A stretch of 64,000 nt of DNA from Bilabrum cf. latius (taxonomy: Eukaryota), in contig OZ237739.1 of NCBI GenBank assembly GCA_965178125.1, positions 558,001 to 622,000 of the forward strand, given 5' to 3'. Shown piece after piece: positions 1 through 64,000 of this stretch; the stretch's first letter is position 1; each line of letters opens with the position of its first letter. The position numbers were made by a program, and so were the translations under genes. Below the pieces are notes generated by a model. That model had not been told where the DNA came from. It worked only from the letters and a program-made list of their open reading frames with translations, and made no database searches.

Positions 1-3000
1 CTGAACTAGGTAGGCGAGCTAGCAGACGACATAACGCCAGACATGAATGCGATTCGGGTCAAGCTCGCATTGGCCCTGCGATTCGGAAGCGCCAAGATGC
101 CGTTTGGGACAGGTGGGGCCTACGGGAGTTATATGTCGGCGCACGGGCACGTCAGAGCGTCTTGCCGCCTCAGCCGCATCGAGCATTAGGCCGTGTGCGA
201 CATGCTTGACAACAAGGACATGTCAGAGAAGTGGCGAGCCCTCAGGTACGGTGACTCCATCCGGGCCACGTACTCCACCAATGGGGCTTCTGAGGGAAAT
301 TTCGGCTGGTATGGCACGATAGCAGAGGGGGGTCTTCACACCGCTGACTACATGTCATAGGCCCAAATACCGACAGAGACAAAATCTGCAAGTGGCTACG
401 TGTCTCTAACGTGGCCCGAGGACGGAAATCGCAACTGGTGCTTCAGTACGTATGGCTACGAGCCAATCGGGGATCTGAGCTCCAGTGCGAAAAAGTCAGT
501 CGATAAGATCAACAGCTTGCTTCCGCTGGCATGGAACTAGCACACGCCCTACCTCATCGAGCTTGCGTTGGGGAAGGCGCGCATTCGCCTTGTCGAAGGA
601 GGGGAAGAATGCGGCCGGCGATTCGCCCAAGTGCTCACGCGCTGGATGCAAGCGAAGCTGTTAGGTTGGAAACCGTACACGTTCTCCGGAAAACAGATGG
701 TGCCCTACTATATTGGTGCAATTGCCAGCGTGATTGATGCTGACGGTTCCCCTGCCACGGAGGGATCTAGCGGTGGCTGGCCGGTTCCTACTACGGAAAT
801 GCTAGCCAAGATCCAAACGTCATCGACTCAGACTTGGGTGAGGAGCTGGTTTCAAGCGCTGAAGGAATGCCCTACCTCTTCAAATCCGAGATTTGACAAA
901 TCGAAGTGGGCTGGCAAAGAAAATGAGATCCCTTGGGGCCACTTTCCCCCGATCCGGCTTGGCCTTGGCACGGGAGCGGATGACGGCACGGCGAACCCGC
1001 CGCAGGACATCACGTCGGACCTTCTGCCACCGGATCCGCCGGGCTGCTTCGACACGTGTCCAGATAGAGCCCTGGTTCTCCGCAAGTTTGACCACTCGGG
1101 TATAGCCACAGCCAGCGGTGCCGCCTCGGGATCGGGGAAGGGCCACGGGAGGCGGGGCTCTGTGAGCGGTGGCGGCGTGGGAATGGACGTGAGCGTGAGC
1201 AAGCTCGACCTGGCCCAATTCGCCACCATGCCGCTGGGTCTCCTGGCAGAGGAGCACACCTTGGTTCTGTCTGCTGCCCAGTCACAAGTGCGTGTGCCGT
1301 CTGGCAGTTTACCGTTCGACAAGACAACCGGACGTCCCATCGAGTCGTCTTTCGTTGCCGACGCCATGCTCAAGCGACTGGAGGACTCTTGTGCCACTTA
1401 CAAGGAGATTGTGGCTGGCCGGACTTCGGATGCGATGGCCTGCTTGGTGGTAGATGCCAACACGGACAAGCAGAGGCACCCGAAGCCAGAGGAGCTGTCT
1501 GCCATAGCGGGTCCGGCTATTGCTTCGCTTCAGCGGTTGCTGCAGCAGCTCGTCAAGCAGCGCCGCGAAGATCTCAAAGACGTCCGCAAAGGGTTTGCGT
1601 CTGTTTTGGCTGTGCTGAACAGGATTGAAGAAGTCGACACGAGCGATGACGCGCCGGCCGCCGCTGCATCTGGTGCGGGCAGCAGCGACCGACCGCCGCT
1701 GGTCGTAAAGACTAGCTTGGAGAGGCATGCCTTCCAGCGCACGTATGTGTGGGACGAGCTGTTGCTTGGCACGCTCCTAAGCTCAAGACCTGAATAGGAC
1801 TTGTTCAATCAGAACCCATGCATGTCGGCAGAACGAGCGAGAGCAGCCGTCGAGTGCGCGCATGCCTTGGCGCTCAAGGCCAACCGCGTGTCGCAGGCCA
1901 ACCGGTGCATTGGGCTAGCACAGCGACTGGCAGGAATGCTTGGGAAGATTCAAAGCTAGTTCAGCAATGCTGGTGCCCACTTTGGATCAGATGCTGTTTC
2001 TCCAGAGCAGATGGAGGCTCTTCGGTATGCACAAGAGGACCTCGCAGGATCGCTCCGCGGAGTCCGACCGTACGCCTCCATCTTCCCGAACGTCCCCATC
2101 GATTATCACAAGCTGGCAGAAGGCGCTGCGGATGCTCGTGAAGTGCAAGAAATATCCATGGATTCGCGGTTCCTGATGCTCGAGCTCATCAACGGCTGGC
2201 TGCTGCGTGGCGTACAGGTGGATGTGGTGGGTCGATTTTGCGAGGAGGCGTGCGTGCCCCTCTACGGACTTCCACCTTCCATGCAGTTCGGGCCCAACAC
2301 AGGACTCCCAGCGGATCAAATGTTTGCCAACAAGCCGGGATTTACGGGCTCGTCGTCCGAATCCAAGGGTGGCGAAGAAGAGAGCAAGGTGGAGCCGCCA
2401 GTGCCGGTTGACGATGACGGGGTGCCGGACCTCGCAGCTCTCGAGAAATACATCTCCTCGCTGGACCCATCTGGCTCCGGGGTCCAATCCCGAGTTCGGT
2501 CACTTGCTATGGGTGCCGGCAAGACGGCTTGCATCAGCGTTCTGCTCATTCTTGCAATGGCAGATGGGAAGCGCGTTGCCACGATCATGGCCCCCCCTGC
2601 CCTGCTCGCTCAGACCCAGGACCTAATGTGGGCCGCATTCGCCCGTATTATGCCAAAGCGGGTGGTGACTTTTAATTTCACACGGAGCTCCGCAGACAAT
2701 CCCAGCGAGCTGGCCGCCTTGCGACGAAAGCTAGAAGACACGGCAGAGCAGCGAGGTCTGGTGCTAACCTCACCAGGTGCAGTCAAGTCGATGCAGTTGC
2801 TCTTTGTGGAGCAGGCCGGCAAGGCGTTGGGCACAGACGGCAAGGGCTCTATCCGCTTGCTCTCGCAGGAAAGCCGCAAGCAGGCCATGGAGGCTGCCAA
2901 AGAGCTGGCCCAGATCACTGACATGTTTGGAAGGTCTCAGGGGGGTCGCCTGGTGATGGACGAGGTGGACATGATCCTAAGCCCGCTCAAGTCGGAGCTG

Positions 3001-6000
3001 CTGTATCCCGCTGGCAACACTGTAATGCTGTAGCCCAGGCCATATCGCTGGACATTCGTGGTGGATTTGCTGGAAACGATCACTACTGCTGCATTGCTCG
3101 AGGGCGCCGGCGACTCGAGGCGGTGCGCCCTGATAGCGGTGGACTCCGAGTCGGCTGGATCAGGAGCAGGCGAATCCAAGGGAGGAGACGAAGGCGGCGA
3201 CAAGGCTAGCTTGGCTGACGTGCAGAGCGGCCGGGGGCCCATGGGGCCGTTCCGCCGCGCGATCAGGCAGGGACTGGACCAGCAGATGCTGCAATCATCT
3301 CCTCACCTAGTGCTTTTGAATAAGGGCTTCTACCACCAGGTGCTTCGACCTGCCGCTGCCGAGTGGTCGGTGTGGTGGCTCATGAGCTCCAACGTGCTGC
3401 AGGCTAAGCAGAACGAAGAGCAGTCGAAAGCCACGGATTCGCCCGTCTCGGGCAAGGACCTCGAGTTGATCTTGCAGGCCGATCCAAAGACCACGGAGAA
3501 ACAGGCCAAGGCGTGCCTGCGCAAAGTGGCAGCCACCATCGGTCCGAAGAGCCAAGCTGCTCTCCGAATCGTGCTGGACTGGCTCAACAGCCTGCTGGCG
3601 CACGTGCTGGGCAAGGTCAACCGGGTTACGTACGGCATCCTGGGGCCGGGTGACGTGCAGCGCCTCCAGGCCATGGGCGGCGATGGCCTCGGCCGAGAGC
3701 GCCTGCTGACAGCTGTGCCTTTTGTTGGCAAGGATGTCCCCTCTGAGATGTCTTCCTTCGCCCAGCCCGACTGCCTCATCGGGATCACGACGAGCGCGTA
3801 CCTGTATGAGGGGCTCATGCCGAGGCACGTGAAGCGACTGGTGCAGGTCCAGCGTTTCAAGATGGGCCGAGAGTCGGGACCGCACCGCACCCGACCGTCG
3901 AGGATCGAGTTTCAAGGCTGGGTGGAGGACGCGATGCGGGTGTGGCGGGTGCGCTTCGGGGATGCCGCGGATGCCATCGCCCGGGCCAGGCAGGCCGCAG
4001 CCCGAAGCGGTGCTTCGTCTGCGTCCTTCATTCCCACGGCCGAGCAGCTGGACCTTTCTGAAGATGCATACAATGAGGCTGCTGCAGGACCCCCCATGGT
4101 TCCGCCGCTGGAGTTCTTGCAGACTACCGACGCGCCCCAGATGGCGCAGGTGTTCCGGCTGTTCCGGCTCTTTGGTCCCATGGTCCGCAGCTGGATGCTG
4201 ATGTACGTGTTTCCCACCGTGACGGACCACTAGGAGGCCAAGTTTTCCTCTTCTGGCGTGGACCTAGGGTCCGACTGCCTCTTTGGTGCCAGGTACGGCT
4301 TCTCGGGAACGCCCTCTGCCCTCGCTCCCCTGGACCTGGGCGAGTGCGACTTCGAGCCGGGTTCGGAGGGAAGGTTCCTCGACGTGCTGACGGACCCGCA
4401 AGTGGTGTGGGACTCCAGCGATGAGCTGATTCCCGGCCGCGAGTGGACCGTGCCAGGCCTGCTCAAGTCGATCGCCAACACCTCCCCGCCCTTCCATGCC
4501 CTCATCGACGCGGGCGCACTAATCACGGGCATGTCCAATCGCCAGGCAGCGGCGTACATGCTTCGCGTGGGCCTCAAGACGCTGCAGGGGTGCGTGTTCC
4601 TGGACGAAGACAACCAAAAGATGATTCTTGTGCGTGGCAAGTCAGAGGCCTTGCCGTTAGCCGAAGCCGGCATTCCTAAACATAAGCGTTTTACGATCTA
4701 TGACCAGAGCCACACGACGGGCATGGACATCAAGCAGGCTCCCAACGCTCGCGCCGTGCTCACGCTGGGCAAGGACTGCACATTTAGGGATGCTGCGCAG
4801 GCGGCCTGGCGCATGCGCGGTCTGGCGAAGGGGCAGACGCTCCGGCTTTGCGTGGTACCGGAGGTGCAAGGCCTTGTGAAGCAGGCTGTGGGCGCGGAGG
4901 CATTCGAAAAGGATCCGAGGATCCGATCGGTGGTGGCGTGGCTGGTTCGCAACAGCATCGAGCACGAGAGCTTGCAGTTCCAGCAGCTGTGCAGGCAGGA
5001 CCTTGCCAACGTCTGGAGGCGGGCCGCATTTGATGACCTGATGAGCATCTTTGGCATTGCGGGTCGGCAGTACGCCGAGAAAGGCTTGGTCCAGGATCTG
5101 CGAACCGTGCAGGAGCGAGTGAGCGTGTTCCGAGAGCCTGTCGACTTCACGCCAAAACTGGACCTCGAGGATGACCCGAGCGCTTCCGTCGGGGCTGCGG
5201 CTTCTTAGGGGGTCAGCAAGGATCCCGCGGAGAGCGCTCCGCTGGCAGGACTGGCGCGGTGGGCACGGGACACCATCCCGCAGTACATTCGTGGAGAGGC
5301 TGCCGAGAAGCGGCTGCTTGCCGTCCTGGAAAGAAACTCAATCGGAGCTGGTGTAGGAGGCAAGAAGAAGACGCAGCACCTGGACCAGGAGCAAGAACAA
5401 GAGCAAGAGGTGCTCCAGGAGGCCGAGCGGGAGCAGGACTAGGAAAAGGAGCTGGAGTACGTCGCCTGGTTCAAGCGCCCGGACATTGACGTGCGCAAGC
5501 CCAGCCCGTGGTCTATCGCTAGCCTAGAGAGTGCAAGCCGCAAGGTACAGAACTTTGCCGACAGCGGCGATGCGGTGAAGGCGCAGTCTGCTTTGCTCGG
5601 CGCTCTGGGGCAGGCAGCGTTTCACGCCTCTGAGTGGAAGCCGGACGATGACACGCCCATGCTATAGGCGCTGCGGCCGGGCCTGTGCCTTTCAAAATGG
5701 TTTACTCTGCAGGACGCGCAGAACCTGCCGGAGTACAAGGTGCAGTTCGCGCAGGTTGGCATGACCTTCAACGCCCTCGAGCCCGACCCACGAGGGGCAT
5801 CGGCTATGGCCGTGCAGGCTGGCGGTGGGGCCGCGGCAGCGGCGGGGTACAGGCCGGGAGGCGGTGCCATCGTGCCCGCTCTGTCTGGAGACTCGCAGCG
5901 CCGCATGGCTGGTGCTACTCCCATGGTCATCCTGTCGCTGGCCGAGGCAGAGGCGGTTCGTCGGGCGCTCCATGCGGCTAGTAGGGAGAGCGACGGCGGT

Positions 6001-6636
6001 CGGTCATCATCCTCGGGTGATGGGAAGCTGGCGGGCGTGCAGCTTTGGAACATTTCGCTTGGATAGCTGATCGATTCAGCGGGAGCTGGCGGCCCCTCGT
6101 CGTGTGGTGGAAAAGGGGGCGGCAAGTCGCGCGCAGAGGTGACGAGAGCACCGACTTGGGACGTACGTGTGGCCTTGGGGCGGTTTGCCAACTGCGACGT
6201 GTACATGCCAGATGAGTCTGCCACGGCGGCTCTCGTTCCACTTGCGGGCGTCCCAACGGACGACCGTCGCGTGTTCTTCGAGCGACTGGCGAGGCGCAGG
6301 AGGGGAGGTGCCACGGCCTGGGCGGGTACGCCGGTTGCCAAGCTGCTGACCGTCAAAGATCTGCAGTCTCTCAAGCATAGGGACGAGCAGGTTCAGAGGG
6401 TGCGGCAGGCACTGGCCAGCAAGGGCTGGGACCCCGATCGCCTATTCAAGGAGCTTGATGACGACCGATCTGGCACTTTGTCCGTGGCAGAGTTCCGAAA
6501 GCTGGTCAGCACGCTGAACCTGCCGCTGCCCGAGGGTGATGTGATGGATCTGTTGCACGCAGCGGATCGCGACATGGACGGGTTTGTCACGATGACCGAG
6601 TTCAGGCGAGCGTTTGCCGCTGTGGAGGACTCGTGA
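1..6636 (+). CDS. Giant DUF3638/DUF3645-type P-loop (SF2 helicase-like) protein with C-terminal EF-hand pair; 5'-partial, TAG=Gln
   Basis: Frame +1 is open from base 1 to TGA 6634-6636 except for 12 TAGs (7, 187, 358, 538, 1795, 1957, 3031, 4231, 5206, 5440, 5665, 6064). Motifs: Walker A-like AMGAGKT, MDEVD, AVPFVGKDVPS, YGFSGTPS, ALIDAGALITG, YDQSHTTGMDIKQ, QAAWRMRGL, EQEQEQE tract, EF-hands DDDRSGTLSVAE and DRDMDGFVTMTE. Confidence 0.85.
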
Positions 6637-7188
6637 GAATCGATTCGCGATTTGATAGCTGCCAATTGAAGATGAGCATTACTCTTATACTTTGAGTGCT
6701 TTGGGTGTACCAGTTTTTTGGCTTCACACCCAATAACCCGCTGAAGTTCGACGGATCATCTAGCAGGAAGGCCATCTCTACCAATCTCTCGGAAATGGCA
6801 CAACCGGTGGGATCTCTTTGAGCAACAGGTGCTGTATTTGCTGAACCTCGTACTTTGCGGCTCCCCTGGTGACCGTCACGAATTCGAGGACTCGTGAATC
6901 CTGATTTTTTTGGGGGGGGGGGGGCTGGTCCGACGAGTCGGGGGTCCGGATATACAGAAATACAGAAATACATTGTTGGGTAAAGATTCCGTAAGCACCC
7001 AGATGCGTAATGCACCGTCGCCCCCGAGGGGGTTTGGGTGATCACCTAGATCCAGAGGAGCCCTAAAACAAAGGACTACAAGACCCCCGACCCTTTCAGG
7101 CCAAAGGCCCCCCGTTCTCAGCCTATGCCGCCAAGTTCCCATTCTTCGCCATCAGTGTGGTCCCCCACAGGCCCCCAGCCTGTTGCCT

Positions 7189-8055
7189 TCACAAGGAGAA
7201 AGCGTACAGGTGCGGAGCGTGTGCCCGGCACAAGGCGCGGTCCAGTCCCACATCAGGGTCCCCGGTCGAGACCCACCATTTCCTCCTCCATGACCGTCTC
7301 TGCGTCTCACGATCCTTCAGAGAGGCGAGCATGCACGCGCTCATGCCTTTGGCCCATTGCCTCTCTATATCCTTTAGCAAGCCGTGGGGCTTGAAAATCC
7401 GTCGCTGTAGTCGGGCGTTCGCATTTGTTGCCGCTATCAGCTCCTGCGTGGCCGTGGCGGCTAAGGCAGCCGCCGCATCACCACGCATCCACTGCCTGCA
7501 TGTCAGCTGCTCCTGCTGGCGCAGCTGGTTTCGGAGCACCTGTACCACTCGGTTAGCCAGCACCTTGACAGCTGTACGTTCCGAGGACCGTGCAATCGTG
7601 CGCTCTATCCGAATGAGCGCGCCTTCGACGATTGGTTTGGCCCTGTTGGTGTGCTCCAGCTTCTCGTCCCAGGGATCCAGGGCGAGAGCTGTCTTCGCCC
7701 ATGCCTTCCGAAGAGAGGCGGGCGACCTCCCTCTATTCTGATCCCCGGCATCAGGTGTCCACGGCTTCGTTTCGGCGTGACGCTCATGCTCAGCTCGCTC
7801 CATCTGCTCTACCGCGGTGCCCATTACCTGGAGGTTGGGCGTTCCCTGTTGTGGATATTGTCCAGCTCGAATGCGCAGGATTCGTCTTCCTTGATGACCG
7901 TACTCCTGCATTGCCGCTGTAGTCACCATGGCTCCTGGTCCGAAAGCATTCCGTCCTTTCGTTGCAAATCGGTTAAACATCACCACTCCGCACGCGGCGC
8001 GCTCCCGGTCTTGGTGCTGCTCGCTGGATTTGGTATTAGCTAGTAGCGTGCACAA
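7189..8055 (-). CDS. Hypothetical protein (up to 288 aa), no recognised domain
   Basis: Uninterrupted ORF ending in TGA with a plausible helical composition. No motif recognised and the start is uncertain. Confidence 0.3.
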   Translation of the reverse strand: MCTLLANTKSSEQHQDRERAACGVVMFNRFATKGRNAFGPGAMVTTAAMQEYGHQGRRILRIRAGQYPQQGTPNLQVMGTAVEQMERAEHERHAETKPWTPDAGDQNRGRSPASLRKAWAKTALALDPWDEKLEHTNRAKPIVEGALIRIERTIARSSERTAVKVLANRVVQVLRNQLRQQEQLTCRQWMRGDAAAALAATATQELIAATNANARLQRRIFKPHGLLKDIERQWAKGMSACMLASLKDRETQRRSWRRKWWVSTGDPDVGLDRALCRAHAPHLYAFSL

Positions 8056-8313
8056 TAAATTCCAACGCCCGGCGCGCCCGAGCTCGCTTCCGCTTCCCGG
8101 TCACGCAGAAGCACGAATGCTGGCAAAAGTCTCAGAGATTCATTGACATCAGCTGCACTCAATTTTCTTCAACTTCTTTAAGGCGCTGCAGTAGTGTTCA
8201 AGGGAACGGTCAAAGATTCGTAAGCTAGCGAGGCATACTGGTGCCAAACAGCTGCAGTTCTGGTATCAAAACCAGCACTTCGGGAGTCTGTAACTGCACA
8301 AGACTCATTCATC

Positions 8314-11300
8314 ATGCGGAAAGCCTTTGGTGTATACGCTGTGCTTGCAGCGGTTGCTGCTGCCCATGAAAGGATTGCGGTGCTGAGCTCAGAGCTGCTG
8401 GAAAGCGAGTCGGCGCGCGGAAGCAAATCTGTGTCACACACTTGCATTCACGACGAGATCATGAAAAAAGCTACAGAAAAACGGGTATTGGCAGGTTTGC
8501 CGGCCGAACCAGCACCACGAGGCCTTCTCAACCCAAGCATTCACGAGCCGCACGCGCGGCATTTGACGTCGAGCGGGAGCTGGCGCCAAATGAGGATCAA
8601 GATCGACTACCAGAGCATGAGTGGGCTCACTGGGTCGGATTTGACATATTTCAAGGATACAATCATCGAACCTACGGTGGAAACCGTCAAGTCAATGCTG
8701 CAAGTACGACAGCGTCCCCAGTCAGCTGGAGGTGACAGCAAGCTCTTCCTCGGCTACCCTTGCTCCGGATACTACACTAGCTCTGCGAATGCCGGCAAGT
8801 GCAGATAGCTTGATACTACTAGAATATGTGGAACGGACGACATGGTCCTCGATGCTGAATACTTTGGAGCCAGTACGTACTACACAAGCTGCAACACTGC
8901 CGGGTAGTGCACGGAGCAGACAACGACTGCTGGCGATGGAGCGGCAGACGCAGATTTCGTTTTGATCGTGTCGGCACAGCAAGTTAGCAATTGCAACTCT
9001 GGTGCAGCTGCGTATGCATCTACCTGCCTCAGGGATGACCTGGATAGGCCTGTCGCCGGACACTTCAACATGTGTCCGAACAGCCTGAGCACGAACACAA
9101 ACGACCTCGCCAAAATGCGGCAGATTGCACTCCATGAGGTTTTCCACGCCATTTTTTTCTCGTCCTCGAACTTCAAGTACATGCGGAACCCAAGCAGCTT
9201 GGAGCCATACCTGGACAGGGACGAGAGCATCGAGGGTCGCCTGGACGTTACGACGCACTCGACGTCCTGCGACGGCGGAAGGACCCAGAGCAACCCTGCA
9301 TTCCCTTCGGATGTCATCCAATGGTCCGGGGAGCGGGGCCAACCCAGCTGCCCTGACGATGCAACTGCAGCCACGCTCGGGCAGAGCAGCTGCACCCAAC
9401 GCGTGGTGCTACCAAAGGTGCGCGATGCTGCCCGCCACTACTTTGGGTGTGATGACCTCGCTGGACCAGAACTTGAGAACGATGACACCAGCTGCAGCCA
9501 CGTGTCCTCGCATTGGGAAAGGCGCATGTTCTACTCTGACACAATGGCTACCACCATTGGAGCTCACAGCATCACGACGCCGGTAACGCTTGCCTTCTTC
9601 GAGTCGAGTGGCTGGTACAAAGCAAACTATACCTCTGTGTAGAGCATTGAAGCTCCTGGGCGCGACTGGGCAAGGTACGCAGGCTGTGACCTAGCCAGGG
9701 ACGAGAAAGGGCTCAGTGGGTCACCGCTTGTAAGCGTGACGTCTGGCGCTCCTGCCAGCAGCGGGCGCTCCTACTTCTGCACAGAGACTGAAACGTACTC
9801 TGTCTGCTCATTCGATCGCAGAGAGAGGGGCTCTTGCTAGATCAAGTCCGACTACGGTGCGTCTGATTTGCCAAGCTACAGGAGGTATTTCGGGGAATCG
9901 GCAGCACCCTACAAAGCCGGCAGATCGAAGCAACTGGACTTCCTGCCCTATGTGACCGGGAGCGCCTGCTCAGATACTGACAACCACAGGTCGGGCCAGT
10001 ACGATGCAGAGTTTGGAACATTTTACGGTGCCAAGTCGGCCTGTTTCGATGCAACGCTGGTGCTTTCCGACTCGTAGTACAACTTTGGAACGCAAATTCA
10101 GTCAGGCTGCTTCCGGTACGAGTGTGCGGCAGATGCGGCGGAGAGCTACAAGGTGTTTTTCCTCTCTCGAGACGGGGACTCAGAGGTGAACGTTACATGC
10201 ACGGAAGAGGAAGAAATCTCAGTGCCTGGATTCTCAGGCACCTTCGGGTGCGTGGCTCCTCGATTCTTTTGCCCGAAGAGCAACGAGGCTCCGGACGCCA
10301 CCCTGTCAACCACGAGTGTTACGTTCTCGGAGACCACAGCTACTGCTGAACCCCTGTTTCCATCAATCACATTGGATGATTCCGACGACACCACTTTGTC
10401 TGCACTTGTCATGCTCACCGATGCGCAAGTTGGTGATGTGATCCAAAAGGCTAGCGCAGACGACGACATTGAGCTCCACAGCGACGGATTCGGCGCCACG
10501 ATCTCTGCAGTATCAAAATCTGACCTAGCAACGAAGCTACAGAAACTAGGGTACAAATCGACGGTGAGCTACACAGACACGTTAACAAGGTCGATCGAAC
10601 TGGTGGTAACAGATAATGCAGCAAGCCAGCTGGCTGTGCAAGGCAGGCAAGTGAGATCTCTTTCGGCAACCATCACCCCTTCAAACCAAGCGCCTGTCAT
10701 CACGCTGGGCACGGCGCCGTCCGACTTCTATGAGTCCACTGGCACGGCCGTGGCGCTCTTCTCGGGCGTGTCCATCGCGGACGCGGACGACGTGCAGGTG
10801 ACGGCCAGCGTCAGCATCCAGAGCTCGCAGACCGGTGACGCGCTGACCGCCGGGGCTGGCGTGAAGTTGGCAGGAGACGGGCTGAGCGCCACGGTGGCTG
10901 CATCATCGCTGGCCGACATGGCCACGGCGCTGGCCACGATCAAGTTCGCCAACACCGCCGACTACGTGACGCCGCTGACTCGCACTGTGCGGCTGACGGT
11001 GGAAGACCTGGGGTCGCAGGGCCAGCTGAGCAGCAGCAAGCAGGCTAGCAGCGAGGATGTGACCGTGACCATCGTGGCGGACAATGATGCGCCTGGCATC
11101 ACGCTGGGCACGGCGCCGTCCGACTTCGATGAGTCCACTGGCACGGCCGTGGCGCTCTTCTCGGGCGTGTCCATCGAGGACGCGGACGACGTGCAGGTGA
11201 CGGCCAGCGTCAGCATCCAGAGCTCGCAGACCGGTGACGCGCTGACCGCCGGGGCTGGCGTGAAGTTGGCAGGAGACGGGCTGAGCGCCACGGTGGCTGC

Positions 11301-14300
11301 ATCATCGCTGGCCGACATGGCCACGGCGCTGGCCACGATCAAGTTCGCCAACACCGCCGACTACGTGACGCCGCTGACTCGCACTGTGCGGCTGACGGTG
11401 GAAGACCTGGGGTCGCAGGGCCAGCTGAGCAGCAGCAAGCAGGCTAGCAGCGAGAATGTGACCGTGACCATCGTGGCGAACAATGATGCGCCTGGCATCA
11501 CGCTGGGCACGGCGCCGTCCGACTTCGATGAGTCCACTGGCACGGCCGTGGCGCTCTTCTCGGGCGTGTCCATCGAGGACGCGGACGACGTGCAGGTGAC
11601 GGCCAGCGTCAGCATCCAGAGCTCGCAGACCGGTGACGCGCTGACCGCCGGGGCTGGCGTGAAGTTGGCAGGAGACGGGCTGAGCGCCACGGTGGCTGCA
11701 TCATCGCTGGCCGACATGGCCACGGCGCTGGCCACGATCAAGTTCGCCAACACCGCCAACTACGTGACGCCGCTGACTCGCACTGTGCGGCTGACGGTGG
11801 AAGACCTGGGGTCGCAGGGCCAGCTGAGCAGCAGCAAGCAGGCTAGCAGCGAGAATGTGACCGTGACCATCGTGGCGGACAATGATGCGCTTGGCATCAC
11901 GCTGGGCACGGCGCCGTCCGACTTCGATGAGTCCGCTGGCACGGCCGTGGCGCTCTTCTCGGGCGTGTCCATCGAGGACGCGGACGACGTGCAGGTGACG
12001 GCCAGCGTCAGCATCCAGAGCTCGCAGACCGGTGACGCGCTGACCGCCGGGGCTGGCGTGAAGTTGGCAGAGGACGGGCTGAGCGCCACGGTGGCTGCAT
12101 CATCGCTGGCCGACATGGCCACGGCGCTGGCCACGATCAAGTTCGCCAACACCGCCGACTACGTGACGCCGCTGACTCGCACTGTGCGGCTGACGGTGGA
12201 AGACCTGGGGTCGCAGGGCCAGCTGAGCAGCAGCAAGCAGGCTAGCAGCGAGAATGTGACCGTGACCATCGTGGCGAACAATGATGCGCCTGGCATCACG
12301 CTGGGCACGGCGCCGTCCGACTTCTATGAGTCCACTGGCACGGCCGTGGCGCTCTTCTCGGGCGTGTCCATCGAGGACGCGGACGACGTGCAGGTGACGG
12401 CCAGCGTCAGCATCCAGAGCTCGCAGACCGGTGACGCGCTGACCGCCGGGGCTGGCGTGAAGTTGGCAGGAGACGGGCTGAGCGCCACGGTGGCTGCATC
12501 ATCGCTGGCCGACATGGCCACGGCGCTGGCCACGATCAAGTTCGCCAACACCGCCGACTACGTGACGCCGCTGACTCGCACTGTGCGGCTGACGGTGGAA
12601 GACCTGGGGTCGCAGGGCCAGCTGAGCAGCAGCAAGCAGGCTAGCAGCGAGAATGTGACCGTGACCATCGTGGCGGACAATGATGCGCCTGGCATCACGC
12701 TGGGCACGGCGCCGTCCGACTTCTATGAGTCCACTGGCACGGCCGTGGCGCTCTTCTCGGGCGTGTCCATCGAGGACGCGGACGACGTGCAGGTGACGGC
12801 CAGCGTCAGCATCCAGAGCTCGCAGACCGGTGACGTGCTGACCGCCGGGGCTGGCGTGAAGTTGGCAGGAGACGGGCTGAGCGCCACGGTGGCTGCATCA
12901 TCGCTGGCCGACATGGCCACGGCGCTGGCCACGATCAAGTTCGCCAACACCGCCGACTACGTGACGCCGCTGACTCGCACTGTGCGGCTGACGGTGGAAG
13001 ACCTGGGGTCGCAGGGCCAGCTGAGCAGCAGCAAGCAGGCTAGCAGCGAGAATGTGACCGTGACCATCGTGGCGGACAATGATGCGCCTGCCATCAGGCT
13101 GGGCACGGCGCCGTCCGACTTCGATGAGTCCGCTGGCACGGCCGTGGCGCTCTTCTCGGGCGTGTCCATCGAGGACGCGGACGACGTGCAGGTGACGGCC
13201 AGCGTCAGCATCCAGAGCTCGCAGACCGGTGACGCGCTGACCGCCGGGGCTGGCGTGAAGTTGGCAGAGGACGGGCTGAGCGCCACGGTGGCTGCATCAT
13301 CGCTGGCCGACATGGCCACGGCGCTGGCCACGATCAAGTTCGCCAACACCGCCGACTACGTGACGCCGCTGACTCGCACTGTGCGGCTGACGGTGGAAGA
13401 CCTGGGGTCGCAGGGCCAGCTGAGCAGCAGCAAGCAGGCTAGCAGCGAGAATGTGACCGTGACCATCGTGGCGGACAATGATGCGCCTGGCATCACGCTG
13501 GGCACGGCGCCGTCCGACTTCGATGAGTCCGCTGGCACGGCCGTGGCGCTCTTCTCGGGCGTGTCCATCGAGGACGCGGACGACGTGCAGGTGACGGCCA
13601 GCGTCAGCATCCAGAGCTCGCAGACCGGTGACGCGCTGACCGCCGGGGCTGGCGTGAAGTTGGCAGGAGACGGGCTGAGCGCCACGGTGGCTGCATCATC
13701 GCTGGCCGACATGGCCACGGCGCTGGCCACGATCAAGTTCGCCAACACCGCCGACTACGTGACGCCGCTGACTCGCACTGTGCGGCTGACGGTGGAAGAC
13801 CTGGGGTCGCAGGGCCAGCTGAGCAGCAGCAAGCAGGCTAGCAGCGAGAATGTGACCGTGACCATCGTGGCGGACAATGATGCGCCTGGCATCACGCTGG
13901 GCACGGCGCCGTCCGACTTCGATGAGTCCGCTGGCACGGCCGTGGCGCTCTTCTCGGGCGTGTCCATCGAGGACGCGGACGACGTGCAGGTGACGGCCAG
14001 CGTCAGCATCCAGAGCTCGCAGACCGGTGACGCGCTGACCGCCGGGGCTGGCGTGAAGTTGGCAGGAGACGGGCTGAGCGCCACGGTGGCTGCATCATCG
14101 CTGGCCGACATGGCCACGGCGCTGGCCACGATCAAGTTCGCCAACACCGCCGACTACGTGACGCCGCTGACTCGCACTGTGCGGCTGACGGTGGAAGACC
14201 TGGGGTCGCAGGGCCAGCTGAGCAGCAGCAAGCAGGCTAGCAGCGAGAATGTGACCGTGACCATCGTGGCGGACAATGATGCGCCTGCCATCAGGCTGGG

Positions 14301-17300
14301 CACGGCGCCGTCCGACTTCGATGAGTCCGCTGGCACGGCCGTGGCGCTCTTCTCGGGCGTGTCCATCGAGGACGCGGACGACGTGCAGGTGACGGCCAGC
14401 GTCAGCATCCAGAGCTCGCAGACCGGTGACGCGCTGACCGCCGGGGCTGGCGTGAAGTTGGCAGAGGACGGGCTGAGCGCCACGGTGGCTGCATCATCGC
14501 TGGCCGACATGGCCACGGCGCTGGCCACGATCAAGTTCGCCAACACCGCCGACTACGTGACGCCGCTGACTCGCACTGTGCGGCTGACGGTGGAAGACCT
14601 GGGGTCGCAGGGCCAGCTGAGCAGCAGCAAGCAGGCTAGCAGCGAGAATGTGACCGTGACCATCGTGGCGGACAATGATGCGCCTGGCATCACGCTGGGC
14701 ACGGCGCCGTCCGACTTCGATGAGTCCGCTGGCACGGCCGTGGCGCTCTTCTCGGGCGTGTCCATCGAGGACGCGGACGACGTGCAGGTGACGGCCAGCG
14801 TCAGCATCCAGAGCTCGCAGACCGGTGACGCGCTGACCGCCGGGGCTGGCGTGAAGTTGGCAGGAGACGGGCTGAGCGCCACGGTGGCTGCATCATCGCT
14901 GGCCGACATGGCCACGGCGCTGGCCACGATCAAGTTCGCCAACACCGCCGACTACGTGACGCCGCTGACTCGCACTGTGCGGCTGACGGTGGAAGACCTG
15001 GGGTCGCAGGGCCAGCTGAGCAGCAGCAAGCAGGCTAGCAGCGAGAATGTGACCGTGACCATCGTGGCGGACAATGATGCGCCTGGCATCACGCTGGGCA
15101 CGGCGCCGTCCGACTTCGATGAGTCCGCTGGCACGGCCGTGGCGCTCTTCTCGGGCGTGTCCATCGAGGACGCGGACGACGTGCAGGTGACGGCCAGCGT
15201 CAGCATCCAGAGCTCGCAGACCGGTGACGCGCTGACCGCCGGGGCTGGCGTGGCGTTGGCAGGAGACGGGCTGAGCGCCACGGTGGCTGCATCATCGCTG
15301 GCCGACATGGCCACGGCGCTGGCCACGATCAAGTTCGCCAACACCGCCAACTACGTGACGCCGCTGACTCGCACTGTGCGGCTGACGGTGGAAGACCTGG
15401 GGTCGCAGGGCCAGCTGAGCAGCAGCAAGCAGGCTAGCAGCGAGAATGTGACCGTGACCATCGTGGCGGACAATGATGCGCCTGGCATCACGCTGGGCAC
15501 GGCGCCGTCCGACTTCGATGAGTCCGCTGGCACGGCCGTGGCGCTCTTCTCGGGCGTGTCCATCGAGGACGCGGACGACGTGCAGGTGACGGCCAGCGTC
15601 AGCATCCAGAGCTCGCAGACCGGTGACGCGCTGACCGCCGGGGCTGGCGTGAAGTTGGCAGGAGACGGGCTGAGCGCCACGGTGGCTGCATCATCGCTGG
15701 CCGACATGGCCACGGCGCTGGCCACGATCAAGTTCGCCAACACCGCCGACTACGTGACGCCGCTGACTCGCACTGTGCGGCTGACGGTGGAAGACCTGGG
15801 GTCGCAGGGCCAGCTGAGCAGCAGCAAGCAGGCTAGCAGCGAGAATGTGACCGTGACCATCGTGGCGGACAATGATGCGCCTGGCATCACGCTGGGCACG
15901 GCGCCGTCCGACTTCGATGAGTCCGCTGGCACGGCCGTGGCGCTCTTCTCGGGCGTGTCCATCGAGGACGCGGACGACGTGCAGGTGACGGCCAGCGTCA
16001 GCATCCAGAGCTCGCAGACCGGTGACGCGCTGACCGCCGGGGCTGGCGTGAAGTTGGCAGGAGACGGGCTGAGCGCCACGGTGGCTGCATCATCGCTGGC
16101 CGACATGGCCACGGCGCTGGCCACGATCAAGTTCGCCAACACCGCCGACTACGTGACGCCGCTGACTCGCACTGTGCGGCTGACGGTGGAAGACCTGGGG
16201 TCGCAGGGCCAGCTGAGCAGCAGCAAGCAGGCTAGCAGCAAGGATGTGACCGTGACCATCGTGGCGGACAATGATGCGCCTGGCATCACGCTGGACACGG
16301 CGCCGTCCGACTTCTATGAGTCCACTGGCACGGCCGTGGCGCTCTTCTCGGGCGTGTCCATCGAGGACGCGGACGACGTGCAGGTGACGGCCAGCGTCAG
16401 CATCCAGAGCTCGCAGACCGGTGACGCGCTGACCGCCGGGGCTGGCGTGAAGTTGGCAGGAGACGGGCTGAGCGCCACGGTGGCTGCATCATCGCTGGCC
16501 GACATGGCCACGGCGCTGGCCACGATCAAGTTCGCCAACACCGCCAACTACGTGACGCCGCTGACTCGCACTGTGCGGCTGACGGTGGAAGACCTGGGGT
16601 CGCAGGGCCAGCTGAGCAGCAGCAAGCAGGCTAGCAGCGAGAATGTGACCGTGACCATCGTGGCGGACAATGATGCGCCTGCCATCAGGCTGGGCACGGC
16701 GCCGTCCGACTTCTATGAGTCCACTGGCACGGCCGTGGCGCTCTTCTCGGGCGTGTCCATCGAGGACGCGGACGACGTGCAGGTGACGGCCAGCGTCAGC
16801 ATCCAGAGCTCGCAGACCGGTGACGCGCTGACCGCCGGGGCTGGCGTGAAGTTGGCAGAGGACGGGCTGAGCGCCACGGTGGCTGCATCATCGCTGGCCG
16901 ACATGGCCACGGCGCTGGCCACGATCAAGTTTTCGAACTCCGAGGAGCGTCCGTCGTTGGCTGGTCGCACTGTGCGGCTGACGGTGGAAGACCTGGGGTC
17001 GCAGGGCTAGTTGGAACCATAGAAGCTCAGTGATTCTGAATCGGTCACTGTTTCGGTGATTCCGGATAATGATGCTCCTGTAGTTTTTTTGCAGGCGCTG
17101 CTTATTGTATTTCAAGAGGCCCCTGGGTTGCCGGAGCCACTGTTTAGTGGCATTTCCCTGTCTGATGTGGATGACTCTGAGTTTTCTGCCACCGTTACCA
17201 TGACAAATGGGCAGACTGGTGACTCAATTGGAATTGCTTAGACGGACGCGGACGTAACGGTGGCTGCAGACGAGCAGTCAATCATTATCAGTAAAGTGTC

Positions 17301-20300
17301 TACATCCGGCATGATGCAAAAGCTGCGCCTGCTACACTTTTCGAACGACCAGCAGCACCCCGACCTGGCAAACCGCACCGTGACGCTTGTCATTAAGGAT
17401 GATGCGAGCACTGGAGACGTGGCAGACTCAGAGAAGTAGACGTCCGAGTCTATTGTCTTGGTCACAGTAAATCCTGACAACGATGCTCCTGTACTCAGTG
17501 GCGCGAACTCCAGCTTAGAATACATAGAGAACTCTGATGCGATCCAGTTGCTGCCAGACTTTGCCGTCAGCGATGTTGACGATACTTCTGCAAGTGCTGT
17601 CGTTGAGATCGTTGGTTCTGATGACGATGGTGACGTTCTTGTTGTCGATCCAGCAGACTCGGCAGTATTGGTGACGCCTGCAAACACGGCGACTGGAGAC
17701 CTGCTTTCCGCTGTCATATCGGCTTGTGACCACGAAGAACTTGCTAGCAAGCTGGGCAAAATATACTTCAACTCGACTTCACATAAGCCAGCCGTGCGGG
17801 CTAGGACGGTCAAGGTGACCGTCACTGATGAGAAGAGCTCTGGTGAGACGTCGACTGCTGCAACTGCGGTCTTTCAAAGGCTCGTGGACGTCACTCCAGT
17901 GAACGACGGTCCAGTTCTAGAGCTATCCGGGAACATTGACTAGATCTTCGTCGAGGATGAAAGCCCGGTGACTGTGCTAGAGCCGAGTGGATCCGTCAGC
18001 ATTGCGGACGCGGACGACTCCACCATGTCCAGGCTGGTGGTGTAGATCACCAGCGGTTGCGAGGTTGGCACTGATATTCTATCTCTCCCTGGAGACACTG
18101 AGTTCTTGTCGACGTACAAGGCTGGGCTTGTCAATATCTCTGCAGGTGATGCAGACAGCTGCAGACTGGAGGTTGTGCCGAGCGGTGCTGACACCGCACC
18201 GATCAGCGATTGGGTTGGCGTGATCCGCCAGGTTTCATTTTCGAGCACAAATAGCAGCCACATTCAGCCTGATGTGCGCTAGGTCACTTTCTCCATTTTT
18301 GATTCGCATTCGGATGGTGATGGCGGGTTGTCTAGCAATGACACGCTGTATTCTTTGGATGACTCGTCGCGAGTGTCTGTCGAGAACGTCGATGATCCGC
18401 CTGTGCTTGTCATTTCACAGGCTTGGCTTGACAGCGGGAGCACGAACTTGGCTATTGATGAGAATCCAGCTGATGGCAGCCACTTGCAGTCCACTAACGG
18501 GACTGCCGACGTGATCATGACCTTTAGAATCGTTGACGTGGACTGGGACGGAAGCTCCCCCGCGGCCCTCAGTATCGTTGACAACGGCTCGGATAATCCA
18601 TCCAGCGATGTGTTTGCAGTCAAGAGCATGAACCATTCAAAGCGCTACGTTCCGTACAATGCAACGGGACACCCTGTGGAAGACGGGTTGCGGTACTACT
18701 CCGAGGAGTTCCAGCTTCAGGTGAAGACGTCAGTCGACTCTTCGACCGTTCAGGATCCGACATCTGAGCGTACGTACATGATGTACCTTGACTACGAGAA
18801 TCTCAACCGAGCGGACCCTACGTCATCGTGGAAGTCTTCATTTATCGAGGACGACAGGGCCTTTCCACTGCCACTGCGTGTCGGCAAGGACGCGAGCTCG
18901 AGCAGTTACACCCTCTTCTACCAGCTGCGCAACGTCGAGGAGTCGCCAGTGTTCTGGTTCCCGTCAGTTGGCTCTACACTTGGGACAGACGATGGCACTG
19001 TCACTGACAGCGTCGGCATGGCAGCCACTCGAACCGAGTACATCGTTCCAATCAACGGGTCGTTTTCTCCCGGAATCGATGGGTCGCTCATTTCAACAGA
19101 GACCGGTCGGCTAGCTGCGAGCATAGGCGAGTACGACCAGAACCCGGATCCAAACCGTACCGAGATTGTTCGACATGCCAAGATTGATCTCATCTACGGG
19201 AAATACTTCGACTTCTCGATCCGTCCGAGCTCCCTCGCCTACGACCCCGAGGGCGACGCAGTTCGTATTTAGCAACTTAGGCTGGTGGGGTACCGCGAGT
19301 AGTCCAATGAAAATTTCACTTCAGTCAATCTTGTGATTCCTCCAAATGGCACTGTAGGTCCAGAGGTGCACAATGGCTCAACACTATTCTCTGTGGCCTC
19401 TCCGTTGTCCTGGAGCTGCGGTGATGACGGCACTGCATGCTAGCTTTCCGGACAGCCAGAGTATGGTCCTGGCTTCAACCTGCTGCAAGAAGAAGGACGC
19501 AGGCAGTCTCCCGTACCAATGACGCTTCGGTTTGAATTGGATGCTGTAGACGACTCCGACGATGCAGGCGTGACGACTGGTGCATTTGAGGTAGACATCG
19601 AGGTTGCCGGCTGCGTAGACCTACGGGCCTCCTTCGTGAGTTGCAACGGCAACGCCTCCTCGCCCCAGGGCTGTGACAACCAACTGTTGCGTTCTGGCAG
19701 CGGTGACAACACGGCCGATTTCAGCTTTGACCCCATGGATGCGTCGACGTACCGCAGCAATCAGGCCCCGTACAATCCTCTGGGAAACTACAACGAGCTC
19801 GCCTCAGTCCCGCTGCCGGAGTGTGCCTTCCCGAATGCGAAACTGGCTGTGAACCAAGGCCCTTTGGTTGTGGGAGGCTCGACAGTAGTCGAATCACCGA
19901 CTGCTGCTGCTGCTTTGCTTGTAGACAGCTAGGGTGCAGCGCTGACCGGCACCGCGCTGCGCAAGAAATAGGAGCTTCTGCGCGGCACCACTTTCCTAGA
20001 TGTGAACACGGACTTGCTCGGCGAAGGTGAGGTATTTTCTCTCGAGCAATTCGATGCAGAGGGGGACGTGGTGATCCCGGAAGGTCTCCTAGGAATCGCC
20101 TCCGCTGCGGTCCGTGTCAACCCTGCCGGGCTTGTTATCGGCACGGACGCAAACGGCGTGCCAGGATTCAAGACGACGGTGTACCCTGGCTTCTTTGACA
20201 CGACTTAGTATTTCTGCACCCCGCTGCATGCTAGTCTGAAGGATGCCACTCGGCCCTCGCTTGGATACCAGCAGCCGCAGCCGTGCGAGCACATCGAAAT

Positions 20301-21756
20301 TGCGGATGGAGGCGCCTGCGTGTGCTTCCACAGCAGCAACTCCATTATCATTCCGGCACTGAGCGCTCTACCACAGGCAGACTTCCTCCCGGAGCGGTTT
20401 TACAAGAGCGGTGGTGGTTGTCCTGAGCATTGCTCTGGCCACGGCACTTGCCGGGCGCACGGAAAATGTGCGTGCTTTGCTGGATGGGGCGGGTATTCGT
20501 GCGACCAGCGGCTATGTCCCTTTGCCGAGGCATGGAGCGATGGAGACATCCCTAGAGTCGGACGCAGACCCTTGGAATGCGGTGGAATGGGTCAGTGCGA
20601 TCGCAGCAGTGGGACTTGCGTCTGCCTGGCAGGATTTGAAGGGCCAGCGTGCGAGCGCATGAGCTGCCCAGGCGGGTGTTCCGGCCACGGAATGTGCCGG
20701 TACATCAACGAGCTGCCAGCAGTCATGGGCTACTCTGAGTGGGACGCGAGCCGAATCTAGGCGTGTGTCTGTGACGGTGGATACTTTGGATCCGACTGCT
20801 CTCTTCGCAGATGCCCGTTCGGGGACGACCCTCAGACGCGCTGCGAAGAGGGCATTACTCATCAGCAGGTACTCACCATTGCAGCACCGCGTGCTGCTTC
20901 AGCCGGATCGGGTCTACAGGTGCGATAGGGTGCGGGGAGTATCGGGCTCACGTTCAAGTCAGCTGAGGGCACCGAGTACAAGCTGCCGCGCATCGACGAC
21001 GTCTATCCGTAGACTGCCACAGCCTGGAACCGTGCAGCCGTGGAGGAGCGAATCACCGCGGCTTTTCGGGCGCTGCCAGACTAGGCAGTAGACGACATCA
21101 CGGTCACCGCCCCTGCATCCTTCGATCCAAGCACTCAAACCGGTCTGGAGATCACACTGGACTTCACCGGTAGCACCACTCCAAGCGATCAGTTCCTCAT
21201 CCAATGCTCCACAGGGTGCGAGTTGGCGGGTTGCAGACCGAGACACCTGCAGTTGCGCCTGCAGGCGGTTCCGAGTACTCTTGACATTGTGATGGCCGCA
21301 AACACGATGGTGCAGCTGCCGTCCAGCGCCCCAACGTCTGCAGTTGGGGCGCTCTACACGTTCACCTACACGGCAAACTCGGACCTTGCGTCGGGTTATT
21401 CCGTTGTGGCTACGCAGGCTTGGGTGGATGCCAGCGGTACAACCGTTGGTGGAGCAGGGACAACCGTCCTAGAGGCACCGGTCCCTCTGGGCGAGTCTCG
21501 CCCGATCGTTGTCGGGTCGACAGGATTCGCAGTTACGTTCGACTCGAGCCAGATTGCCGGAAATTCACCAGGTACAGCCCGATCTTTTGAGCTGTATCCC
21601 GTTGGGTGCAGCGCGCGGTTGGAGCGGCGCGCGAGCGCAACCACTGAGGCAGTTGAGTGTGGAAACCGGGGCACGTGCGACAGGGCCTCGGGACTGTGTG
21701 ATTGCTTCCAGGGGTACGCAGGGTCTGCCTGCTCGGAACCAGTGCAGTCGACTTGA
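8314..21756 (+). CDS. Giant secreted leishmanolysin-like (peptidase M8/GP63) metalloprotease with ~20 Ig/cadherin-like repeats and a C-terminal EGF-rich mastigoneme-protein-like region (~4480 aa, TAG=Gln)
   Basis: One frame from ATG 8314 to TGA 21754-21756 with ~22 TAGs and no TAA/TGA. Signal peptide MRKAFGVYAVLAAVAAA; propeptide HTCIHD; ADFVLIV; zinc motif HEVFH; ELEND..SHWERR; LAFFESSGWY; NDAP..DADD repeats; EGF units CSGHGTC; WDASRI(Q)ACVCDGGYFGSDCSLRRCPFGDDP; terminal ECGNRGTCDRASGLCDCFQGYAGSAC. Confidence 0.9.
10690..17010 (+). repeat. Intragenic tandem array of 16 near-identical 399-bp (133-aa) units
   Basis: The unit marker (atcacgctgggcacggcgccgtccgacttc or a variant) recurs every 399 bp from ~10699 to ~16684. 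Units differ by only a few substitutions. Diverged copies of the same domain flank the array. Confidence 0.97.
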
Positions 21757-21841
21757 AAATATAATATAGTATATATTGTTCTTGACTATCCGGATCAACT
21801 ATGTGCAATTGACTAACTATTGAATACCCGTACAAATCTTT

Positions 21842-24718
21842 TTAACGCAACAAGGCAGCAGCCTTACGGCTCACACGGACCTACCCAGTGTTCTTGCGGT
21901 CCGCCACCTCTCCCCACTTCCCTGCGCGAGCAGCATCTGCCGAAGCCCTACCGCTCAGCATGGAGCTACCCTAGCCTGGGGCACCAGGCTTCGTCCCGGA
22001 AATTACTGGAAGCCCGCCAGTCTGGGTAGCAGCTGCCCGCCCTAGACCAGCAGCGGGCTCGGTTTGCTTCAAGCCAGCCGACCGTCGCACCTTCCGCATC
22101 TCTGGCGCTGCTTCCGCGGCTGCAATAGCTGCTATGGCCGGATCGAGCCGGATCGATCCGCCCGCTCCTCCTTGCCTCAGCCCGTGGTCGACGGCGCCGC
22201 TCGGCAGCATCCCGCCCTCGTAAATACCGGCCTCGCCCATGCCCGAGGATGCGCTTTGCAGGCTGAGAGGGGCCTGGACACCACCTGACTGGAGGCCCAC
22301 GTCGCCCGCAGGGCTGGATCCACCCCCAAGAGGAGCGGCGGCTGGGTCAAACCGCGAAGTCGCAGGGTACAGCGGCGCAGGTGCGTGCTGCCCGGACGCG
22401 CTGGAGGCTGCCCGCTTCGAGACACGCTCCCTCGGGTCTCGAGGCCGGCGGCCCAGCGCAGCCTCGCGCCGCTACGGTGACATGCGTCGGCCTGCCGCAG
22501 CGATGGGTGCAGGACCAGGAGAGTTCCGCGAACGAAGTCGAGCAGGCGAGCGTGCAATTGCTCTCTGTGGGGGTCCAGACCTGCGCTGGTTACCTCGATC
22601 AAGCAGTGCCGGTGTGGCGGGAGATCCCGCGGGTGCACGCGGCGCACCGAATCCGCCCACTTCATCGCCGAGCTGCGACCTCTCAAGCAGCTCCCTTCGA
22701 GCGTCTTCGACGGATCGGCCTCCCTCCAGCAAATCGTCGGCGCTGACTCTCCCCGCGCCTACTCCACTCGCACTGCCGGCGCCAGCGCCCCCCCCCACCT
22801 CTTCTAGCCTGGGCGTGCCCTCCCTACTACCCTCTCTGCCGTGTCGGGCTGCTCGCGCAGCGGCCGATTCCACCATCCCCCCTTGACCACTGGCCCCGCC
22901 CTCTTCGCCCGCGCCGGCAGCCAGCTGCATGTATTCCGACACGGTCACGCGCCCGCGGCCTGGAGAAGGGGCAGGAGGACCAGCCGCCGCCAGCGAGCCT
23001 TCCCGCGCTCGCACGCCGGGAGACAGCGCCGAAGTGTGCAGCATCAGCGGCTGCTGCTGCTCCTCCACTCCGTAGAAGCGCCCGGTCTGCTTCACGTGCG
23101 CATCCAAATCGAGGTCACCCGCTCGTGCATGGGCCTCCGACTCCGACTAGGTGCCGCCATACGCGCCGTGCTCCTCGTCCTCGCCCTTCGACTCCCTGAC
23201 CTGCACATCAGCCAGTGCCCTAGTGGCGTCCAGCCTTGCCGCACCCAGGGCCTCGTGCACGGGGTCCGTGGCGTGAAAGAGGTCCTTGGGGGCGGGTCGC
23301 GCCACGGGGGCAGGCCTGTCCAGCGCGTCCTCCCAGGAGGCCTGCTCGCTTACTCTCCCGCTGGGAGTGCCAGTGCCAAAGCTCGCCTGTCCGGTCGTCG
23401 GTCCTGCCCCGGCAGCTGCCGCAGCCTAGTCGGCGAGAGGTGGCAAGCGCTGCAGCTGCTGCTGCTGCTGCTGCCCCACAGACCCCTGCCGCAGACCTCC
23501 CGTCGCATCTGCCTCGTAATGTGACGAGTGAGACTGATCCTCCTCGTCCCCGCGCAGTCTCGCCCCCACCGGCGCGCCGTGTACATCGAGCTCTGGACCC
23601 TGCTTCAGCGGACGCATGGCGACCAGCCCGCTCCTGGCGTCGACCATAACGTTGCGGCCGCGCGCTGCCCTCTGCAGCGCCAGCTCCACCTTTGCTTCCT
23701 CCCTAGCCGCCCTGTCCAGTTCCTCCGCTTTTTCCCTCTCCTCTCTCGCGCTCTGCCTCAGCGAGCTCAAACCCTCCCGCCTGACAACGTCGAGGTGGGA
23801 GTCCCGGGGACCGGGGCGGCGGCTCGGCTGTTCCCTGCTGACCGGCCGATCCGCGAGACCTAGCTGCTGCTGCAGTGCCCGGTTGTCTGCGTCCTCGCGG
23901 GCTGCCGCAAGGGCCTCGGGGTCGGATCGCTGCCCCCTGCGGTGGTGCCTCCTGCCGCCGCCCGCCGCCGGGGAGGAGCCCGGCGGCGAGCCAAGGGAAC
24001 CATTCGTTGCAGCAGCGCCTGATGTTCGTCCACCGCCGGCTGCTGTTCCACCAGTTATCCCGGAGGCGCCAGATCGAGTCCGGCTGCGGCTGCGCCGCAC
24101 ACCCGACCCGCTCATCCTGCTGAGGCGGACGTTGGGGCGTCCAGTCCCGTCGTAGCTCCCCTCAATTACCTAACGCTGCGCTTCTTTTGCAGCGGCCTGG
24201 GCCACGTGTCTCCTGTGCACCTGGGGCATGGCGGCTCTGGCCCATGAATCCACCGCGCAGGGCACTGGCTCGTCCTCCGCGATCCACGAACCAGTCGTGC
24301 TCGGGGCAGTGAGCCTCGGGGCCAGCACGCTGCGGTTTCCAGCTCTACCGCTAGATTCGCTGCGACAAGGCAGCGCGTGTTCTGGCACAGGGCCCGAGAC
24401 TCCCCGAATGATGCAAGGCCTTGGGCCTCGGGCCTGCCCAGCGACGCTCCGGCCGTCCAGATAGGAGGCATCTGAGGAGCCCGGTTCCCCATCGTGGGTC
24501 AGCATTTGGCGCTCAACTGCAGCAAATAGCGACTCGATCGATCGCGCGGACGCGAACGGGATTTCTCGCCTTTTGAGGTAGTTGTCGTACAGCACATCGG
24601 CTGCTTTCCTGACCACGGTGTCCACGGCATCTTGCACCGCTTCTTCGGATGCTCGGCTCTCCAATAGCCAGTCCATTGGCGACATAGGCGCAACATCTCC
24701 ACCTGTAGAGTCCTCCAT
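21842..24718 (-). CDS. C2orf81/DUF4639-like N-terminal domain protein with long low-complexity tail (~958 aa, TAG=Gln)
   Basis: Track ORFs 24170-24718, 23426-24115, 22472-23107 and 21971-22300 share one frame joined by TAGs and end at TAA 21842-21844. An in-frame TGA lies upstream of ATG 24718. Motifs DVLYDNYL..IPF and WIAEDEPVPCAVDSWAR resemble C2orf81. Confidence 0.7.
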
Positions 24719-24849
24719 CTCCCTGTGCTCTTGCTTTTTGCAACTCGACGTTTCCGTTTGGGAGCTCGAGGTTCCGCTTCACGGCGTGTTGCGCGGCGCC
24801 GTCACCCAGAACGGGGCGTGTTCTGCTCGCACTGCGTATCGTTTTGAGC

Positions 24850-26068
24850 ATGGCACGAAAGCCAATCCCTGCGGGAAAAGCTCCCGCGCTTGGTGCAGAC
24901 TTGGAATGGCCAAACATGCTAGAGGCGTCGGACCGGAGGCTCCTTGTAGTGTGAGGATTGCGTTGACCGTGCGTGTTTGCCCTAGCTGCACCTTGCGTCG
25001 GCTTGGCATGCGTGGAATCCGCGACGCCCTCTGCATTGTCAATTAAAACAACAGCACAGCTCCTTCTCTAGGCGCAGGGGGTTCTTTGCCACGTGGTGTG
25101 GGCCTTGCAAGCGGCTGAAGCCGATCTTTACTTAGATGGCAGCCAAGTACACCCAAGCTAGCTTCTTGACGGTTGATGTGGACGAGTGCAAACGAACCGC
25201 CGAGTAGAATGGTATCAGAGCAATGCCAACGGTGGTACTCTTCAGCAAGCGAAAGAAGGTTGAGTCGATGCAGGGCCCAAGTCCGGACGCTCTCGCAGCC
25301 GAGATCGAGAAGCGAGCCAAAGCGCTGGCCCCCGCGAAGCGAGCAGTGTGGGGTGCACCAGCAGCGGAGCCTGCCCCGGGTTCTTCTGTTGCTGCTGGTG
25401 GCGGGGCTGGCAGCGCAGCCGGCGGCACGTCGGCTGGAGCAGCCCCGCCCGGCGTGTCTCCGGCCCGGGCAGCGCAAGCCGCTGCCCTCGCCGCCGCTTT
25501 CACGCTGACGCAGGCCCAGGCCGTCTGGCTGCTGCAGAAGACAAACTGGAACGCTGATTTGGCGGCAGAGATGCATCTGGGCAACCCAGGGGCGGCGGAG
25601 CGAGCCGTCGGAGTTGGGGGCTCTTCCCCTGCAGCCCCCCCGCCGTCGCTGGGCCGCAGCTCGAGCGCCGACCGGGCGGCGGGGGAGGCCCCCATCTTCG
25701 GGGGTGCGGGTGCGGGTGCGCCTGAAGCTTCAGCGGTTGCAACCGGGGCCAAGGACGCGGATGCGGAGAGGGCCGCGGCAGGGGACGGCAGCGCCGCGCA
25801 ATCGCGAGTGTAGTTCCGCATGGGCGCCCTGCGATGCACCGCAGCCCTGGGGCGAGGCATGACGGTGGCGCAGCTGTTTGCATGGGTGGGTGCTCGTATC
25901 GATGCGGGCGCTCGTTTTACCATGAAAGTCAGGAGATCGGCCGCGGAGCAGGAGCCGCTGAAACCGAGCGACGGGCAGACAATCGAGGAGGCCGGGATGG
26001 CGCCGCGAGCACTCGTCCTAGTCGAAGCAGAGGGTGCAACCAAATTTGATGGCGCGAAGAAGGTGTGA
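24850..26068 (+). CDS. Thioredoxin (WCGPC) + UBA-like + UBX/ubiquitin-like domain protein; one intron 24951-25077
   Basis: Splicing GTGAGG..CAG gives LLVVGFFATWCGPCKRLKPIFT(Q)MAAKY..VDVDE..(Q)NGIRAMPT. UBA-like QAVWLLQKTNWNADLAA; UBX-like SRV(Q)FR..TVAQLF..TIEEAGMAPRALVLV. TAGs at 25133, 25205, 25811; ends TGA. Confidence 0.85.
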
Positions 26069-26228
26069 TGTTGACCAGATTATGGTGGCCTTGCCTATTT
26101 GATGTTGCAATCTTGCAGCCATCGCCTTCGCCACCTGTCCGGTGTTGCTCCTCCTCCTCCTCGCCACCAGAATGTACGACTTTTTGTTTATTGTACAATT
26201 TGAGGCAACCAATTGGATTGAATAGCGC

Positions 26229-28766
26229 ATGGAGGATTTATCCACCAAGTATGAACGCTTCGAGTCAATTGCAGAACGGGATGCAGCCGAAGATGGTGCA
26301 GTCGGTCACGCAGCAGACGCGCTGGTGGCGGGCAGCAAGCCAACATAGCCGCCAAGCCAATGCGGGTTTTCTCTGACAAAGGGGCAACTTAAAGCTTTGC
26401 GCGCATCTACTCAGCAGAAGGGTGCGGTATGGTAGATCCTGGTCCGCGCAACGATGGGGTGGCAGGTGTCGCCAGTAGCTCGCGGCAGTCGCCCAGTTCC
26501 GGCGCGCCTGCATGCGCTTCTCTTGTGCAGACTGCGCCCGGAGCGCGAGATCCGTTCTCTCACTATGTACTGGGGCCGACCTAGGGCATCAGATGTTGTT
26601 GCTGGGGTGGCTAGCATCATGAGCGGCAAGGTTCGAAGATCCTTGCGAACCAGTCGAGAATCTGGGACGGCGGTGCCTCCCGATCAGGCGTGCACGGGCC
26701 TTGATTACAGGCCTTAGCAAATATTGTTTGAGGATGCGGAGCTAGCATCTGCGGCATCTTCATTCTTGGAAGCAGCCGGCATCGCGTGCGGCGAGCTGGA
26801 GCCGTCACCGGATGCAGCGCGGTTCATGGCGCAGGTATCCACGAAAATGCTCAGTTCCGGGCAGGCACGGGCAGGCGGCTACTCCACCATGCCAGGCGTG
26901 CTCAGCACCAACGGCGTGGCGGCAAGCGACGCCGTTTCCCCGGAAGTGGCCGCCGAGCTGTGGCGAACGGCCACGCTGCTGCGTGCCCTGCGGTGCAACG
27001 CCCGCATCCACTGGCACAGGCTGGCATTCCGAGTGCAGGTGGAGGAGGAGGTGCGGATCCCTGGGGCGGGCGCTCGTTTGAAGCCCTGTGTCTTGTGGGC
27101 GCACCTGGACGAGACCGAAGGGCACCGCAGGGCAGTGCAACGAGCGGCAGAGCAGATGCAGCGGCGCCCCGGCGACGACGACGACCGAGATTCCCCAGAG
27201 TTCACGGGATCGTCCGACCGGGCCCTCTCACTCGTTACACCAAGGAGCAAGCCAGTGGTGCTAGCACCAAGCAAGGATGAATCCGAAGAGGAGCCCACGC
27301 TGTACGTGCTCCGCTCCCGGTGGGACGCCGAGCAGATGCTCATGGCGTCAGCCGACCCGGTCGGCCCGCCGAAACCGGAACAAGAGCAAGCGAGCAAAGC
27401 AGCGGCGGCAGGCTCCGGCCAGGCCGACGACCAGGCATCGATCGCAACCGCTGTTCCCCACGTTCTGGACCAGGTCTGTGCACGGTGCGGCAAGACGGCG
27501 TGGGAGAGCGCGCAGGGTGGCGGTGCATCGCACGGTGGTGCGTCGGTGAAGCCGATGGGGCGATGCAGCCGTTGCCGAAAGACGTACTACTGCTCAAGGG
27601 AGTGCCAGGCGCAGCACTACGCCGAGCACAAATCTAGCTGCAGGCGAGCCCCGAAGCGGAAGCCGGGCGAGCCGAGGCGCCCTGGAGAAGCGCTTCTGGC
27701 GTCATACCAGCTGGCCCCTTCCCTCCCCTTTGAAGACCTGGACGCGATCGACGGGCTCGCGCTGCAGCCGTGGAGGGTGCGGCGGGTCTCTCGGGAGCAG
27801 GCCGCGAGGGCGGGTGCAGCGCACGGCGGTGCACCTGGAGGCGAACCTTCGGCCGCACCTGCTGCTGGCACAAGCGGCGCGACACCGTCAGACAGCGGGG
27901 CGGAGGAGTCAGAGCTGGCCTCCGTGCTGGGCTTCCCGCTGCTGGCCAAGCTGCAGGGGTCGAGCGGCCGCGCGCGGATGCACGCGAAGGACTGCCTGGA
28001 GCTTCTCCTCGCGATGCGAGCGGTGCTGAACCTGCTTCTGTGTGACGAGTGGCTCATGCGCCCGCAAGAAGCTGTGAGCGGGCAGCCAGAGACGAAAAGC
28101 ATCGTTCTGGGCGGCGAGCAGGAGGCTGCTCGCCTGGCTGCTGCTTGCGATGCGCCTGTCAATTCCGGTGACTCTGGCAGCCGAGCGAGCAGCCTCGTGG
28201 GCGACGGAGGCAAGTCTGCGAGCAGCGGTAGCGGAGCCGCTGCCGGCAGCAGAGCGAGCAGCGACACAGCCAGCGCTCGCTGGTCAAGGTGGGCGTCGCC
28301 GTCGGATTGGGTGCCTCGCTCTCCGCGCCACCTGGCAAGGGCCTGGCCGGCATGGCTGCAGACTCGCGTGTCCGTGTGCGCCGATTTCATGCTCACAAGG
28401 GGGGAGCAGGAGGAGGTGCGCCGTGCCGTGCGAGAGGCGCTCGATGCAAACAACAGGAGCACCATCGAAGACAGAGCAAAGAAAATATCCGATCAACACG
28501 AGAGAGACGTGCGCGACACGGGGGTATTGGGCGGCGAGCAGACGGGGGTCGGATCTCTGCCAGTGGGCTCGTCCGACGACGCGCCTGCAGACTCGTGGCG
28601 TGCTGCCTGGTGGCGGGGACTGGTAGCGTGCGTGGGTCGGTGCTGCTGCTGCTGCTGCTCGTGCTCGTCGCGCCGGGGGAGGAGTAGTATTGCTGGGTAG
28701 CGCATGGGTGCAGCTGATGATTCCAGCGATGCAGACCCCCTAGTTGGAGACAAGAAAACGAAGTGA
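26229..28766 (+). CDS. MYND-type zinc finger protein (~845 aa, TAG=Gln)
   Basis: One frame from ATG 26229 to TGA 28764-28766 with 4 TAGs. MYND motif CARC..CSRCRKTYYCSRECQAQHYAEHKSSC. Confidence 0.8.
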
Positions 28767-28843
28767 CCGGTGTGAGGTGGCCTACCGGTGAAACGTTCGC
28801 GAACCTGATCTGATACCATGCTGCGGGTGCTCTATATCTAAAT

Positions 28844-29631
28844 TCAAATGTCTTCCCATGGTTCGATTCGCACGAGAGGCAGCACAACCCTGAGCTGCTG
28901 CTTTGCGCTCACCCACTGCGCCTTTCCTTTGTCCTCCTGGACTGGGCGGGGCAAGAACGTACTCAGCTTGTGCTTGGGCGTGAGTATGAGGATTGTGTGC
29001 TTCTTGACATCCAGGTCGATATCTGCTGCGCTTTCTACCCCTGGAAGATCTACTTTCACGACCATTTCTTCACATTGTCTAGAGCCGGGGTCCTTCTCGC
29101 CTAGCCCCAAGTACACGTCTTCAGCACCAACTGCCTATCGATAGATGATTTCATACCTGTGTGCAATCTGGAAATCAATGAGTACTTCACATCACATGTT
29201 TGCTGGCTTTCCTGAAGGAGACACAAGTCGACAGGAACTCTCACTGTGGCTTCTCGCGTCCGCCTAAATCAGGATCAATCGTTTCGCCCTCTTTGTCAAT
29301 TTCACTATCATCCCAAATTTCTTTTGATTCCTTTGCTGTTCCAGATGGTACACTAGCTGAACCAGAGCTGCCTGAGCCGCTGGCAGCAGACTTTGTTGCC
29401 GTTGATGGCAAGCCAATGTCGGCTGGAGATGCGATCTTTTTGGCCTGATCGCCTTCAGATTTCTGTGCAAATGACTTATTTACTCAAATCCCGAACCTTT
29501 CGCATGGATATTGTTGTGCGGGCAATCTGCTGGCTCGAAGCCGCAAGCGGTACTCTCACGCGCCCTCCGCTTTCTTGAGGAACCTGGGCTAGCAAACTAG
29601 ACAGCGCTGCCATGTCCGGATTGAAAGACAT
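28844..29631 (-). CDS. DNAAF6: Dynein axonemal assembly factor 6 (PIH1D3); introns 29463-29559 and 29157-29244
   Basis: Spliced product contains SPADIG, KEIWDDSEI and REKPQYEIIYR(Q)AVGAEDVYLGLGEKDPGSRQCEEMVVKVDLPG..IDLDV..KLSTFLPRPVQEDKGKAQW. Both introns are GTGAGA..CAG and restore the frame. TAG at 29135-29137; ends TGA. Confidence 0.88.
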
Positions 29632-29761
29632 ATTTGTCAAATTCCTCGAAGCAATAGTTTTCTCGCTGATCGGATGATTGCCGGTGAGAGAGTTTTTTCG
29701 AACCGAAAATGGATCGGAGCAGCACAGTCAACGATGCACTCTCACGCACACTGCAATACGC

Positions 29762-32700
29762 ATGCGATATCTCGATGGGCTTCTCGCTGCAGCGCTCTGT
29801 TTTACGGTTTACTCATCGTCGGTTGATAGAAAGGCCGTGATCCACAGGCATAGCCCCAACATCGTGGACCCAACTGATGTCGGCGGCTCAGTTGCAGTTG
29901 GGAACGGCTTCTTTGCGACACACACCGGGTGCACCGGGTCGTAGTCAGCGAATCAGACTCTCAATCAATATTTTGGAGTCCAAACTATGTCGGAATGGGC
30001 CTTTCATGCAATTCCGTACGAATCCAGTGGAAGACCGTTGGACTCAGCAAACTCGTGGGAAGTGAGAGCACTATGCAGTGTATTTTGAAGCTCTTAACAT
30101 TTACGAGATGCAACCATGTCCTTCATCAACACTTGATTTTGCAGGACGATGTCGATTCGTATACCGGAAAGGTCATCCCGTCGTTTACTAACCTCACTGG
30201 CAGCGAGCACAGCTGGGTCTACACAAACCCCGTGCGATACGACTTGGGCTAGTTTGCTGTTGCTGTCGTTCACGTTGGCTAGGACGGCTCCTTCTCCGGT
30301 TCCTCGTCCTCCCCCGACTCGCCCACAGCCCCGATCCAGTCATAGGATATCGTTGGCTGCCGTTCTTCGCTGGACCTGTGGAGCGGGGTGCAGCACTCGC
30401 TGTACAATGCATCCGCGGGAAGCGATGACGGGCGGGTGCTTGGCTCCGACGGCCAGGTCGCAGGCGGCGGGTTCATGGTGGAGGCCTGGACGGCGGTGCA
30501 CCCAGACGGCGACATCGTGTCGCATCGCATGCAGGTGCAGGGGCCCGCCCCCGCCGGAGATGCCGCCCCTGCGGCGGTGCCGGTGCTGGTGCCTCGCCTG
30601 GCTTTCGCATACCCCACCGGACAGCCTTCAGCCAGAGACTGGACGCCGGGAACGGGCAAAAACCACGAGACACGCGTGATGGCGAACGAATCCACTGGTG
30701 GATTCGCCACGGTCCTGCTGCAGCGCACCATCGACAACTCCACGTCCTACCGCGTCAGGTGCAATGCCACATGGCCCGCTGGGACCGTTGGTGCTGGTGG
30801 TGGTGGATGCAGCGCATGGCAGTGGGCCCGTGACCCGCGGCTCGACCACACGCTGCTGCTGGTGCCCGCTGGCTGCGCGGGTGCAGTATTCCCGCATGCC
30901 AGATCACATGGCTCGTCTCGCTTCGCTGAGGGCTACGGTGTGAGCGTGTCGTGCGGCTTTGCGCCTGTGGATCGACGGTCGGGGCGAGTGGAATACCTGG
31001 CGTACCCGCCCGTGCTTCGCGATGCAGAGGTGGTGCGGGCGCGGCAGTCGGTGATGTCTCGAGTGATGGGCGAGGGCGAGAGCTCGAGCAGCAGTGTGGT
31101 GTCGTTGGGCTCTGAGCTTCCGTCCGCGATGGCGGTGGAGGCAGCATCGGCATCGGCCTGGTCTTCGTTCTGGAGCAGCGGCGCAGCCGTGGATCTGCAG
31201 TCGGGACTGACCGAGAGTGCAGGCGGCGATGGCGCGGCGCATGAGCTGGAGAGGCGCGTGGTGCTGTCGTAGTATGCAAGCCGGGCGCTGGAGACCGGCG
31301 CGTTTCCCCCGTGTGAGTCAGGCCTGGTCCGCAACTCAGGTTGGAACGGAAAGTCCCACCTGGAGATGCGTTGGTTCCATCAGGGACACCAGCCCGCCTG
31401 GGGCCGTGCGCACCTGATCCGGGACAGGTCTGACCTGTGGTACCACGCCATCATGCGGAACGCATCATCGTACGCGAGGTACTAGGGCTACAACGGCTCG
31501 AGCATCCCCCACACCGACGTGCTGCCGGGCACGGCCACTCGCTGGCCCAAGCAGGTCGGGCTGATCGGGCCCACTGGGGACGAGAACGACCCATTCAACG
31601 GCGTGGCGTGGGCCGGCATTCCAGTACCTGGGTGGGTGGACCAGAGCACCGGTCTGGTGGAGATCACAGCTCCTAATCACATCGGACCTCGCTTGATCTG
31701 GCAGCAGCCGCACGTGTTTTGGTACGCGGAGCAGGAGCGTCTTGCGTGCATGGGCAACGCGACGTGTGAGGCCGATGTGTGCCAGTGGTGGAAGGAGCCG
31801 CTGCTATAGACGGCATCGTTCTTGGTGCAGCTGCTGGTGAGCCGGGGCGATGGGATGCATCTAGATCCGCCCCTGATTGGCGGCGAGGAGCAGGTGAGCG
31901 CACGTGAAGTTGTGATCTATCATCGCGTGTATGTGTATGAATGTGGTGTGCTTACTGCTGTGCGTCTGGTTGTCAATCTGTGTGCCATTGCCCCTTTTCG
32001 ACTGACTCGACCCCGTAGGGCAACAACTTTTCCCGCACGGTGGACCCCACATTCGAACTGGCCTACGTGCGGTGGGCCCTGGACCTGACGCAGGACTGGC
32101 TGCAGGACGATGGCAAGTGGGGCATGGGCGCATCCGAGGCCATCACACGGGCGCAGGGACGACTGGCTGCTTTGCCTGTGGGCCGGCTGGGCCGTACGTC
32201 CGCCGACGTGCAGCAGGAGCTGGACGGGTGGATGACGGCAGTTGCACCCACGGCGGCGCGCGGGGTGCGGGAGCGGCTGCTGACCAGCATGAGATCGACG
32301 CCTGGAGGTGTTTGGTCCGGCGGCACGCAGGACAAGCAGGTGTATACTTTCAACGCGGCGTGCAACTGCACCTTCTAGCTGCACAAGGCAGCCGGAGACT
32401 CATGTCCACCGTCCACATCGCATCCACTCTTCGTGGGTGCCTTTGGAGTGTTCGCGGGCCGGCAAGGCGCGCCGGGGAGCGCAGGCGCGGGCCTGGATGT
32501 GGATTTGATGAACGACACTGTGGCGGCTACGGCGGCGCTGTGGGACTGGAACTGCACGCGCGGGGATGTGTGGGGCTGGGATGCCGCTTGGCTTGCGCAG
32601 TCAATGGCTCGTCTGGGCTGGCACCCTGAAGCTGTGGCAGAGATGCTTCTGCTTCCGGCAAAGCACAACGGATTTGCAGCATACAACGGGTACAACACGG

Positions 32701-32876
32701 GCGGCGAGGGGGCGCTGGCAGCATACTTGCCTGGGAACGGCGGGCTGCTGCACACGGTGGCGCTACTGGCGAATCAGGGTGGGAGTGGGGGCTTGCCGTG
32801 GGGCGGGGTGGGCGAGGGCTTCCCGCCGTACGTGTCAACTGCACGTGCGAAGGTGACATCTGCTGGCCGAGAATGA
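29762..32876 (+). CDS. Secreted six-hairpin (alpha/alpha)6 glycoside hydrolase-like protein, copy 1; introns 30062-30144 and 31894-32018
   Basis: Signal peptide; VDRKAVIHRH..VAVGNG..TGS(Q); NPVRYDLG(Q); ELERRVVLS(Q)Y; WNGKSHLEMRWFH..WGR; ARY(Q)GY..RWPK; LIWQQPH; PTFELAY; WGWD; YLPGNGGLL. 8 coding TAGs; ends TGA. Confidence 0.8.
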
Positions 32877-35800
32877 TTTGACTATCTTTGTTCTGCTCGG
32901 TGTACAAGTGATTTTGATTGTCACCGGACTGTTCATTCGCTGCAGCATCGATCCTGCCGCCGCAATCCTGCTGGCGAACCGGTGGCATACCATAGCCTCG
33001 TCCACCTGCCGGTCGGTAGAGCGTGCGACTGTTAATCGCAAAGTCGTGGGTTCGATCCCCACCGGAACCGACTGCCAACATTTTTTTTCTTTGCCGAGCT
33101 AGCCAGCCCCAACGCACACGCTCTTGCCACTTAAGAGCACGCTTTTGGGGGTTTACATTGTCATCACAACGCCATCACAGACCATTGATTTACTGCTGAT
33201 ACGCACCGATGCACAGCAAACTTGTCCCATATTGCATGGGATGGGCGCGCATTCGCCCCCGGGGCATAGCGACAGCTCCGGCCCACCCCAGGCGTCCGAC
33301 CCGAAATGCAGCCGACCCGACCGATCGGAGGTACCTGACCGAGATGAAGCCCTCCGGGCGAACAATGTCTACAGCCACACTTTGTGTACCATGCAGCACA
33401 TCCTGTATGTACCCCACACCTACCCATTCCGCGAACAGCCCGATTGGAACACACCCACCAGACCATCAGGCCCACTCGTTCGTGGAGTCGCCCGTGATAC
33501 TCTTAAAGCAATGCATGGCCACTTGGGTGGGCTGGGGTGCGAAGGCCGGCGCCCGATTGCACGCATTGAGATTACGCTTTGCATGCAGCCGGTCGCGTGA
33601 CGGCCAGCCAACAACCCATCCTTGCCCCTCCCCGTTGCAGCACCCATTGTCTGCCACGACATGCGCGGCGTACGATACACATGTGGGGGAGTGGTGGGTG
33701 AAGTAGCTGGATATCAAGCCGCCCTTTTGATGCATAAGGCACAAGAACTCTTTCTTCTGTCTCAGTCGCGACCAGCTGGCTGCATTAGCTGGAGGGCAGC
33801 GAGACGTACGGCGGGAAGCCCTCGCCCACCCCGCCCCACGGCAAGCCCCCACTCCCACCCTGACTCGCCAGCAGCGCCACCGTGTGCAGCAGCCCGCCGT
33901 TCCCAGGCAAGTATGCTGCCAGCGCCCCCTCGCCGCCCGTGTTGTACCCGTTGTATGCTGCAAATCCGTTGTGCTTTGCCGGAAGCAGAAGCATCTCTGC
34001 CACAGCTTCAGGGTGCCAGCCCAGACGAGCCATCGACTGTGCAAGCCAAGCGGCATCCCAGCCCCACACATCCCCGCGCGTGCAGTTCCAGTCCCACAGC
34101 GCCGCCGTAGCCGCCACAGTGTCGTTCATCAAATCCACATCCAGGCCCGCGCCTGCGCTCCCCGGCGCGCCTTGCCTGCCCGCGAACACTCCAAAGGCAC
34201 CCACGAAGAGTGGATGCGATGTGGACGGTGGACATGAGTCTCCGGCTGCCTTGTGCAGCTAGAAGGTGCAGTTGCACGCCGCGTTGAAAGTATACACCTG
34301 CTTGTCCTGCGTGCCGCCGGACCAAACACCTCCAGGCGTCGATCCCATGCTGGTCAGCAGCCGCTCCCGCACCCCGCGCGCCGCCGTGGGTGCAACTGCC
34401 GTCATCCACCCGTCCAGCTCCTGCTGCACATCGGCGGACGTACGGCCCAGCCGGCCCACAGGCAAAGCAGCCAGTCGTCCCTGCGCCCGTGTGATGGCCT
34501 CGGATGCGCCCATGCCCCACTTGCCATCGTCCTGCAGCCAGTCCTGCGTCAGGTCCAGGGCCCACCGCACGTAGGCCAGTTCGAATGTGGGGTCCACCGT
34601 GCGGGAAAAGTTGTTGCCCTGCGGGGTCGAGTCAGTCGAAAAGGGGCAATAGCACACAGATTGACAACCGGACGCACAGCAGTAAGCACACCACATTCAT
34701 ACACATACACGCGATGATAGATCACAACTTCACGCGCGCTCACCTGCTCCTCGCCGCCAATCAGGGGCGGATCTAGATGCATCCCATCGCCCCGGCTCAC
34801 CAGCAGCTGCACCAAGAACGATGCCGTCTATAGCAGCGGCTCCTTCCACCACTGGCACACATCGGCCTCACACGTCGCGTTGCCCATGCACGCAAGACGC
34901 TCCTGCTCCGCGTACCAAAACACGTGCGGCTGCTGCCAGATCAGGCGAGGTCCGATGGGGCTGGGAGCTGTGATCTCCACCAGACGGGTGCTCTGGTCCA
35001 CCCACCCGGGTACTGGAATGCCGGCCCACGCCACGCCGTTGAATGGGTCGTTCTCGTCCCCAGTGGGCCCGATCAGCCCGACCTGCTTGGGCCAGCGAGT
35101 GGCCGTGCCGGGCAGCACGTCGTTTTGGGGGATGCTCGAGCCGTTGTACCCCTAGTACCTCGCGTACGATGATGCGTTCCGCATGATGGCGTGGTACCAC
35201 AGGTCAGACCTGTCCCGGATCAGGTGCGCACGGCCCCAGGCGGGCTGGTGTCCCTGATGGAACCAACGCATCTCTAGGTGGCCTTTGCCGTGCCACGGGT
35301 CATTGCGCACCAAGGCAGACTCCCCCGGCGGTGACATGCCGGTTTCCAGCGCCCGGCTTGCATACTACGACAGCACCACGCGCCTCTCCAGCTCATGCGC
35401 CGCGCCATCGCCGCCTGCACACTCGGCCAGTCCCGGCTGCAGATCCACGGCTGCGCCGCTGCTCCAGAACGAAGACCAGGCCGATGCCGATGCTGCCTCC
35501 ACCGCCATCGCGGACGGAAGCTCAGAGCCCAACGACACCACGCCGCTGCTCGAGCTCTCGCCCTCGCCCATCACTCGAGACATCACCGACTGCCGCGCCC
35601 GCACCACCTCTGCATCGCGAAGCACGGGCGGGTACGCCAGGTATTCCACTCGCCCCGACCGTCGATCCACAGGCGCAAAGCCGCACGACACGCTCACACC
35701 GTAGCCCTCAGCGAAGCGAGACGAGCCATGCGATCTGGCATGCGGTAAGACTGCACCCGCGCAGCCAGCGGGCACCAGCAGCAGCGTGTGGTCGAGCCGC

Positions 35801-36390
35801 GGGTCACGGGCCCACTGCCATGCGCTGCATCCACCACCAGCAGCACCAACGGTCCCAGCGGGCCATGTGGCATTGCACCTGACGCGGTAGGACGTGGAGT
35901 TGTCGATAGTGCGCTGCAGCAGGACCGTGGCGAATCCACCAGTGGATTCGTTCGCCACCACGCGAGTTTCGTGGCCCTTGGGAGTCCAGTCCCGCATGGT
36001 CGGCTCGCTACTGGGGTATGCGAAAGCCAGGCGAGGCACCAGCACCGGCACCGCCGCAGGGGCGGCATCTCCGGCGGGGGCGGGCCCCTGCACCTCCATG
36101 CGATGCGACACGATGTCGCCGTCTGGGTGCACCGCCGTCCAGGCCTCCACCATGAACCCGCCGCCTGCGACCTGGCCGTCGGAGCCAAGCACCCGCCCGT
36201 CATCGCTTCCCGCGGATGCATTGTACAGCGAGTGCTGCACCCCGCTCCACAGGTCCAGCGAAGACCGGCAGCCAACGATATCCTGTGACTGGATCGGGGC
36301 TGTGGGCGAGTCGGGGGAGGAAGAGGAACCCGAGAAGGAGCCATCCTAGCCGACGTGAACGACAGCAACAGCAAACTAGCCCAAGTCGTA
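30238..36390. repeat. Large inverted duplication: arms ~30238-32833 and ~33804-36390, spacer ~970 bp
   Basis: The arms are near-identical reverse complements, including the second intron. The ORF track shows mirrored translations. Confidence 0.95.
33012..33070 (+). pseudogene. 5'-truncated tRNA-Asn(GTT)
   Basis: gtcggtagagc-g-tgcga-ctGTTaa-tcgca-aagtc-gtggg-ttcgatc-cccac-cggaaccg followed by a T8 run. The 5' acceptor strand and 5' D-stem strand (ggttccgtagctca) are absent. Confidence 0.8.
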
Positions 36391-36876
36391 TTGTACTGGG
36401 TTAGTATGCAACCACTTTTGCTGAGTAGACGTCTCGTTCGTAAACGACGGGATCGTCTCTCCAGTGTACAAGTCAATATCATGCTGCCAGAGCAAAGGGT
36501 CAGGATAGTGAAGCATTGCTATGCATACTAACAAAACCAATATATGCACTGGAAATCAATGGGGCGCATCGGCAGATGGTCTTACCTCCCAGAGGTACGG
36601 ATTTCGGAAAGGAGATTCCCCTCTCGGTTGAGGTGGGATAGCATGGGATGCCCATTCCGCCTTGCTGTACGCACCAAAGTACGTGTCTAGACTCCCGTTC
36701 ATCGATTGAGCCCCTGTACAACCCGAGTGTGCCGCGAACATACCGTTGCCAACTGCAACTGAGCCGCCGACATCTCTTGGATCGGTGATCAATGGATTGT
36801 GCCTAGAAACAACGGCCTATCGGTCAATGGCTGCTGCTGTAGCTACACATAGGATGATGGCAATCCTGCCGCTCAT
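33785..36876 (-). CDS. Secreted six-hairpin glycoside hydrolase-like protein, copy 2; introns 36484-36585 and ~34619-34743
   Basis: Paralogue of 29762-32876 with its own signal peptide MSGRIAIILCVATAAA. Same motifs and intron positions; 7 coding TAGs; ends TAA 33785-33787. Confidence 0.8.
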
Positions 36877-36998
36877 TTTTTCTGAGGCTGATTTATTGAA
36901 GGCAATTAAGCGGGCACACGGTATGGCCTAGGGCCCGGATTCCGGATTCCGGGATTCAGCAGCGCCGCGTGCCCAAGGTCTTGTGGGCCAAGGCGTGC

Positions 36999-37184
36999 CC
37001 TGGGAACGGCGGGCTGCTGCACACGGTGGCGCTGCTGGCGAGTGGGGGTGGCAGTGGGGGCTTGCTTGCCTTGGGGCGGGGTGGGCGAGGGCTTCCCGCC
37101 GAACGTGTCAACTGCCCTCCAGCCAATGCAGCCAGCTGGTCGCGACTGAGACAGAAGCAAGAGTTCCTGTGCCTTATGCATCAA
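36999..37184 (+). pseudogene. Third, frameshifted fragment of the glycosidase 3' end plus copy-2 3' flank
   Basis: Encodes PGNGGLLHTVALLAS, then carries a 4-nt insertion (ggcttgcttgcc). It is the reverse complement of ~33727-33907. Confidence 0.85.
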
Positions 37185-37571
37185 CTTGCGCTATCAGCCT
37201 CAATTCAAGGGCGGCACGATCGCCAGCTACTTCACAGGGACGGGAGGCCATGCAGCGACGAGGCCAGTCGACGCGCATTGGAAAAGTGGTGCGTACATTT
37301 GTAGTATCAGAGGTATACCGCGTTCAGGTGGGCTGGTGAAGAACAAGTCGTTCGGGGTAAATTAATTAAGTTCCGGGGGCAGACGACCGTCCGATGGGCT
37401 ATGTATGTATGTGTGGTCTTCTTTCCTGACAAATTCTCAATATATTAGCCACAGGAGCTCCAGTACCACAACATTCTTCCATTGAGACAGCGCAGACAAA
37501 AAACATCGTCAGTTAGCTAGGCCGCAAGCGAAGGAATTGAGAAGCGGTCAGTTGGATCCAAAAAAGGTTGA

Positions 37572-37644
37572 CGGTTCCGGTGGGTCTCGATCCCACGACC
37601 TCGCGATTAACAGTCGCACGCTCTTCCAGTTGAGCTACGGAACC
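37572..37644 (-). tRNA. trnN: tRNA-Asn(GTT)
   Basis: Full cloverleaf: acceptor GGTTCCG/CGGAACC, D-stem GCTC/GAGC, anticodon arm TGCGA-CTGTTAA-TCGCG, T-arm GTGGG-ATCGAGA-CCCAC. A downstream T6 Pol III terminator is present. Confidence 0.93.
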
Positions 37645-38016
37645 ACTTGACCAAAGCCCCTAATTAAGAAATACAATCAGATGCATAAATAATCATAGTT
37701 TCGATTAAAGCATTTTTTCTCCAAAGCGCGCCGTTCATCCACGTGCAAAATCATTTTATCCGCCGGTTCGGTGCAAGCGGCATTACTGAATTTATCCATT
37801 CAAAGTCAAGGGTGAGATCAGTGCAGTTTCTGGTGAACGATGGCACTGCTATCTCGGGTAGATGCTCTCGGCGCGACACCCGTTGGCGCATCCAGCCAGC
37901 GATCACCGTGCATGTTGTGCAATTCGCACTGTACCCGAGCTGGTGCGATAATATCTAGTGACTGATTATTTAATAATCAGAAGCAGTTCTTGGCATCGCA
38001 GCGAGTACGACACAGC

Positions 38017-41000
38017 ATGGACGACTACGGTGCGTCGGATGCCGTTGAGTTCGGTCCAAACGATTCGTACGGAATGGGAACAAGTGAGACTCCGTGCCTA
38101 GATCACAATTCTTGCAAGTGCGGCGAGTGCGGATGGCCGGGAAATAGACCCGTGCCACCGAACCCATCGTAAAGACTGCACACCTCCGTACAACCAGTTC
38201 CATTGTGCGCAGATCGCCAAGGCGGGCTCATGTCCCCAGGAGGAGATTCATTGGCCCGCGGACACAGTGGAAAGATAGCCACGCAATACTACCCGGCCGG
38301 TTCGGCGGAGGCGGGTCAGCCGCCTCCGCCACCCCGGGGGGTGCAGCCGGCAGCAGCAGCAGACCTGCAGGACGCGCGAGCGTACAGCAGGCTGTGCGAG
38401 CAGCGAATCCTGGACCTGGATGCCGACCACCCCTTGCCAGTCACGTCCGACCTGCTCGGCCAGCCGGCCCGCTCCCCGACGGATTTGTGCTCCCCGCGCG
38501 CGAGCGGCAGCGCCGGGGATGCAGCAGCAGCAGCAGCAGCAGCGCGGGCCCGTGGCCCTGTCGGCGGGAAAGAAACCCACAGCCAGCGGGACGAAGGCGC
38601 CAAGCAATCGCAACAGGTGCGCGAGCTGCAGTCGCGCATGAAAGAATTGGCGCAGCGGCTGCAGAAATCGGAGCAGGCGCGATCGTCCCAGGCGCGCAGG
38701 GCCGAGCAGCTGCAGGCAAAGCTAGCACGGCTGGAAGGAGGGGGCCGCAGGGCGGGCGCATAGGCGACAGGCACCGGCCCCGCGGGCCACGGATCGTCCG
38801 CGCGGACCCGCAGGGAAGCTTCGCAGAGCGCCCGAGCCGCGCTCGAGCGGGCAGAGAGCGAGCGCGACCAGGCGCGGGCTGACCTCCAGGCCGAGGTGCG
38901 CGCGGGAGAGGAGGCGCGGGCGTACATCGCCGTTCTGGAGGAGACGCTGCACAAGCGTGAGGGCGGGCCGGGGGGCCCGGGGGAGCGGCAGGCGAACCTG
39001 CTTACGCAGCTGGCCAAGCTCAAGGGGGAGCTGGCGGCGCGCACCGAGGAGGCCAGGGCGCACGAGGAGGCAGCGGCGCGGGCGGAACAGGAGGCCAGAG
39101 CCGCGCAGGAGCAGGCGCGGCGGGCGGCCGATGGCCTGGTGGATCGGGGTCGGGCCTCGGACGCGCCCCCGGAGGCCCGCGCGGCGGCGCTGGAGAGGGA
39201 CAACGCGGCCCTCGTGGACTTTGTGGCCGAGGCGCGGCAGGAAAGGACGAGGCTGGAGAAGGCTGCCGAGGACGCGGGCGCGGAGGCGCGGAGGCTGCGG
39301 GAGCAGCTGGACGAGGCCGTGGATCGGGCGGCGGCCGAGGCTGCGCGCGCCGAGGGTGCCGAGCAGGCCTCCAAGGGGGCGGGGGAGCGGGCGCGGCAGC
39401 TCGAGACGCAGCTGCTCGAAGCGCGGCAGGAGCTGGAGCGGGCGCAGCGGACGGGGCAGGAGCGCGAGGACGACGACCGGGAGCTGCGGGCCGTGCAGGC
39501 TCAGCTGCTGGGCACCATTCGCGAGCAGAAGAAGGAGTGCGATGAGGCCCGGGCCGAGGCGGCTGGCCTCGCGCAGGAGAAGGAAGACGCCATGGCACGG
39601 CTGGCCTCCACGGAGAAAGCCCTCGACGCTGCAGAGCAGGAGAGGGACGAGGTGGAGAGGCAGAGGGACGAGGCGAGGACCCAGCTGGCGCAGCTCGAGG
39701 CGGCCGCGGAGTCGCTGCGGAGGGACAGGGACAGGGCCACAGCCGACGTGGCGTCGCTGCAGACCGACGGGGAGCAGGCGAGGGCCGCGGGTCACGAGGC
39801 GGAGCAGCGTCTTTCGGAGCTGTCGGCCGAGAACGGGCGGCTGGAGGCGCGCGCGCAGTCGCTGGAGGCGCGCTTGGAGGGTCTACTGCAGGAGGCTGCG
39901 GCGCTGCGGGAGGCGCAGGAGGCCGTGGCGGCGGCCGAGGAGCGGGTGCGCCGCGCGGACGAGGACGAGGCCGCGCGGGAGGGCGAGGAGGAGGCGGAGC
40001 GCGGCCTGATCCGCGTCGCGATCGAAAGGAAGACGGCCAGGGCGAGAAGGAGGGGCGAGAAGGAGGGGCGAGGCGGGCGACGCCAAGAGCAGCGGCACCG
40101 GCGGGGCGGGCGCGGGTCACCCGGCAGAGGCCTGGGCAAGGGCGAGGGAGACGAGCAGCGAGACGGCGTGGAGGACGACGACGAGATTGGCGGCGGCGGC
40201 AGGGGCGGCGGTGCCGGGGAGGAGGGGCTGTACGAGGACGGCCATGACGATGAAGAGGAGGAGGAGGAGGAGGACAGCATGCTGACGTACTAGCTCGCTT
40301 CGGCTGCAGAGGGCAGGGGCGGAAGGGGCTCTTCCTCTTCGAGCGATCCTGCGCTGGTGGCATCTCGCCTGGCCGAGGCCGCCGGCACTCTGGCCAAGGG
40401 AAGGGCGGCGCGGGCCCTTCGGTGGGCCGCCTCGGCCGAGGTGCAGGTCGCTGCGCCGGCGCTCGCCACGGCGGCGCGGCGGGTGTCCCAGTGGCTGTCC
40501 ATTGCTGGCAGCTGCATGTCGGACTTTAGCAGGGCGGCTCGGTCTCAGCACGAGGACAAGCGGGCCCAGCGCCGGCTGCTCCACGACGAGATCCACGAGC
40601 TTAGGAGGGCGAGGGACGAAGCTCAGGAGGCGCACGCGGGCGCATCGGACGAGCTGCGGGCCGTCCGGCGGGAGCTGGACGAGCGTGCCAGGGGGTGGGA
40701 GGAGGACCAGGCCGCGCTGGCGGAGCGCGTGGCGCGGGCCGAAGCGGGGGAGGAGGGGGCCTCTGACGAGGCCAGGGCGGCCAAGGAGGCGGCCGAGGCC
40801 TCTGCCAGGTCGGAGCGGGACGCCACGGAGCGAGCCGACAGGGCGGAGAGGGAGAGAGACGAGGCCGTCAGGCGGATGCAGGAGGTCGAGCGGGCGGCGC
40901 AGGCGGCCGAGGCCGAGCGATCCGAGGCGGCCGCGGGCAGGGACGACGCGGCGGCTCGGCTGCAGGAGGCGGAGCGCCAGGCGCACGAGCGCGGGGAGCT

Positions 41001-43608
41001 CCTGCAGGCGGAGCGCGAGGCCAGGAAGGACGAGCAGCGGTCCTCCGTCACGCAGCAGCGCGTCCTGGGCAGCAGGGTGGGGGAGCTGGAGGACCTGCTG
41101 CGGGAGAGGCAGGAGGCCCTCTCCGCGGCCGAGGAGCGGTGCCAGCGGATGCAGGGGGAGCTGGAGGCCGCGCGGCAGGAGGCCGAGGACAGGGGCAGGG
41201 AGCTGGACGGGGCGCGGGAGGACGCGCGGGGCGTCCGCGCCGAGCTGTCGGAGCACCGGTCGGGAGCGGCCAAGGAGCGGGACGAGCTGCAGGGCGAGAT
41301 GGAGGAGCTGGCGGGGCTGCTGGACCGGCAGAACGACGCCCTGGAGGAGGCCAAGGGGGCCCGGGGCAGCGCCGAGGAGAAGGCGGCGGTGGCGCAGCGC
41401 AGCGTGGTGCAGCTCATGATGGAGGCGGAGGGGGCCCGCGGACGCCTGGGGGCCGTGGTGCAGGAGCTGGAGGAGGCGGCAGCGCGGGCGGAGCGGGAGG
41501 CCGGGGTGGCGGCGGCGGACCGCAGCAGGGGCGGCGGAAGCGGCGGAGACGGCAAGCCGGAGGGCTCTGACACGACACCCCTGCCCGGCCTGGTGCGGCG
41601 TACGGCCGAGGGGGCCCGCCGGCTGGCGTCGGCCGCGCGCGCGGCCTGCGCCGAGATGCGGGCCAAGGAGGCCGAGGCGAACGCCCTGCGGCAAGAGGTG
41701 GCGGCGGCTCGGCCGCACCTAGAGGCACTGTCGGAGGCCACGGCGGGGGCAAGGGACCGAGCGGCGGCGCTCGTGGAGGCCGAGGCGCGGATCGGGGAGC
41801 TCAGGGGAGCCCTTGCCGCGGCCGAGAGCCATTACAGCGTGGCGGCGCAGGAGGTGGAGCAGCTGCGGGCCCGCATGGCGCAGATGCAGGGGCAGGCGGA
41901 GGGCGGCGCCGCGCGCGTTGCGGAACTCGCGGCGGCCCTGGACCAGTCCCGCGCGGCGGAGCGGGCTGCGGAGGGACGCGCGCGCCAGCTGGAGGACGAT
42001 GTGAATCGCCTGCAGGGGCAGCTGGACGGGGCCAGAGCCGAGGCGTCCGAGGCCCAGCGAGGGGCGGCCAGGGCCGAGGCCGGGGAACAGCGGGGCCAGG
42101 ACGCCGTGGCGCGGGCCGAGGCAGAGGCGGCCACGGCGCGCACCCTCAGGGAGAGGGCAGAGGCGGAGGCCAAGGAGGCGCGCGAGCGAGCCGCCTCTGC
42201 CGAGAGAGACTGCCAGGAGGCGCGGCACGCCGCCAGCGAGGCGCAGAGCAGGGCCAGGGAACTGGAGACGGAGGCTCTCCGCAAGGGAGAGGAGGTGGCC
42301 ACGCTTCGGGCGCAGCTGGACCAGGCCCGCGCGCAGCAGGAAGAGGTGGAGCGCGCGCTGGCCGCGGACGTGATGTCCCTAGGCGACCAAGCCGACCAGG
42401 CCGTGCGCGAGCGGCAGCAGCTGCAGAGCCGCGCGGAGGAGCTCAAGCAGGAGGCCGACGCGGCGCGGGGGGAGCTCCAGCGCGAGATCGAGCGGCACGC
42501 GCGCACCGCCGAGGAGGCCAGGGCGGCCAAGGAGGCCGCCGAATCGGCCGAGGCCGCGGCCCGCAAAGCCAAGCGGGAGGAGGAGGAGGCCCGCGAGGAC
42601 GCGAGAAGGGCGAGGGCGGCTCTGACCCAGAGCGGTGCCACGGGGGAAGACGTGCGGCGGGAGCTCGAGAAGCTGGGGCAGGACTACGCGAGGGCCAAGG
42701 CGGACCTCGCCGGCGCGGAGAGGGAGCGCGACACGCTCCGGTCGCAGCTGAGGACGGCGGAGTCCAGAGCGACCGACGCCACGGCGCAGCTGCGGGCCAC
42801 GCAGGAGCAGCGGGGCAGCGCGGCGTTCTCCTCCAGCCTGAGGCCGCTGGGCGTGGCGGCGTCTCGAGCGGGGGTGCCTGGGCTGGGCGGCGCCGGGCAC
42901 GCGGCCGGGACAACTCGCTCGATGCTGGCGGGCGGTGCCGCCCCCGGCTCCGGCGCAGGCACGGGAATAGGCGGCGGCTAGGCGTCCTACCCGGGCGGGG
43001 CATTCGGAGGCCAGGGGCAGGGCCAGGGCCAGGGCTAGGGGTCCTTCCGCACGGGAGACGGGGGTGGCCTCGGCGGTCTCGGCCTCAGCCAGCGGTTCGG
43101 AGGCGTTGGTGCTGGTGGTGGCGTGCAAGAGATGTCGGGGCTGTCTGGACGCGAGAACGGCAAGGGCGAGGCGCAGGGGCAGGATCTCGGTGCCTCCCGC
43201 GTGGCGATTTCGCGGACGGGCAGCATCCGCATCGACATTGGCCAGGGGTAGCAGGGGCAGGGGTAGCAGGACGGGCAGGGCATTGGGCCTGGGCAGCAGT
43301 CCCGCGCCGGTTCTGTGACGGGGTCGGGCCCGGGCCGCGGGGGGGACGATGGGCCCTCGTTCCTCTCCGTGGCGGAAGAAACCGATCGTCCTTCTGCCAC
43401 TGCCAGCGGCAGTGGCAGTGCTAGTGGGGGGAGGGCAGGAGGGGCTGTTGGTGGCGCTGGAGGAGACGATGCGGGGAAGGGGCGCGGGGGGCAGGTGGGA
43501 TCTGGGATCGGTGCAGGCGGGATAGCCGCTGCCGGGGGCCGGGCCAGCGACCTGAGGTCCAGGCTGCGGGAGGCGCGATCGCGGTTCAGCCAGCTGGAGC
43601 GGAACTGA
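38017..43608 (+). CDS. Giant coiled-coil protein (~1820 aa, TAG=Gln); probable intron 38084-38212
   Basis: Track ORFs 38203-38763, 38896-40293, 40357-42981 and 43315-43608 share frame +1, are joined by 6 TAGs and end TGA. E/A/R/Q-rich heptad pattern; N-terminal motif YSRLCEQRILDLDADHPLPV. The first exon is inferred from GTGAGA..CAG. Confidence 0.8.
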
Positions 43609-43941
43609 TCCGGTAGTCACGGCAGCCCACCCACAGCCGCCTTGCTGTTGCTCCGTCGCTGCGGCGTGAATTCGCGCGCGGGGCTTTAGCCTATGATTGT
43701 TCGCAAAGAGTCTGAACTGTTGCTACCTGTCCTGGTCCCGCGGCCAGCCCCTCCTGTCTGCCAGTTTGGACGGGTCCGTCCGCCTGTGGCACGCCTCCAT
43801 GGGGCAAATCCTCCACAAGATCCGCCGGTATGGATGCCGGTGTCGTGCGGAACCGGAACCGCCGCGGCGCCGCCTGCCCTGGCGGCCAAAGTTACACCAC
43901 TCTTGCTGTGGCAAGTTGCACTGCTGTCCACCGCAGTGGTG

Positions 43942-46266
43942 ATGTCGCTTCAATGTATGCAAATAGTGTTCTCCGGCGGCCTCCTCCTCGAAATGGACTG
44001 CGGACATGAACCAATCAACTGATTTTGCGAACAGCATGATTTATTTCCTGCTCTTGCCGCAGGTTATGCAGCACTTGCAGCCGCAATGATGCTGCCCTCC
44101 GTTCACTCCTAGTCAACAGTATTCTATCTGAGTCCTTCGGGGAGTGACGCGAACGATGGGTCCCAGCAGTCGCCGTTCCGCTCGTTTCAGCGAGCCAGGG
44201 ACGCAATCAGGAGCTTGAAGGCGTCACTGGGAGGATCGCTTCCTCCGGCCGGCGTCGCTGTGGAAGCTGCTGCTGGCGACTATCCGCCCGTCGATTCGCT
44301 GAATGGGAGCGTGCTCTCTCTCGATCCAGCGCAGGACTCGGGTACGCCGGGGAGCTCCATCGTCTATCGATCCGATGGATCCGGCCCGGTGCAGCTGCTG
44401 GGAGGCCCCAAGCTGGAGCCGTCTGCGTGGAGCGAGGTTCCTGCCAAAGAGGGGATGTTTCAAGCCAGCCTGGGCAGTCTTGGGCTGCAAGCCTCGGACC
44501 TGGGCAGCCTCAACGCCGGCAATCTCGGCGACTGCGCTTGCAATCAGCTCACCGAGCTCGTGTACGACGGAGAGCCAATGGTGCTGGCGCGCTACCCCAA
44601 CATGAATTACTCCAGGGAAGACCTCCCGCTGCCTGCGTTTCGCCACATCGCCAGCACGCTGAAGTCGAGCCCATTCGAGTTCATCGCCAACCAGACCGAC
44701 GCCGGCGCGCTCAAGCGCTGGAGCGCAGAGCTGCAGCAGACGGGGGCAGACGTCTGGATCGGTGGATACTGGATGTACGGATGGGCCGACAGCTACTGCA
44801 AGGTGCAGTCCATCGATCCTTCGAGCGGGAAAGTCACCGTGGAGTAGGACACACCGCCGGTGTACGGCTTCAAGCCAAAGGCCAGGTACTTTGGCGTGAA
44901 TCTCTTCTCGGAACTGGACTAGGAGCGGGAGTACTACATCAACAAGACATCCATGATGCTGTATTTCATGCCTCCCTCGGGCAATGCGCCCAGCAAGCCG
45001 GCCTACCTGACCCTGGCGCCGACCGTGGTCACAGTGGGTGGTTCCGCAGAGAAAGCGCGGCGCCGCGCGGTCCAGGTCGCGCGGGACGAGGAGCGAGCGC
45101 GAACCCGCGCGCGGGATTTCGCCGCATTCGAAGAGGCCGCGAGAGCCGGGCTGCACCTTCACGAGGTCATCGGGGACAAGGGGTCCCTCGGCTACCGAGA
45201 GAGGCGGCGGGATTTCTTCGATGGCCTGGAGGCGGTGCGCCGGGCGGAGGAAAGGGCTGCGGCGGGTCACCATGCCTCATCGCAGCCGCTGCAGTACGTC
45301 AAGCTGCAGGGGCTCACACTGTCGTACGGCATGCAGGGCGCGATGCTCAACGGCGTGAACAACGTGGTGCTGGACGGCATCGACGCGTCTGCCAACACGG
45401 CGCACTCGCTGCGGCTGACAGGATACAACAACACCCTGTCCAACTCCAAGGCTTCCTACGCGGGATGCTCTGCCATGGCAGTGGAGGGAGGCGACGAAAA
45501 GACGCTGACACCCAGCGGGAGCCAGGCGATCTCCAACACCGCCACGTACTACGGGAGGTGGAAGCGAACGTACCAGCCCGGCGTGGGATTCGGTGGCGTC
45601 GGCGTTCAGTTCAAGGGCAATAAGGTTGGCTACGCGCCCCACATCGGGATGACCGGCTCCGGCAACGACCATTTGTTCTTCAACAACACCTTCGAGGTGG
45701 CGGTGTTCGAGGTGAGCGACTCCGGCTGCTGGTACTCCGGGAGGTCGTGGGCCCATAGGGGCTCCAAGCTGCTGAACAACACCTTCCGGTCGTGCAAGGA
45801 CATCGAGCCTACGTTCCTGGGGTATCCAGAGACGCACGGTATCTACTACGACGACGAGCTGTCGGCCCACGAGGCGGCGTTCAACAAGTTTTACGACGGC
45901 TTCCAGGGCGTGTTCGTGGGCGGCGGCAGGCGGCACTCGGTGCACGACAACTACTTCGAAGGAATCACCGAACCCTTCCAGATGGACGATCGGGGGCTCC
46001 ACTGGCAGTCCCAGTACTGCAATGCCACGAACGGTATATTCTTTCAGGAGCTGGAGGCGCTTCACTACCAGCAGCCCCCGTACTCGACGCACTACCCTGA
46101 GCTGGTGGGCATCAGGCATGACCACCCTTGCGTGCCAGTCTACAATCACATTGAAAACAACACGTGGTGTCCGCCGTCGCCGAAGGACCAGTTCAGCAAC
46201 ACGCCACCGGCCACAGCGGCCAAGTGGCTGACGACCATTGCGAACAACACCGCTGTGACCTGTTGA
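43942..46266 (+). CDS. Secreted right-handed parallel beta-helix enzyme (GH141-like); probable intron 43955-44062
   Basis: Splicing gives signal peptide MSLQCYAALAAAMMLPSVHS, then (Q)STVFYLSPSGSDANDGS..PFRSFQRARDAIR. Further motifs LARYPN, GYWMYGWAD, ELD(Q)EREYY, DSGCWYSGR, GIYYDD, VFVGGGR..VHDNYF. TAGs at 44110, 44845, 44920; ends TGA. Confidence 0.8.
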
Positions 46267-46532
46267 ATTTGCTTTGAGGAGGTCAGGTAGCGCGGCGGAT
46301 CGATTTGCTGATCATTGCTTGAAAAGCTGGTACTCGAATTCTTATCTGGCCTCCCGCGGGCTTGCGCATAGGACGGCAGCAATTCGTACGCTATTCCCGT
46401 CATTTGGGACTGCTTGCACCTTTCTCGGCGCATCAGCGCCGCGCCCGCAAACCGGAAATGATGGTGGTGCTCGGGACGGGGGCGGTGCTTTCACTTTCCG
46501 TGATTTGTACACTGCCATTGAACGAAAATCTC

Positions 46533-49500
46533 ATGGAATCTGATGCAACAAATATATCGTAGGTTAATTATGTGAGTTCTGCGATCCATAGTGTGTTCTT
46601 ATACTCTATTGTGGCAGCATGCATCTTCGGTCGGCTTTGTACATTTCTCGTGCCCTTGGCAGATTCTGTCGTGCTCGAGTTGTATAGTTGTATTGATTAA
46701 AGGAGTATTATTTCTGCGTATTGTAGCCTTTATTATAGTTGTGTCTTGCTTCATGTTGGTGAACCTGGCGCACCAGAGGAACGTGGGATTGTTCCTGAGA
46801 AATTGGAAATCCCTCGCAGTCTCCCGACCCTGTGGGCTCAGCAAATGGTGCGGCAAAGATTGATGATCGTAATCATACAACCATCATACCAGACTAGTCC
46901 GGCCCGACTACTCTCCGTCTTGATGGTGTACCGGAACCGCGCGAGGGCTCGAGGTCGTGCTGTAGCTATATCGCGTTCGGGTTCCTCGGTCCTATGCTCA
47001 GCCAAGGTGTGTCCAAGCCGATCGAACCGGAGGATTTGCCTGCTTTAGAGGCATCTTAGTCCTGCGAGCGTGTGGTACCGAAGTATGCGAGGGCTTGGCA
47101 GACGGTGTACGCACCAGGCGCATCACCGCCGGCATGGGAACGCAAAGTCCCCGGTGACGAACGTTCCCTAGATGACCCCGAGGCATCGCCATGCTGCGCA
47201 TGGTCTTCCTTCTGTCCCTGTGTCTGCACTGCCCGCGCCTCTCCGAAGCCATCGGTTTGGTCGGCCGTAATTTCCGTGGAGTGGGGTCGCACTTACCTGG
47301 TCGTGGCACTCATGCTGTTCTGCAGGGGGGTAGAAGTCTGCAGAGCCCTGATTCTACGAGAACTTATATCTTCACTGACTGCATAGGACTGGGAATGGAC
47401 CGCTATTTGGTCTGCTGTACTGGCGCTCGCCACTGCGACGGTCACGACAACGGACCAGCACAGGCGAGCGCTGGGCACAGCAGTGGGCATCGACTGCAGG
47501 ACAGGGCTCATGACTCTGATGCACTCGAAGCTGCTGAAACTACCCCCTGCCGCGGTAAGCAAGGGAGTACTGAGCACGCTCACCGGTACTGATTCATCCA
47601 AGGTGGTGGATCTGCTCATGTGGGCCGCGCGCGGGCTGGGTGGGCCAATGGTCCTGGTGGCCGCCTTTGTGATCGCAGGGAGAATGCTGGGGCTGGCCGT
47701 GCTGGCCGCCGTTGGGATGGCACTCCTCATGGTTCCAATCAACATATGCGTGGCGGGCGGGTTTGAAGCGACGCAGCAGAAGCTCATGGCGTCGCAGCAG
47801 GCCAGGATGAAGGTGCTTGGCGAGACGCTGCAAACGATACAGTACGTTAAGTACTTCTCCATCGAGGGTATCATCGGTCGTAGGATTCAGAGGCACAGAG
47901 CGTCTGAGCTTAACGCAGTCAAGGGCTTCAACTTTACGATTGCCGCGCTGATGAGTCTCGTGTGGTGCGCATCGACCCTTCAAGCGTGTGCCGCATTTGC
48001 GGCGTACCACTTGATGGGCGGCGTGCTTACCCCTCAGATTGTGTTCCCTAGCCTGTTTTGCTTCAACATGACGGTGTGGGAGCTCCTTCACATCCCAGAG
48101 AGCATCGCAAACGTCATCTCTGCGATCGAGTCGATCCGGAGGATATCCAGCTTTCTGGCCATGCCGGAGGTGGCTGGGCTCGGGGAGCCTATCCGCGAGC
48201 TTACAGCGGCAGGCACTGGCAGCAGTGCCGGGGACAGTCCAGCCGAGTCCCCAGTGCTGCTGGACACCGGCGGATCCATGTCGCGGAGGTACTACCTGGC
48301 GCCTGCTTGGCTCAGCAAAGACAACGAGAAAAGCAAGGAGCAGAAGGGTGCCAAATCAACGGAAGAGAGGGGGATGGCAGCAGAGCAGCTTGGCGAGGAA
48401 AAGGAGGAGCGAGACATGTTTCTTGTGCTATTCTGCTGCTGCATATACTGGTGCGAGCCCTCGGAGCAGGTCGCCGGTGTGCAGCCTACAACGCCTTCCA
48501 TGGCACAAGGAGCTTCGATATAGACCGCAAGCGGCGATGCTCTTGCGCAGCCTCTACTAGAAGCGAGCCAAGATCGGCCAGATGATCTTACTGCAAGCCT
48601 GGTGGCGCCCAGGGGCGAGGTTGGTGATGATACGGGAGGCAAGGCCACCGAAACGGTTTCCAAGCAGGTTATTTCGGATCTCAAACTGTCGCTGCATGCA
48701 AACGAGCTAGTTGCTGTGGTTGGTCCTGTGGGTAGCGGGAAAACGTCGTTGCTGCTCGGCCTGCTGGGCGAACTGGCCGGCGGTGACCTGGAGACAAACT
48801 CTGAGAGTGGAACCGTCGCTGCCGGGGCGCGGGTCAAGACGGGTTCTCGGGTGGCGTACGTGCCGCAGGAGTCGTGGATCCAGTCCGCCACACTGCGTGA
48901 CAACGTTTTGATCGGAGGCTGCGGCGAGGCTCAAGCCGACCCCCGCAGGTCCGCTACTACGTCAGAGCTGTGTGGTTCCATGAACAGAGGTACGCTACTC
49001 CCGTTCGACCGCGGGCTGTACGATCGAGTCATTGACGGCGCTTGCTTGACGACTGATCTGCAGCAGCTGGAGGGCGGTGACATGGCCGAGCTCGGAGAGC
49101 GTGGAGTCACAGTCTCGGGCGGGCAGAAGGCCAGGATATGTTTGGCAAGAGCCATGTACGCGCTGCCTGACGTGTACCTTCTTGACGATCCGCTGAGTGC
49201 AGTGGACGCTCACACGGGCGAGCGACTCTTTAACGATGCCATTAGTGGATTCATGCTGGGTCGATCTGCGGTTGCAGCTGCAGGAAACACGGAGCATCCA
49301 GCAGGTGCCAAATCCGCGTAGGATCAATCGGTTGCCGCCGACGATTCGATGGCTACTTCAGAGATCGGGACTGGACCCGCGGCCGTGCTGCTGGTGACAC
49401 ACCAAGTGCAGTTCCTGCCTCGATGCGACAAAGTTCTTGTGATGGATGATGGGAAGGCCCTTCATTTTGACACCTACGAAAACTTGGTGTCTCAGGGTGT

Positions 49501-52174
49501 ATCATTTGCCTCGTTGACTTCGGATGACATGAATAAGTAGAGCTCCGTGGGAGACTCTTCAACGGTAGGATCTCAAGTTCTGAGCTCACCGCGTGTCCAC
49601 GGTATGAAAGGAGAGGAAGGCAGTCCGCGTCACGGGGCACTGCTTGCCCCGGTCATGGCTCAGCAGAGGGGGCAATCCACAGGAGCCGCTGGGCACGCAG
49701 CAGGCATGGAAGGCGCATACGCAGTCGGGACGCCAAAGATGGAATCCAACGGCAGAAGTCGATACCTTAGTGCGGACGGTCCGCACGTCGCAGTTGCGGG
49801 CAGTCCGTGGGGCGGGCTACCGCCTGGCGTAATCGCAGCTTCTGAGTGTTCGGATGCCAATGCACAGGTCAAGGAGGCCCAGGGCAAGGCCATGGCTGGT
49901 GCGAGTCACCGTGGCATCGTACTTGAGCAAAGAGGACACACTGTACATGCGATGCTTCACGGGATCAGTGCCATGGACGGCGAAGCAGACGCATTCGCCC
50001 CCCCTGTTGCCAAGAGGCAATCAAGTGCAGCTTCATCAGTGGCCTCTACAGGGTCGGCGATCGTGAGGCTGACCGACGACGAAGAGAGGTACGAGGGCAC
50101 GGTCGGCATGGACGTATACTGGGAGTATTTCGTGTCGCTTGGCGGCTGGTCCTTCCTGTTCACGTTCGGGCTCCTTTCAATTGCGCTACAGGGGGCCCAG
50201 GAGGGAGGCAGTGTCTGGATCGCGCTTTGGACCGGGAGCGGACGTGGTGGAGACCTGTCGCAGGAGCGATCTCCTCTCCTTCGGCTGGGCTTGTCTTCTG
50301 ATATGTGCCTGATCGTCTACCTAGCTCTCGGTGTGATGACTGCCTTGTTCTCCGTTGTCAGGAATTTTGCGTGGTTCCAGGCAGCTGTGGAAGCAGGAAG
50401 GCGCATGCACGACCTTCTGCTGGGAGCGGTGCTGCGAGCTCCGCTTAGCTTCTTCCAGACCACGCCACAAGGGCGTATTCTGAATCGGTTCTCGAAGGAT
50501 GTCACAGAGGTCGACCAATCGCTTCCGGATGAGCTCAGTGACGTGCTGTTGATCATATTCAGCACGGGATTCAGCCTTGTCGCTGTGTCTGTTGCTTCTC
50601 CGTGGTTTCTGCTGGTCTTTCCTGTCGTGGGTCTGATCTACTACTGGGTCATGTCGTATTACCGAGCCTCAGCGCGGGAGCTGAAGAGGCTGCAGGCGAT
50701 TTTCTATAGCCCCGTGCACCAGAGGATGGGCGAGACAGCCGAGGGCCTCGTGTGCATTCGTGCGTTCGGCCTGCAGGACCATGAGAGGGAGCAGCTTTGG
50801 ATTGCCATCAACCGCGCCAATACCGTCGAATACACGCAGCGAATGGCTAGCGTCTGGATGGCCATGCGCGTTGATCTGCTCGGGGCAATGTTGATGGCAG
50901 GCGCATGTGCCATGGCCACACTGGCAATCACGCCAGGCCCGGACAAGTACATGGCCGGCGAAGCTACTCTCCTAGCTTTGAGCGTTTCGGAGGCTTCTGG
51001 CCTGCTGGACGGAATTGCATGGCTTGTTCAATGCATCTGCATGGTGGAGGCGGATATGGCCAGGGTGGAAAGGCTGAAGCATTATGCCGCCATCAAGCCA
51101 GAAGGCGAGCTGCGAGCGGGGAAGCCAGTAGCAAGCGGCGGTAAATCACCTGCAGCTGGCAGCAAATCTGCTTCGCAGCTGGTGCCCCCTCCCTCAGACT
51201 GGCCCACCCGTGGAGAAATCGAGTTCAAGGATGTGTGGCTAAGGTACAGGAAAGGCTTGCCAAATGTGCTGCGGGGCGTGTCGTTCCGCGTACCCGCTGG
51301 CTGTAAGGCGGCCCTGGTGGGCCGCACTGGGAGCGGCAAGAGCACCACTCTGGCTGCACTGTACAGATCGGCGGATATCACCAGGGGAAGTGTTGTTATC
51401 GATGGCATTGATACTGCAACCATGGGCCTCAGAGACCTGCGGGAGAACCTCGCTATCGTGCCGCAGGACGGGGCTGTCATCTCCGGCACCATCCGCTCGG
51501 TGGTATCGCCCCAGGGGCCCGACCCTCTGCTCGGACCTCGTAGCCGGCTGTCGCTCCATGCGTCATCTTCAGAACATGCAGCGGGTCGTCGTATGAAAGC
51601 AGATGAGTCTGTTAGTGAGGGTGTGCGCAGGCTGGAGCTAGGTCTCGAATGGGATCCGGACATGGGGAGGCCGTACGTGGAAGCTCCTGGCGATGGTCAG
51701 ATCTGGAGCGCATTAGAACGAGTAGGAATGGCGGAGCGGGTCCTAGCGATGGAAAGACGACTCGACACTCCCGTAGACGAGGGTGGTACCAGCCTCAGCT
51801 TGGGCGAGAGGCAGCTGCTATGCCTTGCAAGGGCGCTGCTTCGGGACGCTCCAGTGCTCGCGCTGGACGAAGCGACGGCCTCTGTGTCTGTGGAGGCAGA
51901 CCAGGCCGTGCAGTAGGCTCTGCGAGAGCACTGCAGGGGTCGAACTATCCTAACGATCGCGCATCGATTGGCCACGATCATCGACTATGATGTGGTTGTT
52001 GTGTTGGGAGATGGCCGGGTGTTGGAGCAAGGTTTGCCGGCCGATTTGCTGCAGCAAACCGACAGCGCCTTTGCTTCAATGGTAGATGCTACTGGGCCAG
52101 AGTCCGCTCAGTTTCTGCGAAGAGCTGCGCGGCGGGCAGCACGAAGGAAACCAGCGAAACGGGGGGCGTAGTGA
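46533..52174 (+). CDS. ABC transporter, ABCC/MRP subfamily (TMD-NBD-TMD-NBD); first exon and intron 46572-46819 tentative
   Basis: Frame +2 is open from 46820 to TGA 52172-52174 except for TAGs. NBD1: GPVGSGKT, VSGGQKARI, YLLDDPLSAVD. TMD2: FFQTTPQGRILNRFSKD. NBD2: GRTGSGKS, LSLGERQLLCLARALL, LDEATASV, TIAHRLATIIDYD. Confidence 0.9.
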
Positions 52175-52347
52175 GCCGCGGCGAGACCATACTGGCATGC
52201 ACGGTAGATTTCACGAAGTTCTGCCCAGTTAGTAGTCTTGACTACTCTTTGTTGCTGCTGATTGAGACTACTATCATATCGGATCCGATTCAATTAAATT
52301 TGTAGGAAACACCTAGTCACCCAAGTCAACAAACAAGCCGGCCAAAT

Positions 52348-55300
52348 TTATCCTATTGTGCCCGCTATCTGCCGATGGATAGTGTGCAACAGCTGGGTGG
52401 CCTACGCTCGCACCGGATGATCTGCAGCCAGCAACGCAAGAGCTCGGGCCTGCATTACAGTAGCAGGTTCAAGTGCCTCAAAGAATCTACCGCGATCCAG
52501 CAGCTCGCAGGCAAGCGAAAATGAAAGCTGCGCACTGAGCGGAGGCCGGCTGCCGCTGGACTGCAGCCTCCAGCCAGGCCGGGTTTTCTACTCGTCTTCC
52601 CATTTCGAGCACACCTTGATCCCGGCTTGCCAGGCCTACGTGGCACCATCCAGATCACCAACGTTCGCAAGAGTTTGCATCTGCTGCCCAAAACAGTTCG
52701 CGGCCCGCAAGGGCCAGTCTGGAAGCGTGGCCGGAGACGCCCGCAAGCACGCCTGCCCTGCCCTGCCGATGATCGAAGCAGATTGCTTGAGCGCACCAGC
52801 CTCTGCCAGCAATTTCGCAGCTTTAGAGGCCTACTAAATCAGCTGCGGTACACCATCCGGGATGCAGTACGGCTCCAGCGTCTCGATGCATCGCTGCAGA
52901 GCATCGGCTGCTTGATCTGTGTTCCCAAGGCGCACGGCGCACACGCCAGTATTGAAGTAGTAGGAAGCAAGCCTAGGGCCCCCTTCGTCTGGCCTCAATG
53001 CCAGTAGCTCCGCCGTGCATTCGATGTTCATCTTGAGCGCCCTCTCGCCCTGTCCGCAGTAGAGAAGAGCGGTGGCCAAGTTGCCCTTGCACGCAAGTGC
53101 GCCCGGCCTGCAGTCCTCGGTCCCAGACTCAGACATTGCGATTTGAAATTGCTCCAGCGATTCTTCTAGCACCGGAATGGATCTATCTGGCATGCCTTGT
53201 GCGATGTAGATAGAGCCAAGCTATTGCAGCGCCCTTGCAAGTTGCTCTGCCCCACCTCCAGTCGACTTGATCCTCCTTCCGATCGCAATACTCTCTCGGT
53301 TCAATGCAAGTGCGTCGTCAAGCTTTTTTGCTTGGACCAGGCAGTCGATTGCGTTGTATATTTCTCGCTTGTATGCACCAGAAGCCTCCCCATAGGTCTA
53401 CTTGATCACGGACAGGAGCCTCATGTACTTGTCATTCGCCTCCGCGAATTGGCCCATGTGCTTGAGGCACATCGCGATGTGCGCGGAAGTTGTCAAAGTG
53501 TCGCTGTAATCCGCGCGATATAGCGCCCGTTGATTCTCCTCTGCCTCCATAAATGACTAGAGCGCCACCGAAAAGTGACCCGCAGACATGTGCATGAGAC
53601 CAAGGTTGCTCTGAGTGGACACGAGCATAGTTCTAGCGTCGCTGGCACTGATACACGGACCGGTCAGCTCGGCAATAGCATCTAAGCACCAACTCAAGTG
53701 TGCAATCGCTGTTTCAATGTCTCCAATCATGTGGAACAACTACCCGATGTAGTTTCGCGCCTCGATCATTTGCCTGACAAGCACATATCTAGCTTTCAAA
53801 TTAGGATTGTCCAACCGAAATGCAACCTGCTCTTCGGACAAGGCCTCTCGAATCAGTCCAAGAGACTTGGCATGGTCAAGACACTACTGATAAATGCGTG
53901 TAGCTGCCTCAAGCGCTACTCCTCGGCAGCCGGGGCGAGATAGAGGCCGCATGAGAGTGCCAACACCATGGGGCCCAAGAATCAACTTGCTCCAATACTC
54001 GGACCTAGTGCCAAGCATAGCAAAAACCATAAAAACTTGCGGAAGCTCATCCGACGCTGCCTTAGTAAGCGCTCTGATGACCTAAATCAGCACATGAATG
54101 GGTTTCCCGGTCACTGACAATGCTCGGACGAGCAGCGCAGGAACCATCGCAACAAGCTACCCGTGTTCGAGTGATGCACCCATGAGCTATAGAATCTAAG
54201 CAACTTCACCAAATGGCGCATCGGGCTCTGCCTGCACGGATGATTGAGTGTGGGCGAGCTGTCGAAGTAGCCCTTGCGTGTGTCTGACGAGCAAGTCGGT
54301 ATTGAGGGAGCCATCAGTACCAGCCTTGAACACGTCGCGCTTTGCTGCTTCAGACACGCCAATGACCTTGGACGGAAGATCAGTGCCTGCGGCAGGACTT
54401 GACTCTGATCCATCTTCGTGGGGAGCTTCTGCGTCGATATTGTCGTCCCGCTCAGTAGCTCCGGTTGATGGACGCAAGCTGCTGCTTCTGGCCCGCGTCT
54501 GCAGCCAATGCCTCAGCAAGGGCTCGGCGCAAGACTGCCACGACTGCTTTGCAGAGCCGGAACCCGCACAGTCCGGCAAAGAAGCACCCCTGGCGCACAA
54601 TATCCGCGCTCGCAAAGCCACGGCAACCAGTCGGTCTACAACTGCCCCTGCAACCCGCGGTTCAAGGCGGCTCGCTCGCACGGTTTCAGCAACTGACATG
54701 AGTGCGTCTGCCAGCGCGTCTCCCATGGGAGAGATTGCAGCGGGAAGTCCCGCACAGGCTGCAACCTGAAACAGAGCTGCAGACCATGGTGCACCACCTG
54801 CGGCTTTGGCACACCTAACAGTATACCGCAGTAGGTGGCCGAATGCTCGAAGTGGAAGTCCTACTGAATGCAGACCCTCTTTGCACGCTTTTCGAATCTC
54901 GAACATCTTGGCGATTGGTACGTCAGCAACCTCTTCATAAGCTTGGGATTCTGGCTGCAAGGGCCAAGCTCTTGCAACGGAGCTGCCGACTAGCCGCAAC
55001 TCCTCGTACACAGCCATAGATGCCTCCTGCAAGTTGCGGGCGCTGTACAGTCCTTGTATTGCATCTGTCATTGAGTCTCTTGCGCCCTTGGCAGTCACAG
55101 GAGTGCCGTACGATACGCCGTCAGCACACCCTCTCATCCTGCTGTCGGGGCAAAACCGAGGCAGTCCCAGCTACCGTGCACGACTGGCAGCTTGCGGAGG
55201 CATCATGCAGGATAGGTTAGCGTTTCTCCCATGCATCATGCGGGGACAGCACGCTACAATGAACAGCGTGGCGTAGGACTCATTGGTCTAGCTGCTGGCA

Positions 55301-57741
55301 CTGGCAGTGGGATCTGCATCACCCGTAACAGTTGATGCCTGCATCCCTACGATGCCCGCCCCTGCATTTTCGAATGAGATCGAGAGAGGACCGATGTCTT
55401 TCAAGCATTCCATTTTGCCTTGCTGTGTGGCAAGCCAGCTTGCAGCACCCTTGCGCAATACAGCAGCAAAATGACTAGACCACGCTCGATGCATGTCTTT
55501 ACAGTCTGATCGCAGTCTTGGCGGCAGCACATGTGGCAGTAGGACTGGACCGGATGAGAGCATCTCGTCGGGGCGGCCAGCTCGCTGCACTGCGACAATG
55601 GACCAGAATCGAGGGGCCATATCGGAGCTGGTGGCCATGGCGTTCTAGAACACTACGTCTGGGCACAGAAGCCTGTGAGTATCGAGAAGGAACCGTTGGC
55701 CGGCACCACCCTAGTGCAACTCTACATCAAAAGGCAAATGGCAATAAATGGGCTTCGCTACTGCTGTGGTGGCTGACGCATGCGTGACCCGTCTTGGCAG
55801 CGCTGGACACGACAGGTCTACACCGGCTTGCACCAGGGTCTCTGCAAGACCCCTGGCAAGGCGAACGGGCCGATAGGGGCCTAGAAGTTGCAACATTGTG
55901 TCTGTCCCAGACGAGTCATGTGCGGCAGCACGCATTCTTACCGCGTCCATCAAGAGCATCGAGTCTCCATCCGATGATACAGAAGCCGCTAGCGCTTCCA
56001 TCTCGATCATGTTACACCCTAGGCTCTACATCCAGAGCTTGGCATCGGTTCCCACCGGTGGAACCTTCCGTTCAGGGTCGTGAATGCCTCTGAAAAACTC
56101 CCTTGGATCCGTGTTGCTGCTCCAAGTCAGCGGCGGCTCAACCACATTTGGGCCAGCGGCAGCCTGACCAGCTGGTGGATCACCCGGTCGATAGCTGTGG
56201 GTGACAACGTGCTCGGTTTGCATGTGACAGCCAGTGAGATGAAATCGGTCCGCCACTTGCCGGGCAAGTCCCAATTGGGCTTCATCACAGTGCAAGTGCA
56301 AGCGACTGTCTTGCGAGCCGAGGCGCAAAGTGTGCGCCCCCACTGCCAGGCGAGCGAAGGCTTGCACACGGCAGGATCGCACAGACTGCAAACTGGGCGA
56401 CGCAAGCAAATCGTACATGCTCTTCTTTTGAGTAGCACCTGCACCTGCATCTGCACCTGCACCTGCACCTGCACCTGCACCTGCACCTGCACCTGCACCT
56501 GCACCTGCACCTGCACCTGCACCTGCACCTGCACCTGCACCTGCACCTGCACCTGCACCTGCACCTGCACCTGCACCTGCACCTACGCCAAGTCCAGAAG
56601 CTACACCGGTTCCAGAGCTGTACTGTGGCCCATCTCCACCGCTCTCATCCAATGCACAAGCGAACGCCTCCGAACTTGAAATATCTCCGGCACCAGCCCC
56701 AGATTTGGGGTGTTGGTCATCACCAGAACTAGGTAGATCTATATCAACGCAAACCGTGAGAGGAGCGCTAGCCTCAACGATGTCAGAATCGTGAATCCAT
56801 GCAGCCGCTGCTGCTTCCCGCTTGGCCGCTTTGGCAGCCGCTGCCTCAACACAATAGATCCCAATTTCGTCGCTTGGCGTCTTCATAAAGACTCCGCGTT
56901 GGATGCTTTGGGCCTTGGCCCCGCCAGCTCGACCTGCAGATGCTGACAGGAGCTGTACTGATGGAGTGGCGCTCTCCAGCCCGACACGGGCTCCCTCAGC
57001 TGCGCGGCATCTATCAAGAGCAGTCAGCAGCCCCGCCAGTTCTTGGGCGGATGCAACAGCATCTGCGTAGAATTCATCCCCAGCATTCGCTAGTTCATCT
57101 CTGCGGGACTGCTTCTCCAAGTTACTCGTCGGAATCTGGAGGCGAATCTTTCTGAATCGTTCCTGGTGGTCCCGTTGGTTCGGTGTCCATGGAGATACGT
57201 TCTGAGTGCCGCTACCCACAGTACTTGAAGGTGCTGTGGTCTTGCTAGAAACGCTCTCAGTCTTTGTTTTTGATAGGGGCTATTGCTGCATTTCAATTGC
57301 TTCGGTGACCAACGGTGCCGCTTGCGGACTGGTCGCATCAGCGCCAGCTTCGATGCACATGGGTGCATATGCATGACTAACAGCAGCAGCTTTGCTTGAA
57401 CTGAAATCCGATGCTGCATGTGAAGAGTCGGGAACAGACTGCCTAGTTGTGGATGCGCAGAGCTTCGGTGCACCATGTTCGCAGATCGGCGGTGTGATGT
57501 CGACTAGAGAATACTCTGGTGCGTTTCCTCTGCGATAAGCATACGGCACTGAGCTTGCTCCAACACTTCTCTCTTCTGCAGGCCGTGCGGAAGCGGGGGC
57601 TGCACCAGAAGCCTCTTGTTCCTGACGCGGCTCAGCTGCAGCATATGGCTCCTCATCCTCAACACCGATATCCCTCAAACAATCCTCGAGAACTGCATCA
57701 AGCGCGTCACTATCTACAGAATTTCCACCGCTGGCAGACAT
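52348..57741 (-). CDS. CLU-domain-like protein with C-terminal TPR repeats (~1797 aa, TAG=Gln)
   Basis: Seven track ORFs share one frame joined by ~20 TAGs and end at TAA 52348-52350. CLU-like motifs: GGAK..RGVFMK, AAAKAAKRE, APLTVCVD, DVELH(Q)GGAGQRFLLDTHRLLCPD, LHSVGLPLRAFG. TPR-like helices: QSNLGLMHMSAG, LGSIYIAQG, GNLATALLYCG, YYFNTG. Confidence 0.75.
56436..56584. repeat. Hexanucleotide microsatellite (GCACCT)n, ~25 copies, encoding poly(Gly-Ala) in the CLU/TPR gene
   Basis: Directly visible; one variant unit gcatct. Confidence 0.97.
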
Positions 57742-57869
57742 AACTGCCTGAATGCAACAAGAACCGTCGAAACGAATTGCGATTTCCAGATTCCGAGTGC
57801 CACAATTGATATTGCACCAAAAAATAAAAAGCTCTGCCATAGAATCAATACTCCATAACGATCAGACAA

Positions 57870-60800
57870 TCATACTTCAAAGCTATCCTCGTGGCTCGAG
57901 TAGGCCGTTCCAGGCGCCCATGTGGCCATCAAAGCTTCCTGCTGAATTGGAGCAGTCGGCACCTGTTCGTCAGTCCGCTTCCCTTTCTTCTTGCTACCGC
58001 GCTTCTTGACTTTCTGGTATGTCACCCTGACTGAGTCTCCAGCTGATCCACCTGGCAGGCGAGGGGCCGCACCGAAACCGGACCTGTCGTACTGGGAGAT
58101 ATCATCGTTGAACATGGGGCTCTTGGCCTCCTCAGCGGAGATTGCACCAGAGGCAGAGGACGGCCGGTCCCGCGCGCGAACTCTCCCTGGGGCCAAGGAC
58201 ACGCTGGCAGAGCTTCGACTGGAAGGACTCGATGCTTCGGACTTGTCTTTGCCAGCGCCAGACCCTGTCACGGCCTCGTTTCTTGCCGCGGTGGATGCGA
58301 CTGCAGCCGCGCGCCGTGGAGGGCGCCTGCGCGCAGACGCCGAAGAGTCCGCTCCAGCACCCCCCGTGGCACTGCGCCGCGAACTAGCTGAGGACCTGCT
58401 CGCGCTTCTCTGACCTTGCGATGCCCTATCATTGCCAGAGCCAGCTCTTTGCGGGGTGCTCGATCTGTGGCTCGCCCCCTCCTTGTTGGGGGCAGAAGAG
58501 CTCGAAGATGATGACCCAGCACTATCTGCGCCTCCCACATCAAACTTCCGGATCCGCGCCATCGCTCGAGCGACCTGTCGTGCGATCAAATTTGCGGTGC
58601 TACTCGCCACAAAGCGACGACTTTGCTTGTCGAGGACGATTTTGCTGCCGGAAGAGGTCTGGACCGTCTCCTTGTCGCGTCCGCACACTACCCGCAGAAG
58701 GAAGTCGGCTTGCGCAAGGCAAATATCCTTTGTTGCCACTTTGGTTAGCCCCAAAATCCCCAAGCACGTCTTCTCCAGCCAGAACTTGCTTGCTGGGACG
58801 AACGGTTTGAAGGCTTTGAGAAGGGGGGCAGTTGCGTGGCCGAGGCTGGAACCGCTCGACGTCTTGAGCTGCAGCCCAGTGTCAGTGTCGGCAAGGGACG
58901 CAAACATGTCGTCTTGGCCCACCTGGGAGCGAGTCAACCGAACAACGGGGGCCAAGCGGGCCGAAGAACCTTTGCTGGAATCGGCATCCTCGCCGTCGCT
59001 GTCATCCGAGTCAGTGTCAGGAATGCTCACGATGTCAACATCGTCATCCGAGGACGAGTCAGACTCGCTGCTGGAGCTGTCCGGCTCGCTCGCTGCCACT
59101 GCAATGCGTCGGAGACTGGGGCTCGCAGATTTCTAAGCCGATTTCTTGGCAGCCTCTGACGCAGTCTTCCGCCTCCGCTTCTGCTCTGGTGACCCGGACC
59201 GAGCCTGCGATCGCTGCCGCACCCGCAACTCCGAGGCGGACTCACTGGCGACGTCATCAGAAGCTGAAGAGGCTGAAGCGCGCTGACGCGTTCGTAGCCG
59301 AGCCCTAGCGTCCGATCTAGAGACCTGCTGCTTTGCATGCAAGGGCAGTATGGGCTTGTCTTCGTCACTTGTCGGTGACGTGAGCACTGGCACGGTGCGG
59401 TTTCGATTCGCAGCCACCGGCGTCGTGTCGTGCTCGAGTCCTGTCTGCATCGAGGAGGTCTGCCGTTTGCGCTTCTGCGGAAGCTGGTCGGCCGGAATTG
59501 ACGCGCGTGCACCACCCTGCGTGCCCATTGACTGGGACGCAGATGAATACGCGGCAGCGGATGGGATGCGAGGCTGGCTAGGCTCTGCTGCTTGGATTGT
59601 TGATCCAACACGTTGCGTTGACAATGATGACGATGACGCAGTTGCAGGCGTAGATCCAGACGTAGATGCAGCCGATGACGATCTCAGCTAAGCATCAGCC
59701 GAGGCCTCTTCCGTCATGGAGTGCAGGTAAGACGTTCCAGCTCGAACAATGTGGCGAAGAGCCACCGGCTGCTGGAACAGCAGCACCATCATCCGAGCCT
59801 TTTCAACTTCCGTGAATGGCACGGGACACGATATACGGGCCTAAATCGCCGCTTCAAACTGTTTGGAAGGCGAAAGAGCGGCAAGACTGCTCGTGGGAGT
59901 GGGAGGAGACGCATTCCGTCTTGTCGGTTCCTTCCGCTGCGCGGTGTTGCTAGATGACCCCCCATGCTTGCTGCTAACCGAGCCGTGGTTGCCATCCGAA
60001 GACCGTTCAGGGCGCTCGTTGCTTTCTGCTGTGCCAGACCTTTTCTTTCTTTTCTTCCTGCTCGATTTCCGCTCGCCTTCCAGCTGCACTTGCTACTCCT
60101 CCTTTTGCCTCTTTTCGCGCTGGTGCTTCTGTTGGTTCTCTTGAGCTTGCTTCTTCTACTTTCGCTTGCCCTGATCCTTCTACTCCTCCTTGTCTTTCTC
60201 TTGCTTGAGTCGTGCCAACTCAAGCTACACAGCAGCCTAGGTCCGAGCCTGTAGCACTCTCTGATCAGCCACGATCTTGGCAGCACGGGCCCGCGCCTCT
60301 GCCACCATAGCCCTCTACCGCTCGGCAACGACCGCCATCTCAGCCGTTGCGATGCGCGATTTCGCTCGCGGAGACTCCGCTTCATGCTCAGACTTTTTGT
60401 TTGCGACTGGTCTTGCTTCCTTGGCCGGACGAGTCCCCTTTTGGGCACCATCCCCGAGGAGCCCTTCAGCAGCTGCGCTTGGCGCATCCTTCTTTGGCTA
60501 GAGTTTGTCAGTTTCACCCTCTGCGGATAAACAGGTGCCATTCTATCGGCTACCTTGGTCTGGTCGCTGCTTGAAGTCAGCTGCTAGCGCAGAAGGGGAC
60601 CCAGATTGCGCCTCGTGCGCAGCAGGCTTTCCACGGGAAGCAGCTGCTGCCCCCCGAAAAGATCGCACGAGTACCTCTTCGCGCGAGCCGCGCCCCGCTG
60701 CACTTGCAACAATCCGAGAAAATTCATCGACATCGCCTGAAGCCTCCGCGCTGACATCCGCGGAGTCTGACGCATCGACTAGCTAGAAGTCAGCAACACT

Positions 60801-62822
60801 ACCAGCTTGGCTTGCAGACTCATCGCCAGGGGAACTGCGGCTATCTTTTACCTCCAGATCTGCGCCGAGCTTCAAAGCAGCAACAGCTGCCTACTTTGAA
60901 CTGCCTCTGCCGCGAGATGATGTAGTGGCATCCAGTGCAGGCTTTGACCCTGCATCCCCAGCGCCGTCGTGAGACGCGCCGGTTTTGTTGGAAGACGCAG
61001 GGCTGATGCTGGCTTCGCCAGCGCCCCCATTCGGCTTGAATCTACCACTCGGTCCATTTCTTCCGATTAAAGCCGTGTTTTGTGCCGCCCTGTGTAGTAG
61101 AACGATGTTTGGCAACTTGGCTGACGAGCGAAGGTGTTTGAGAAGATTCCTCCGCATGCACTGCCAGATCGATGACCTTGCGAGCTGCCCGACCTTCTAC
61201 TTGATACCTGCAAGTGACGAGAACGGTCTCGATTCAGATTTAGGCACGATTCCGCTCCTAACGAGGTTGAGCATGGCACGAGCGAAGTTGTCAAGCCCAG
61301 TATTGTTCCAGGCTATGGCATCCAGCAATTTGCCAACCTCGTTGCTATTCCGGCTGGCAAAATATCCAAGCGTGCACCACACTATATGGTGCAGTGTTGG
61401 GCCTCGAACAAGCAGGTACGTCATACAGCGCCGATCATTCTCCTTCGCCCCACGCAGCAAGGTGTCTACCAGTCGTGCGTATTGAGTGCTGGACCTCGAG
61501 GACAATGGGAAAGGACTGCAGTGCTTGAGCGGCTTGGACAAGGGCAACTAGATAGAAGCCCCATCCGCTACTTTCTGCCCCCGGCCCGTTTTCCTCTTCA
61601 ATTCGGTCTCATCGATTTCGTCTGGACGCTGCCCCTCTGCAGCCTGGGCCTCCTGCCCTGTGGAAGATTCGCGCTTCACGCGGCGCGGCGCTGGCGCAGG
61701 GTCATATGCACCGCCTAGCGCCAGAGTGCGATTGGATTCAGCTTGTCGGTCATATGACTTGTCTAGCACCTCTCGTGAGCGACGCCGGTCACCATCTTTG
61801 GTTCTAGCAGCACCCCTGCTATTACGGCCTGCACCCACGTCTCGCCTGTAGTCCACATCAGCGGGTACACCTGTGTGTCTGCCTGCAGCGTAGCCGCTGT
61901 TATCCCCCCGAGAGTCTCTTCTGAAGTCAACCGACATTTCAGCCTCAGCAACTCGCTCTCTACTGGTAGCAGCCCACCCGCGCTCGGAATTGCGATAATC
62001 TCGCCTGAAATCCAAATCGCCCCGCCAAACATCTCTCTCTCTCCCCGTCCTCCTACTATCCACGTCGACCCGAAGACCGTGCCTCGCATCTTGCCTCGCA
62101 TCGCGCTGATCGTAGTGCCATGGCTACCGGGAAGGTGGACCATACGGCCCCCAGGATTCGCCAACGTAACCCCCCTTGCGGCCCGCTTCGGACGACGCAG
62201 AGGCGCCAAGTTGTGCAGGCGGGAGCGGTCGTCCGTGTCCCGCTTCTTGCACTGACCAGGCCTGACCGGTGGCAGAGCTTGAAGTAGAGGGCTGTACAGC
62301 GGCTGTTTGCTGCTGGGCCTGCCCCGTGAGAAAGGCCATCGGCTGCTGGCGGCGAAGGGACGTGGCACCTGCGGGCACGCCAAGAAAGTCTGTGACGAGG
62401 CGCGGTGGAGCGCGCGTGATCGCGCCTGCGCCGCCTCCTAGGACCCACGTGGCTGTAGAAAATGCAGACGCTTCCCTCGGTGGGGCACGCTGCGAGTCGG
62501 AATGGTTCGCAGCTCGCTGCGTAACAGCAGACGTCGCAGATGACGCGACGGAAGGTGGCGACGAATCTCGCGATTCCGAAGCGACTGGTACCGACCCAAC
62601 TGTTTCCGGTAGGTTTTGCTTCGATCTGGCAGTTGCACGATCACTTCTGGAGACGATTGAGGCTTGAGGATTTGGCACGACCACGGAGTCAACCTGCATA
62701 TTCGTCGAATCATCTGATCCCGCCCGGTCCCGGTCACGGGACTACGTCTTTAACCTTTCCCGTGCAGCAGCACCCGAGCTCCCTGCTCCCAACTCGCCTT
62801 GAGTTAATGCTGTGCCGGACAT
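57870..62822 (-). CDS. Long, mostly low-complexity Ser/Arg/Ala-rich protein with a central coiled coil (~1650 aa, TAG=Gln); start uncertain
   Basis: Seven track ORFs share one frame joined by ~17 TAGs, with no TAA/TGA from ATG 62822 to TGA 57870-57872. It has K/E/Q-rich coiled-coil, acidic and basic NLS-like tracts. Confidence 0.75.
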
Positions 62823-63254
62823 CGTCGACTGATGCACGCCTGCGGTATGGCGGGTGCCCAGAACACATCAAGTCAAGCCGCTGAATGCAAATGGATCCAT
62901 TTCGAATTCGAGCACATGTTCGATCAATAACAAACCCAACTGCTCGCGCGAAACAATTACACTAGGAGCGGCCAGTGTAGGACTCCTATGGGAGTAGGAA
63001 CTGTCTCACGCTTCGCCGCTTGAGCTCCAAGCAGTCTGACGGCTGATTAAGTGAGTATTTAAAACAGTTAGGCGATAATCTGAGGGCGAGAGGGCCTCTA
63101 GGCGATAGATTTCGTATAAGGTGAGAGGAAGAAGTCATCAGATCCGATCGAATCATTGTGAGCATGAGGCATTATTTGCTGTCGCCCATGAAGAAATTTG
63201 ATTGACTCAGATACTAAGTATTGCAGCAGGCATCATTGCTTTACGCCAGCCGCT

Positions 63255-64000
63255 ATGCCCAGGAAAAGTAGGTCTTCAATTGCTTCGGAAGATGAAAGCG
63301 ACAATGATTCTGGCGACAGTTTGAGTGACGTGATAGAAGATGTGGAAGATATTACCAGCGCAAGCCGGGGAGCCTTGCGGAAGGGTGGAGCCGACGGCGT
63401 TCAAATAGGCTCAATCCTGCAGAGAGAGCAAGCGTTAGCATCGCGAGAGGCCGGCCTAACACATCGCGAAAAGGCGCTGGCATCTCGTGAAGCCGCCCTG
63501 GCTCGCGCCCAGGCTGCCATGAAGCTGCGGGAGAAATCACTGCTTGAGCTATTGCAACAGAAGGACCTGGTTCTGTCACCTTCCAGAAAGCGTAAGCTGG
63601 TGGATGATGTTGAACTTGTCGACGGGACTGCCTTATTCGGTACGGATGATGAGGATAGCAGCTACGGTGCGGTGTCGTCGCCAAGTGCAGCCTCAGCAGC
63701 AGCCCGCGGTGGCAGCGGGAGAGGTCGAGGGCGAGGTCGAGGCCGAGGGCGAGGTCGCGGTAGGGGAAGAGGGCGTGGTGGAGCAATTGCACCCACCGCC
63801 AGCCTTGGTAGCAGCGAGGGTAGCCCGCAGCCAGCTGAAGCCAGCACCAAGCTGGGCAGCAGCCGGGGACGAGGGAGGGGCAGGGGCAGAGGCAGGGGTC
63901 GCGGGCGAGGAGTCGCATCTAGTGCGTCTAGCGGGTCCACGAAATCGGCAACACCCATGTCGCCCAGGGCCAAGAGCCCTGGCCAGGCCAAGGGTGGGCC
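63255..64000 (+). CDS. RG-repeat-rich protein, 3'-partial
   Basis: Open frame from ATG 63255 (MPRKSRSSIASEDESDNDSGD) to the window end, with a short coiled coil, an RKRK motif and two GRGRGRGRG tracts. Confidence 0.7.
   Translation, partial: MPRKSRSSIASEDESDNDSGDSLSDVIEDVEDITSASRGALRKGGADGVQIGSILQREQALASREAGLTHREKALASREAALARAQAAMKLREKSLLELLQQKDLVLSPSRKRKLVDDVELVDGTALFGTDDEDSSYGAVSSPSAASAAARGGSGRGRGRGRGRGRGRGRGRGRGGAIAPTASLGSSEGSPQPAEASTKLGSSRGRGRGRGRGRGRGRGVASSASSGSTKSATPMSPRAKSPGQAKGG

What the first reader, a model, noticed from the sequence alone, without database searches (positions are those of the whole stretch)
1..64000. Non-standard nuclear genetic code: UAG encodes glutamine while UAA and UGA remain stops
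Seen: 13 genes on both strands are continuous frames interrupted only by TAG (more than 100 by hand count), never by TAA or TGA. They end in TGA (10 genes) or TAA (21842, 33785, 52348). Gln is supported by independent evidence. (1) Conserved positions: DNAAF6 YEIIYR*AVG (29135), glycosidase ELERRVVLS*Y (31270), EQD*EKE within a QE tract (5440), ELD*EREYY (44920), WDASRI*AC (20758). (2) Repeats: GSQG*L at 17008 where the 15 preceding units have CAG; GQGQGQGQG*G at 43036. (3) Paralogue swaps with CAG and CAA. Established: most nuclear stop-to-Gln reassignments (ciliates, dasycladalean algae, diplomonads) move UAA and UAG together. UAG-only Gln (the translation table 15 pattern) is rare, for example the fornicate Iotanema. 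Inference: the host looks like a GC-rich stramenopile flagellate, where I know of no such code. It would need a tRNA-Gln(CUA) and an eRF1 that discriminates UAG from UAA.
Basis: partly seen in the sequence, partly recalled or inferred. Interest (0 to 1): 0.97.

Follow-up and report, generated by a model that had tools for sequence, protein, structure and literature searches.

The report
UAG read as sense codon, probably glutamine
This GC-rich eukaryotic genome piece uses the stop codon UAG as an ordinary amino-acid codon, most likely glutamine, while UAA and UGA still end genes, a rare variant of the genetic code.

Summary
In 12 curated gene models (17,899 codons) there are 112 in-frame TAG, 0 TAA and 0 TGA. 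Off-frame rates would predict 110, 33 and 366. With the second paralogue there are 13 genes: 10 end in TGA and 3 in TAA. Two runs from two studies hold contigs spliced at GT..AG introns, so they hold RNA. 28 in-frame TAGs lie in such contigs without any difference, so TAG is neither edited nor spliced out. A distant relative on a metagenome contig has the same TAG-only interruptions. Glutamine is the best reading. In close comparisons (91% identity or more) TAG pairs with Gln in 6 of 7 cases. However, a likelihood test on 15 columns of distant homologues slightly prefers Asp, and Gln fits it poorly. No genome is held, so tRNA-Gln(CUA) and eRF1 could not be checked. The lineage is undetermined and "stramenopile" is unsupported. 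This code pattern (NCBI table 15) is already known from Iotanema and a few ciliates. This is most likely a further, GC-rich lineage with it.

The parts
43..6636 (+). DUF3638/DUF3645/EF-hand protein gene; 11 in-frame TAG, ends TGA
   Evidence: TAG at residue 1397 sits in a column with Gln in 13 of 23 homologues. TAG at residue 997 sits in a column with Asp in 13 of 19.
8314..21756 (+). Leishmanolysin-like (Peptidase_M8) protein with a 399-bp x 15.8 tandem array and EGF domains; 22 in-frame TAG, ends TGA
   Evidence: 15 of its TAGs lie in RNA contigs of run X5 with 0 differences. A 97%-identical relative has D, Q and Q at TAG residues 198, 443 and 509.
21842..24718 (-). Gene of unknown family; 6 in-frame TAG, ends TAA
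   Evidence: All 6 TAGs lie in X5 RNA contigs. No further in-frame stop follows within 100 codons after the TAA.
24907..26068 (+). Thioredoxin-domain gene, intron 24951-25077; 3 TAG in the confirmed coding part, ends TGA
   Evidence: A spliced contig of run X8 carries TAG 25133, 25205 and 25811.
26142..28766 (+). zf-MYND protein gene; 5 in-frame TAG, ends TGA (start uncertain)
28844..29697 (-). PIH1_CS (DNAAF6/PIH1D3-like) gene, introns 29155-29242 and 29463-29559; 1 TAG at 29135-29137, ends TGA
   Evidence: Spliced contigs in runs X5 and X8 carry the TAG.
29762..32876 (+).
33785..37107 (-). Paralogue B, in inverted orientation; 95.5% nucleotide identity to A over 2695 aligned bases; ends TAA
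   Evidence: 6 codons are TAG in both copies. Swaps: A 30343 TAG / B CAG; A 29942 TAG / B CAA; B 36819 TAG / A AAG.
37570..37645 (-). tRNA-Asn(GUU), the only intact tRNA gene in the window; no tRNA-Gln(CUA) is present
38203..43608 (+). Coiled-coil protein gene with Gly-Gln repeats; 6 in-frame TAG, ends TGA
   Evidence: At 43009-43041 the repeat reads GGC CAG GGG CAG GGC CAG GGC CAG GGC TAG GGG.
44086..46266 (+). Beta-helix protein gene; 3 in-frame TAG, ends TGA
46832..52174 (+). ABCC-type ABC transporter gene; 8 in-frame TAG, the last directly before the TGA terminator
   Evidence: Fragments of close relatives end just before its Gln 1213 (CAA, 50468) and Gln 1336 (CAG, 50837).
52348..57840 (-). 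TPR / CLU-like protein gene; 20 in-frame TAG, ends TAA
57870..62837 (-). Gene of unknown family; 17 in-frame TAG, ends TGA

Best explanation
The window comes from the nuclear genome of a GC-rich eukaryote with short GT..AG introns. In it UAG has been reassigned from stop to a sense codon, most likely glutamine. UGA is the main terminator and UAA the minor one, which is the pattern of NCBI translation table 15.

Shown here:
- TAG occurs in frame at the frequency of any trinucleotide.
- TAG is kept in spliced mRNA.
- TAG has no special sequence context.
- TAG is spread evenly along genes.
- A distant environmental relative shares the trait.

Inferred from established knowledge of such codes, not shown here:
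- Decoding by a tRNA-Gln with anticodon CUA. That anticodon pairs with UAG but not UAA, and would derive from tRNA-Gln(CUG) by one change.
- An eRF1 with weakened recognition of UAG that still recognises UAA and UGA.
For: 1. Frame statistics. 112 TAG, 0 TAA and 0 TGA in 17,899 in-frame codons, against 110, 33 and 366 expected from the off-frame rate.

2. The genes are real. Pfam domains span the TAGs.

3. mRNA. Runs X5 and X8, from two studies, hold contigs that skip 5 introns with GT..AG or CT..AC ends. Run X1 has an unspliced 9,951-base contig across three of them. 28 in-frame TAGs (X5) and 7 (X8) lie in listed pieces with 0 other letters. These include TAGs on spliced contigs: PIH1D3 29135, and Trx 25133, 25205 and 25811.

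4. UAA is a stop. The TAG:CAG ratio (112:601) applied to 159 CAA would predict about 30 in-frame TAA, and there are 0. Three genes end in TAA at plausible ends.

5. Gln from close comparisons (91% identity or more). TAG pairs with Gln in 6 of 7:
- Paralogue swap at 30343, TAG against CAG.
- Relatives P0149 and P0299 (97% identical) have Q at TAG 443 and at TAG 509, but D at TAG 198.
- Relatives' fragments P0321 (93%) and P0322 (98%) end exactly before window Gln 1213 and Gln 1336. The chance of this is about 0.035 squared.
- Repeat unit 16 has TAG where the other 15 units have CAG.

6. Gln from more distant comparisons:
- TAG 322 of locus L001 aligns with window Gln (CAA) in the motif GERGQP. 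P0149, P0208 and P0152 also have Q there.
- M8 residue 509 is Q in L001 and P0161.
- DUF3638 residue 1397 is Q in 13 of 23 homologues.
- The second paralogue swap is 29942 TAG against CAA.
- A (Gly-Gln)n repeat ends GGC TAG.

7. Shared by a clade. L001 is a 2,323-bp metagenome contig whose M8 protein is 48% identical. Its frame of about 768 codons is interrupted only by 4 TAG. 5 of 5 standard-code protein calls in its cluster end at residue 669, just before TAG 670.

8. No readthrough context. The base after TAG is A 0.24, C 0.24, G 0.34, T 0.18. TAGs fall evenly over gene-length deciles.
Against: 1. Distant-homologue columns do not favour Gln. Over 15 TAG columns from three proteins, scored with an alignment-unbiased substitution model built from masked controls, Asp is best. 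Gln is -1.23 nats, Ser -1.50 and Glu -1.92. Entropy-matched sets of true-Gln columns give a Gln-minus-Asp score that low in only 0.5% of 2,000 resamples. True-Asp sets do so in 64%. The result rests mainly on DUF3638 residue 997 (D in 13 of 19), M8 residue 443 (D 46, E 26, Q 11 of 128) and ABCC residue 76 (D in 8 of 17).

2. One close comparison gives Asp: TAG 198.

3. One paralogue swap gives Lys: 36819 TAG against AAG.

4. TAG to CAG is the single transition that would dominate under any meaning if the sites were unconstrained.

5. The stop codons ending fragments P0321 and P0322 were not seen as DNA. Opposite the window's CAA the relative could carry TAA rather than TAG.

6. No tRNA-Gln(CUA) lies in the window. 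No genome is held, so the decoding machinery is unseen.

7. Four genes have their last TAG within 22 codons of the terminator, and in ABCC it is directly before TGA. Occasional use of TAG as a stop is therefore not excluded.
Confidence: 0.78

Rival explanations
1. UAG is a sense codon but encodes another residue, such as Asp or Glu, or less likely Ser or Lys. UAA and UGA remain stops.
For: - The likelihood over 15 distant-homologue columns ranks Asp first, with Gln, Ser and Glu within 2 nats.
- True-Gln control columns rarely look like the TAG columns: 0.5% of resamples.
- A well-aligned Asp column (13 of 19) sits at DUF3638 residue 997.
- The 97%-identical relative has Asp at TAG 198.
- UAG=Glu, UAG=Leu and UAG=Ser are known elsewhere (passages of PMC11687900).
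Against: - In 7 close comparisons the partner is Gln 6 times, Asp once and Glu never.
- If UAG were Glu, the synonymous partner GAG should dominate, and it is never seen.
- Asp codons are two changes away from TAG.
- A tRNA-Asp with anticodon CUA would need two anticodon changes (my inference; no such code is in the papers I read).
- A conserved Gln column lies at DUF3638 residue 1397, and the GERGQP motif pairs Gln with a relative's TAG.
Confidence: 0.12
2. UAG is mostly sense but also ends some genes, by context or by competition with eRF1, as in ambiguous stop/sense codes.
For: - The last TAG lies 1, 13, 18 and 22 codons before the annotated terminator in four genes. I estimated about 1.7 such genes expected by chance, by hand and not from a call.
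- ABCC ends TAG-TGA.
- ORF-based models cannot see a TAG terminator.
Against: - TAG is not depleted towards gene ends. The deciles are 15, 11, 5, 10, 9, 10, 12, 9, 14, 17.
- The in-frame TAG rate equals the off-frame rate.
- There is no marked +4 context.
- Every gene has a TGA or TAA terminator.
Confidence: 0.07
3. The code is the common UAR=Gln code (table 6). TAA is merely rare because the genome is GC-rich.
For: - The aphelid Amoeboaphelidium is reported with both TAG and TAA as Gln (passages of PMC5304391 and PMC6299283).
- One relative's fragment ends opposite a window CAA, which would be one transition away from TAA.
Against: - There are 0 in-frame TAA in 17,899 codons, where about 30 would be expected from the TAG:CAG ratio applied to CAA. 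CAA itself is used 159 times.
- Three genes end in TAA. For one of them, reading through would extend the frame more than 100 codons into the antisense of the neighbouring gene.
Confidence: 0.02
4. Artefact: pseudogenes, assembly errors, or TAGs removed from the message by editing or splicing.
For: None found.
Against: - Only one of the three stop codons is ever in frame.
- The same sequence stands in DNA and RNA contigs of several runs with 0 differences.
- TAGs lie on spliced contigs.
- Paralogues keep 6 TAGs in common.
- A distant relative shows the same pattern.
Confidence: 0.01

Closest known systems
Iotanema spirale (Fornicata): UAG=Gln with UAA and UGA as stops (PMC5304391; abstract and passages read)
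   Same: A nuclear code in which only UAG is reassigned, to Gln, while UAA stays a stop. The predicted mechanism is a tRNA-Gln(CUA) plus an altered eRF1. In Iotanema the eRF1 change is T32G in the GTS motif.
   Different: In Iotanema UAA is the primary terminator. Here TGA ends 10 of 13 genes. Neither eRF1 nor the tRNAs could be examined here. I did not test relatedness to fornicates.
Ciliates with UAG-only Gln: Hartmannula sinica, Trochilia petrani, Protocruzia tuzeti (PMC11687900; passages read)
   Same: The table 15 pattern. UAG is spread over gene bodies like the synonymous Gln codons, with no sign of a dual meaning.
   Different: In those ciliates 93.5-100% of C-terminal protein alignments (under table 1) end at UAA (same passages). 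This window is 61% GC, has introns of 83-127 nt and runs at least 64 kb as one contiguous locus. From my own knowledge, this does not resemble ciliate macronuclear DNA.
Amoeboaphelidium protococcarum (Aphelida): UAG and UAA reported as Gln (passages of PMC5304391, PMC6299283 and PMC11687900)
   Same: A stop-to-Gln reassignment in a non-ciliate. That could fit an algal parasite. Many ABCC hits are chytrids.
   Different: TAA is never in frame here (0 of 17,899 codons) and ends 3 genes. No aphelid sequence was available for comparison. I could not read the original 2013 paper or the later genome paper.
Rhizarian exLh (UAG=Leu) and Scotinosphaera (UAG=Ser)
   Same: UAG is uncoupled from UAA in a nuclear code (passages of PMC5304391 and PMC11687900).
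   Different: Leu scores -11.75 nats in the column test and never appears in a close comparison. Ser is within 1.5 nats on distant columns but is absent from the close comparisons.

Membership tests
Table 15-type nuclear code (UAG=Gln; UAA and UGA stop) | UAG occurs in frame inside genuine protein-coding genes at sense-codon frequency | tested here: met
   112 TAG in 17,899 in-frame codons, against 110 expected from the off-frame rate. Pfam domains lie in the same frames.
Table 15-type nuclear code (UAG=Gln; UAA and UGA stop) | UAG is present in the mature mRNA, neither edited nor spliced out | tested here: met
   Spliced contigs occur in runs X5 and X8. 28 and 7 in-frame TAGs lie in pieces with 0 other letters.
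Table 15-type nuclear code (UAG=Gln; UAA and UGA stop) | UAG stands for Gln, judged from close relatives, paralogues and repeats | tested here: met
   Gln is the partner in 6 of 7 close comparisons, with one Asp. A relative's TAG aligns with window Gln in the motif GERGQP.
Table 15-type nuclear code (UAG=Gln; UAA and UGA stop) | UAG falls at Gln columns of distant homologues (Codetta-type test) | tested here: inconclusive
   Over 15 columns Asp is best and Gln is -1.23 nats. The Gln fit is poor (0.5% of matched controls). The two conserved columns disagree: one is Gln (13 of 23) and one is Asp (13 of 19).
Table 15-type nuclear code (UAG=Gln; UAA and UGA stop) | UAA and UGA are not used as sense codons and terminate genes | tested here: met
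   0 TAA and 0 TGA in frame. 10 genes end in TGA and 3 in TAA.
Table 15-type nuclear code (UAG=Gln; UAA and UGA stop) | UAG is not used as a terminator | tested here: inconclusive
   TAG is spread evenly along genes. However, four genes have a TAG within 22 codons of the end, and one ends TAG-TGA.
Table 15-type nuclear code (UAG=Gln; UAA and UGA stop) | A tRNA-Gln with anticodon CUA is present and none has UUA | not testable with these tools
   No genome is held. The window has only tRNA-Asn(GUU) and a truncated Asn-like copy.
Table 15-type nuclear code (UAG=Gln; UAA and UGA stop) | eRF1 N-domain altered so that UAG is recognised poorly | not testable with these tools
   There is no eRF1 gene in the window and no genome to search.
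Table 6-type code (UAA and UAG = Gln) | In-frame UAA at sense positions | tested here: not met
   0 of 17,899 in-frame codons are TAA, and 3 genes end in TAA.
Ambiguous stop/sense codes (Condylostoma or karyorelict type) | Several stop codons are in frame, and they are depleted just upstream of true gene ends | tested here: not met
   Only TAG is in frame, and the last decile of gene length holds 17 of 112 TAGs.

The most novel reading that the evidence does not exclude
This is an independent origin of the UAG-only Gln code in a so far unplaced, GC-rich, TGA-terminating eukaryotic lineage. It is neither a ciliate nor Iotanema, and it includes uncultured environmental relatives such as L001. 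A stop-codon reassignment in a 61% GC genome would not fit loss of the codon under AT mutation pressure. That would favour an ambiguous-intermediate route through a mutated tRNA-Gln(CUG) gene copy.
Probability: 0.45. Interest if true: 0.72.

Novelty: new member of a known kind. Interest (0 to 1): 0.62.

Why it matters
Nuclear codes that separate UAG from UAA are rare. They show how eRF1 can tell two stop codons apart that differ in one purine.

A further, GC-rich lineage for which DNA and RNA runs already exist in public archives would add an independent case for comparing eRF1 and tRNA-Gln changes. It would also test whether such reassignments need AT pressure.

There is a practical consequence. 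Standard-code gene calling shreds this organism's genes. The public protein collections hold its proteins and those of its relatives only as fragments that stop at TAG. Annotation of this genome needs table 15.

Tried and rejected
- Whole genome: none is held. There was therefore no tRNA census, no eRF1 and no rRNA placement.
- The look-up of sequencing runs: no RNA holder is listed on record. Laying the contigs then showed spliced contigs in X5 and X8.
- ABCC homologues (120 examined): 4 of its 8 TAG positions had 10 or more aligned residues, all in variable columns.
- TPR/CLU protein: the word-based search gave only 3 TPR-kinase hits. The metagenome scan found no relative.
- Genome-contig scan with the M8 domain: no relative found.
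- PDB: 0 matches for the 'glycosidase' exon. For the PIH1D3-like exon there was only a PIH1D1 CS domain that does not cover the TAG. Thioredoxins gave 258 matches, but I requested no alignments and the two TAGs looked variable by eye, so they are not counted.
- A first column test without masking recovered 61 of 61 sense codons. That control is biased, because the query residue helps its own alignment. It was replaced by the masked controls.
- timed out and was rerun.
- The counts used wrong frames for two exons. One search replaces them.
- Cluster look-ups gave no organism names.
- The second tRNA-like hit at 33010-33070 has anticodon GUU and lacks a D arm. It is not a Gln tRNA.
- Literature: searches found no report of UAG-only Gln outside Iotanema and ciliates. 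Subscription papers, including the aphelid genome paper, and supplementary files were not visible and may bear on this.
Full report
WHAT THE WINDOW IS

The window is 61% G+C overall and 56-74% in 4-kb windows. It is densely packed with large genes on both strands.

Read with TAG as a sense codon, it holds open frames of 4480, 2211, 1830, 1801, 1780 and 1655 residues, among others. Under table 11 the same genes break into pieces.

Pfam domains lie in these frames:
- DUF3638, DUF3645 and EF-hand
- Peptidase_M8 with teneurin-type EGF
- Thioredoxin
- zf-MYND
- Beta_helix
- ABC_membrane with ABC_tran
- TPR with a weak CLU hit
- PIH1_CS

Long frames alone prove little in GC-rich DNA. Freeing TGA instead of TAG gives even more long ORFs. 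So I counted stop codons by frame.

I built 12 gene models. Introns were taken from spliced contigs and checked to give open frames.

| Codon | In frame (17,899 codons) | Expected from the other two frames |
|---|---|---|
| TAG | 112 | 110 |
| TAA | 0 | 33 |
| TGA | 0 | 366 |

(All.) TAG therefore behaves like any sense trinucleotide, while TAA and TGA are strictly excluded.

- Ten of these genes end in TGA and two in TAA.
- The 399-bp tandem array (15.8 copies) has CAG in 15 units and TAG in the 16th.

Three corrections are needed:
- The TAG/CAG difference at 32016 is the AG acceptor of an intron, not a codon.
- Three TAGs at the 5' end of ORF 24890-26068 lie outside the spliced reading frame: one in the intron 24951-25077, two in another frame of exon 1.
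- The 'glycosidase' label has no support: 0 Pfam families and 0 PDB matches.

TAG IS IN THE mRNA

One search found 8 runs that hold half or more of a 9.9-kb stretch. I laid four of them on 17100-33700.

- Runs X5 and X8, from two different studies, contain contigs that skip five segments with GT..AG ends (CT..AC on the minus strand): 24951-25077, 29155-29242, 29463-29559, 30062-30144 and about 31892-32016.
- Run X1 has an unspliced 9,951-base contig across 20316-30266.
- X5 and X8 therefore hold RNA, and the skipped segments are spliceosomal introns of a nuclear genome.
- 28 in-frame TAGs lie inside listed X5 pieces that show 0 other letters. 7 do so in X8.
- These include TAGs on contigs that are themselves spliced: PIH1D3-like 29135 in both runs, and thioredoxin 25133, 25205 and 25811 in X8.

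Editing and splicing-out are thus excluded for these positions.

THE TRAIT IS SHARED BY RELATIVES

A full HMMER search with the M8 domain returned short proteins that are fragments called under the standard code.

- P0149 and P0299 are 97% identical to residues 177-587. They end just before the window's TAG 588. P0150 (91%) ends just before TAG 165.
- A more distant relative (48% identity) could be fetched as DNA: L001, a 2,323-bp metagenome contig of 56% GC.
- L001's frame of about 768 codons is interrupted by 4 TAG and by no TAA or TGA.
- All 5 protein calls in its cluster end at residue 669, directly before TAG 670.

WHICH AMINO ACID: EVIDENCE FOR GLN

Close comparisons at 91% identity or more:

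| Comparison | Partner of TAG |
|---|---|
| Paralogue A TAG 30343 against paralogue B | CAG (Gln) |
| M8 TAG 443 against P0149/P0299 | Gln |
| M8 TAG 509 against P0149/P0299 | Gln |
| M8 TAG 198 against P0149/P0299 | Asp |
| End of relative's fragment P0321 (93%) against window ABCC 1213 | CAA (Gln) |
| End of relative's fragment P0322 (98%) against window ABCC 1336 | CAG (Gln) |
| Repeat unit 16 TAG against 15 other units | CAG (Gln) |

That is Gln in 6 of 7. Six other TAGs are conserved as TAG between the paralogues. Gln makes up 3.5% of the ABCC protein, so two fragment ends falling before Gln by chance has a probability of about 0.001.

More distant comparisons:
- L001's TAG 322 aligns with window Gln (CAA) in the motif GERGQP. 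P0149, P0208 and P0152 also have Gln there.
- M8 residue 509 is Gln in L001 and P0161.
- DUF3638 residue 1397 is Gln in 13 of 23 homologues, in a well-aligned block.
- Paralogue exon 1 shows TAG against CAA, but also TAG against AAG.
- A (Gly-Gln)n repeat ends in GGC TAG.

WHICH AMINO ACID: EVIDENCE AGAINST GLN

I ran a Codetta-like test on three proteins that have homologue sets: ABCC with 120 sequences, DUF3638 with 25, and M8 with 150.

- The query residue biases its own alignment. So I built controls by masking a random 10% of residues to X in 14 replicates. From those masked columns I derived a substitution model.
- Over the 15 TAG columns with 10 or more aligned residues, Asp scores best. 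Gln is -1.23 nats, Ser -1.50 and Glu -1.92. Hydrophobic residues are below -9.
- Entropy-matched sets of true-Gln columns give so low a Gln-minus-Asp score in 0.5% of 2,000 resamples. True-Asp sets do so in 64%.
- The signal comes mainly from DUF3638 residue 997 (Asp in 13 of 19, alignment solid), M8 residue 443 (D 46, E 26, Q 11 of 128) and ABCC residue 76.
- At M8 443 the 97%-identical relative nevertheless has Gln.

Only two of the 15 columns are really conserved. One says Gln and one says Asp.

WEIGHING THE TWO

I weight the close comparisons more for three reasons:
- At 93-98% identity the aligned residue is nearly always the same amino acid.
- Asp codons lie two changes from TAG.
- If UAG were Glu, the synonymous partner GAG should dominate, and it never appears.

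The conflict is real, however. It keeps my confidence in Gln near 0.8.

UAA, UGA AND POSSIBLE DUAL USE OF UAG

- CAA is used 159 times and CAG 601 times. The TAG:CAG ratio applied to CAA predicts about 30 in-frame TAA. There are none.
- The three TAA terminators sit at plausible gene ends. After the one at 21842 the frame stays open for more than 100 codons into the antisense of the neighbouring gene. That would be absurd as coding sequence.
- TAG is spread evenly along genes. The deciles are 15, 11, 5, 10, 9, 10, 12, 9, 14, 17.
- TAG has no marked +4 context. This speaks against context-dependent readthrough.
- Four genes have their last TAG within 22 codons of the terminator, and ABCC ends TAG-TGA. 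Occasional termination at TAG cannot be excluded from ORFs alone.

MECHANISM

Shown: UAG is translated through in many genes.

Inferred from established knowledge (passages of PMC5304391):
- Only the anticodon CUA reads UAG but not UAA. The likely decoder is therefore a tRNA-Gln(CUA), one change away from tRNA-Gln(CUG).
- eRF1 should have lost affinity for UAG.

Neither could be tested. The window holds only tRNA-Asn(GUU) and a truncated Asn-like copy, and no genome is held.

WHOSE GENOME

This is undetermined.
- The best named ABCC hits are fungi, including many chytrids, and green algae at about 35% identity.
- The best named DUF3638 hits are oomycetes, a dinoflagellate and a trypanosome at 34-38%.
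- Cluster look-ups gave no names.

A PIH1_CS protein is compatible with a flagellate but does not prove one.

COMPARISON WITH WHAT IS KNOWN

- UAG-only Gln is NCBI table 15. It is reported for Iotanema spirale, where UAA is the main stop. It is also reported for the ciliates Protocruzia tuzeti, Hartmannula sinica and Trochilia petrani (PMC5304391, abstract and passages; PMC11687900, passages).
- Amoeboaphelidium is reported with both TAG and TAA as Gln (PMC6299283, passage). That does not fit the 0 in-frame TAA here.
- This genome differs from these cases in being GC-rich and in using TGA as its main terminator.
- Seven full-text searches found no report of this code in another lineage. Subscription papers and supplements were not visible.

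VERDICT

- The code reading is well supported for 'UAG is sense; UAA and UGA are stops'.
- It is moderately well supported for 'UAG is Gln'.
- It is most likely a new lineage with a known rare code variant.

Noticed in passing
window 10690-17007: A 399-bp tandem repeat in 15.8 copies at 98% identity lies inside the leishmanolysin-like gene. It encodes 133-residue units. This TAG-free array is the longest standard-code ORF in the window.
   Followed up: partly
window 30133-32836 and 33801-36495: Two copies of a gene of unknown family lie tail to tail as an inverted duplication, 95.5% identical over 2,695 bases. Their C-termini and terminators differ (TGA against TAA). No Pfam or PDB match supports the label 'glycosidase'.
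   Followed up: partly
window 33010-33070 (+) and 37570-37645 (-): Besides the intact tRNA-Asn(GUU) there is a 61-base tRNA-like element with anticodon GUU. It lacks the D arm (30 bits against a gathering score of 29) and is followed by a run of T. It lies between the two paralogues and is probably a degenerate tRNA-Asn copy.
   Followed up: partly
window 52166-52174: The ABCC gene ends GCG TAG TGA. Its last sense codon, if TAG is sense, directly precedes the terminator. This would be the place to test whether TAG can still terminate.
   Followed up: no
window 50468 (CAA) and 50837 (CAG); proteins P0321, P0322: Standard-code fragments of a 93-98% identical relative stop exactly opposite these two Gln codons. 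Opposite CAA, the relative's stop could be TAA rather than TAG. If so, relatives might also read TAA as sense. The DNA could not be fetched.
   Followed up: partly
window 8905-8907 (M8 residue 198): The 97%-identical relatives P0149 and P0299 have Asp where the window has TAG. This is a two-base difference within one codon, in otherwise near-identical sequence. It stands beside the Asp-leaning result of the distant-column test and is unexplained.
   Followed up: partly
window 18161, 22785 and 28639-28641: Contigs in both DNA and RNA runs (X1, X5, X8) join 18161 or 22785 to about 28640, with 27-40 foreign letters between. Many loose ends also pile up at 28640-28641. This may be a repeat or an assembly-graph artefact at the 3' end of the zf-MYND gene.
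   Followed up: no
window 38203-43608: The coiled-coil gene lies in a stretch of 74% GC (40-44 kb). It carries long antisense and off-frame ORFs of up to 1306 aa, which are by-products of base composition. Mechanical ORF lists are misleading here.
   Followed up: no
all gene models: The base before in-frame TAG is G in 38% of cases, against 63% before CAG (p about 1e-7). TAG codons therefore do not sit in quite the same neighbourhoods as CAG codons. I did not pursue the cause.
   Followed up: no

Follow-up and report, generated by a model that had tools for sequence, protein, structure and literature searches.

Leishmanolysin GP63 is a protease of ~600 aa that is often GPI-anchored, and the zinc site of its family, peptidase M8, consists of HExxH, a third His far downstream and a Met turn. 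Cadherins bind calcium through linker motifs of the DxNDxP type and their acidic partners. Flagellar hairs define the stramenopiles. The available part of PMC8035641 presents GP63 as a single-domain protease and reports M08 proteases with a C-terminal EGF-like domain (PF07974) in Phytophthora infestans, one of which promoted lesion growth; PITG_08774 of this species, a stramenopile M08 protease with an EGF domain, can be likened to the protein described below. Tubular mastigoneme subunits (Ocm1-6 of PDB 9ufe; Mas1-3 of Phytophthora and Ectocarpus) are built on a Cys framework and a terminal EGF. The hairs of Ochromonas bear lateral filaments of two sizes and one to three terminal filaments (PMC2108286, available part), and no protein was named for the side and terminal filaments of hairs in the literature searched. 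Thrust and sensing aside, the functions of the hairs 'remain enigmatic', according to a 2024 review (PMC11412368).

A window of 64,000 nt from Bilabrum cf. latius was analysed. Under translation table 15 (TAG = Q), a single ORF of 4480 aa was read and ended by TGA (Table 1); the stop-to-stop frame starts at 8224, and the first in-frame ATG is at 8314. The standard code fragments the same frame, leaving as the biggest piece 10153..17010 (2285 aa), which lies entirely within the repeats. The first-pass annotation had reported one intronless frame of ~4480 aa visible only with TAG as Gln, and this was borne out, 'intronless' in the sense that the frame requires no intron. The predicted product would run, from N to C terminus, through a signal peptide, a propeptide, an M8 zinc metalloprotease, a rod of 20 repeats, a spacer and a mastigoneme-family module. 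GP63 and the stramenopile M08 proteases are without its 2700-aa cadherin-like rod and mastigoneme-family end, whereas mastigoneme subunits share the Cys framework and terminal EGF of its tail but are only 209-748 aa long.

Table 1. Features of the giant protein gene (nucleotide positions within the window; residues of the translated frame).
Feature	Positions	Strand	Residues	Basis or remark
Whole coding frame	8314..21756	+		4480 codons + TGA, 22 TAG read as Gln
Signal-peptide-like N-terminus, MRKAFGVYAVLAAVAAA	8314..8364	+	1-17	read from sequence
Probable propeptide, HTCIHD at 42-47	8365..8583	+	18-90	read from sequence
Leishmanolysin (peptidase M8) domain	8584..10299	+	~91-662	Pfam PF01457 and motifs
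Stalk, 20 cadherin-like repeats, net charge -231	10300..18408	+	663-3365	self-HMM, linkers, AlphaFold2/Foldseek
Recently expanded stalk core, 15 units of 399 bp	10702..16686	+	797-2791	TRF, unit comparison
Conserved spacer, 654 aa, 10 Cys	18409..20370	+	3366-4019	conservation in nearest relatives
Mastigoneme-family tail module	20371..21753	+	4020-4480	PDB 9ufe match, trees
EGF cluster of tail			4036-4177	
Non-EGF part of tail			4178-4431	
Subfamily-specific insert, ~130 aa			~4312-4441	
Terminal EGF of tail			4449-4473	

The N-terminus, MRKAFGVYAVLAAVAAA/HE, reads as signal-like and is kept in P0267, a 91%-identical fragment that begins at residue 1. No other 19-residue stretch of the giant protein exceeded 1.6 on the Kyte-Doolittle scale, and the C-terminus (...CSEPVQST) is not hydrophobic, which agrees with the signal peptide and the lack of an evident transmembrane or GPI tail noted at first reading. 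The protein is predicted to be secreted and non-membrane, and it is very acidic. The HTCIHD motif of the probable propeptide, which we take to be a candidate M8 cysteine switch, is matched by HQCTHD at the equivalent place in the M8 relative P0268.

Peptidase_M8 (PF01457) matched the head with an E value of 9.4e-40 (137.2 bits; curated cut-off, 21 bits) in two stretches, the stronger of which pairs residues 364-659 with profile positions 256-522 of 529. The putative zinc site has all its features: HEVFH at residues 274-278 (nt 9133-9147), H400 in SHWE at residues 399-402 (nt 9508-9519), and a downstream Met in the RRMFYSDTM that follows (RRMF....M), so that the match and the motif positions uphold the intact site claimed earlier. 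The spacing from HExxH to H400 is 122 residues, presumably longer than in GP63. The head may be catalytically active. P0268, the nearest M8+EGF protein found, aligned with the head at 33% identity over 649 columns and has HEVFH, SSHWERR and an N-terminal H-x-C-x-H-D as well, but it continues into a mucin-like linker, EGFs and a C-terminal transmembrane helix, whereas the giant protein has no membrane anchor.

A signal-like N-terminus without a membrane anchor would also be expected of a giant protease or adhesin that is freely released and acts in the medium or on the prey, host or matrix to which it binds, a mode of action suggested for the oomycete M08+EGF proteases; its tail would then be a ligand- or substrate-binding EGF module and not an anchor. 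The P. infestans proteases are in keeping with such a role, as is the M8 orthogroup given as 'digestive enzyme' among the features that predict lifestyle in heterotrophic stramenopiles (PMC8163842, available part), while the different design of P0268 speaks against it.

The stalk units are 133-163 aa long, and 15 of the 20 are at least 98% identical in DNA. TRF reported a 399-bp period (133 aa) in 15.8 copies at 98%, and 19 clear copies were found with a self-HMM. A linker of the type D-N-D-A-P-(G/V/A) closes 19 of the 20 domains, the remaining one being mutated to DNDALG; these 19 domain ends fit the calcium-type linker pattern, and the repeat alignment has conserved E, DxDD and D columns. 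Each repeat carries a net charge of about -10. The acidic DxNDxP-type linkers would be candidate calcium-binding sites. A two-unit AlphaFold2 model (mean pLDDT 82.3) has one helix per 133-aa unit, and 39 of 43 among the matches listed by Foldseek against the PDB were cadherin-superfamily ectodomains; the best E value for the two-domain model was 1.7e-6 with a probability of 1.0, but with a low TMq of 0.20-0.32. The Pfam cadherin models gave no match at E≤10 for the three units searched. By modelled fold, the repeats appear to be tandem beta-sandwich domains like those of cadherin and protocadherin ectodomains, and they are joined by acidic D-x-N-D-x-P linkers as these are; the giant protein is without the transmembrane and cytoplasmic parts of cadherins. 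The earlier description as ~20 Ig/cadherin-like repeats holds for the 20 domains and the cadherin-like model fold, but not for size, since the 133-aa period exceeds the shorter Ig or classical cadherin domain.

Similar repeats were found in bacterial giant surface proteins (19 loci, 26-36% identity), the bacterial relatives matching Cadherin_4 and Big_9 only below the Pfam cut-off. This resemblance to bacterial adhesin repeats would suit a mainly structural role, in a fibre or coat that has nothing to do with flagella: the tail-bearing giants would assemble among themselves into a surface layer, stalk, scale or adhesive matrix, and the M8 head would mature or remodel that matrix, cutting in cis or acting on neighbouring molecules.

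The 15 core units differ mutually at 0-8 of 399 nt (unit 8 equals unit 11; units 9, 12 and 14 are identical), unlike unit 17, which differs at ~65 nt; the core contains no TAG and has a GC3 of 0.86-0.89. The copy number of these near-identical units could be an assembly estimate, as 15 units at least 98% identical over 6 kb are hard to assemble. Beyond copy number, the whole gene model might be an artefact of two or three joined genes, hidden introns or a mis-assembled array, and the genome probably has introns, given that a GT-AG intron of ~107-125 nt would join two ORFs at 29995-32876. We consider this very improbable. The 4480 codons run without TAA or TGA and with coding-type GC3 throughout (of 30 windows of 150 codons, 28 have GC3 at least equal to GC2 and the other two fall in the Cys/Gly-rich tail), and neither a stop nor an internal signal peptide separates the parts. 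Moreover, each domain junction occurs within one ORF of some relative: the M8 end with repeat 1 in P0270 (~90% identical, residues 637-771), repeat, spacer and tail in P0007, and spacer with tail in P0003 and P0161. The continuity of stalk and tail also extends to relatives of 1000-4291 aa.

The spacer matched P0007 (residues 655-1418, E 1.3e-28) and also P0009, P0013 and P0056. It matched no Pfam or NCBIfam family and no PDB sequence, hhalign gave a probability of at most 0.2 against the repeat and against the tail, and its AlphaFold2 model (mean pLDDT 39.5) was too low for use.

Pfam EGF_Teneurin and EGF_2 matched in the C-terminus, confirming it as EGF-rich. Tail residues 4033-4311 and 4442-4474 aligned with OCM5 of PDB 9ufe (E 5e-37) over residues 16-312 and 330-362 of 368, a similarity along the whole subunit, its non-EGF middle and terminal EGF included; in the same entry, the 366-aa 'Tubular mastigoneme protein' matched at 4.4e-35. 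The best non-mastigoneme PDB match to the tail was reelin (1.3e-3), and a profile of the nearest tail clade scored 7.9e-50 with OCM5 against 4.4e-4 with teneurin-3; by these values the tail did not group with generic tenascin/EGF proteins, an outcome that the first-pass annotation had named as a refutation. At E≤1e-3, 4128 relatives of the tail were found among 1.84 billion representative proteins, and in an alignment of relatives the Cys framework was almost invariant.

True Ocm1-like proteins matched 9ufe at 1e-108, far more closely than the tail did. The tail fell in a clade separate from the shaft subunits (FastTree SH-like 100, 102 rows; IQ-TREE SH-aLRT 99, 42 rows), and a single clade of the tail with 12 Ocm1/5-like rows, a group named only after the tree was seen, was rejected (p-AU 0.00028). 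With a separate subfamily and an extra insert, the tail did not qualify as an orthologue of a shaft subunit; by sequence it is a paralogue, and because of this and the insert, shaft-type assembly cannot be assumed. The first-pass annotation had called two motifs typical of mastigoneme proteins of the Ocm1/Sig1 type and their relatives and proposed a phylogeny against mastigoneme proteins. The whole-length match to 9ufe secures the family, and shaft orthology falls with the separate subfamily; the phylogeny placed the tail outside the Ocm1/5-like clade.

Many secreted proteins, 431-4291 aa in length, end in a tail of this subfamily; in 41 of 48 subfamily proteins no more than 10 residues separate the module from the C-terminus, 28 of the 48 are longer than 1000 aa, and the complete giants start with signal peptides. 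P0006, P0011, P0017, P0018 and P0007 are built like the giant protein, with a signal peptide ahead of a long extracellular body and the module at the very end. The four nearest tail relatives have the spacer in common with it; they are without a signal peptide and appear cut short N-terminally. Sixteen long tail-bearing relatives, among 263 proteins searched, hold one or two copies of the stalk-type repeat, and therefore a secreted head-stalk-tail design is conserved. None of the unnamed secreted giants shows a 20-unit array, and several have in common a different N-terminal region, one with a W-H motif. Peptidase_M8 was found in none of the 48 tail-bearing relatives scanned, although the nearest four seem to be incomplete at the N-terminus, nor did any long protein (2464-7840 aa) turn up whose head is related. 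Among the sequences compared, a long protein with the subfamily tail is thus not unique to this locus, but the protease head appears to be; the combination of M8 head, cadherin-like stalk and mastigoneme-type tail was found nowhere else, and candidates for a second protease-on-tail protein were limited to fragments ~90-97% identical.

Many secreted giants with heads of no recognised kind, and a subfamily phylogenetically apart from the shaft subunits, would again fit a fibre or coat protein. Against this, the members of the wider tail family with a known place are only flagellar-hair proteins in the available parts of the sources (PDB 9ufe; 10.64898/2026.09.11.750887; PMC13109109), and we judge a fibre or coat unrelated to flagella to be unlikely. 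The released protease is in turn at odds with a tail that is a complete ~450-aa module, not a lone EGF, and whose solved family members are structural subunits of an extracellular tube; a 20-domain rod would also make most sense with one end fixed. Most subfamily relatives end in Q-x-(hydrophobic)3, whereas the giant protein ends in EPVQST, and if that ending matters for assembly, the giant protein is without it, a point in favour of release. Weighing these, we hold free release to be unlikely.

The data suggest, on balance, a protease zymogen on a calcium-stiffened rod, with the tail as its anchor in some extracellular assembly that may be the flagellar hairs. Calcium bound by the acidic linkers would stiffen the rod, which would be ~90 nm long if each unit measures ~4.5 nm as in cadherins. 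The C-terminal module would be the anchoring or assembly end, docking into, or co-assembling with, an extracellular polymer of its paralogues, either a flagellar hair shaft or a related surface fibre, and the stalk would keep the protease at a distance from the anchoring surface. Within such anchored display, flagellar hairs specifically are a tentative choice. The roles put forward in the first-pass annotation for a tail assembled into hairs or another extracellular fibre, namely prey handling, biofilm degradation or antiviral defence, are likewise conjectural. There is a precedent for a hair subunit with an added N-terminal part: in OCM3 of 9ufe, a PSGQ-rich stretch (35-137) precedes the EGF module (150-307).

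A bolder and rather doubtful proposal is that tail-bearing giants are the side or terminal filaments of stramenopile hairs, fixed to the shaft by the C-terminal module, with an active M8 protease at the tip of one filament. If true, the hairs of the anterior flagellum would be an enzymatic surface that, in the current of water drawn past by the flagellum, cuts prey, mucus or attached particles. Candidates for hair filaments, or for a related surface fibre, would come from the large unnamed family of secreted giants with a hair-subunit-like end. Of the tail-bearing giants in this comparison, the giant protein is the first whose cargo is a recognisable enzyme, and this makes the filament idea testable.

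The same code applies beyond this gene. All 11 long ORFs of the window contain in-frame TAG (3-22 each) and no in-frame TAA or TGA, and they end in TGA (nine) or TAA (two); TAG is a sense codon across the window, in the pattern of NCBI table 15 (TAG = Gln; TAA and TGA kept as stops). No tRNA with anticodon CUA was found in the window. In the neighbouring ABC transporter, solved homologues have A, E or S at the place of one TAG, which makes that TAG uninformative. No report of a TAG = Gln nuclear code in a stramenopile was found in the literature searched, the window being tentatively placed among stramenopiles by this protein family. Public fragments 81-97% identical to the giant protein cover five TAG positions and have Q at three (443, 509 and 4149), D at 198 and R at 3965; in column 4149, Q was the most frequent residue (100 of 260 aligned relatives). 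Three public fragments stop exactly one residue ahead of a TAG (165, 588 and 4149), where calling with the standard code would be expected to end them. Only with a nuclear code in which TAG means Gln can the gene be seen, and its relatives in public protein sets are fragments cut at TAG, so standard-code annotation is losing such genes.

Under NCBI translation table 15, the gene is a single ORF of 4480 codons with 22 in-frame TAG codons and a TGA stop; its stop-to-stop frame starts at 8224, and the first ATG is at 8314. The standard code fragments the frame, and the biggest piece (2285 aa) lies entirely within the repeats. The single frame that the first-pass annotation had seen with TAG read as Gln was thus recovered. 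TAG is a sense codon window-wide: 3 to 22 in-frame TAG codons and no in-frame TAA or TGA were present in each of 11 long ORFs, which stop at TGA (nine) or TAA (two). An ABC transporter gene even closes with GCT TAG TGA, with TAG immediately ahead of the stop.

If TAG is counted as glutamine, it accounts for 22 of the 188 Gln codons of the gene. At the five TAG positions covered by public fragments 81-97% identical to the protein, the residue was Q three times, D once and R once. Among more distant relatives, Q was the commonest residue in column 4149 (100 of 260), and pooled over these relatives Q filled 19% of cells at TAG columns versus 21% at CAG columns. The second nucleotide-binding domain of the ABC transporter has a TAG as well, but solved homologues vary there (A, E or S), so this site is uninformative on the meaning of the codon. 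Three public fragments end exactly one residue ahead of a TAG of this gene (165, 588 and 4149), which looks like the product of standard-code gene calls in a relative sharing the same code. Relatives about 60-97% identical (P0002, P0003, P0161, P0266, P0267 and P0270) are stored publicly as short separate 'proteins'. The tRNA scans found no tRNA with anticodon CUA in the window, only a tRNA-Asn and a degenerate tRNA-like remnant. A literature search by titles and abstracts returned no report of a nuclear TAG-sense code with TGA and TAA stops in a stramenopile; we infer the stramenopile origin of the window from the mastigoneme family alone.

The N-terminus (MRKAFGVYAVLAAVAAA, then HE) resembles a signal peptide, as claimed at first pass, and is kept in a 91%-identical fragment beginning at residue 1. 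The head matched Peptidase_M8 in Pfam (E 9.4e-40), and HEVFH (274-278) and H400 within SHWE, followed by RRMFYSDTM, form a motif set that we take to fit the M8 zinc site; the protease head with its zinc site was borne out to this extent. HTCIHD (42-47) is presumably similar to the cysteine switch of the family, and the M8 relative P0268 has HQCTHD in its place. In the PDB, the head had no sequence match at E<=0.01, and a profile of the head and four relatives matched low-complexity S/T/P stretches only, without a residue-level alignment to GP63 (leishmanolysin).

P0268, an M8 protease of 1140 aa and 33% identity, is the nearest distinct relative of the head; its M8 domain is joined through a mucin-like S/T/P linker and EGF domains to a transmembrane helix at the C-terminus. 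There are thus other stalked M8 proteases, but their stalk and anchor differ. For Phytophthora infestans, the accessible text of PMC8035641 reports an M08 protease that has an EGF-like domain at its C-terminus. Among proteins of 2464-7840 aa, the search found none with a related head. Of the fragments about 90-97% identical, P0267 and P0266 represent the head, and P0270 spans the junction from M8 to the repeats; the protease is therefore still joined to the stalk in at least one close relative.

The stalk showed a 399-bp period with 15.8 copies at 98% in Tandem Repeats Finder, and a self-built HMM found 19 clear copies within residues 663-3199. A D-N-D-A-P-type linker closes 19 of 20 domains, with one altered to DNDALG, and this pattern therefore gives 20 domains from residue 663 to 3365. 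Units 2-16 carry 0-8 differences per 399 nt and unit 17 about 65 nt. Units 8 and 11 have the same sequence, and 9, 12 and 14 likewise share one sequence, which points to a recent three-unit duplication; judged from its sequence, the repeat array is recent. The repeat core has a GC3 of 0.86-0.89 and no TAG, and GC3 is 0.55-0.71 in the remainder of the gene beyond the array and its edge. A 2316-aa antisense ORF across the repeats was considered as a gene. Its sole Pfam match (PUA) recurs with the array and stays below the threshold, whereas homologues and good folding are seen for the sense strand. The antisense ORF was therefore set aside and is most likely a shadow of stop-poor, GC-rich repeats.

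Three units were scanned, and no Pfam or NCBIfam model matched. An AlphaFold2 model of two units, whose input alignment consisted of five rows taken from this gene, was confident (mean pLDDT 82.3), with each unit predicted as a beta-sandwich plus one helix. Cadherin-superfamily ectodomains made up 39 of the 43 Foldseek matches listed against the PDB (best E 1.7e-6, probability 1.0), and bacterial pilins or adhesins the remaining four. Such a fold would be in line with the roughly 20 Ig/cadherin-like repeats first proposed. TM-scores were low (0.20-0.32), as may be expected if the two-domain query differs in domain angle. Net charge is about -10 per unit and -231 over the whole stalk; by analogy with cadherins, the stalk could undergo calcium-dependent stiffening. 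Repeats 26-36% identical are encoded at 19 loci found in bacterial and archaeal genomes; of four such loci scanned with Pfam, two reached the Cadherin_4 or Big_9 models, below cut-offs.

The spacer between stalk and tail (residues 3366-4019) is conserved in the four nearest relatives, of which P0007 aligned over residues 3221-4007 (E 1.3e-28). Residues 2899-4019 had no credible family in Pfam or NCBIfam, and the spacer had no relative in the PDB. Comparison by hhalign with the repeat profile and with the non-EGF part of the tail gave a probability of 0.2 or less. AlphaFold2 modelling of residues 3200-4019, with five relatives aligned, reached a mean pLDDT of 39.5, too poor for a fold search, and an HMM of the pre-tail region from 14 other tail-bearing giants did not match this protein (E 0.16).

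When the whole protein was searched against all PDB sequences, eight chains matched: six of 9ufe, the solved tubular mastigoneme, and two of reelin. The subunit OCM5 matched at 5e-37, with tail residues 4033-4311 on chain positions 16-312 and 4442-4474 on 330-362 of 368, and the 366-aa 'Tubular mastigoneme protein' at 4.4e-35, whereas reelin reached 1.3e-3. A generic tenascin/teneurin EGF tail was rejected, and the grouping with generic tenascin/EGF proteins, named at first pass as a refuting outcome, did not occur. Among 1.84 billion representative proteins, 4128 tail relatives were found at E<=1e-3, and 372 of them reached E<=1e-30. In another protein search, five of the 120 matches listed carried an organism name, in every case that of a stramenopile (a pelagophyte, Phytophthora, Thraustotheca, Aphanomyces and Ditylum).

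Stored relatives were sorted by alignment pattern into class A (48 proteins; the complete module, about 450 aa, aligned without a break), class B (33; single modules of 340-446 aa without tail residues ~300-420) and class C (54; double modules, about 680 aa), the remainder being unclassified. Shaft-type proteins, those of the mastigoneme tube, fell in class B (P0222 and P0090, 1.2e-108 and 1.9e-61 against 9ufe), and a class C member was closest to the 748-aa and 723-aa chains of 9ufe. In 41 of the 48 class A proteins, no more than 10 residues follow the module before the C-terminus; 28 of the proteins are longer than 1000 aa, and 10 are longer than 2000 aa. A FastTree phylogeny of 102 rows (48 of 48 A, 25 of 33 B and 14 of 54 C) placed the tail within a clade of 46 A rows (SH-like 100), with P0009, P0007, P0013 and P0056 as sisters; two A-labelled rows were misfiled and grouped with class C. 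IQ-TREE with a site-mixture model (42 rows) placed the tail with class A, apart from classes B and C (SH-aLRT 99). Constraining the tail together with 12 B rows, a group chosen after seeing the tree, was 51.6 log-likelihood units worse (p-AU 0.00028). The family match behind the proposed mastigoneme-like tail therefore stood, but the grouping with shaft-type proteins did not; as the trees place it, the tail is a paralogue carrying an extra insert. Most class A C-termini (P0004-P0046 and others, alignment A4 of the tail subfamily) end in Q-x-(I/V/L)3, e.g. QVIVI or QTILV; in this protein and its 94%-identical fragment the last residues are EPVQST, without the Q-x-hydrophobic ending.

Complete class A giants (P0006, P0011, P0017, P0018 and P0019) start with signal peptides, and the repeat type of this stalk occurs in one or two copies in 16 long tail-bearing relatives (263 stored proteins searched). 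Peptidase_M8 was found by Pfam in none of 48 tail-bearing relatives (23 + 25), and blastp matched the head to none of the 150 best tail relatives. The four nearest relatives begin without a signal peptide and are possibly truncated, perhaps at TAG codons. The reading that fits best places the protein in a family of secreted head-stalk-tail giants, with an M8 zymogen head and a recently expanded stalk. Each of its parts is of a known kind, but neither the combination nor the subfamily of tail-bearing giants has been described, as far as we searched.

Since the tail is conserved, always terminal and homologous to subunits of an extracellular tube, it is taken as the end by which the protein would be anchored or assembled. 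Ochromonas hairs bear side filaments in two sizes and terminal filaments, according to the accessible text of PMC2108286. In OCM3 (9ufe chain CA), a hair subunit of solved structure, low-complexity sequence rich in PSGQ (35-137) precedes the EGF module (150-307), so N-terminal appendages are possible in family members. Given these filaments and this extension, flagellar hairs are a fair candidate site for the protein; against them count the paralogous tail with its extra insert and the lack of the usual subfamily ending. Among the matches listed in the mastigoneme-plus-protease literature, none described a protease on a flagellar hair by title or abstract. Overall, the observation of the first-pass annotation was confirmed and its interpretation supported in part.

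Positions of the gene, its parts and neighbouring features in the window
Feature	Position	Strand	Remark
Head-stalk-tail gene	8314..21756	+	table 15
Biggest standard-code piece	10153..17010	+	
Repeat core	10702-16686		
Antisense ORF	10098-17048	-	set aside
AT-rich interval	21757-21841		85 nt
Convergent ORF	21842-24718		
Inverted duplication, copy 1	30226-32836		ORFs 29995-32088 and 31941-32876
Inverted duplication, copy 2	33801-36402		ORFs 34549-36516 and 33785-34696
Plausible GT-AG intron (example)	31912-32018		
Weak tRNA-like remnant	33010-33070	+	between inverted copies; D arm truncated; GTT in anticodon loop
tRNA-Asn (GTT)	37570-37645	-	
Ala/Glu/Arg-rich ORF	38230-43608	+	1792 aa
ABC transporter gene (example)	46994-52174		closes GCT TAG TGA
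CLU/TPR-domain gene	52348-57840	-	
Short-period tandem repeat	56435-56584		within CLU/TPR-domain gene

Table 15 is also a phage code, and a phage or bacterial origin was rejected because the gene has eukaryotic neighbours (an ABCC-type transporter, a CLU/TPR protein, a MYND finger and a DUF3638/DUF3645 protein) and a plausible GT-AG intron lies nearby. The latter belongs to an inverted duplication of 2.6 kb and 96.5% identity that holds two copies of one gene, with no Pfam family in either; an intron of about 107-125 nt would join both ORFs of each copy. The genome is compact, and the interval between the stop of the gene and that of the convergent ORF is short and AT-rich. The Ala/Glu/Arg-rich ORF is coiled-coil-like by eye and has no Pfam family, and its surroundings have 72-76% G+C with a strong AT skew (0.14-0.34). 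The tandem repeat in the CLU/TPR-domain gene encodes a long Gly-Ala run.

Follow-up and report, generated by a model that had tools for sequence, protein, structure and literature searches.

UAG as a probable glutamine codon, with UGA and apparently UAA kept as terminators, in a GC-rich eukaryotic nuclear genome

The window, as the whole stretch of 64,000 nucleotides analyzed here is called, very probably is nuclear DNA of a eukaryote that has a high GC content, densely packed genes, and few introns and whose UAG has changed from a stop to a glutamine codon, with UGA and apparently UAA still acting as terminators (NCBI table 15 type). The role of TAG as a Gln sense codon is supported because TAG falls on invariant Gln columns, exchanges with CAG and CAA, occurs 114 times in frame without an internal TAA or TGA, and is retained in spliced contigs. 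Nuclear code changes are rare, and codes that give UAG and UAA different meanings are rarer still.

Gene content and in-frame TAG codons

When TAG is read as sense, the window is covered by 11 long genes that contain 114 in-frame TAG and no internal TAA or TGA in 18,370 codons. Nine stop-to-stop open reading frames (ORFs) of 747 to 4,510 aa together have 16,446 codons, 99 of them TAG, and terminate at TGA (seven) or TAA (two), and the out-of-frame triplets of the same DNA comprise 206 TAG, 66 TAA, and 682 TGA in 32,874. Pfam domains are found above threshold in six of the nine (leishmanolysin, ABC_membrane and ABC_tran, DUF3638/DUF3645, TPR/CLU, zf-MYND, and beta-helix). The first line below is the DUF3638/DUF3645/EF-hand gene, and the eight further ORFs are open only with TAG as sense; the count of 99 TAG includes the ORF at 1-6636.

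1..6636, + strand: DUF3638/DUF3645/EF-hand gene, 5′ end truncated at the window edge, 12 in-frame TAG
8224-21756, + strand: long ORF
21842-24778, − strand: long ORF
26103-28766, + strand: long ORF
38173-43608, + strand: long ORF
44023-46266, + strand: long ORF
46799-52174, + strand: long ORF
52348-57861, − strand: long ORF
57870-62867, − strand: long ORF

The DNA is gene-dense and intron-poor, with a GC content of 55 to 76%. TAG makes up about one codon in 160 and about 12% of the Gln codons in the window genes. The CLU/TPR gene alone carries 20 in-frame TAG; no homologs of it were found at E ≤ 1e-10, and it thus provides no column evidence. Within the 64-kb window, the only tRNA genes are a tRNA-Asn(GTT) and its truncated duplicate, and an eRF1 gene is absent.

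TAG exchanges and conserved glutamine positions

Two paralogous genes, titled glycosidases in an earlier note on this DNA, lie in inverted orientation. Their three-exon models were built from tblastn of the homologs P0003 and P0004 combined with frame reading.

29762..32876, + strand: GH65-like copy 1, exons 29762-30061, 30145-31893, and 32019-32876, stop TGA, 968 aa
29942, 30250, 30280, 30343, 31270, 31483, 31807, 32376, + strand: in-frame TAGs of copy 1
33785..36876, − strand: GH65-like copy 2, exons 36876-36586, 36483-34744, and 34618-33785, stop TAA, 954 aa
36819, 36378, 36348, 35367, 35154, 34830, 34261, − strand: in-frame TAGs of copy 2

Copy 1 may have a fourth exon or a frameshift at its 3′ end. 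The duplication is inverted, and the arm at 30206-32836 is mirrored by 33801-36422. The three inverted-repeat arms are 93 to 98% identical, and identity climbs from 93% in the 5′ part to 98% in the 3′ part (96.5% over 2,616 nt). Between the copies, pN/pS stands at 0.32 where they are similar (37 codon differences are synonymous and 33 non-synonymous) and at 0.37 across the diverged N-terminal region, values which indicate that both copies are under purifying selection.

As to the glycosidase label, neither the window exons nor their homologs give a Pfam or NCBIfam hit above threshold; the best GH65 hits are those of the bacterial homologs P0007 and P0008 (E 0.015-0.03, 14-15 bits where the cut-off is 27), and the PDB holds no sequence match for the protein. 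The predicted model of the bacterial homolog P0004, which is 37% identical to the window’s exon 2 (A4), takes on an N-terminal β-sandwich followed by a helical barrel, as in the GH65/clan GH-L fold (β-sandwich and (α/α)6 barrel). In a Foldseek search with this model, the top match is 7fe3_A (E 2.9e-23, TM 0.65/0.73), and GH65 phosphorylases and GH95 fucosidases come next. The entry 7fe3 is the GH65 α-1,2-glucosidase of Flavobacterium johnsoniae, and the likeness runs via the model of P0004, not via the window’s own protein. The name GH65-like is taken solely from this predicted fold similarity of a bacterial homolog, below family thresholds.

For the comparison of the copies, 29100-33300 was globally aligned with the reverse complement of 33301-37500, and the three-exon models were then aligned by codon. 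Nine of the 969 columns contain TAG; six are common to both copies and three are unshared.

30250/36378, 30280/36348, 31270/35367, 31483/35154, 31807/34830, 32376/34261: TAGs common to copy 1 (+)/copy 2 (−)
30343..30345 (+) and 36285-36283 (−): copy 1 TAG facing copy 2 CAG, identical flanks
29942..29944 (+) and 36708-36706 (−): copy 1 TAG facing copy 2 CAA
36817..36819 (−) and 29831 (+): copy 2 TAG facing copy 1 AAG (Lys)

The alignment reproduces the sites described in the earlier note. The TAG at 30343-30345 faces CAG at 36283-36285 in identical context (copy 1 CCGATCCAGTCA TAG GATATC, copy 2 CCGATCCAGTCA CAG GATATC). The exchange described as TGS-TAG against TGA-CAA was found again at 29942 (ACC GGG TCG TAG in copy 1, ACA GGG GCT CAA in copy 2), and so was the discordant N-terminal site, IDR*AV in copy 2 and VDRKAV in copy 1, at which TAG 36819 meets AAG 29831 (ATT GAC CGA TAG GCC GTT and GTT GAT AGA AAG GCC GTG). 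The statement that several TAGs are common to both copies holds for the six listed above. The pair had also been put forward as an internal control for the code, for which it is too small, with three exchanges of which one is to AAG. By codon frequency, CAG is expected to make up 21 to 33% of the one-step neighbors of TAG, and taken alone, the three paralog exchanges are statistically weak.

Further exchanges come from a tandem repeat and from an ortholog. The leishmanolysin-like gene contains 16 units of 399 nt, and the same codon position differs in a single unit:

17008..17010, + strand: TAG in the 16th unit, CAG at the same codon in 15 of the 15 other units

The ortholog lies on an environmental metagenome contig (L001; 5,956 nt, GC 58.5%), which consists of one open frame of 1,985 codons with 10 TAG, no TAA, and no TGA. 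Aligned with codons 1-1526 of the DUF3638/DUF3645/EF-hand gene, it yields 1,526 codon pairs at 73% amino acid identity. TAG is involved in 18 pairs, in which it faces CAG (six), CAA (three), GAG (two), and AAG, AAC, AAT, TCT, AGC, GCT, and GCC (one each). The probability of at least nine CAR in 18 at a background of 4.2% is 1.4e-8, and in conserved context CAR accounts for eight of 11 pairs. For comparison, the partner of a canonical Gln codon is itself Gln in 70 of 96 pairs with CAG and in 17 of 32 with CAA. When the paralogs, the tandem repeat, and the ortholog are pooled, CAR is the partner in 12 of 23 exchanges and AAG in two, one from the paralogs and one from the ortholog. The exchanges are not spread evenly over the one-step neighbors of TAG: CAG accounts for eight of the 12 one-step exchanges, with none to TTG, TCG, TGG, or TAY (P = 0.019 with transitions weighted twofold).

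Among six glycosidase homologs, TAG 29942 coincides with the Q in TGLQ(T/S)(F/L), a motif that has Gln there in all six, and TAG 31270 (35367 in copy 2) on the invariant Gln of RRVVLSQY/F (column Q448), again with Q in six of six. At TAG 31483 (35154 in copy 2), five homologs have Q and one has R. The remaining columns are mixed: TAG 30250 faces R in four and Q in two of the six homologs, TAG 31807 faces E in five and D in one, and the column of TAG 36819 is variable (S, A, E, K, K, R). In the ABCC transporter, three of the eight TAGs lie in columns that are occupied in at least 80% of 110 homologs; Gln makes up 0.9%, 4.4%, and 5.5% at these, against a mean of 21.5% at 46 canonical Gln columns. 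The ABCC TAGs occupy variable or inserted positions, both in these columns and in PDB alignments to MRP1. Distant DUF3638 homologs have Gln at none of seven TAG sites in P0131 and none of seven in P0133. TAG codons thus often appear to sit at unconserved positions.

Spliced contigs and alternative readings

Contigs from the runs X5, X6, and X7 are joined exactly at predicted GT..AG introns. The joint of copy 1 intron 1 (30061>30145, GT..AG) is present in an X5 contig, and the copy 2 joints 36483>36586 and 34617>34743 (CT..AC on the + strand) are present in X5/X6 contigs. The contigs of the three runs cover the TAGs at 29942, 30250, 36819, 34261, 34830, 31483, and 31807 with unaltered codons. 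Two of these are covered by spliced X5 records, 29942 by record 9 and 36819 by record 14, with no other letter at either site. Within the covered parts, the spliced contigs remove just the two predicted introns. Among the contigs listed, the bin 30341-30587, which holds TAG 30343, has almost no cover in any run, and in the DNA-like run X2 no intron joints were seen. The label “RNA?” of X5, X6, and X7 is a guess, X5 being marked “probably DNA,” and no listed run is on record as RNA. With the library type guessed in this way, the spliced contigs, which represent the TAG-bearing copies, indicate that the TAG-bearing genes are expressed and that UAG is kept in the mature mRNA.

It is extremely improbable that the TAGs are true premature stops, arising from decaying pseudogenes or assembly errors, or that they are removed by unrecognized introns or U-to-C RNA editing. 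Nonsense mutations from CAG to TAG are common and recent duplicates often decay; yet six TAGs are common to both copies, which stay under purifying selection, the frames of all 11 genes hold TAG as their sole internal stop triplet, and the same pattern recurs in the independent relative on L001. Independent runs match the sequence at ≥99%, and the T is kept at the covered TAGs, where no introns beyond the two predicted ones are dropped. A sense codon for another amino acid, for example Glu, Lys, Leu, Tyr, or Ser, is very improbable. The E/D column at TAG 31807 fits such a reading, as do the two ortholog exchanges with GAG and the two pooled exchanges with AAG. Gln, however, is the only residue that recurs (at the two invariant sites and in five of six homologs at the third), CAR is the partner in nine of 18 ortholog pairs against at most two of 18 for any other residue, and exchanges with TTG/CTN, TAY, or TCG do not occur. 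TAG as a synonymous Gln codon, as proposed in the earlier note, is supported by the homolog columns, the pooled exchanges, the integrity of the frames, and the spliced contigs.

If TAG is Gln, the remaining alternatives concern its relation to termination and to TAA. TAA and TAG could both encode Gln (NCBI table 6), with TAA merely very rare at high GC and the TAA “stops” read through to the next TGA. This is by far the commonest variant according to the accessible parts of PMC5304391 and PMC11687900, TAA is scarce all over the window (296 TAA and 865 TAG on both strands), and L001 alone is compatible with it (2.8 TAA expected, P(0) = 0.06). It is nevertheless quite unlikely: in the window genes and L001 together, no in-frame TAA stands against 124 TAG, when about 34 TAA are expected at the CAA/CAG ratio. 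Three of the 11 genes (CLU, g3, and copy 2) end at TAA, and reading TAA as sense merges no two long ORFs and only lengthens the ORF ends. The stretches from TAA to the next TGA contain further TAA and have a lower GC3 (0.57 vs 0.69; 0.46 vs 0.53). UAA is thus apparently a terminator and not a sense codon. A dual use, with UAG as sense inside genes and also as terminator near gene ends, is quite unlikely. It is favored by a TAG 0 to 21 codons before the ORF-ending TGA or TAA in four of 11 genes (per-gene chance 0.144, P(≥4/11) = 0.06) and by the tandem TAG-TGA at 52169-52174 in the ABCC gene. However, this enrichment is marginal, and the other seven genes have 113 to 447 codons between the last TAG and the stop; the closest ABCC relatives also have their C-termini in the same region, which fits either reading. 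In the accessible text of PMC11687900, no dual use is found in phyllopharyngean ciliates with UAG-to-Gln.

Known code variants, placement, and implications

Nuclear codes in which UAG alone encodes Gln are reported in the accessible parts of PMC5304391 and PMC11687900 for four lineages, one of fornicates and three of ciliates. These are the fornicate Iotanema spirale and the ciliates Protocruzia tuzeti, H. sinica, and T. petrani, and the window resembles them in that UAG would be a Gln sense codon while UAA and UGA terminate. In Iotanema, UAG provides about 8% of Gln codons (PMC5304391, accessible text), a minority codon as in the window (about 12%). The known cases, with their reported suppressor tRNAs, comprise an anaerobic metamonad and ciliates, whereas the window is GC-rich, gene-dense, and intron-poor, with Cafeteria as its nearest named relative in two genes. 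UAR-to-Gln codes (table 6) occur in many ciliates, ulvophycean green algae, hexamitin diplomonads, the oxymonad Streblomastix, and the aphelid Amoeboaphelidium protococcarum. They share with the window the change of UAG from stop to Gln and UGA as the main terminator, and differ in that UAA also encodes Gln there, a codon that is absent in frame here and ends three of 11 genes. In the ambiguous codes of Condylostoma, Parduczia, and karyorelict ciliates, and for UAR in Blastocrithidia, a standard stop is translated inside genes, as here. There, that codon is a terminator as well, close to the 3′ end, while all 11 ORFs of the window end at TGA or TAA, with the marginal near-end excess of TAG given above.

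The nearest named relatives are Cafeteria, Bigelowiella, and Entosiphon, and in two genes the nearest is the bicosoecid stramenopile Cafeteria. The ABCC tree groups the query with Cafeteria at a support of 1.0, a placement weakened by ABCC paralogy. An origin from aphelids, which include the UAR-to-Gln lineage Amoeboaphelidium, is disfavored, as neither the ABCC tree nor the named DUF3638 relatives give an aphelid or fungal affinity.

In the proposed explanation, TAG would be a third, minor Gln codon that replaces CAG and CAA, and is replaced by them, as synonymous codons are. Such drift would account for the six TAGs that the GH65-like copies have in common and for their TAG/CAG and TAG/CAA differences. 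By analogy with other UAG-to-Gln lineages, UAG would be decoded by a tRNA-Gln(CUA) that reads UAG and not UAA, and eRF1 would no longer recognize UAG. The high GC content makes TAA rare and CAG abundant, which, given a CUA tRNA, favors drift from CAG to TAG.

A bolder and rather doubtful proposal is that this UAG-only-to-Gln code is of independent origin and undescribed, belongs to a heterotroph with high GC and few introns that is allied to bicosoecid stramenopiles, would be the first variant nuclear code of stramenopiles, is common to at least two lineages, and may leave UAG some terminator function at gene ends. A literature search, conducted mostly outside the subscription journals, found no nuclear UAG reassignment in a stramenopile or bicosoecid.

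If this genome or related metagenome contigs are annotated with the standard code, genes are split at TAG, and nearly every long gene is affected because about one codon in 160 is TAG. In a public protein collection, the gene of the L001 relative is present as separate pieces of 557, 158, and 139 aa. If the code is indeed common to at least two lineages, the window organism and that of L001, with 27% protein divergence between them, its age would suffice to define a clade. A further UAG-only case in an unrelated, GC-rich lineage would provide an independent data point on the capture of UAG.

The GH65-like paralogues and their TAG codons

It is close to certain that TAG encodes glutamine (Gln) in the window organism. 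The earlier note drew this inference from TAG swaps between the two glycosidase paralogues; the pair alone is an anecdote, and the inference is now supported by evidence around it. Copy 1 and copy 2 are an inverted duplication with 96.5% identity across 2,616 nt (blastn). Single long ORFs seen with TAG as Gln cover only part of the genes, and the gene models were built from tblastn with homologues, frame reading, and coordinate mapping. Both copies have three exons, GT..AG introns, and a signal-peptide-like N-terminus.

Gene models and repeat arms (repeat search) of the inverted duplication
29762-30061, 30145-31893, 32019-32876, + strand: exons of copy 1, stop TGA, 968 aa
36876-36586, 36483-34744, 34618-33785, - strand: exons of copy 2, stop TAA, 954 aa
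30206-30647/35981-36422, inverted: repeat arm, 93% identity
30663-31334/35303-35974, inverted: repeat arm, 96% identity
31342-32836/33801-35295, inverted: repeat arm, 98% identity

In copy 1 (32815-32880), the annotated frame past GFPP closes with ...YVSTARAKVTSAGRE-TGA. The +1 frame gives ...VRVNCTCEGDICWPRMI-TGA, an ending similar to the W-x-V-x-x-E-G-L tail seen in the homologues, and the duplication boundary at 32836 falls inside this stretch. This leaves the true 3' end of both copies uncertain, with a frameshift or a short unrecognised intron as candidates. Copy 2 is preceded by a tRNA-Asn(GTT) gene (37570-37645, - strand), and about 140 nt downstream of copy 1 there is a truncated tRNA-Asn-like copy (33010-33070, + strand, Rfam 30 bits). 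A 186-nt fragment at 36999-37184 (+ strand) is 93-96% like the 3' tail of copy 2. Apparently the tRNA-flanked segment took part in the duplication more than once. One contig from the public run X7 carries copy-2 letters at 31488, 31512, 31514, and 31527 within copy-1 context, which are exactly the differences between the copies at codons 31486, 31510, 31513, and 31525. The mosaic suggests that the inverted copies have undergone gene conversion in another strain, or that the assembly is chimeric; ongoing conversion would also be compatible with the rise in identity from 93% (5') to 98% (3').

The window protein has no above-threshold match in Pfam, NCBIfam, or by PDB sequence, and GH65 matches stay below threshold in two bacterial homologues. 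The AlphaFold model of homologue P0004 (alignment A4; mean pLDDT 72.5, pTM 0.77) best matches the GH65 alpha-1,2-glucosidase 7fe3_A (E 2.9e-23), followed by GH65 phosphorylases and GH95 fucosidases. On this predicted structure, the “glycosidase” label is justified at fold level only, via the homologue. All homologues found are bacterial or metagenomic, and the window copies combine spliceosomal introns with a signal-peptide-like N-terminus and several insertions rich in Gly, Ser, and Ala; the gene may have reached the eukaryote by an old transfer from bacteria.

Global alignment of 29100-33300 with the reverse complement of 33301-37500 reproduces the swaps described in the earlier note. TAG 30343-30345 of copy 1 faces CAG 36285-36283 of copy 2 with identical flanks, TAG 29942 (ACC GGG TCG TAG) faces CAA 36708 (ACA GGG GCT CAA), and TAG 36819 of copy 2 (IDR*AV) faces AAG 29831 of copy 1 (VDRKAV). 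These CAG, CAA, and AAG codons are the three unshared partners among the nine TAG-containing columns of the 969-column codon alignment; the other six are TAG/TAG. When TAG is treated as Gln, pN/pS is 0.32 from column 136 to the end (S = 640, N = 1,829; 37 synonymous and 33 nonsynonymous codon differences) and 0.37 in the first 135, diverged, columns. Therefore, purifying selection acts, on average, on both copies across their TAGs.

Six homologues with 26-37% identity, all metagenomic or bacterial and one named glycoside hydrolase family 65 of Massilia, were compared at the TAG sites. The only residue recurring at conserved TAG columns is Gln.

Homologue residues at glycosidase TAGs
29942: Q of TGLQ(T/S)(F/L) in 6/6; window exon aligned directly to two
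31270: invariant Q of RRVVLSQ(Y/F), 6/6
31483: Q in 5/6, R in 1/6
30250: R in 4/6, Q in 2/6
31807: E in 5/6, D in 1/6
36819: variable column (S, A, E, K, K, R)
30280 and 30343: within an insertion or poorly aligned stretch
32376: beyond the aligned segments

Eleven public runs contain the stretch, none recorded as RNA, and four were compared. The library type of X5, X6, and X7 is a guess (“RNA?”), with X5 marked “probably DNA”. Three contig joints coincide exactly with homology-predicted introns, and two more contigs (one in X6, one in X7) join the end of copy 1 exon 2 to exon 3 as mapped on copy 2. None of these splice joints occurs in X2, a deep, DNA-like run.

Contig joints and spliced contigs spanning TAGs
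30061>30145: skips 83 nt, GT..AG
36483>36586: skips 102 nt
34617>34743: skips 125 nt, CT..AC on the + strand
Record 9: TAGs 29942 and 30250, no other letters
Record 14: TAG 36819, no other letters
Record 12: TAGs 34261 and 34830
Record 16: TAG 31807
Record 25: TAGs 31483 and 31807, six other letters, all outside these codons

Both copies therefore have processed transcripts, with U kept at the spanned TAGs, the run type being guessed. TAG 30343 lies in a bin with almost no listed contig cover, and the transcript evidence comes from other TAGs. The TAGs could alternatively mark silent pseudogenes, lie in hidden introns, or be removed by U-to-C editing; the spliced contigs with U kept at TAGs oppose all three.

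TAG across the window and in an environmental orthologue

When TAG is read as sense, the window is tiled by very long ORFs, nine besides the two glycosidase copies; the longest standard-code frames fall far short of these.

Long ORFs with TAG as sense
1-6636, + strand
8224-21756, + strand: 4,510-aa leishmanolysin-like protein (Peptidase_M8) with C-terminal teneurin-type EGF domains
21842-24778, - strand
26103-28766, + strand
38173-43608, + strand: 1,811-aa Ala/Glu/Arg-rich coiled coil
44023-46266, + strand
46799-52174, + strand
52348-57861, - strand
57870-62867, - strand

Six of the nine carry above-threshold Pfam domains (DUF3638/DUF3645/EF-hand; leishmanolysin and EGF; zf-MYND; beta-helix; ABCC-type transporter; TPR/CLU). 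Their 16,446 in-frame codons include 99 TAG, 559 CAG, and 155 CAA with no internal TAA or TGA; TGA closes seven of the ORFs and TAA the other two. The 32,874 out-of-frame triplets of this DNA include 206 TAG, 66 TAA, and 682 TGA. Thus, TAG is not depleted in frame, and in-frame TGA and TAA are absent. Within 38000-44000, the coiled-coil ORF is 72-76% GC with a very marked asymmetry between the strands (GC skew up to 0.26, AT skew 0.33), and the long antisense ORFs there are composition artefacts.

Within the leishmanolysin-like gene, a 133-aa unit is repeated 16 times in tandem; one codon is TAG (17008) in the last unit and CAG in the 15 others, and a second TAG of the last unit (17020) faces AGC. 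The near-identical 399-nt units lie at 10684-17067 (+ strand) and are followed by more diverged units; of the 16, only the last contains TAGs.

A HMMER search of the full library, with codons 1-1200 of the DUF3638 gene as query, returned pieces of 557, 158, and 139 aa (67-81% identity), all from one 5,956-nt metagenome contig, L001. Such pieces are the product expected when a standard-code gene caller meets in-frame TAGs. A piece from a near-identical source stops at residue 598, directly ahead of the window's TAG 599. L001 (58.5% GC) has a single frame open end to end with TAG as sense, with ten TAG and no TAA or TGA in 1,985 codons.

The earlier note proposed tabulating the codons that exchange with TAG, and on this one orthologue pair CAG or CAA account for 9/18 partners, against a 4.2% background (P = 1.4e-8). 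The codon alignment holds 1,526 pairs (73% amino-acid identity), 18 with TAG on one side and none TAG/TAG; the partners are CAG (6), CAA (3), GAG (2), and AAG, AAC, AAT, TCT, AGC, GCT, and GCC (1 each). In well-conserved context (at least 8/11 surrounding residues identical), CAG/CAA make up 8/11 partners; for comparison, canonical CAG lies opposite Gln in 70/96 pairs and CAA in 17/32. Paralogues, repeat, and orthologue together supply 23 exchanges, of which 12 involve CAG or CAA. The 12 one-step exchanges are with CAG (8), AAG (2), and GAG (2), and none is with TTG, TCG, TGG, TAC, or TAT, codons that together account for 37% of the codon mass one step from TAG (P = 0.0009 unweighted, 0.019 when transitions count double).

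Some comparisons are uninformative or count against Gln. In a 110-homologue alignment of the ABCC transporter, three of eight TAGs fall in well-occupied columns with 0.9-5.5% Gln, versus 21.5% at 46 canonical Gln columns. The DUF3638 homologues P0131 and P0133 have Gln at 0/7 TAG sites each, and P0132 has Q at one. A homologue search for the CLU gene found none.

Type of code and lineage

In-frame TAA is absent from 18,370 window and 1,985 L001 codons, versus 124 TAG; about 34 would be expected from the CAA/CAG ratio. Reading TAA also as sense merges no two long ORFs and only extends ORF ends, and TAA ends 3/11 genes. Two genes, g3 and CLU, have lower GC3 and a further TAA between their TAA and the next TGA. 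From the missing in-frame TAA, the lack of mergers, and the TAA gene ends, the code looks UAG-only to Gln, and UAA is likely retained as a stop.

A TAG stands 0-21 codons ahead of the ORF-ending stop in 4/11 genes (P = 0.06), a hint that UAG may retain a residual terminator role at gene ends, with chance as the alternative; the closest ABCC relatives, compared at the gene end, fit both readings of the terminal UAG. The ABCC gene ends in tandem TAG-TGA (52169-52174), and ORFs 21842-24778, 26103-28766, and 52348-57861 have a TAG 12-21 codons before the stop.

Spliceosomal introns and domain architectures of eukaryote type mark the window as eukaryotic; its genes are densely packed with few introns, and its GC content is 55-76%. 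For the DUF3638 gene, the closest named relative comes from Cafeteria roenbergensis, with further named matches in Bigelowiella and Entosiphon. A FastTree phylogeny of 111 ABCC sequences groups the window protein with Cafeteria and two metagenome proteins as a four-member clade (support 1.0). This sequence evidence, from a paralogue-rich ABCC family and a window without a marker gene, favours a bicosoecid-like stramenopile over an aphelid or ciliate.

According to passages in two papers (PMC5304391, PMC11687900), the commonest nuclear variant is UAR (UAG + UAA) to Gln; UAG-only to Gln is known in Iotanema spirale, Protocruzia tuzeti, H. sinica, and T. petrani; and a tRNA with anticodon CUA decodes UAG, not UAA, as demonstrated in Tetrahymena. 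By analogy with these codes, UAG would be decoded here by a tRNA with anticodon CUA, without UAA reading. No nuclear UAG reassignment in stramenopiles or bicosoecids was found in the literature searched, most subscription journals being outside its scope; a published description may exist elsewhere, the matching runs dating from 2025. The variant code is of a known kind, in a lineage that may be new for it. Environmental relatives of the window organism are being mis-annotated in the public protein collection.
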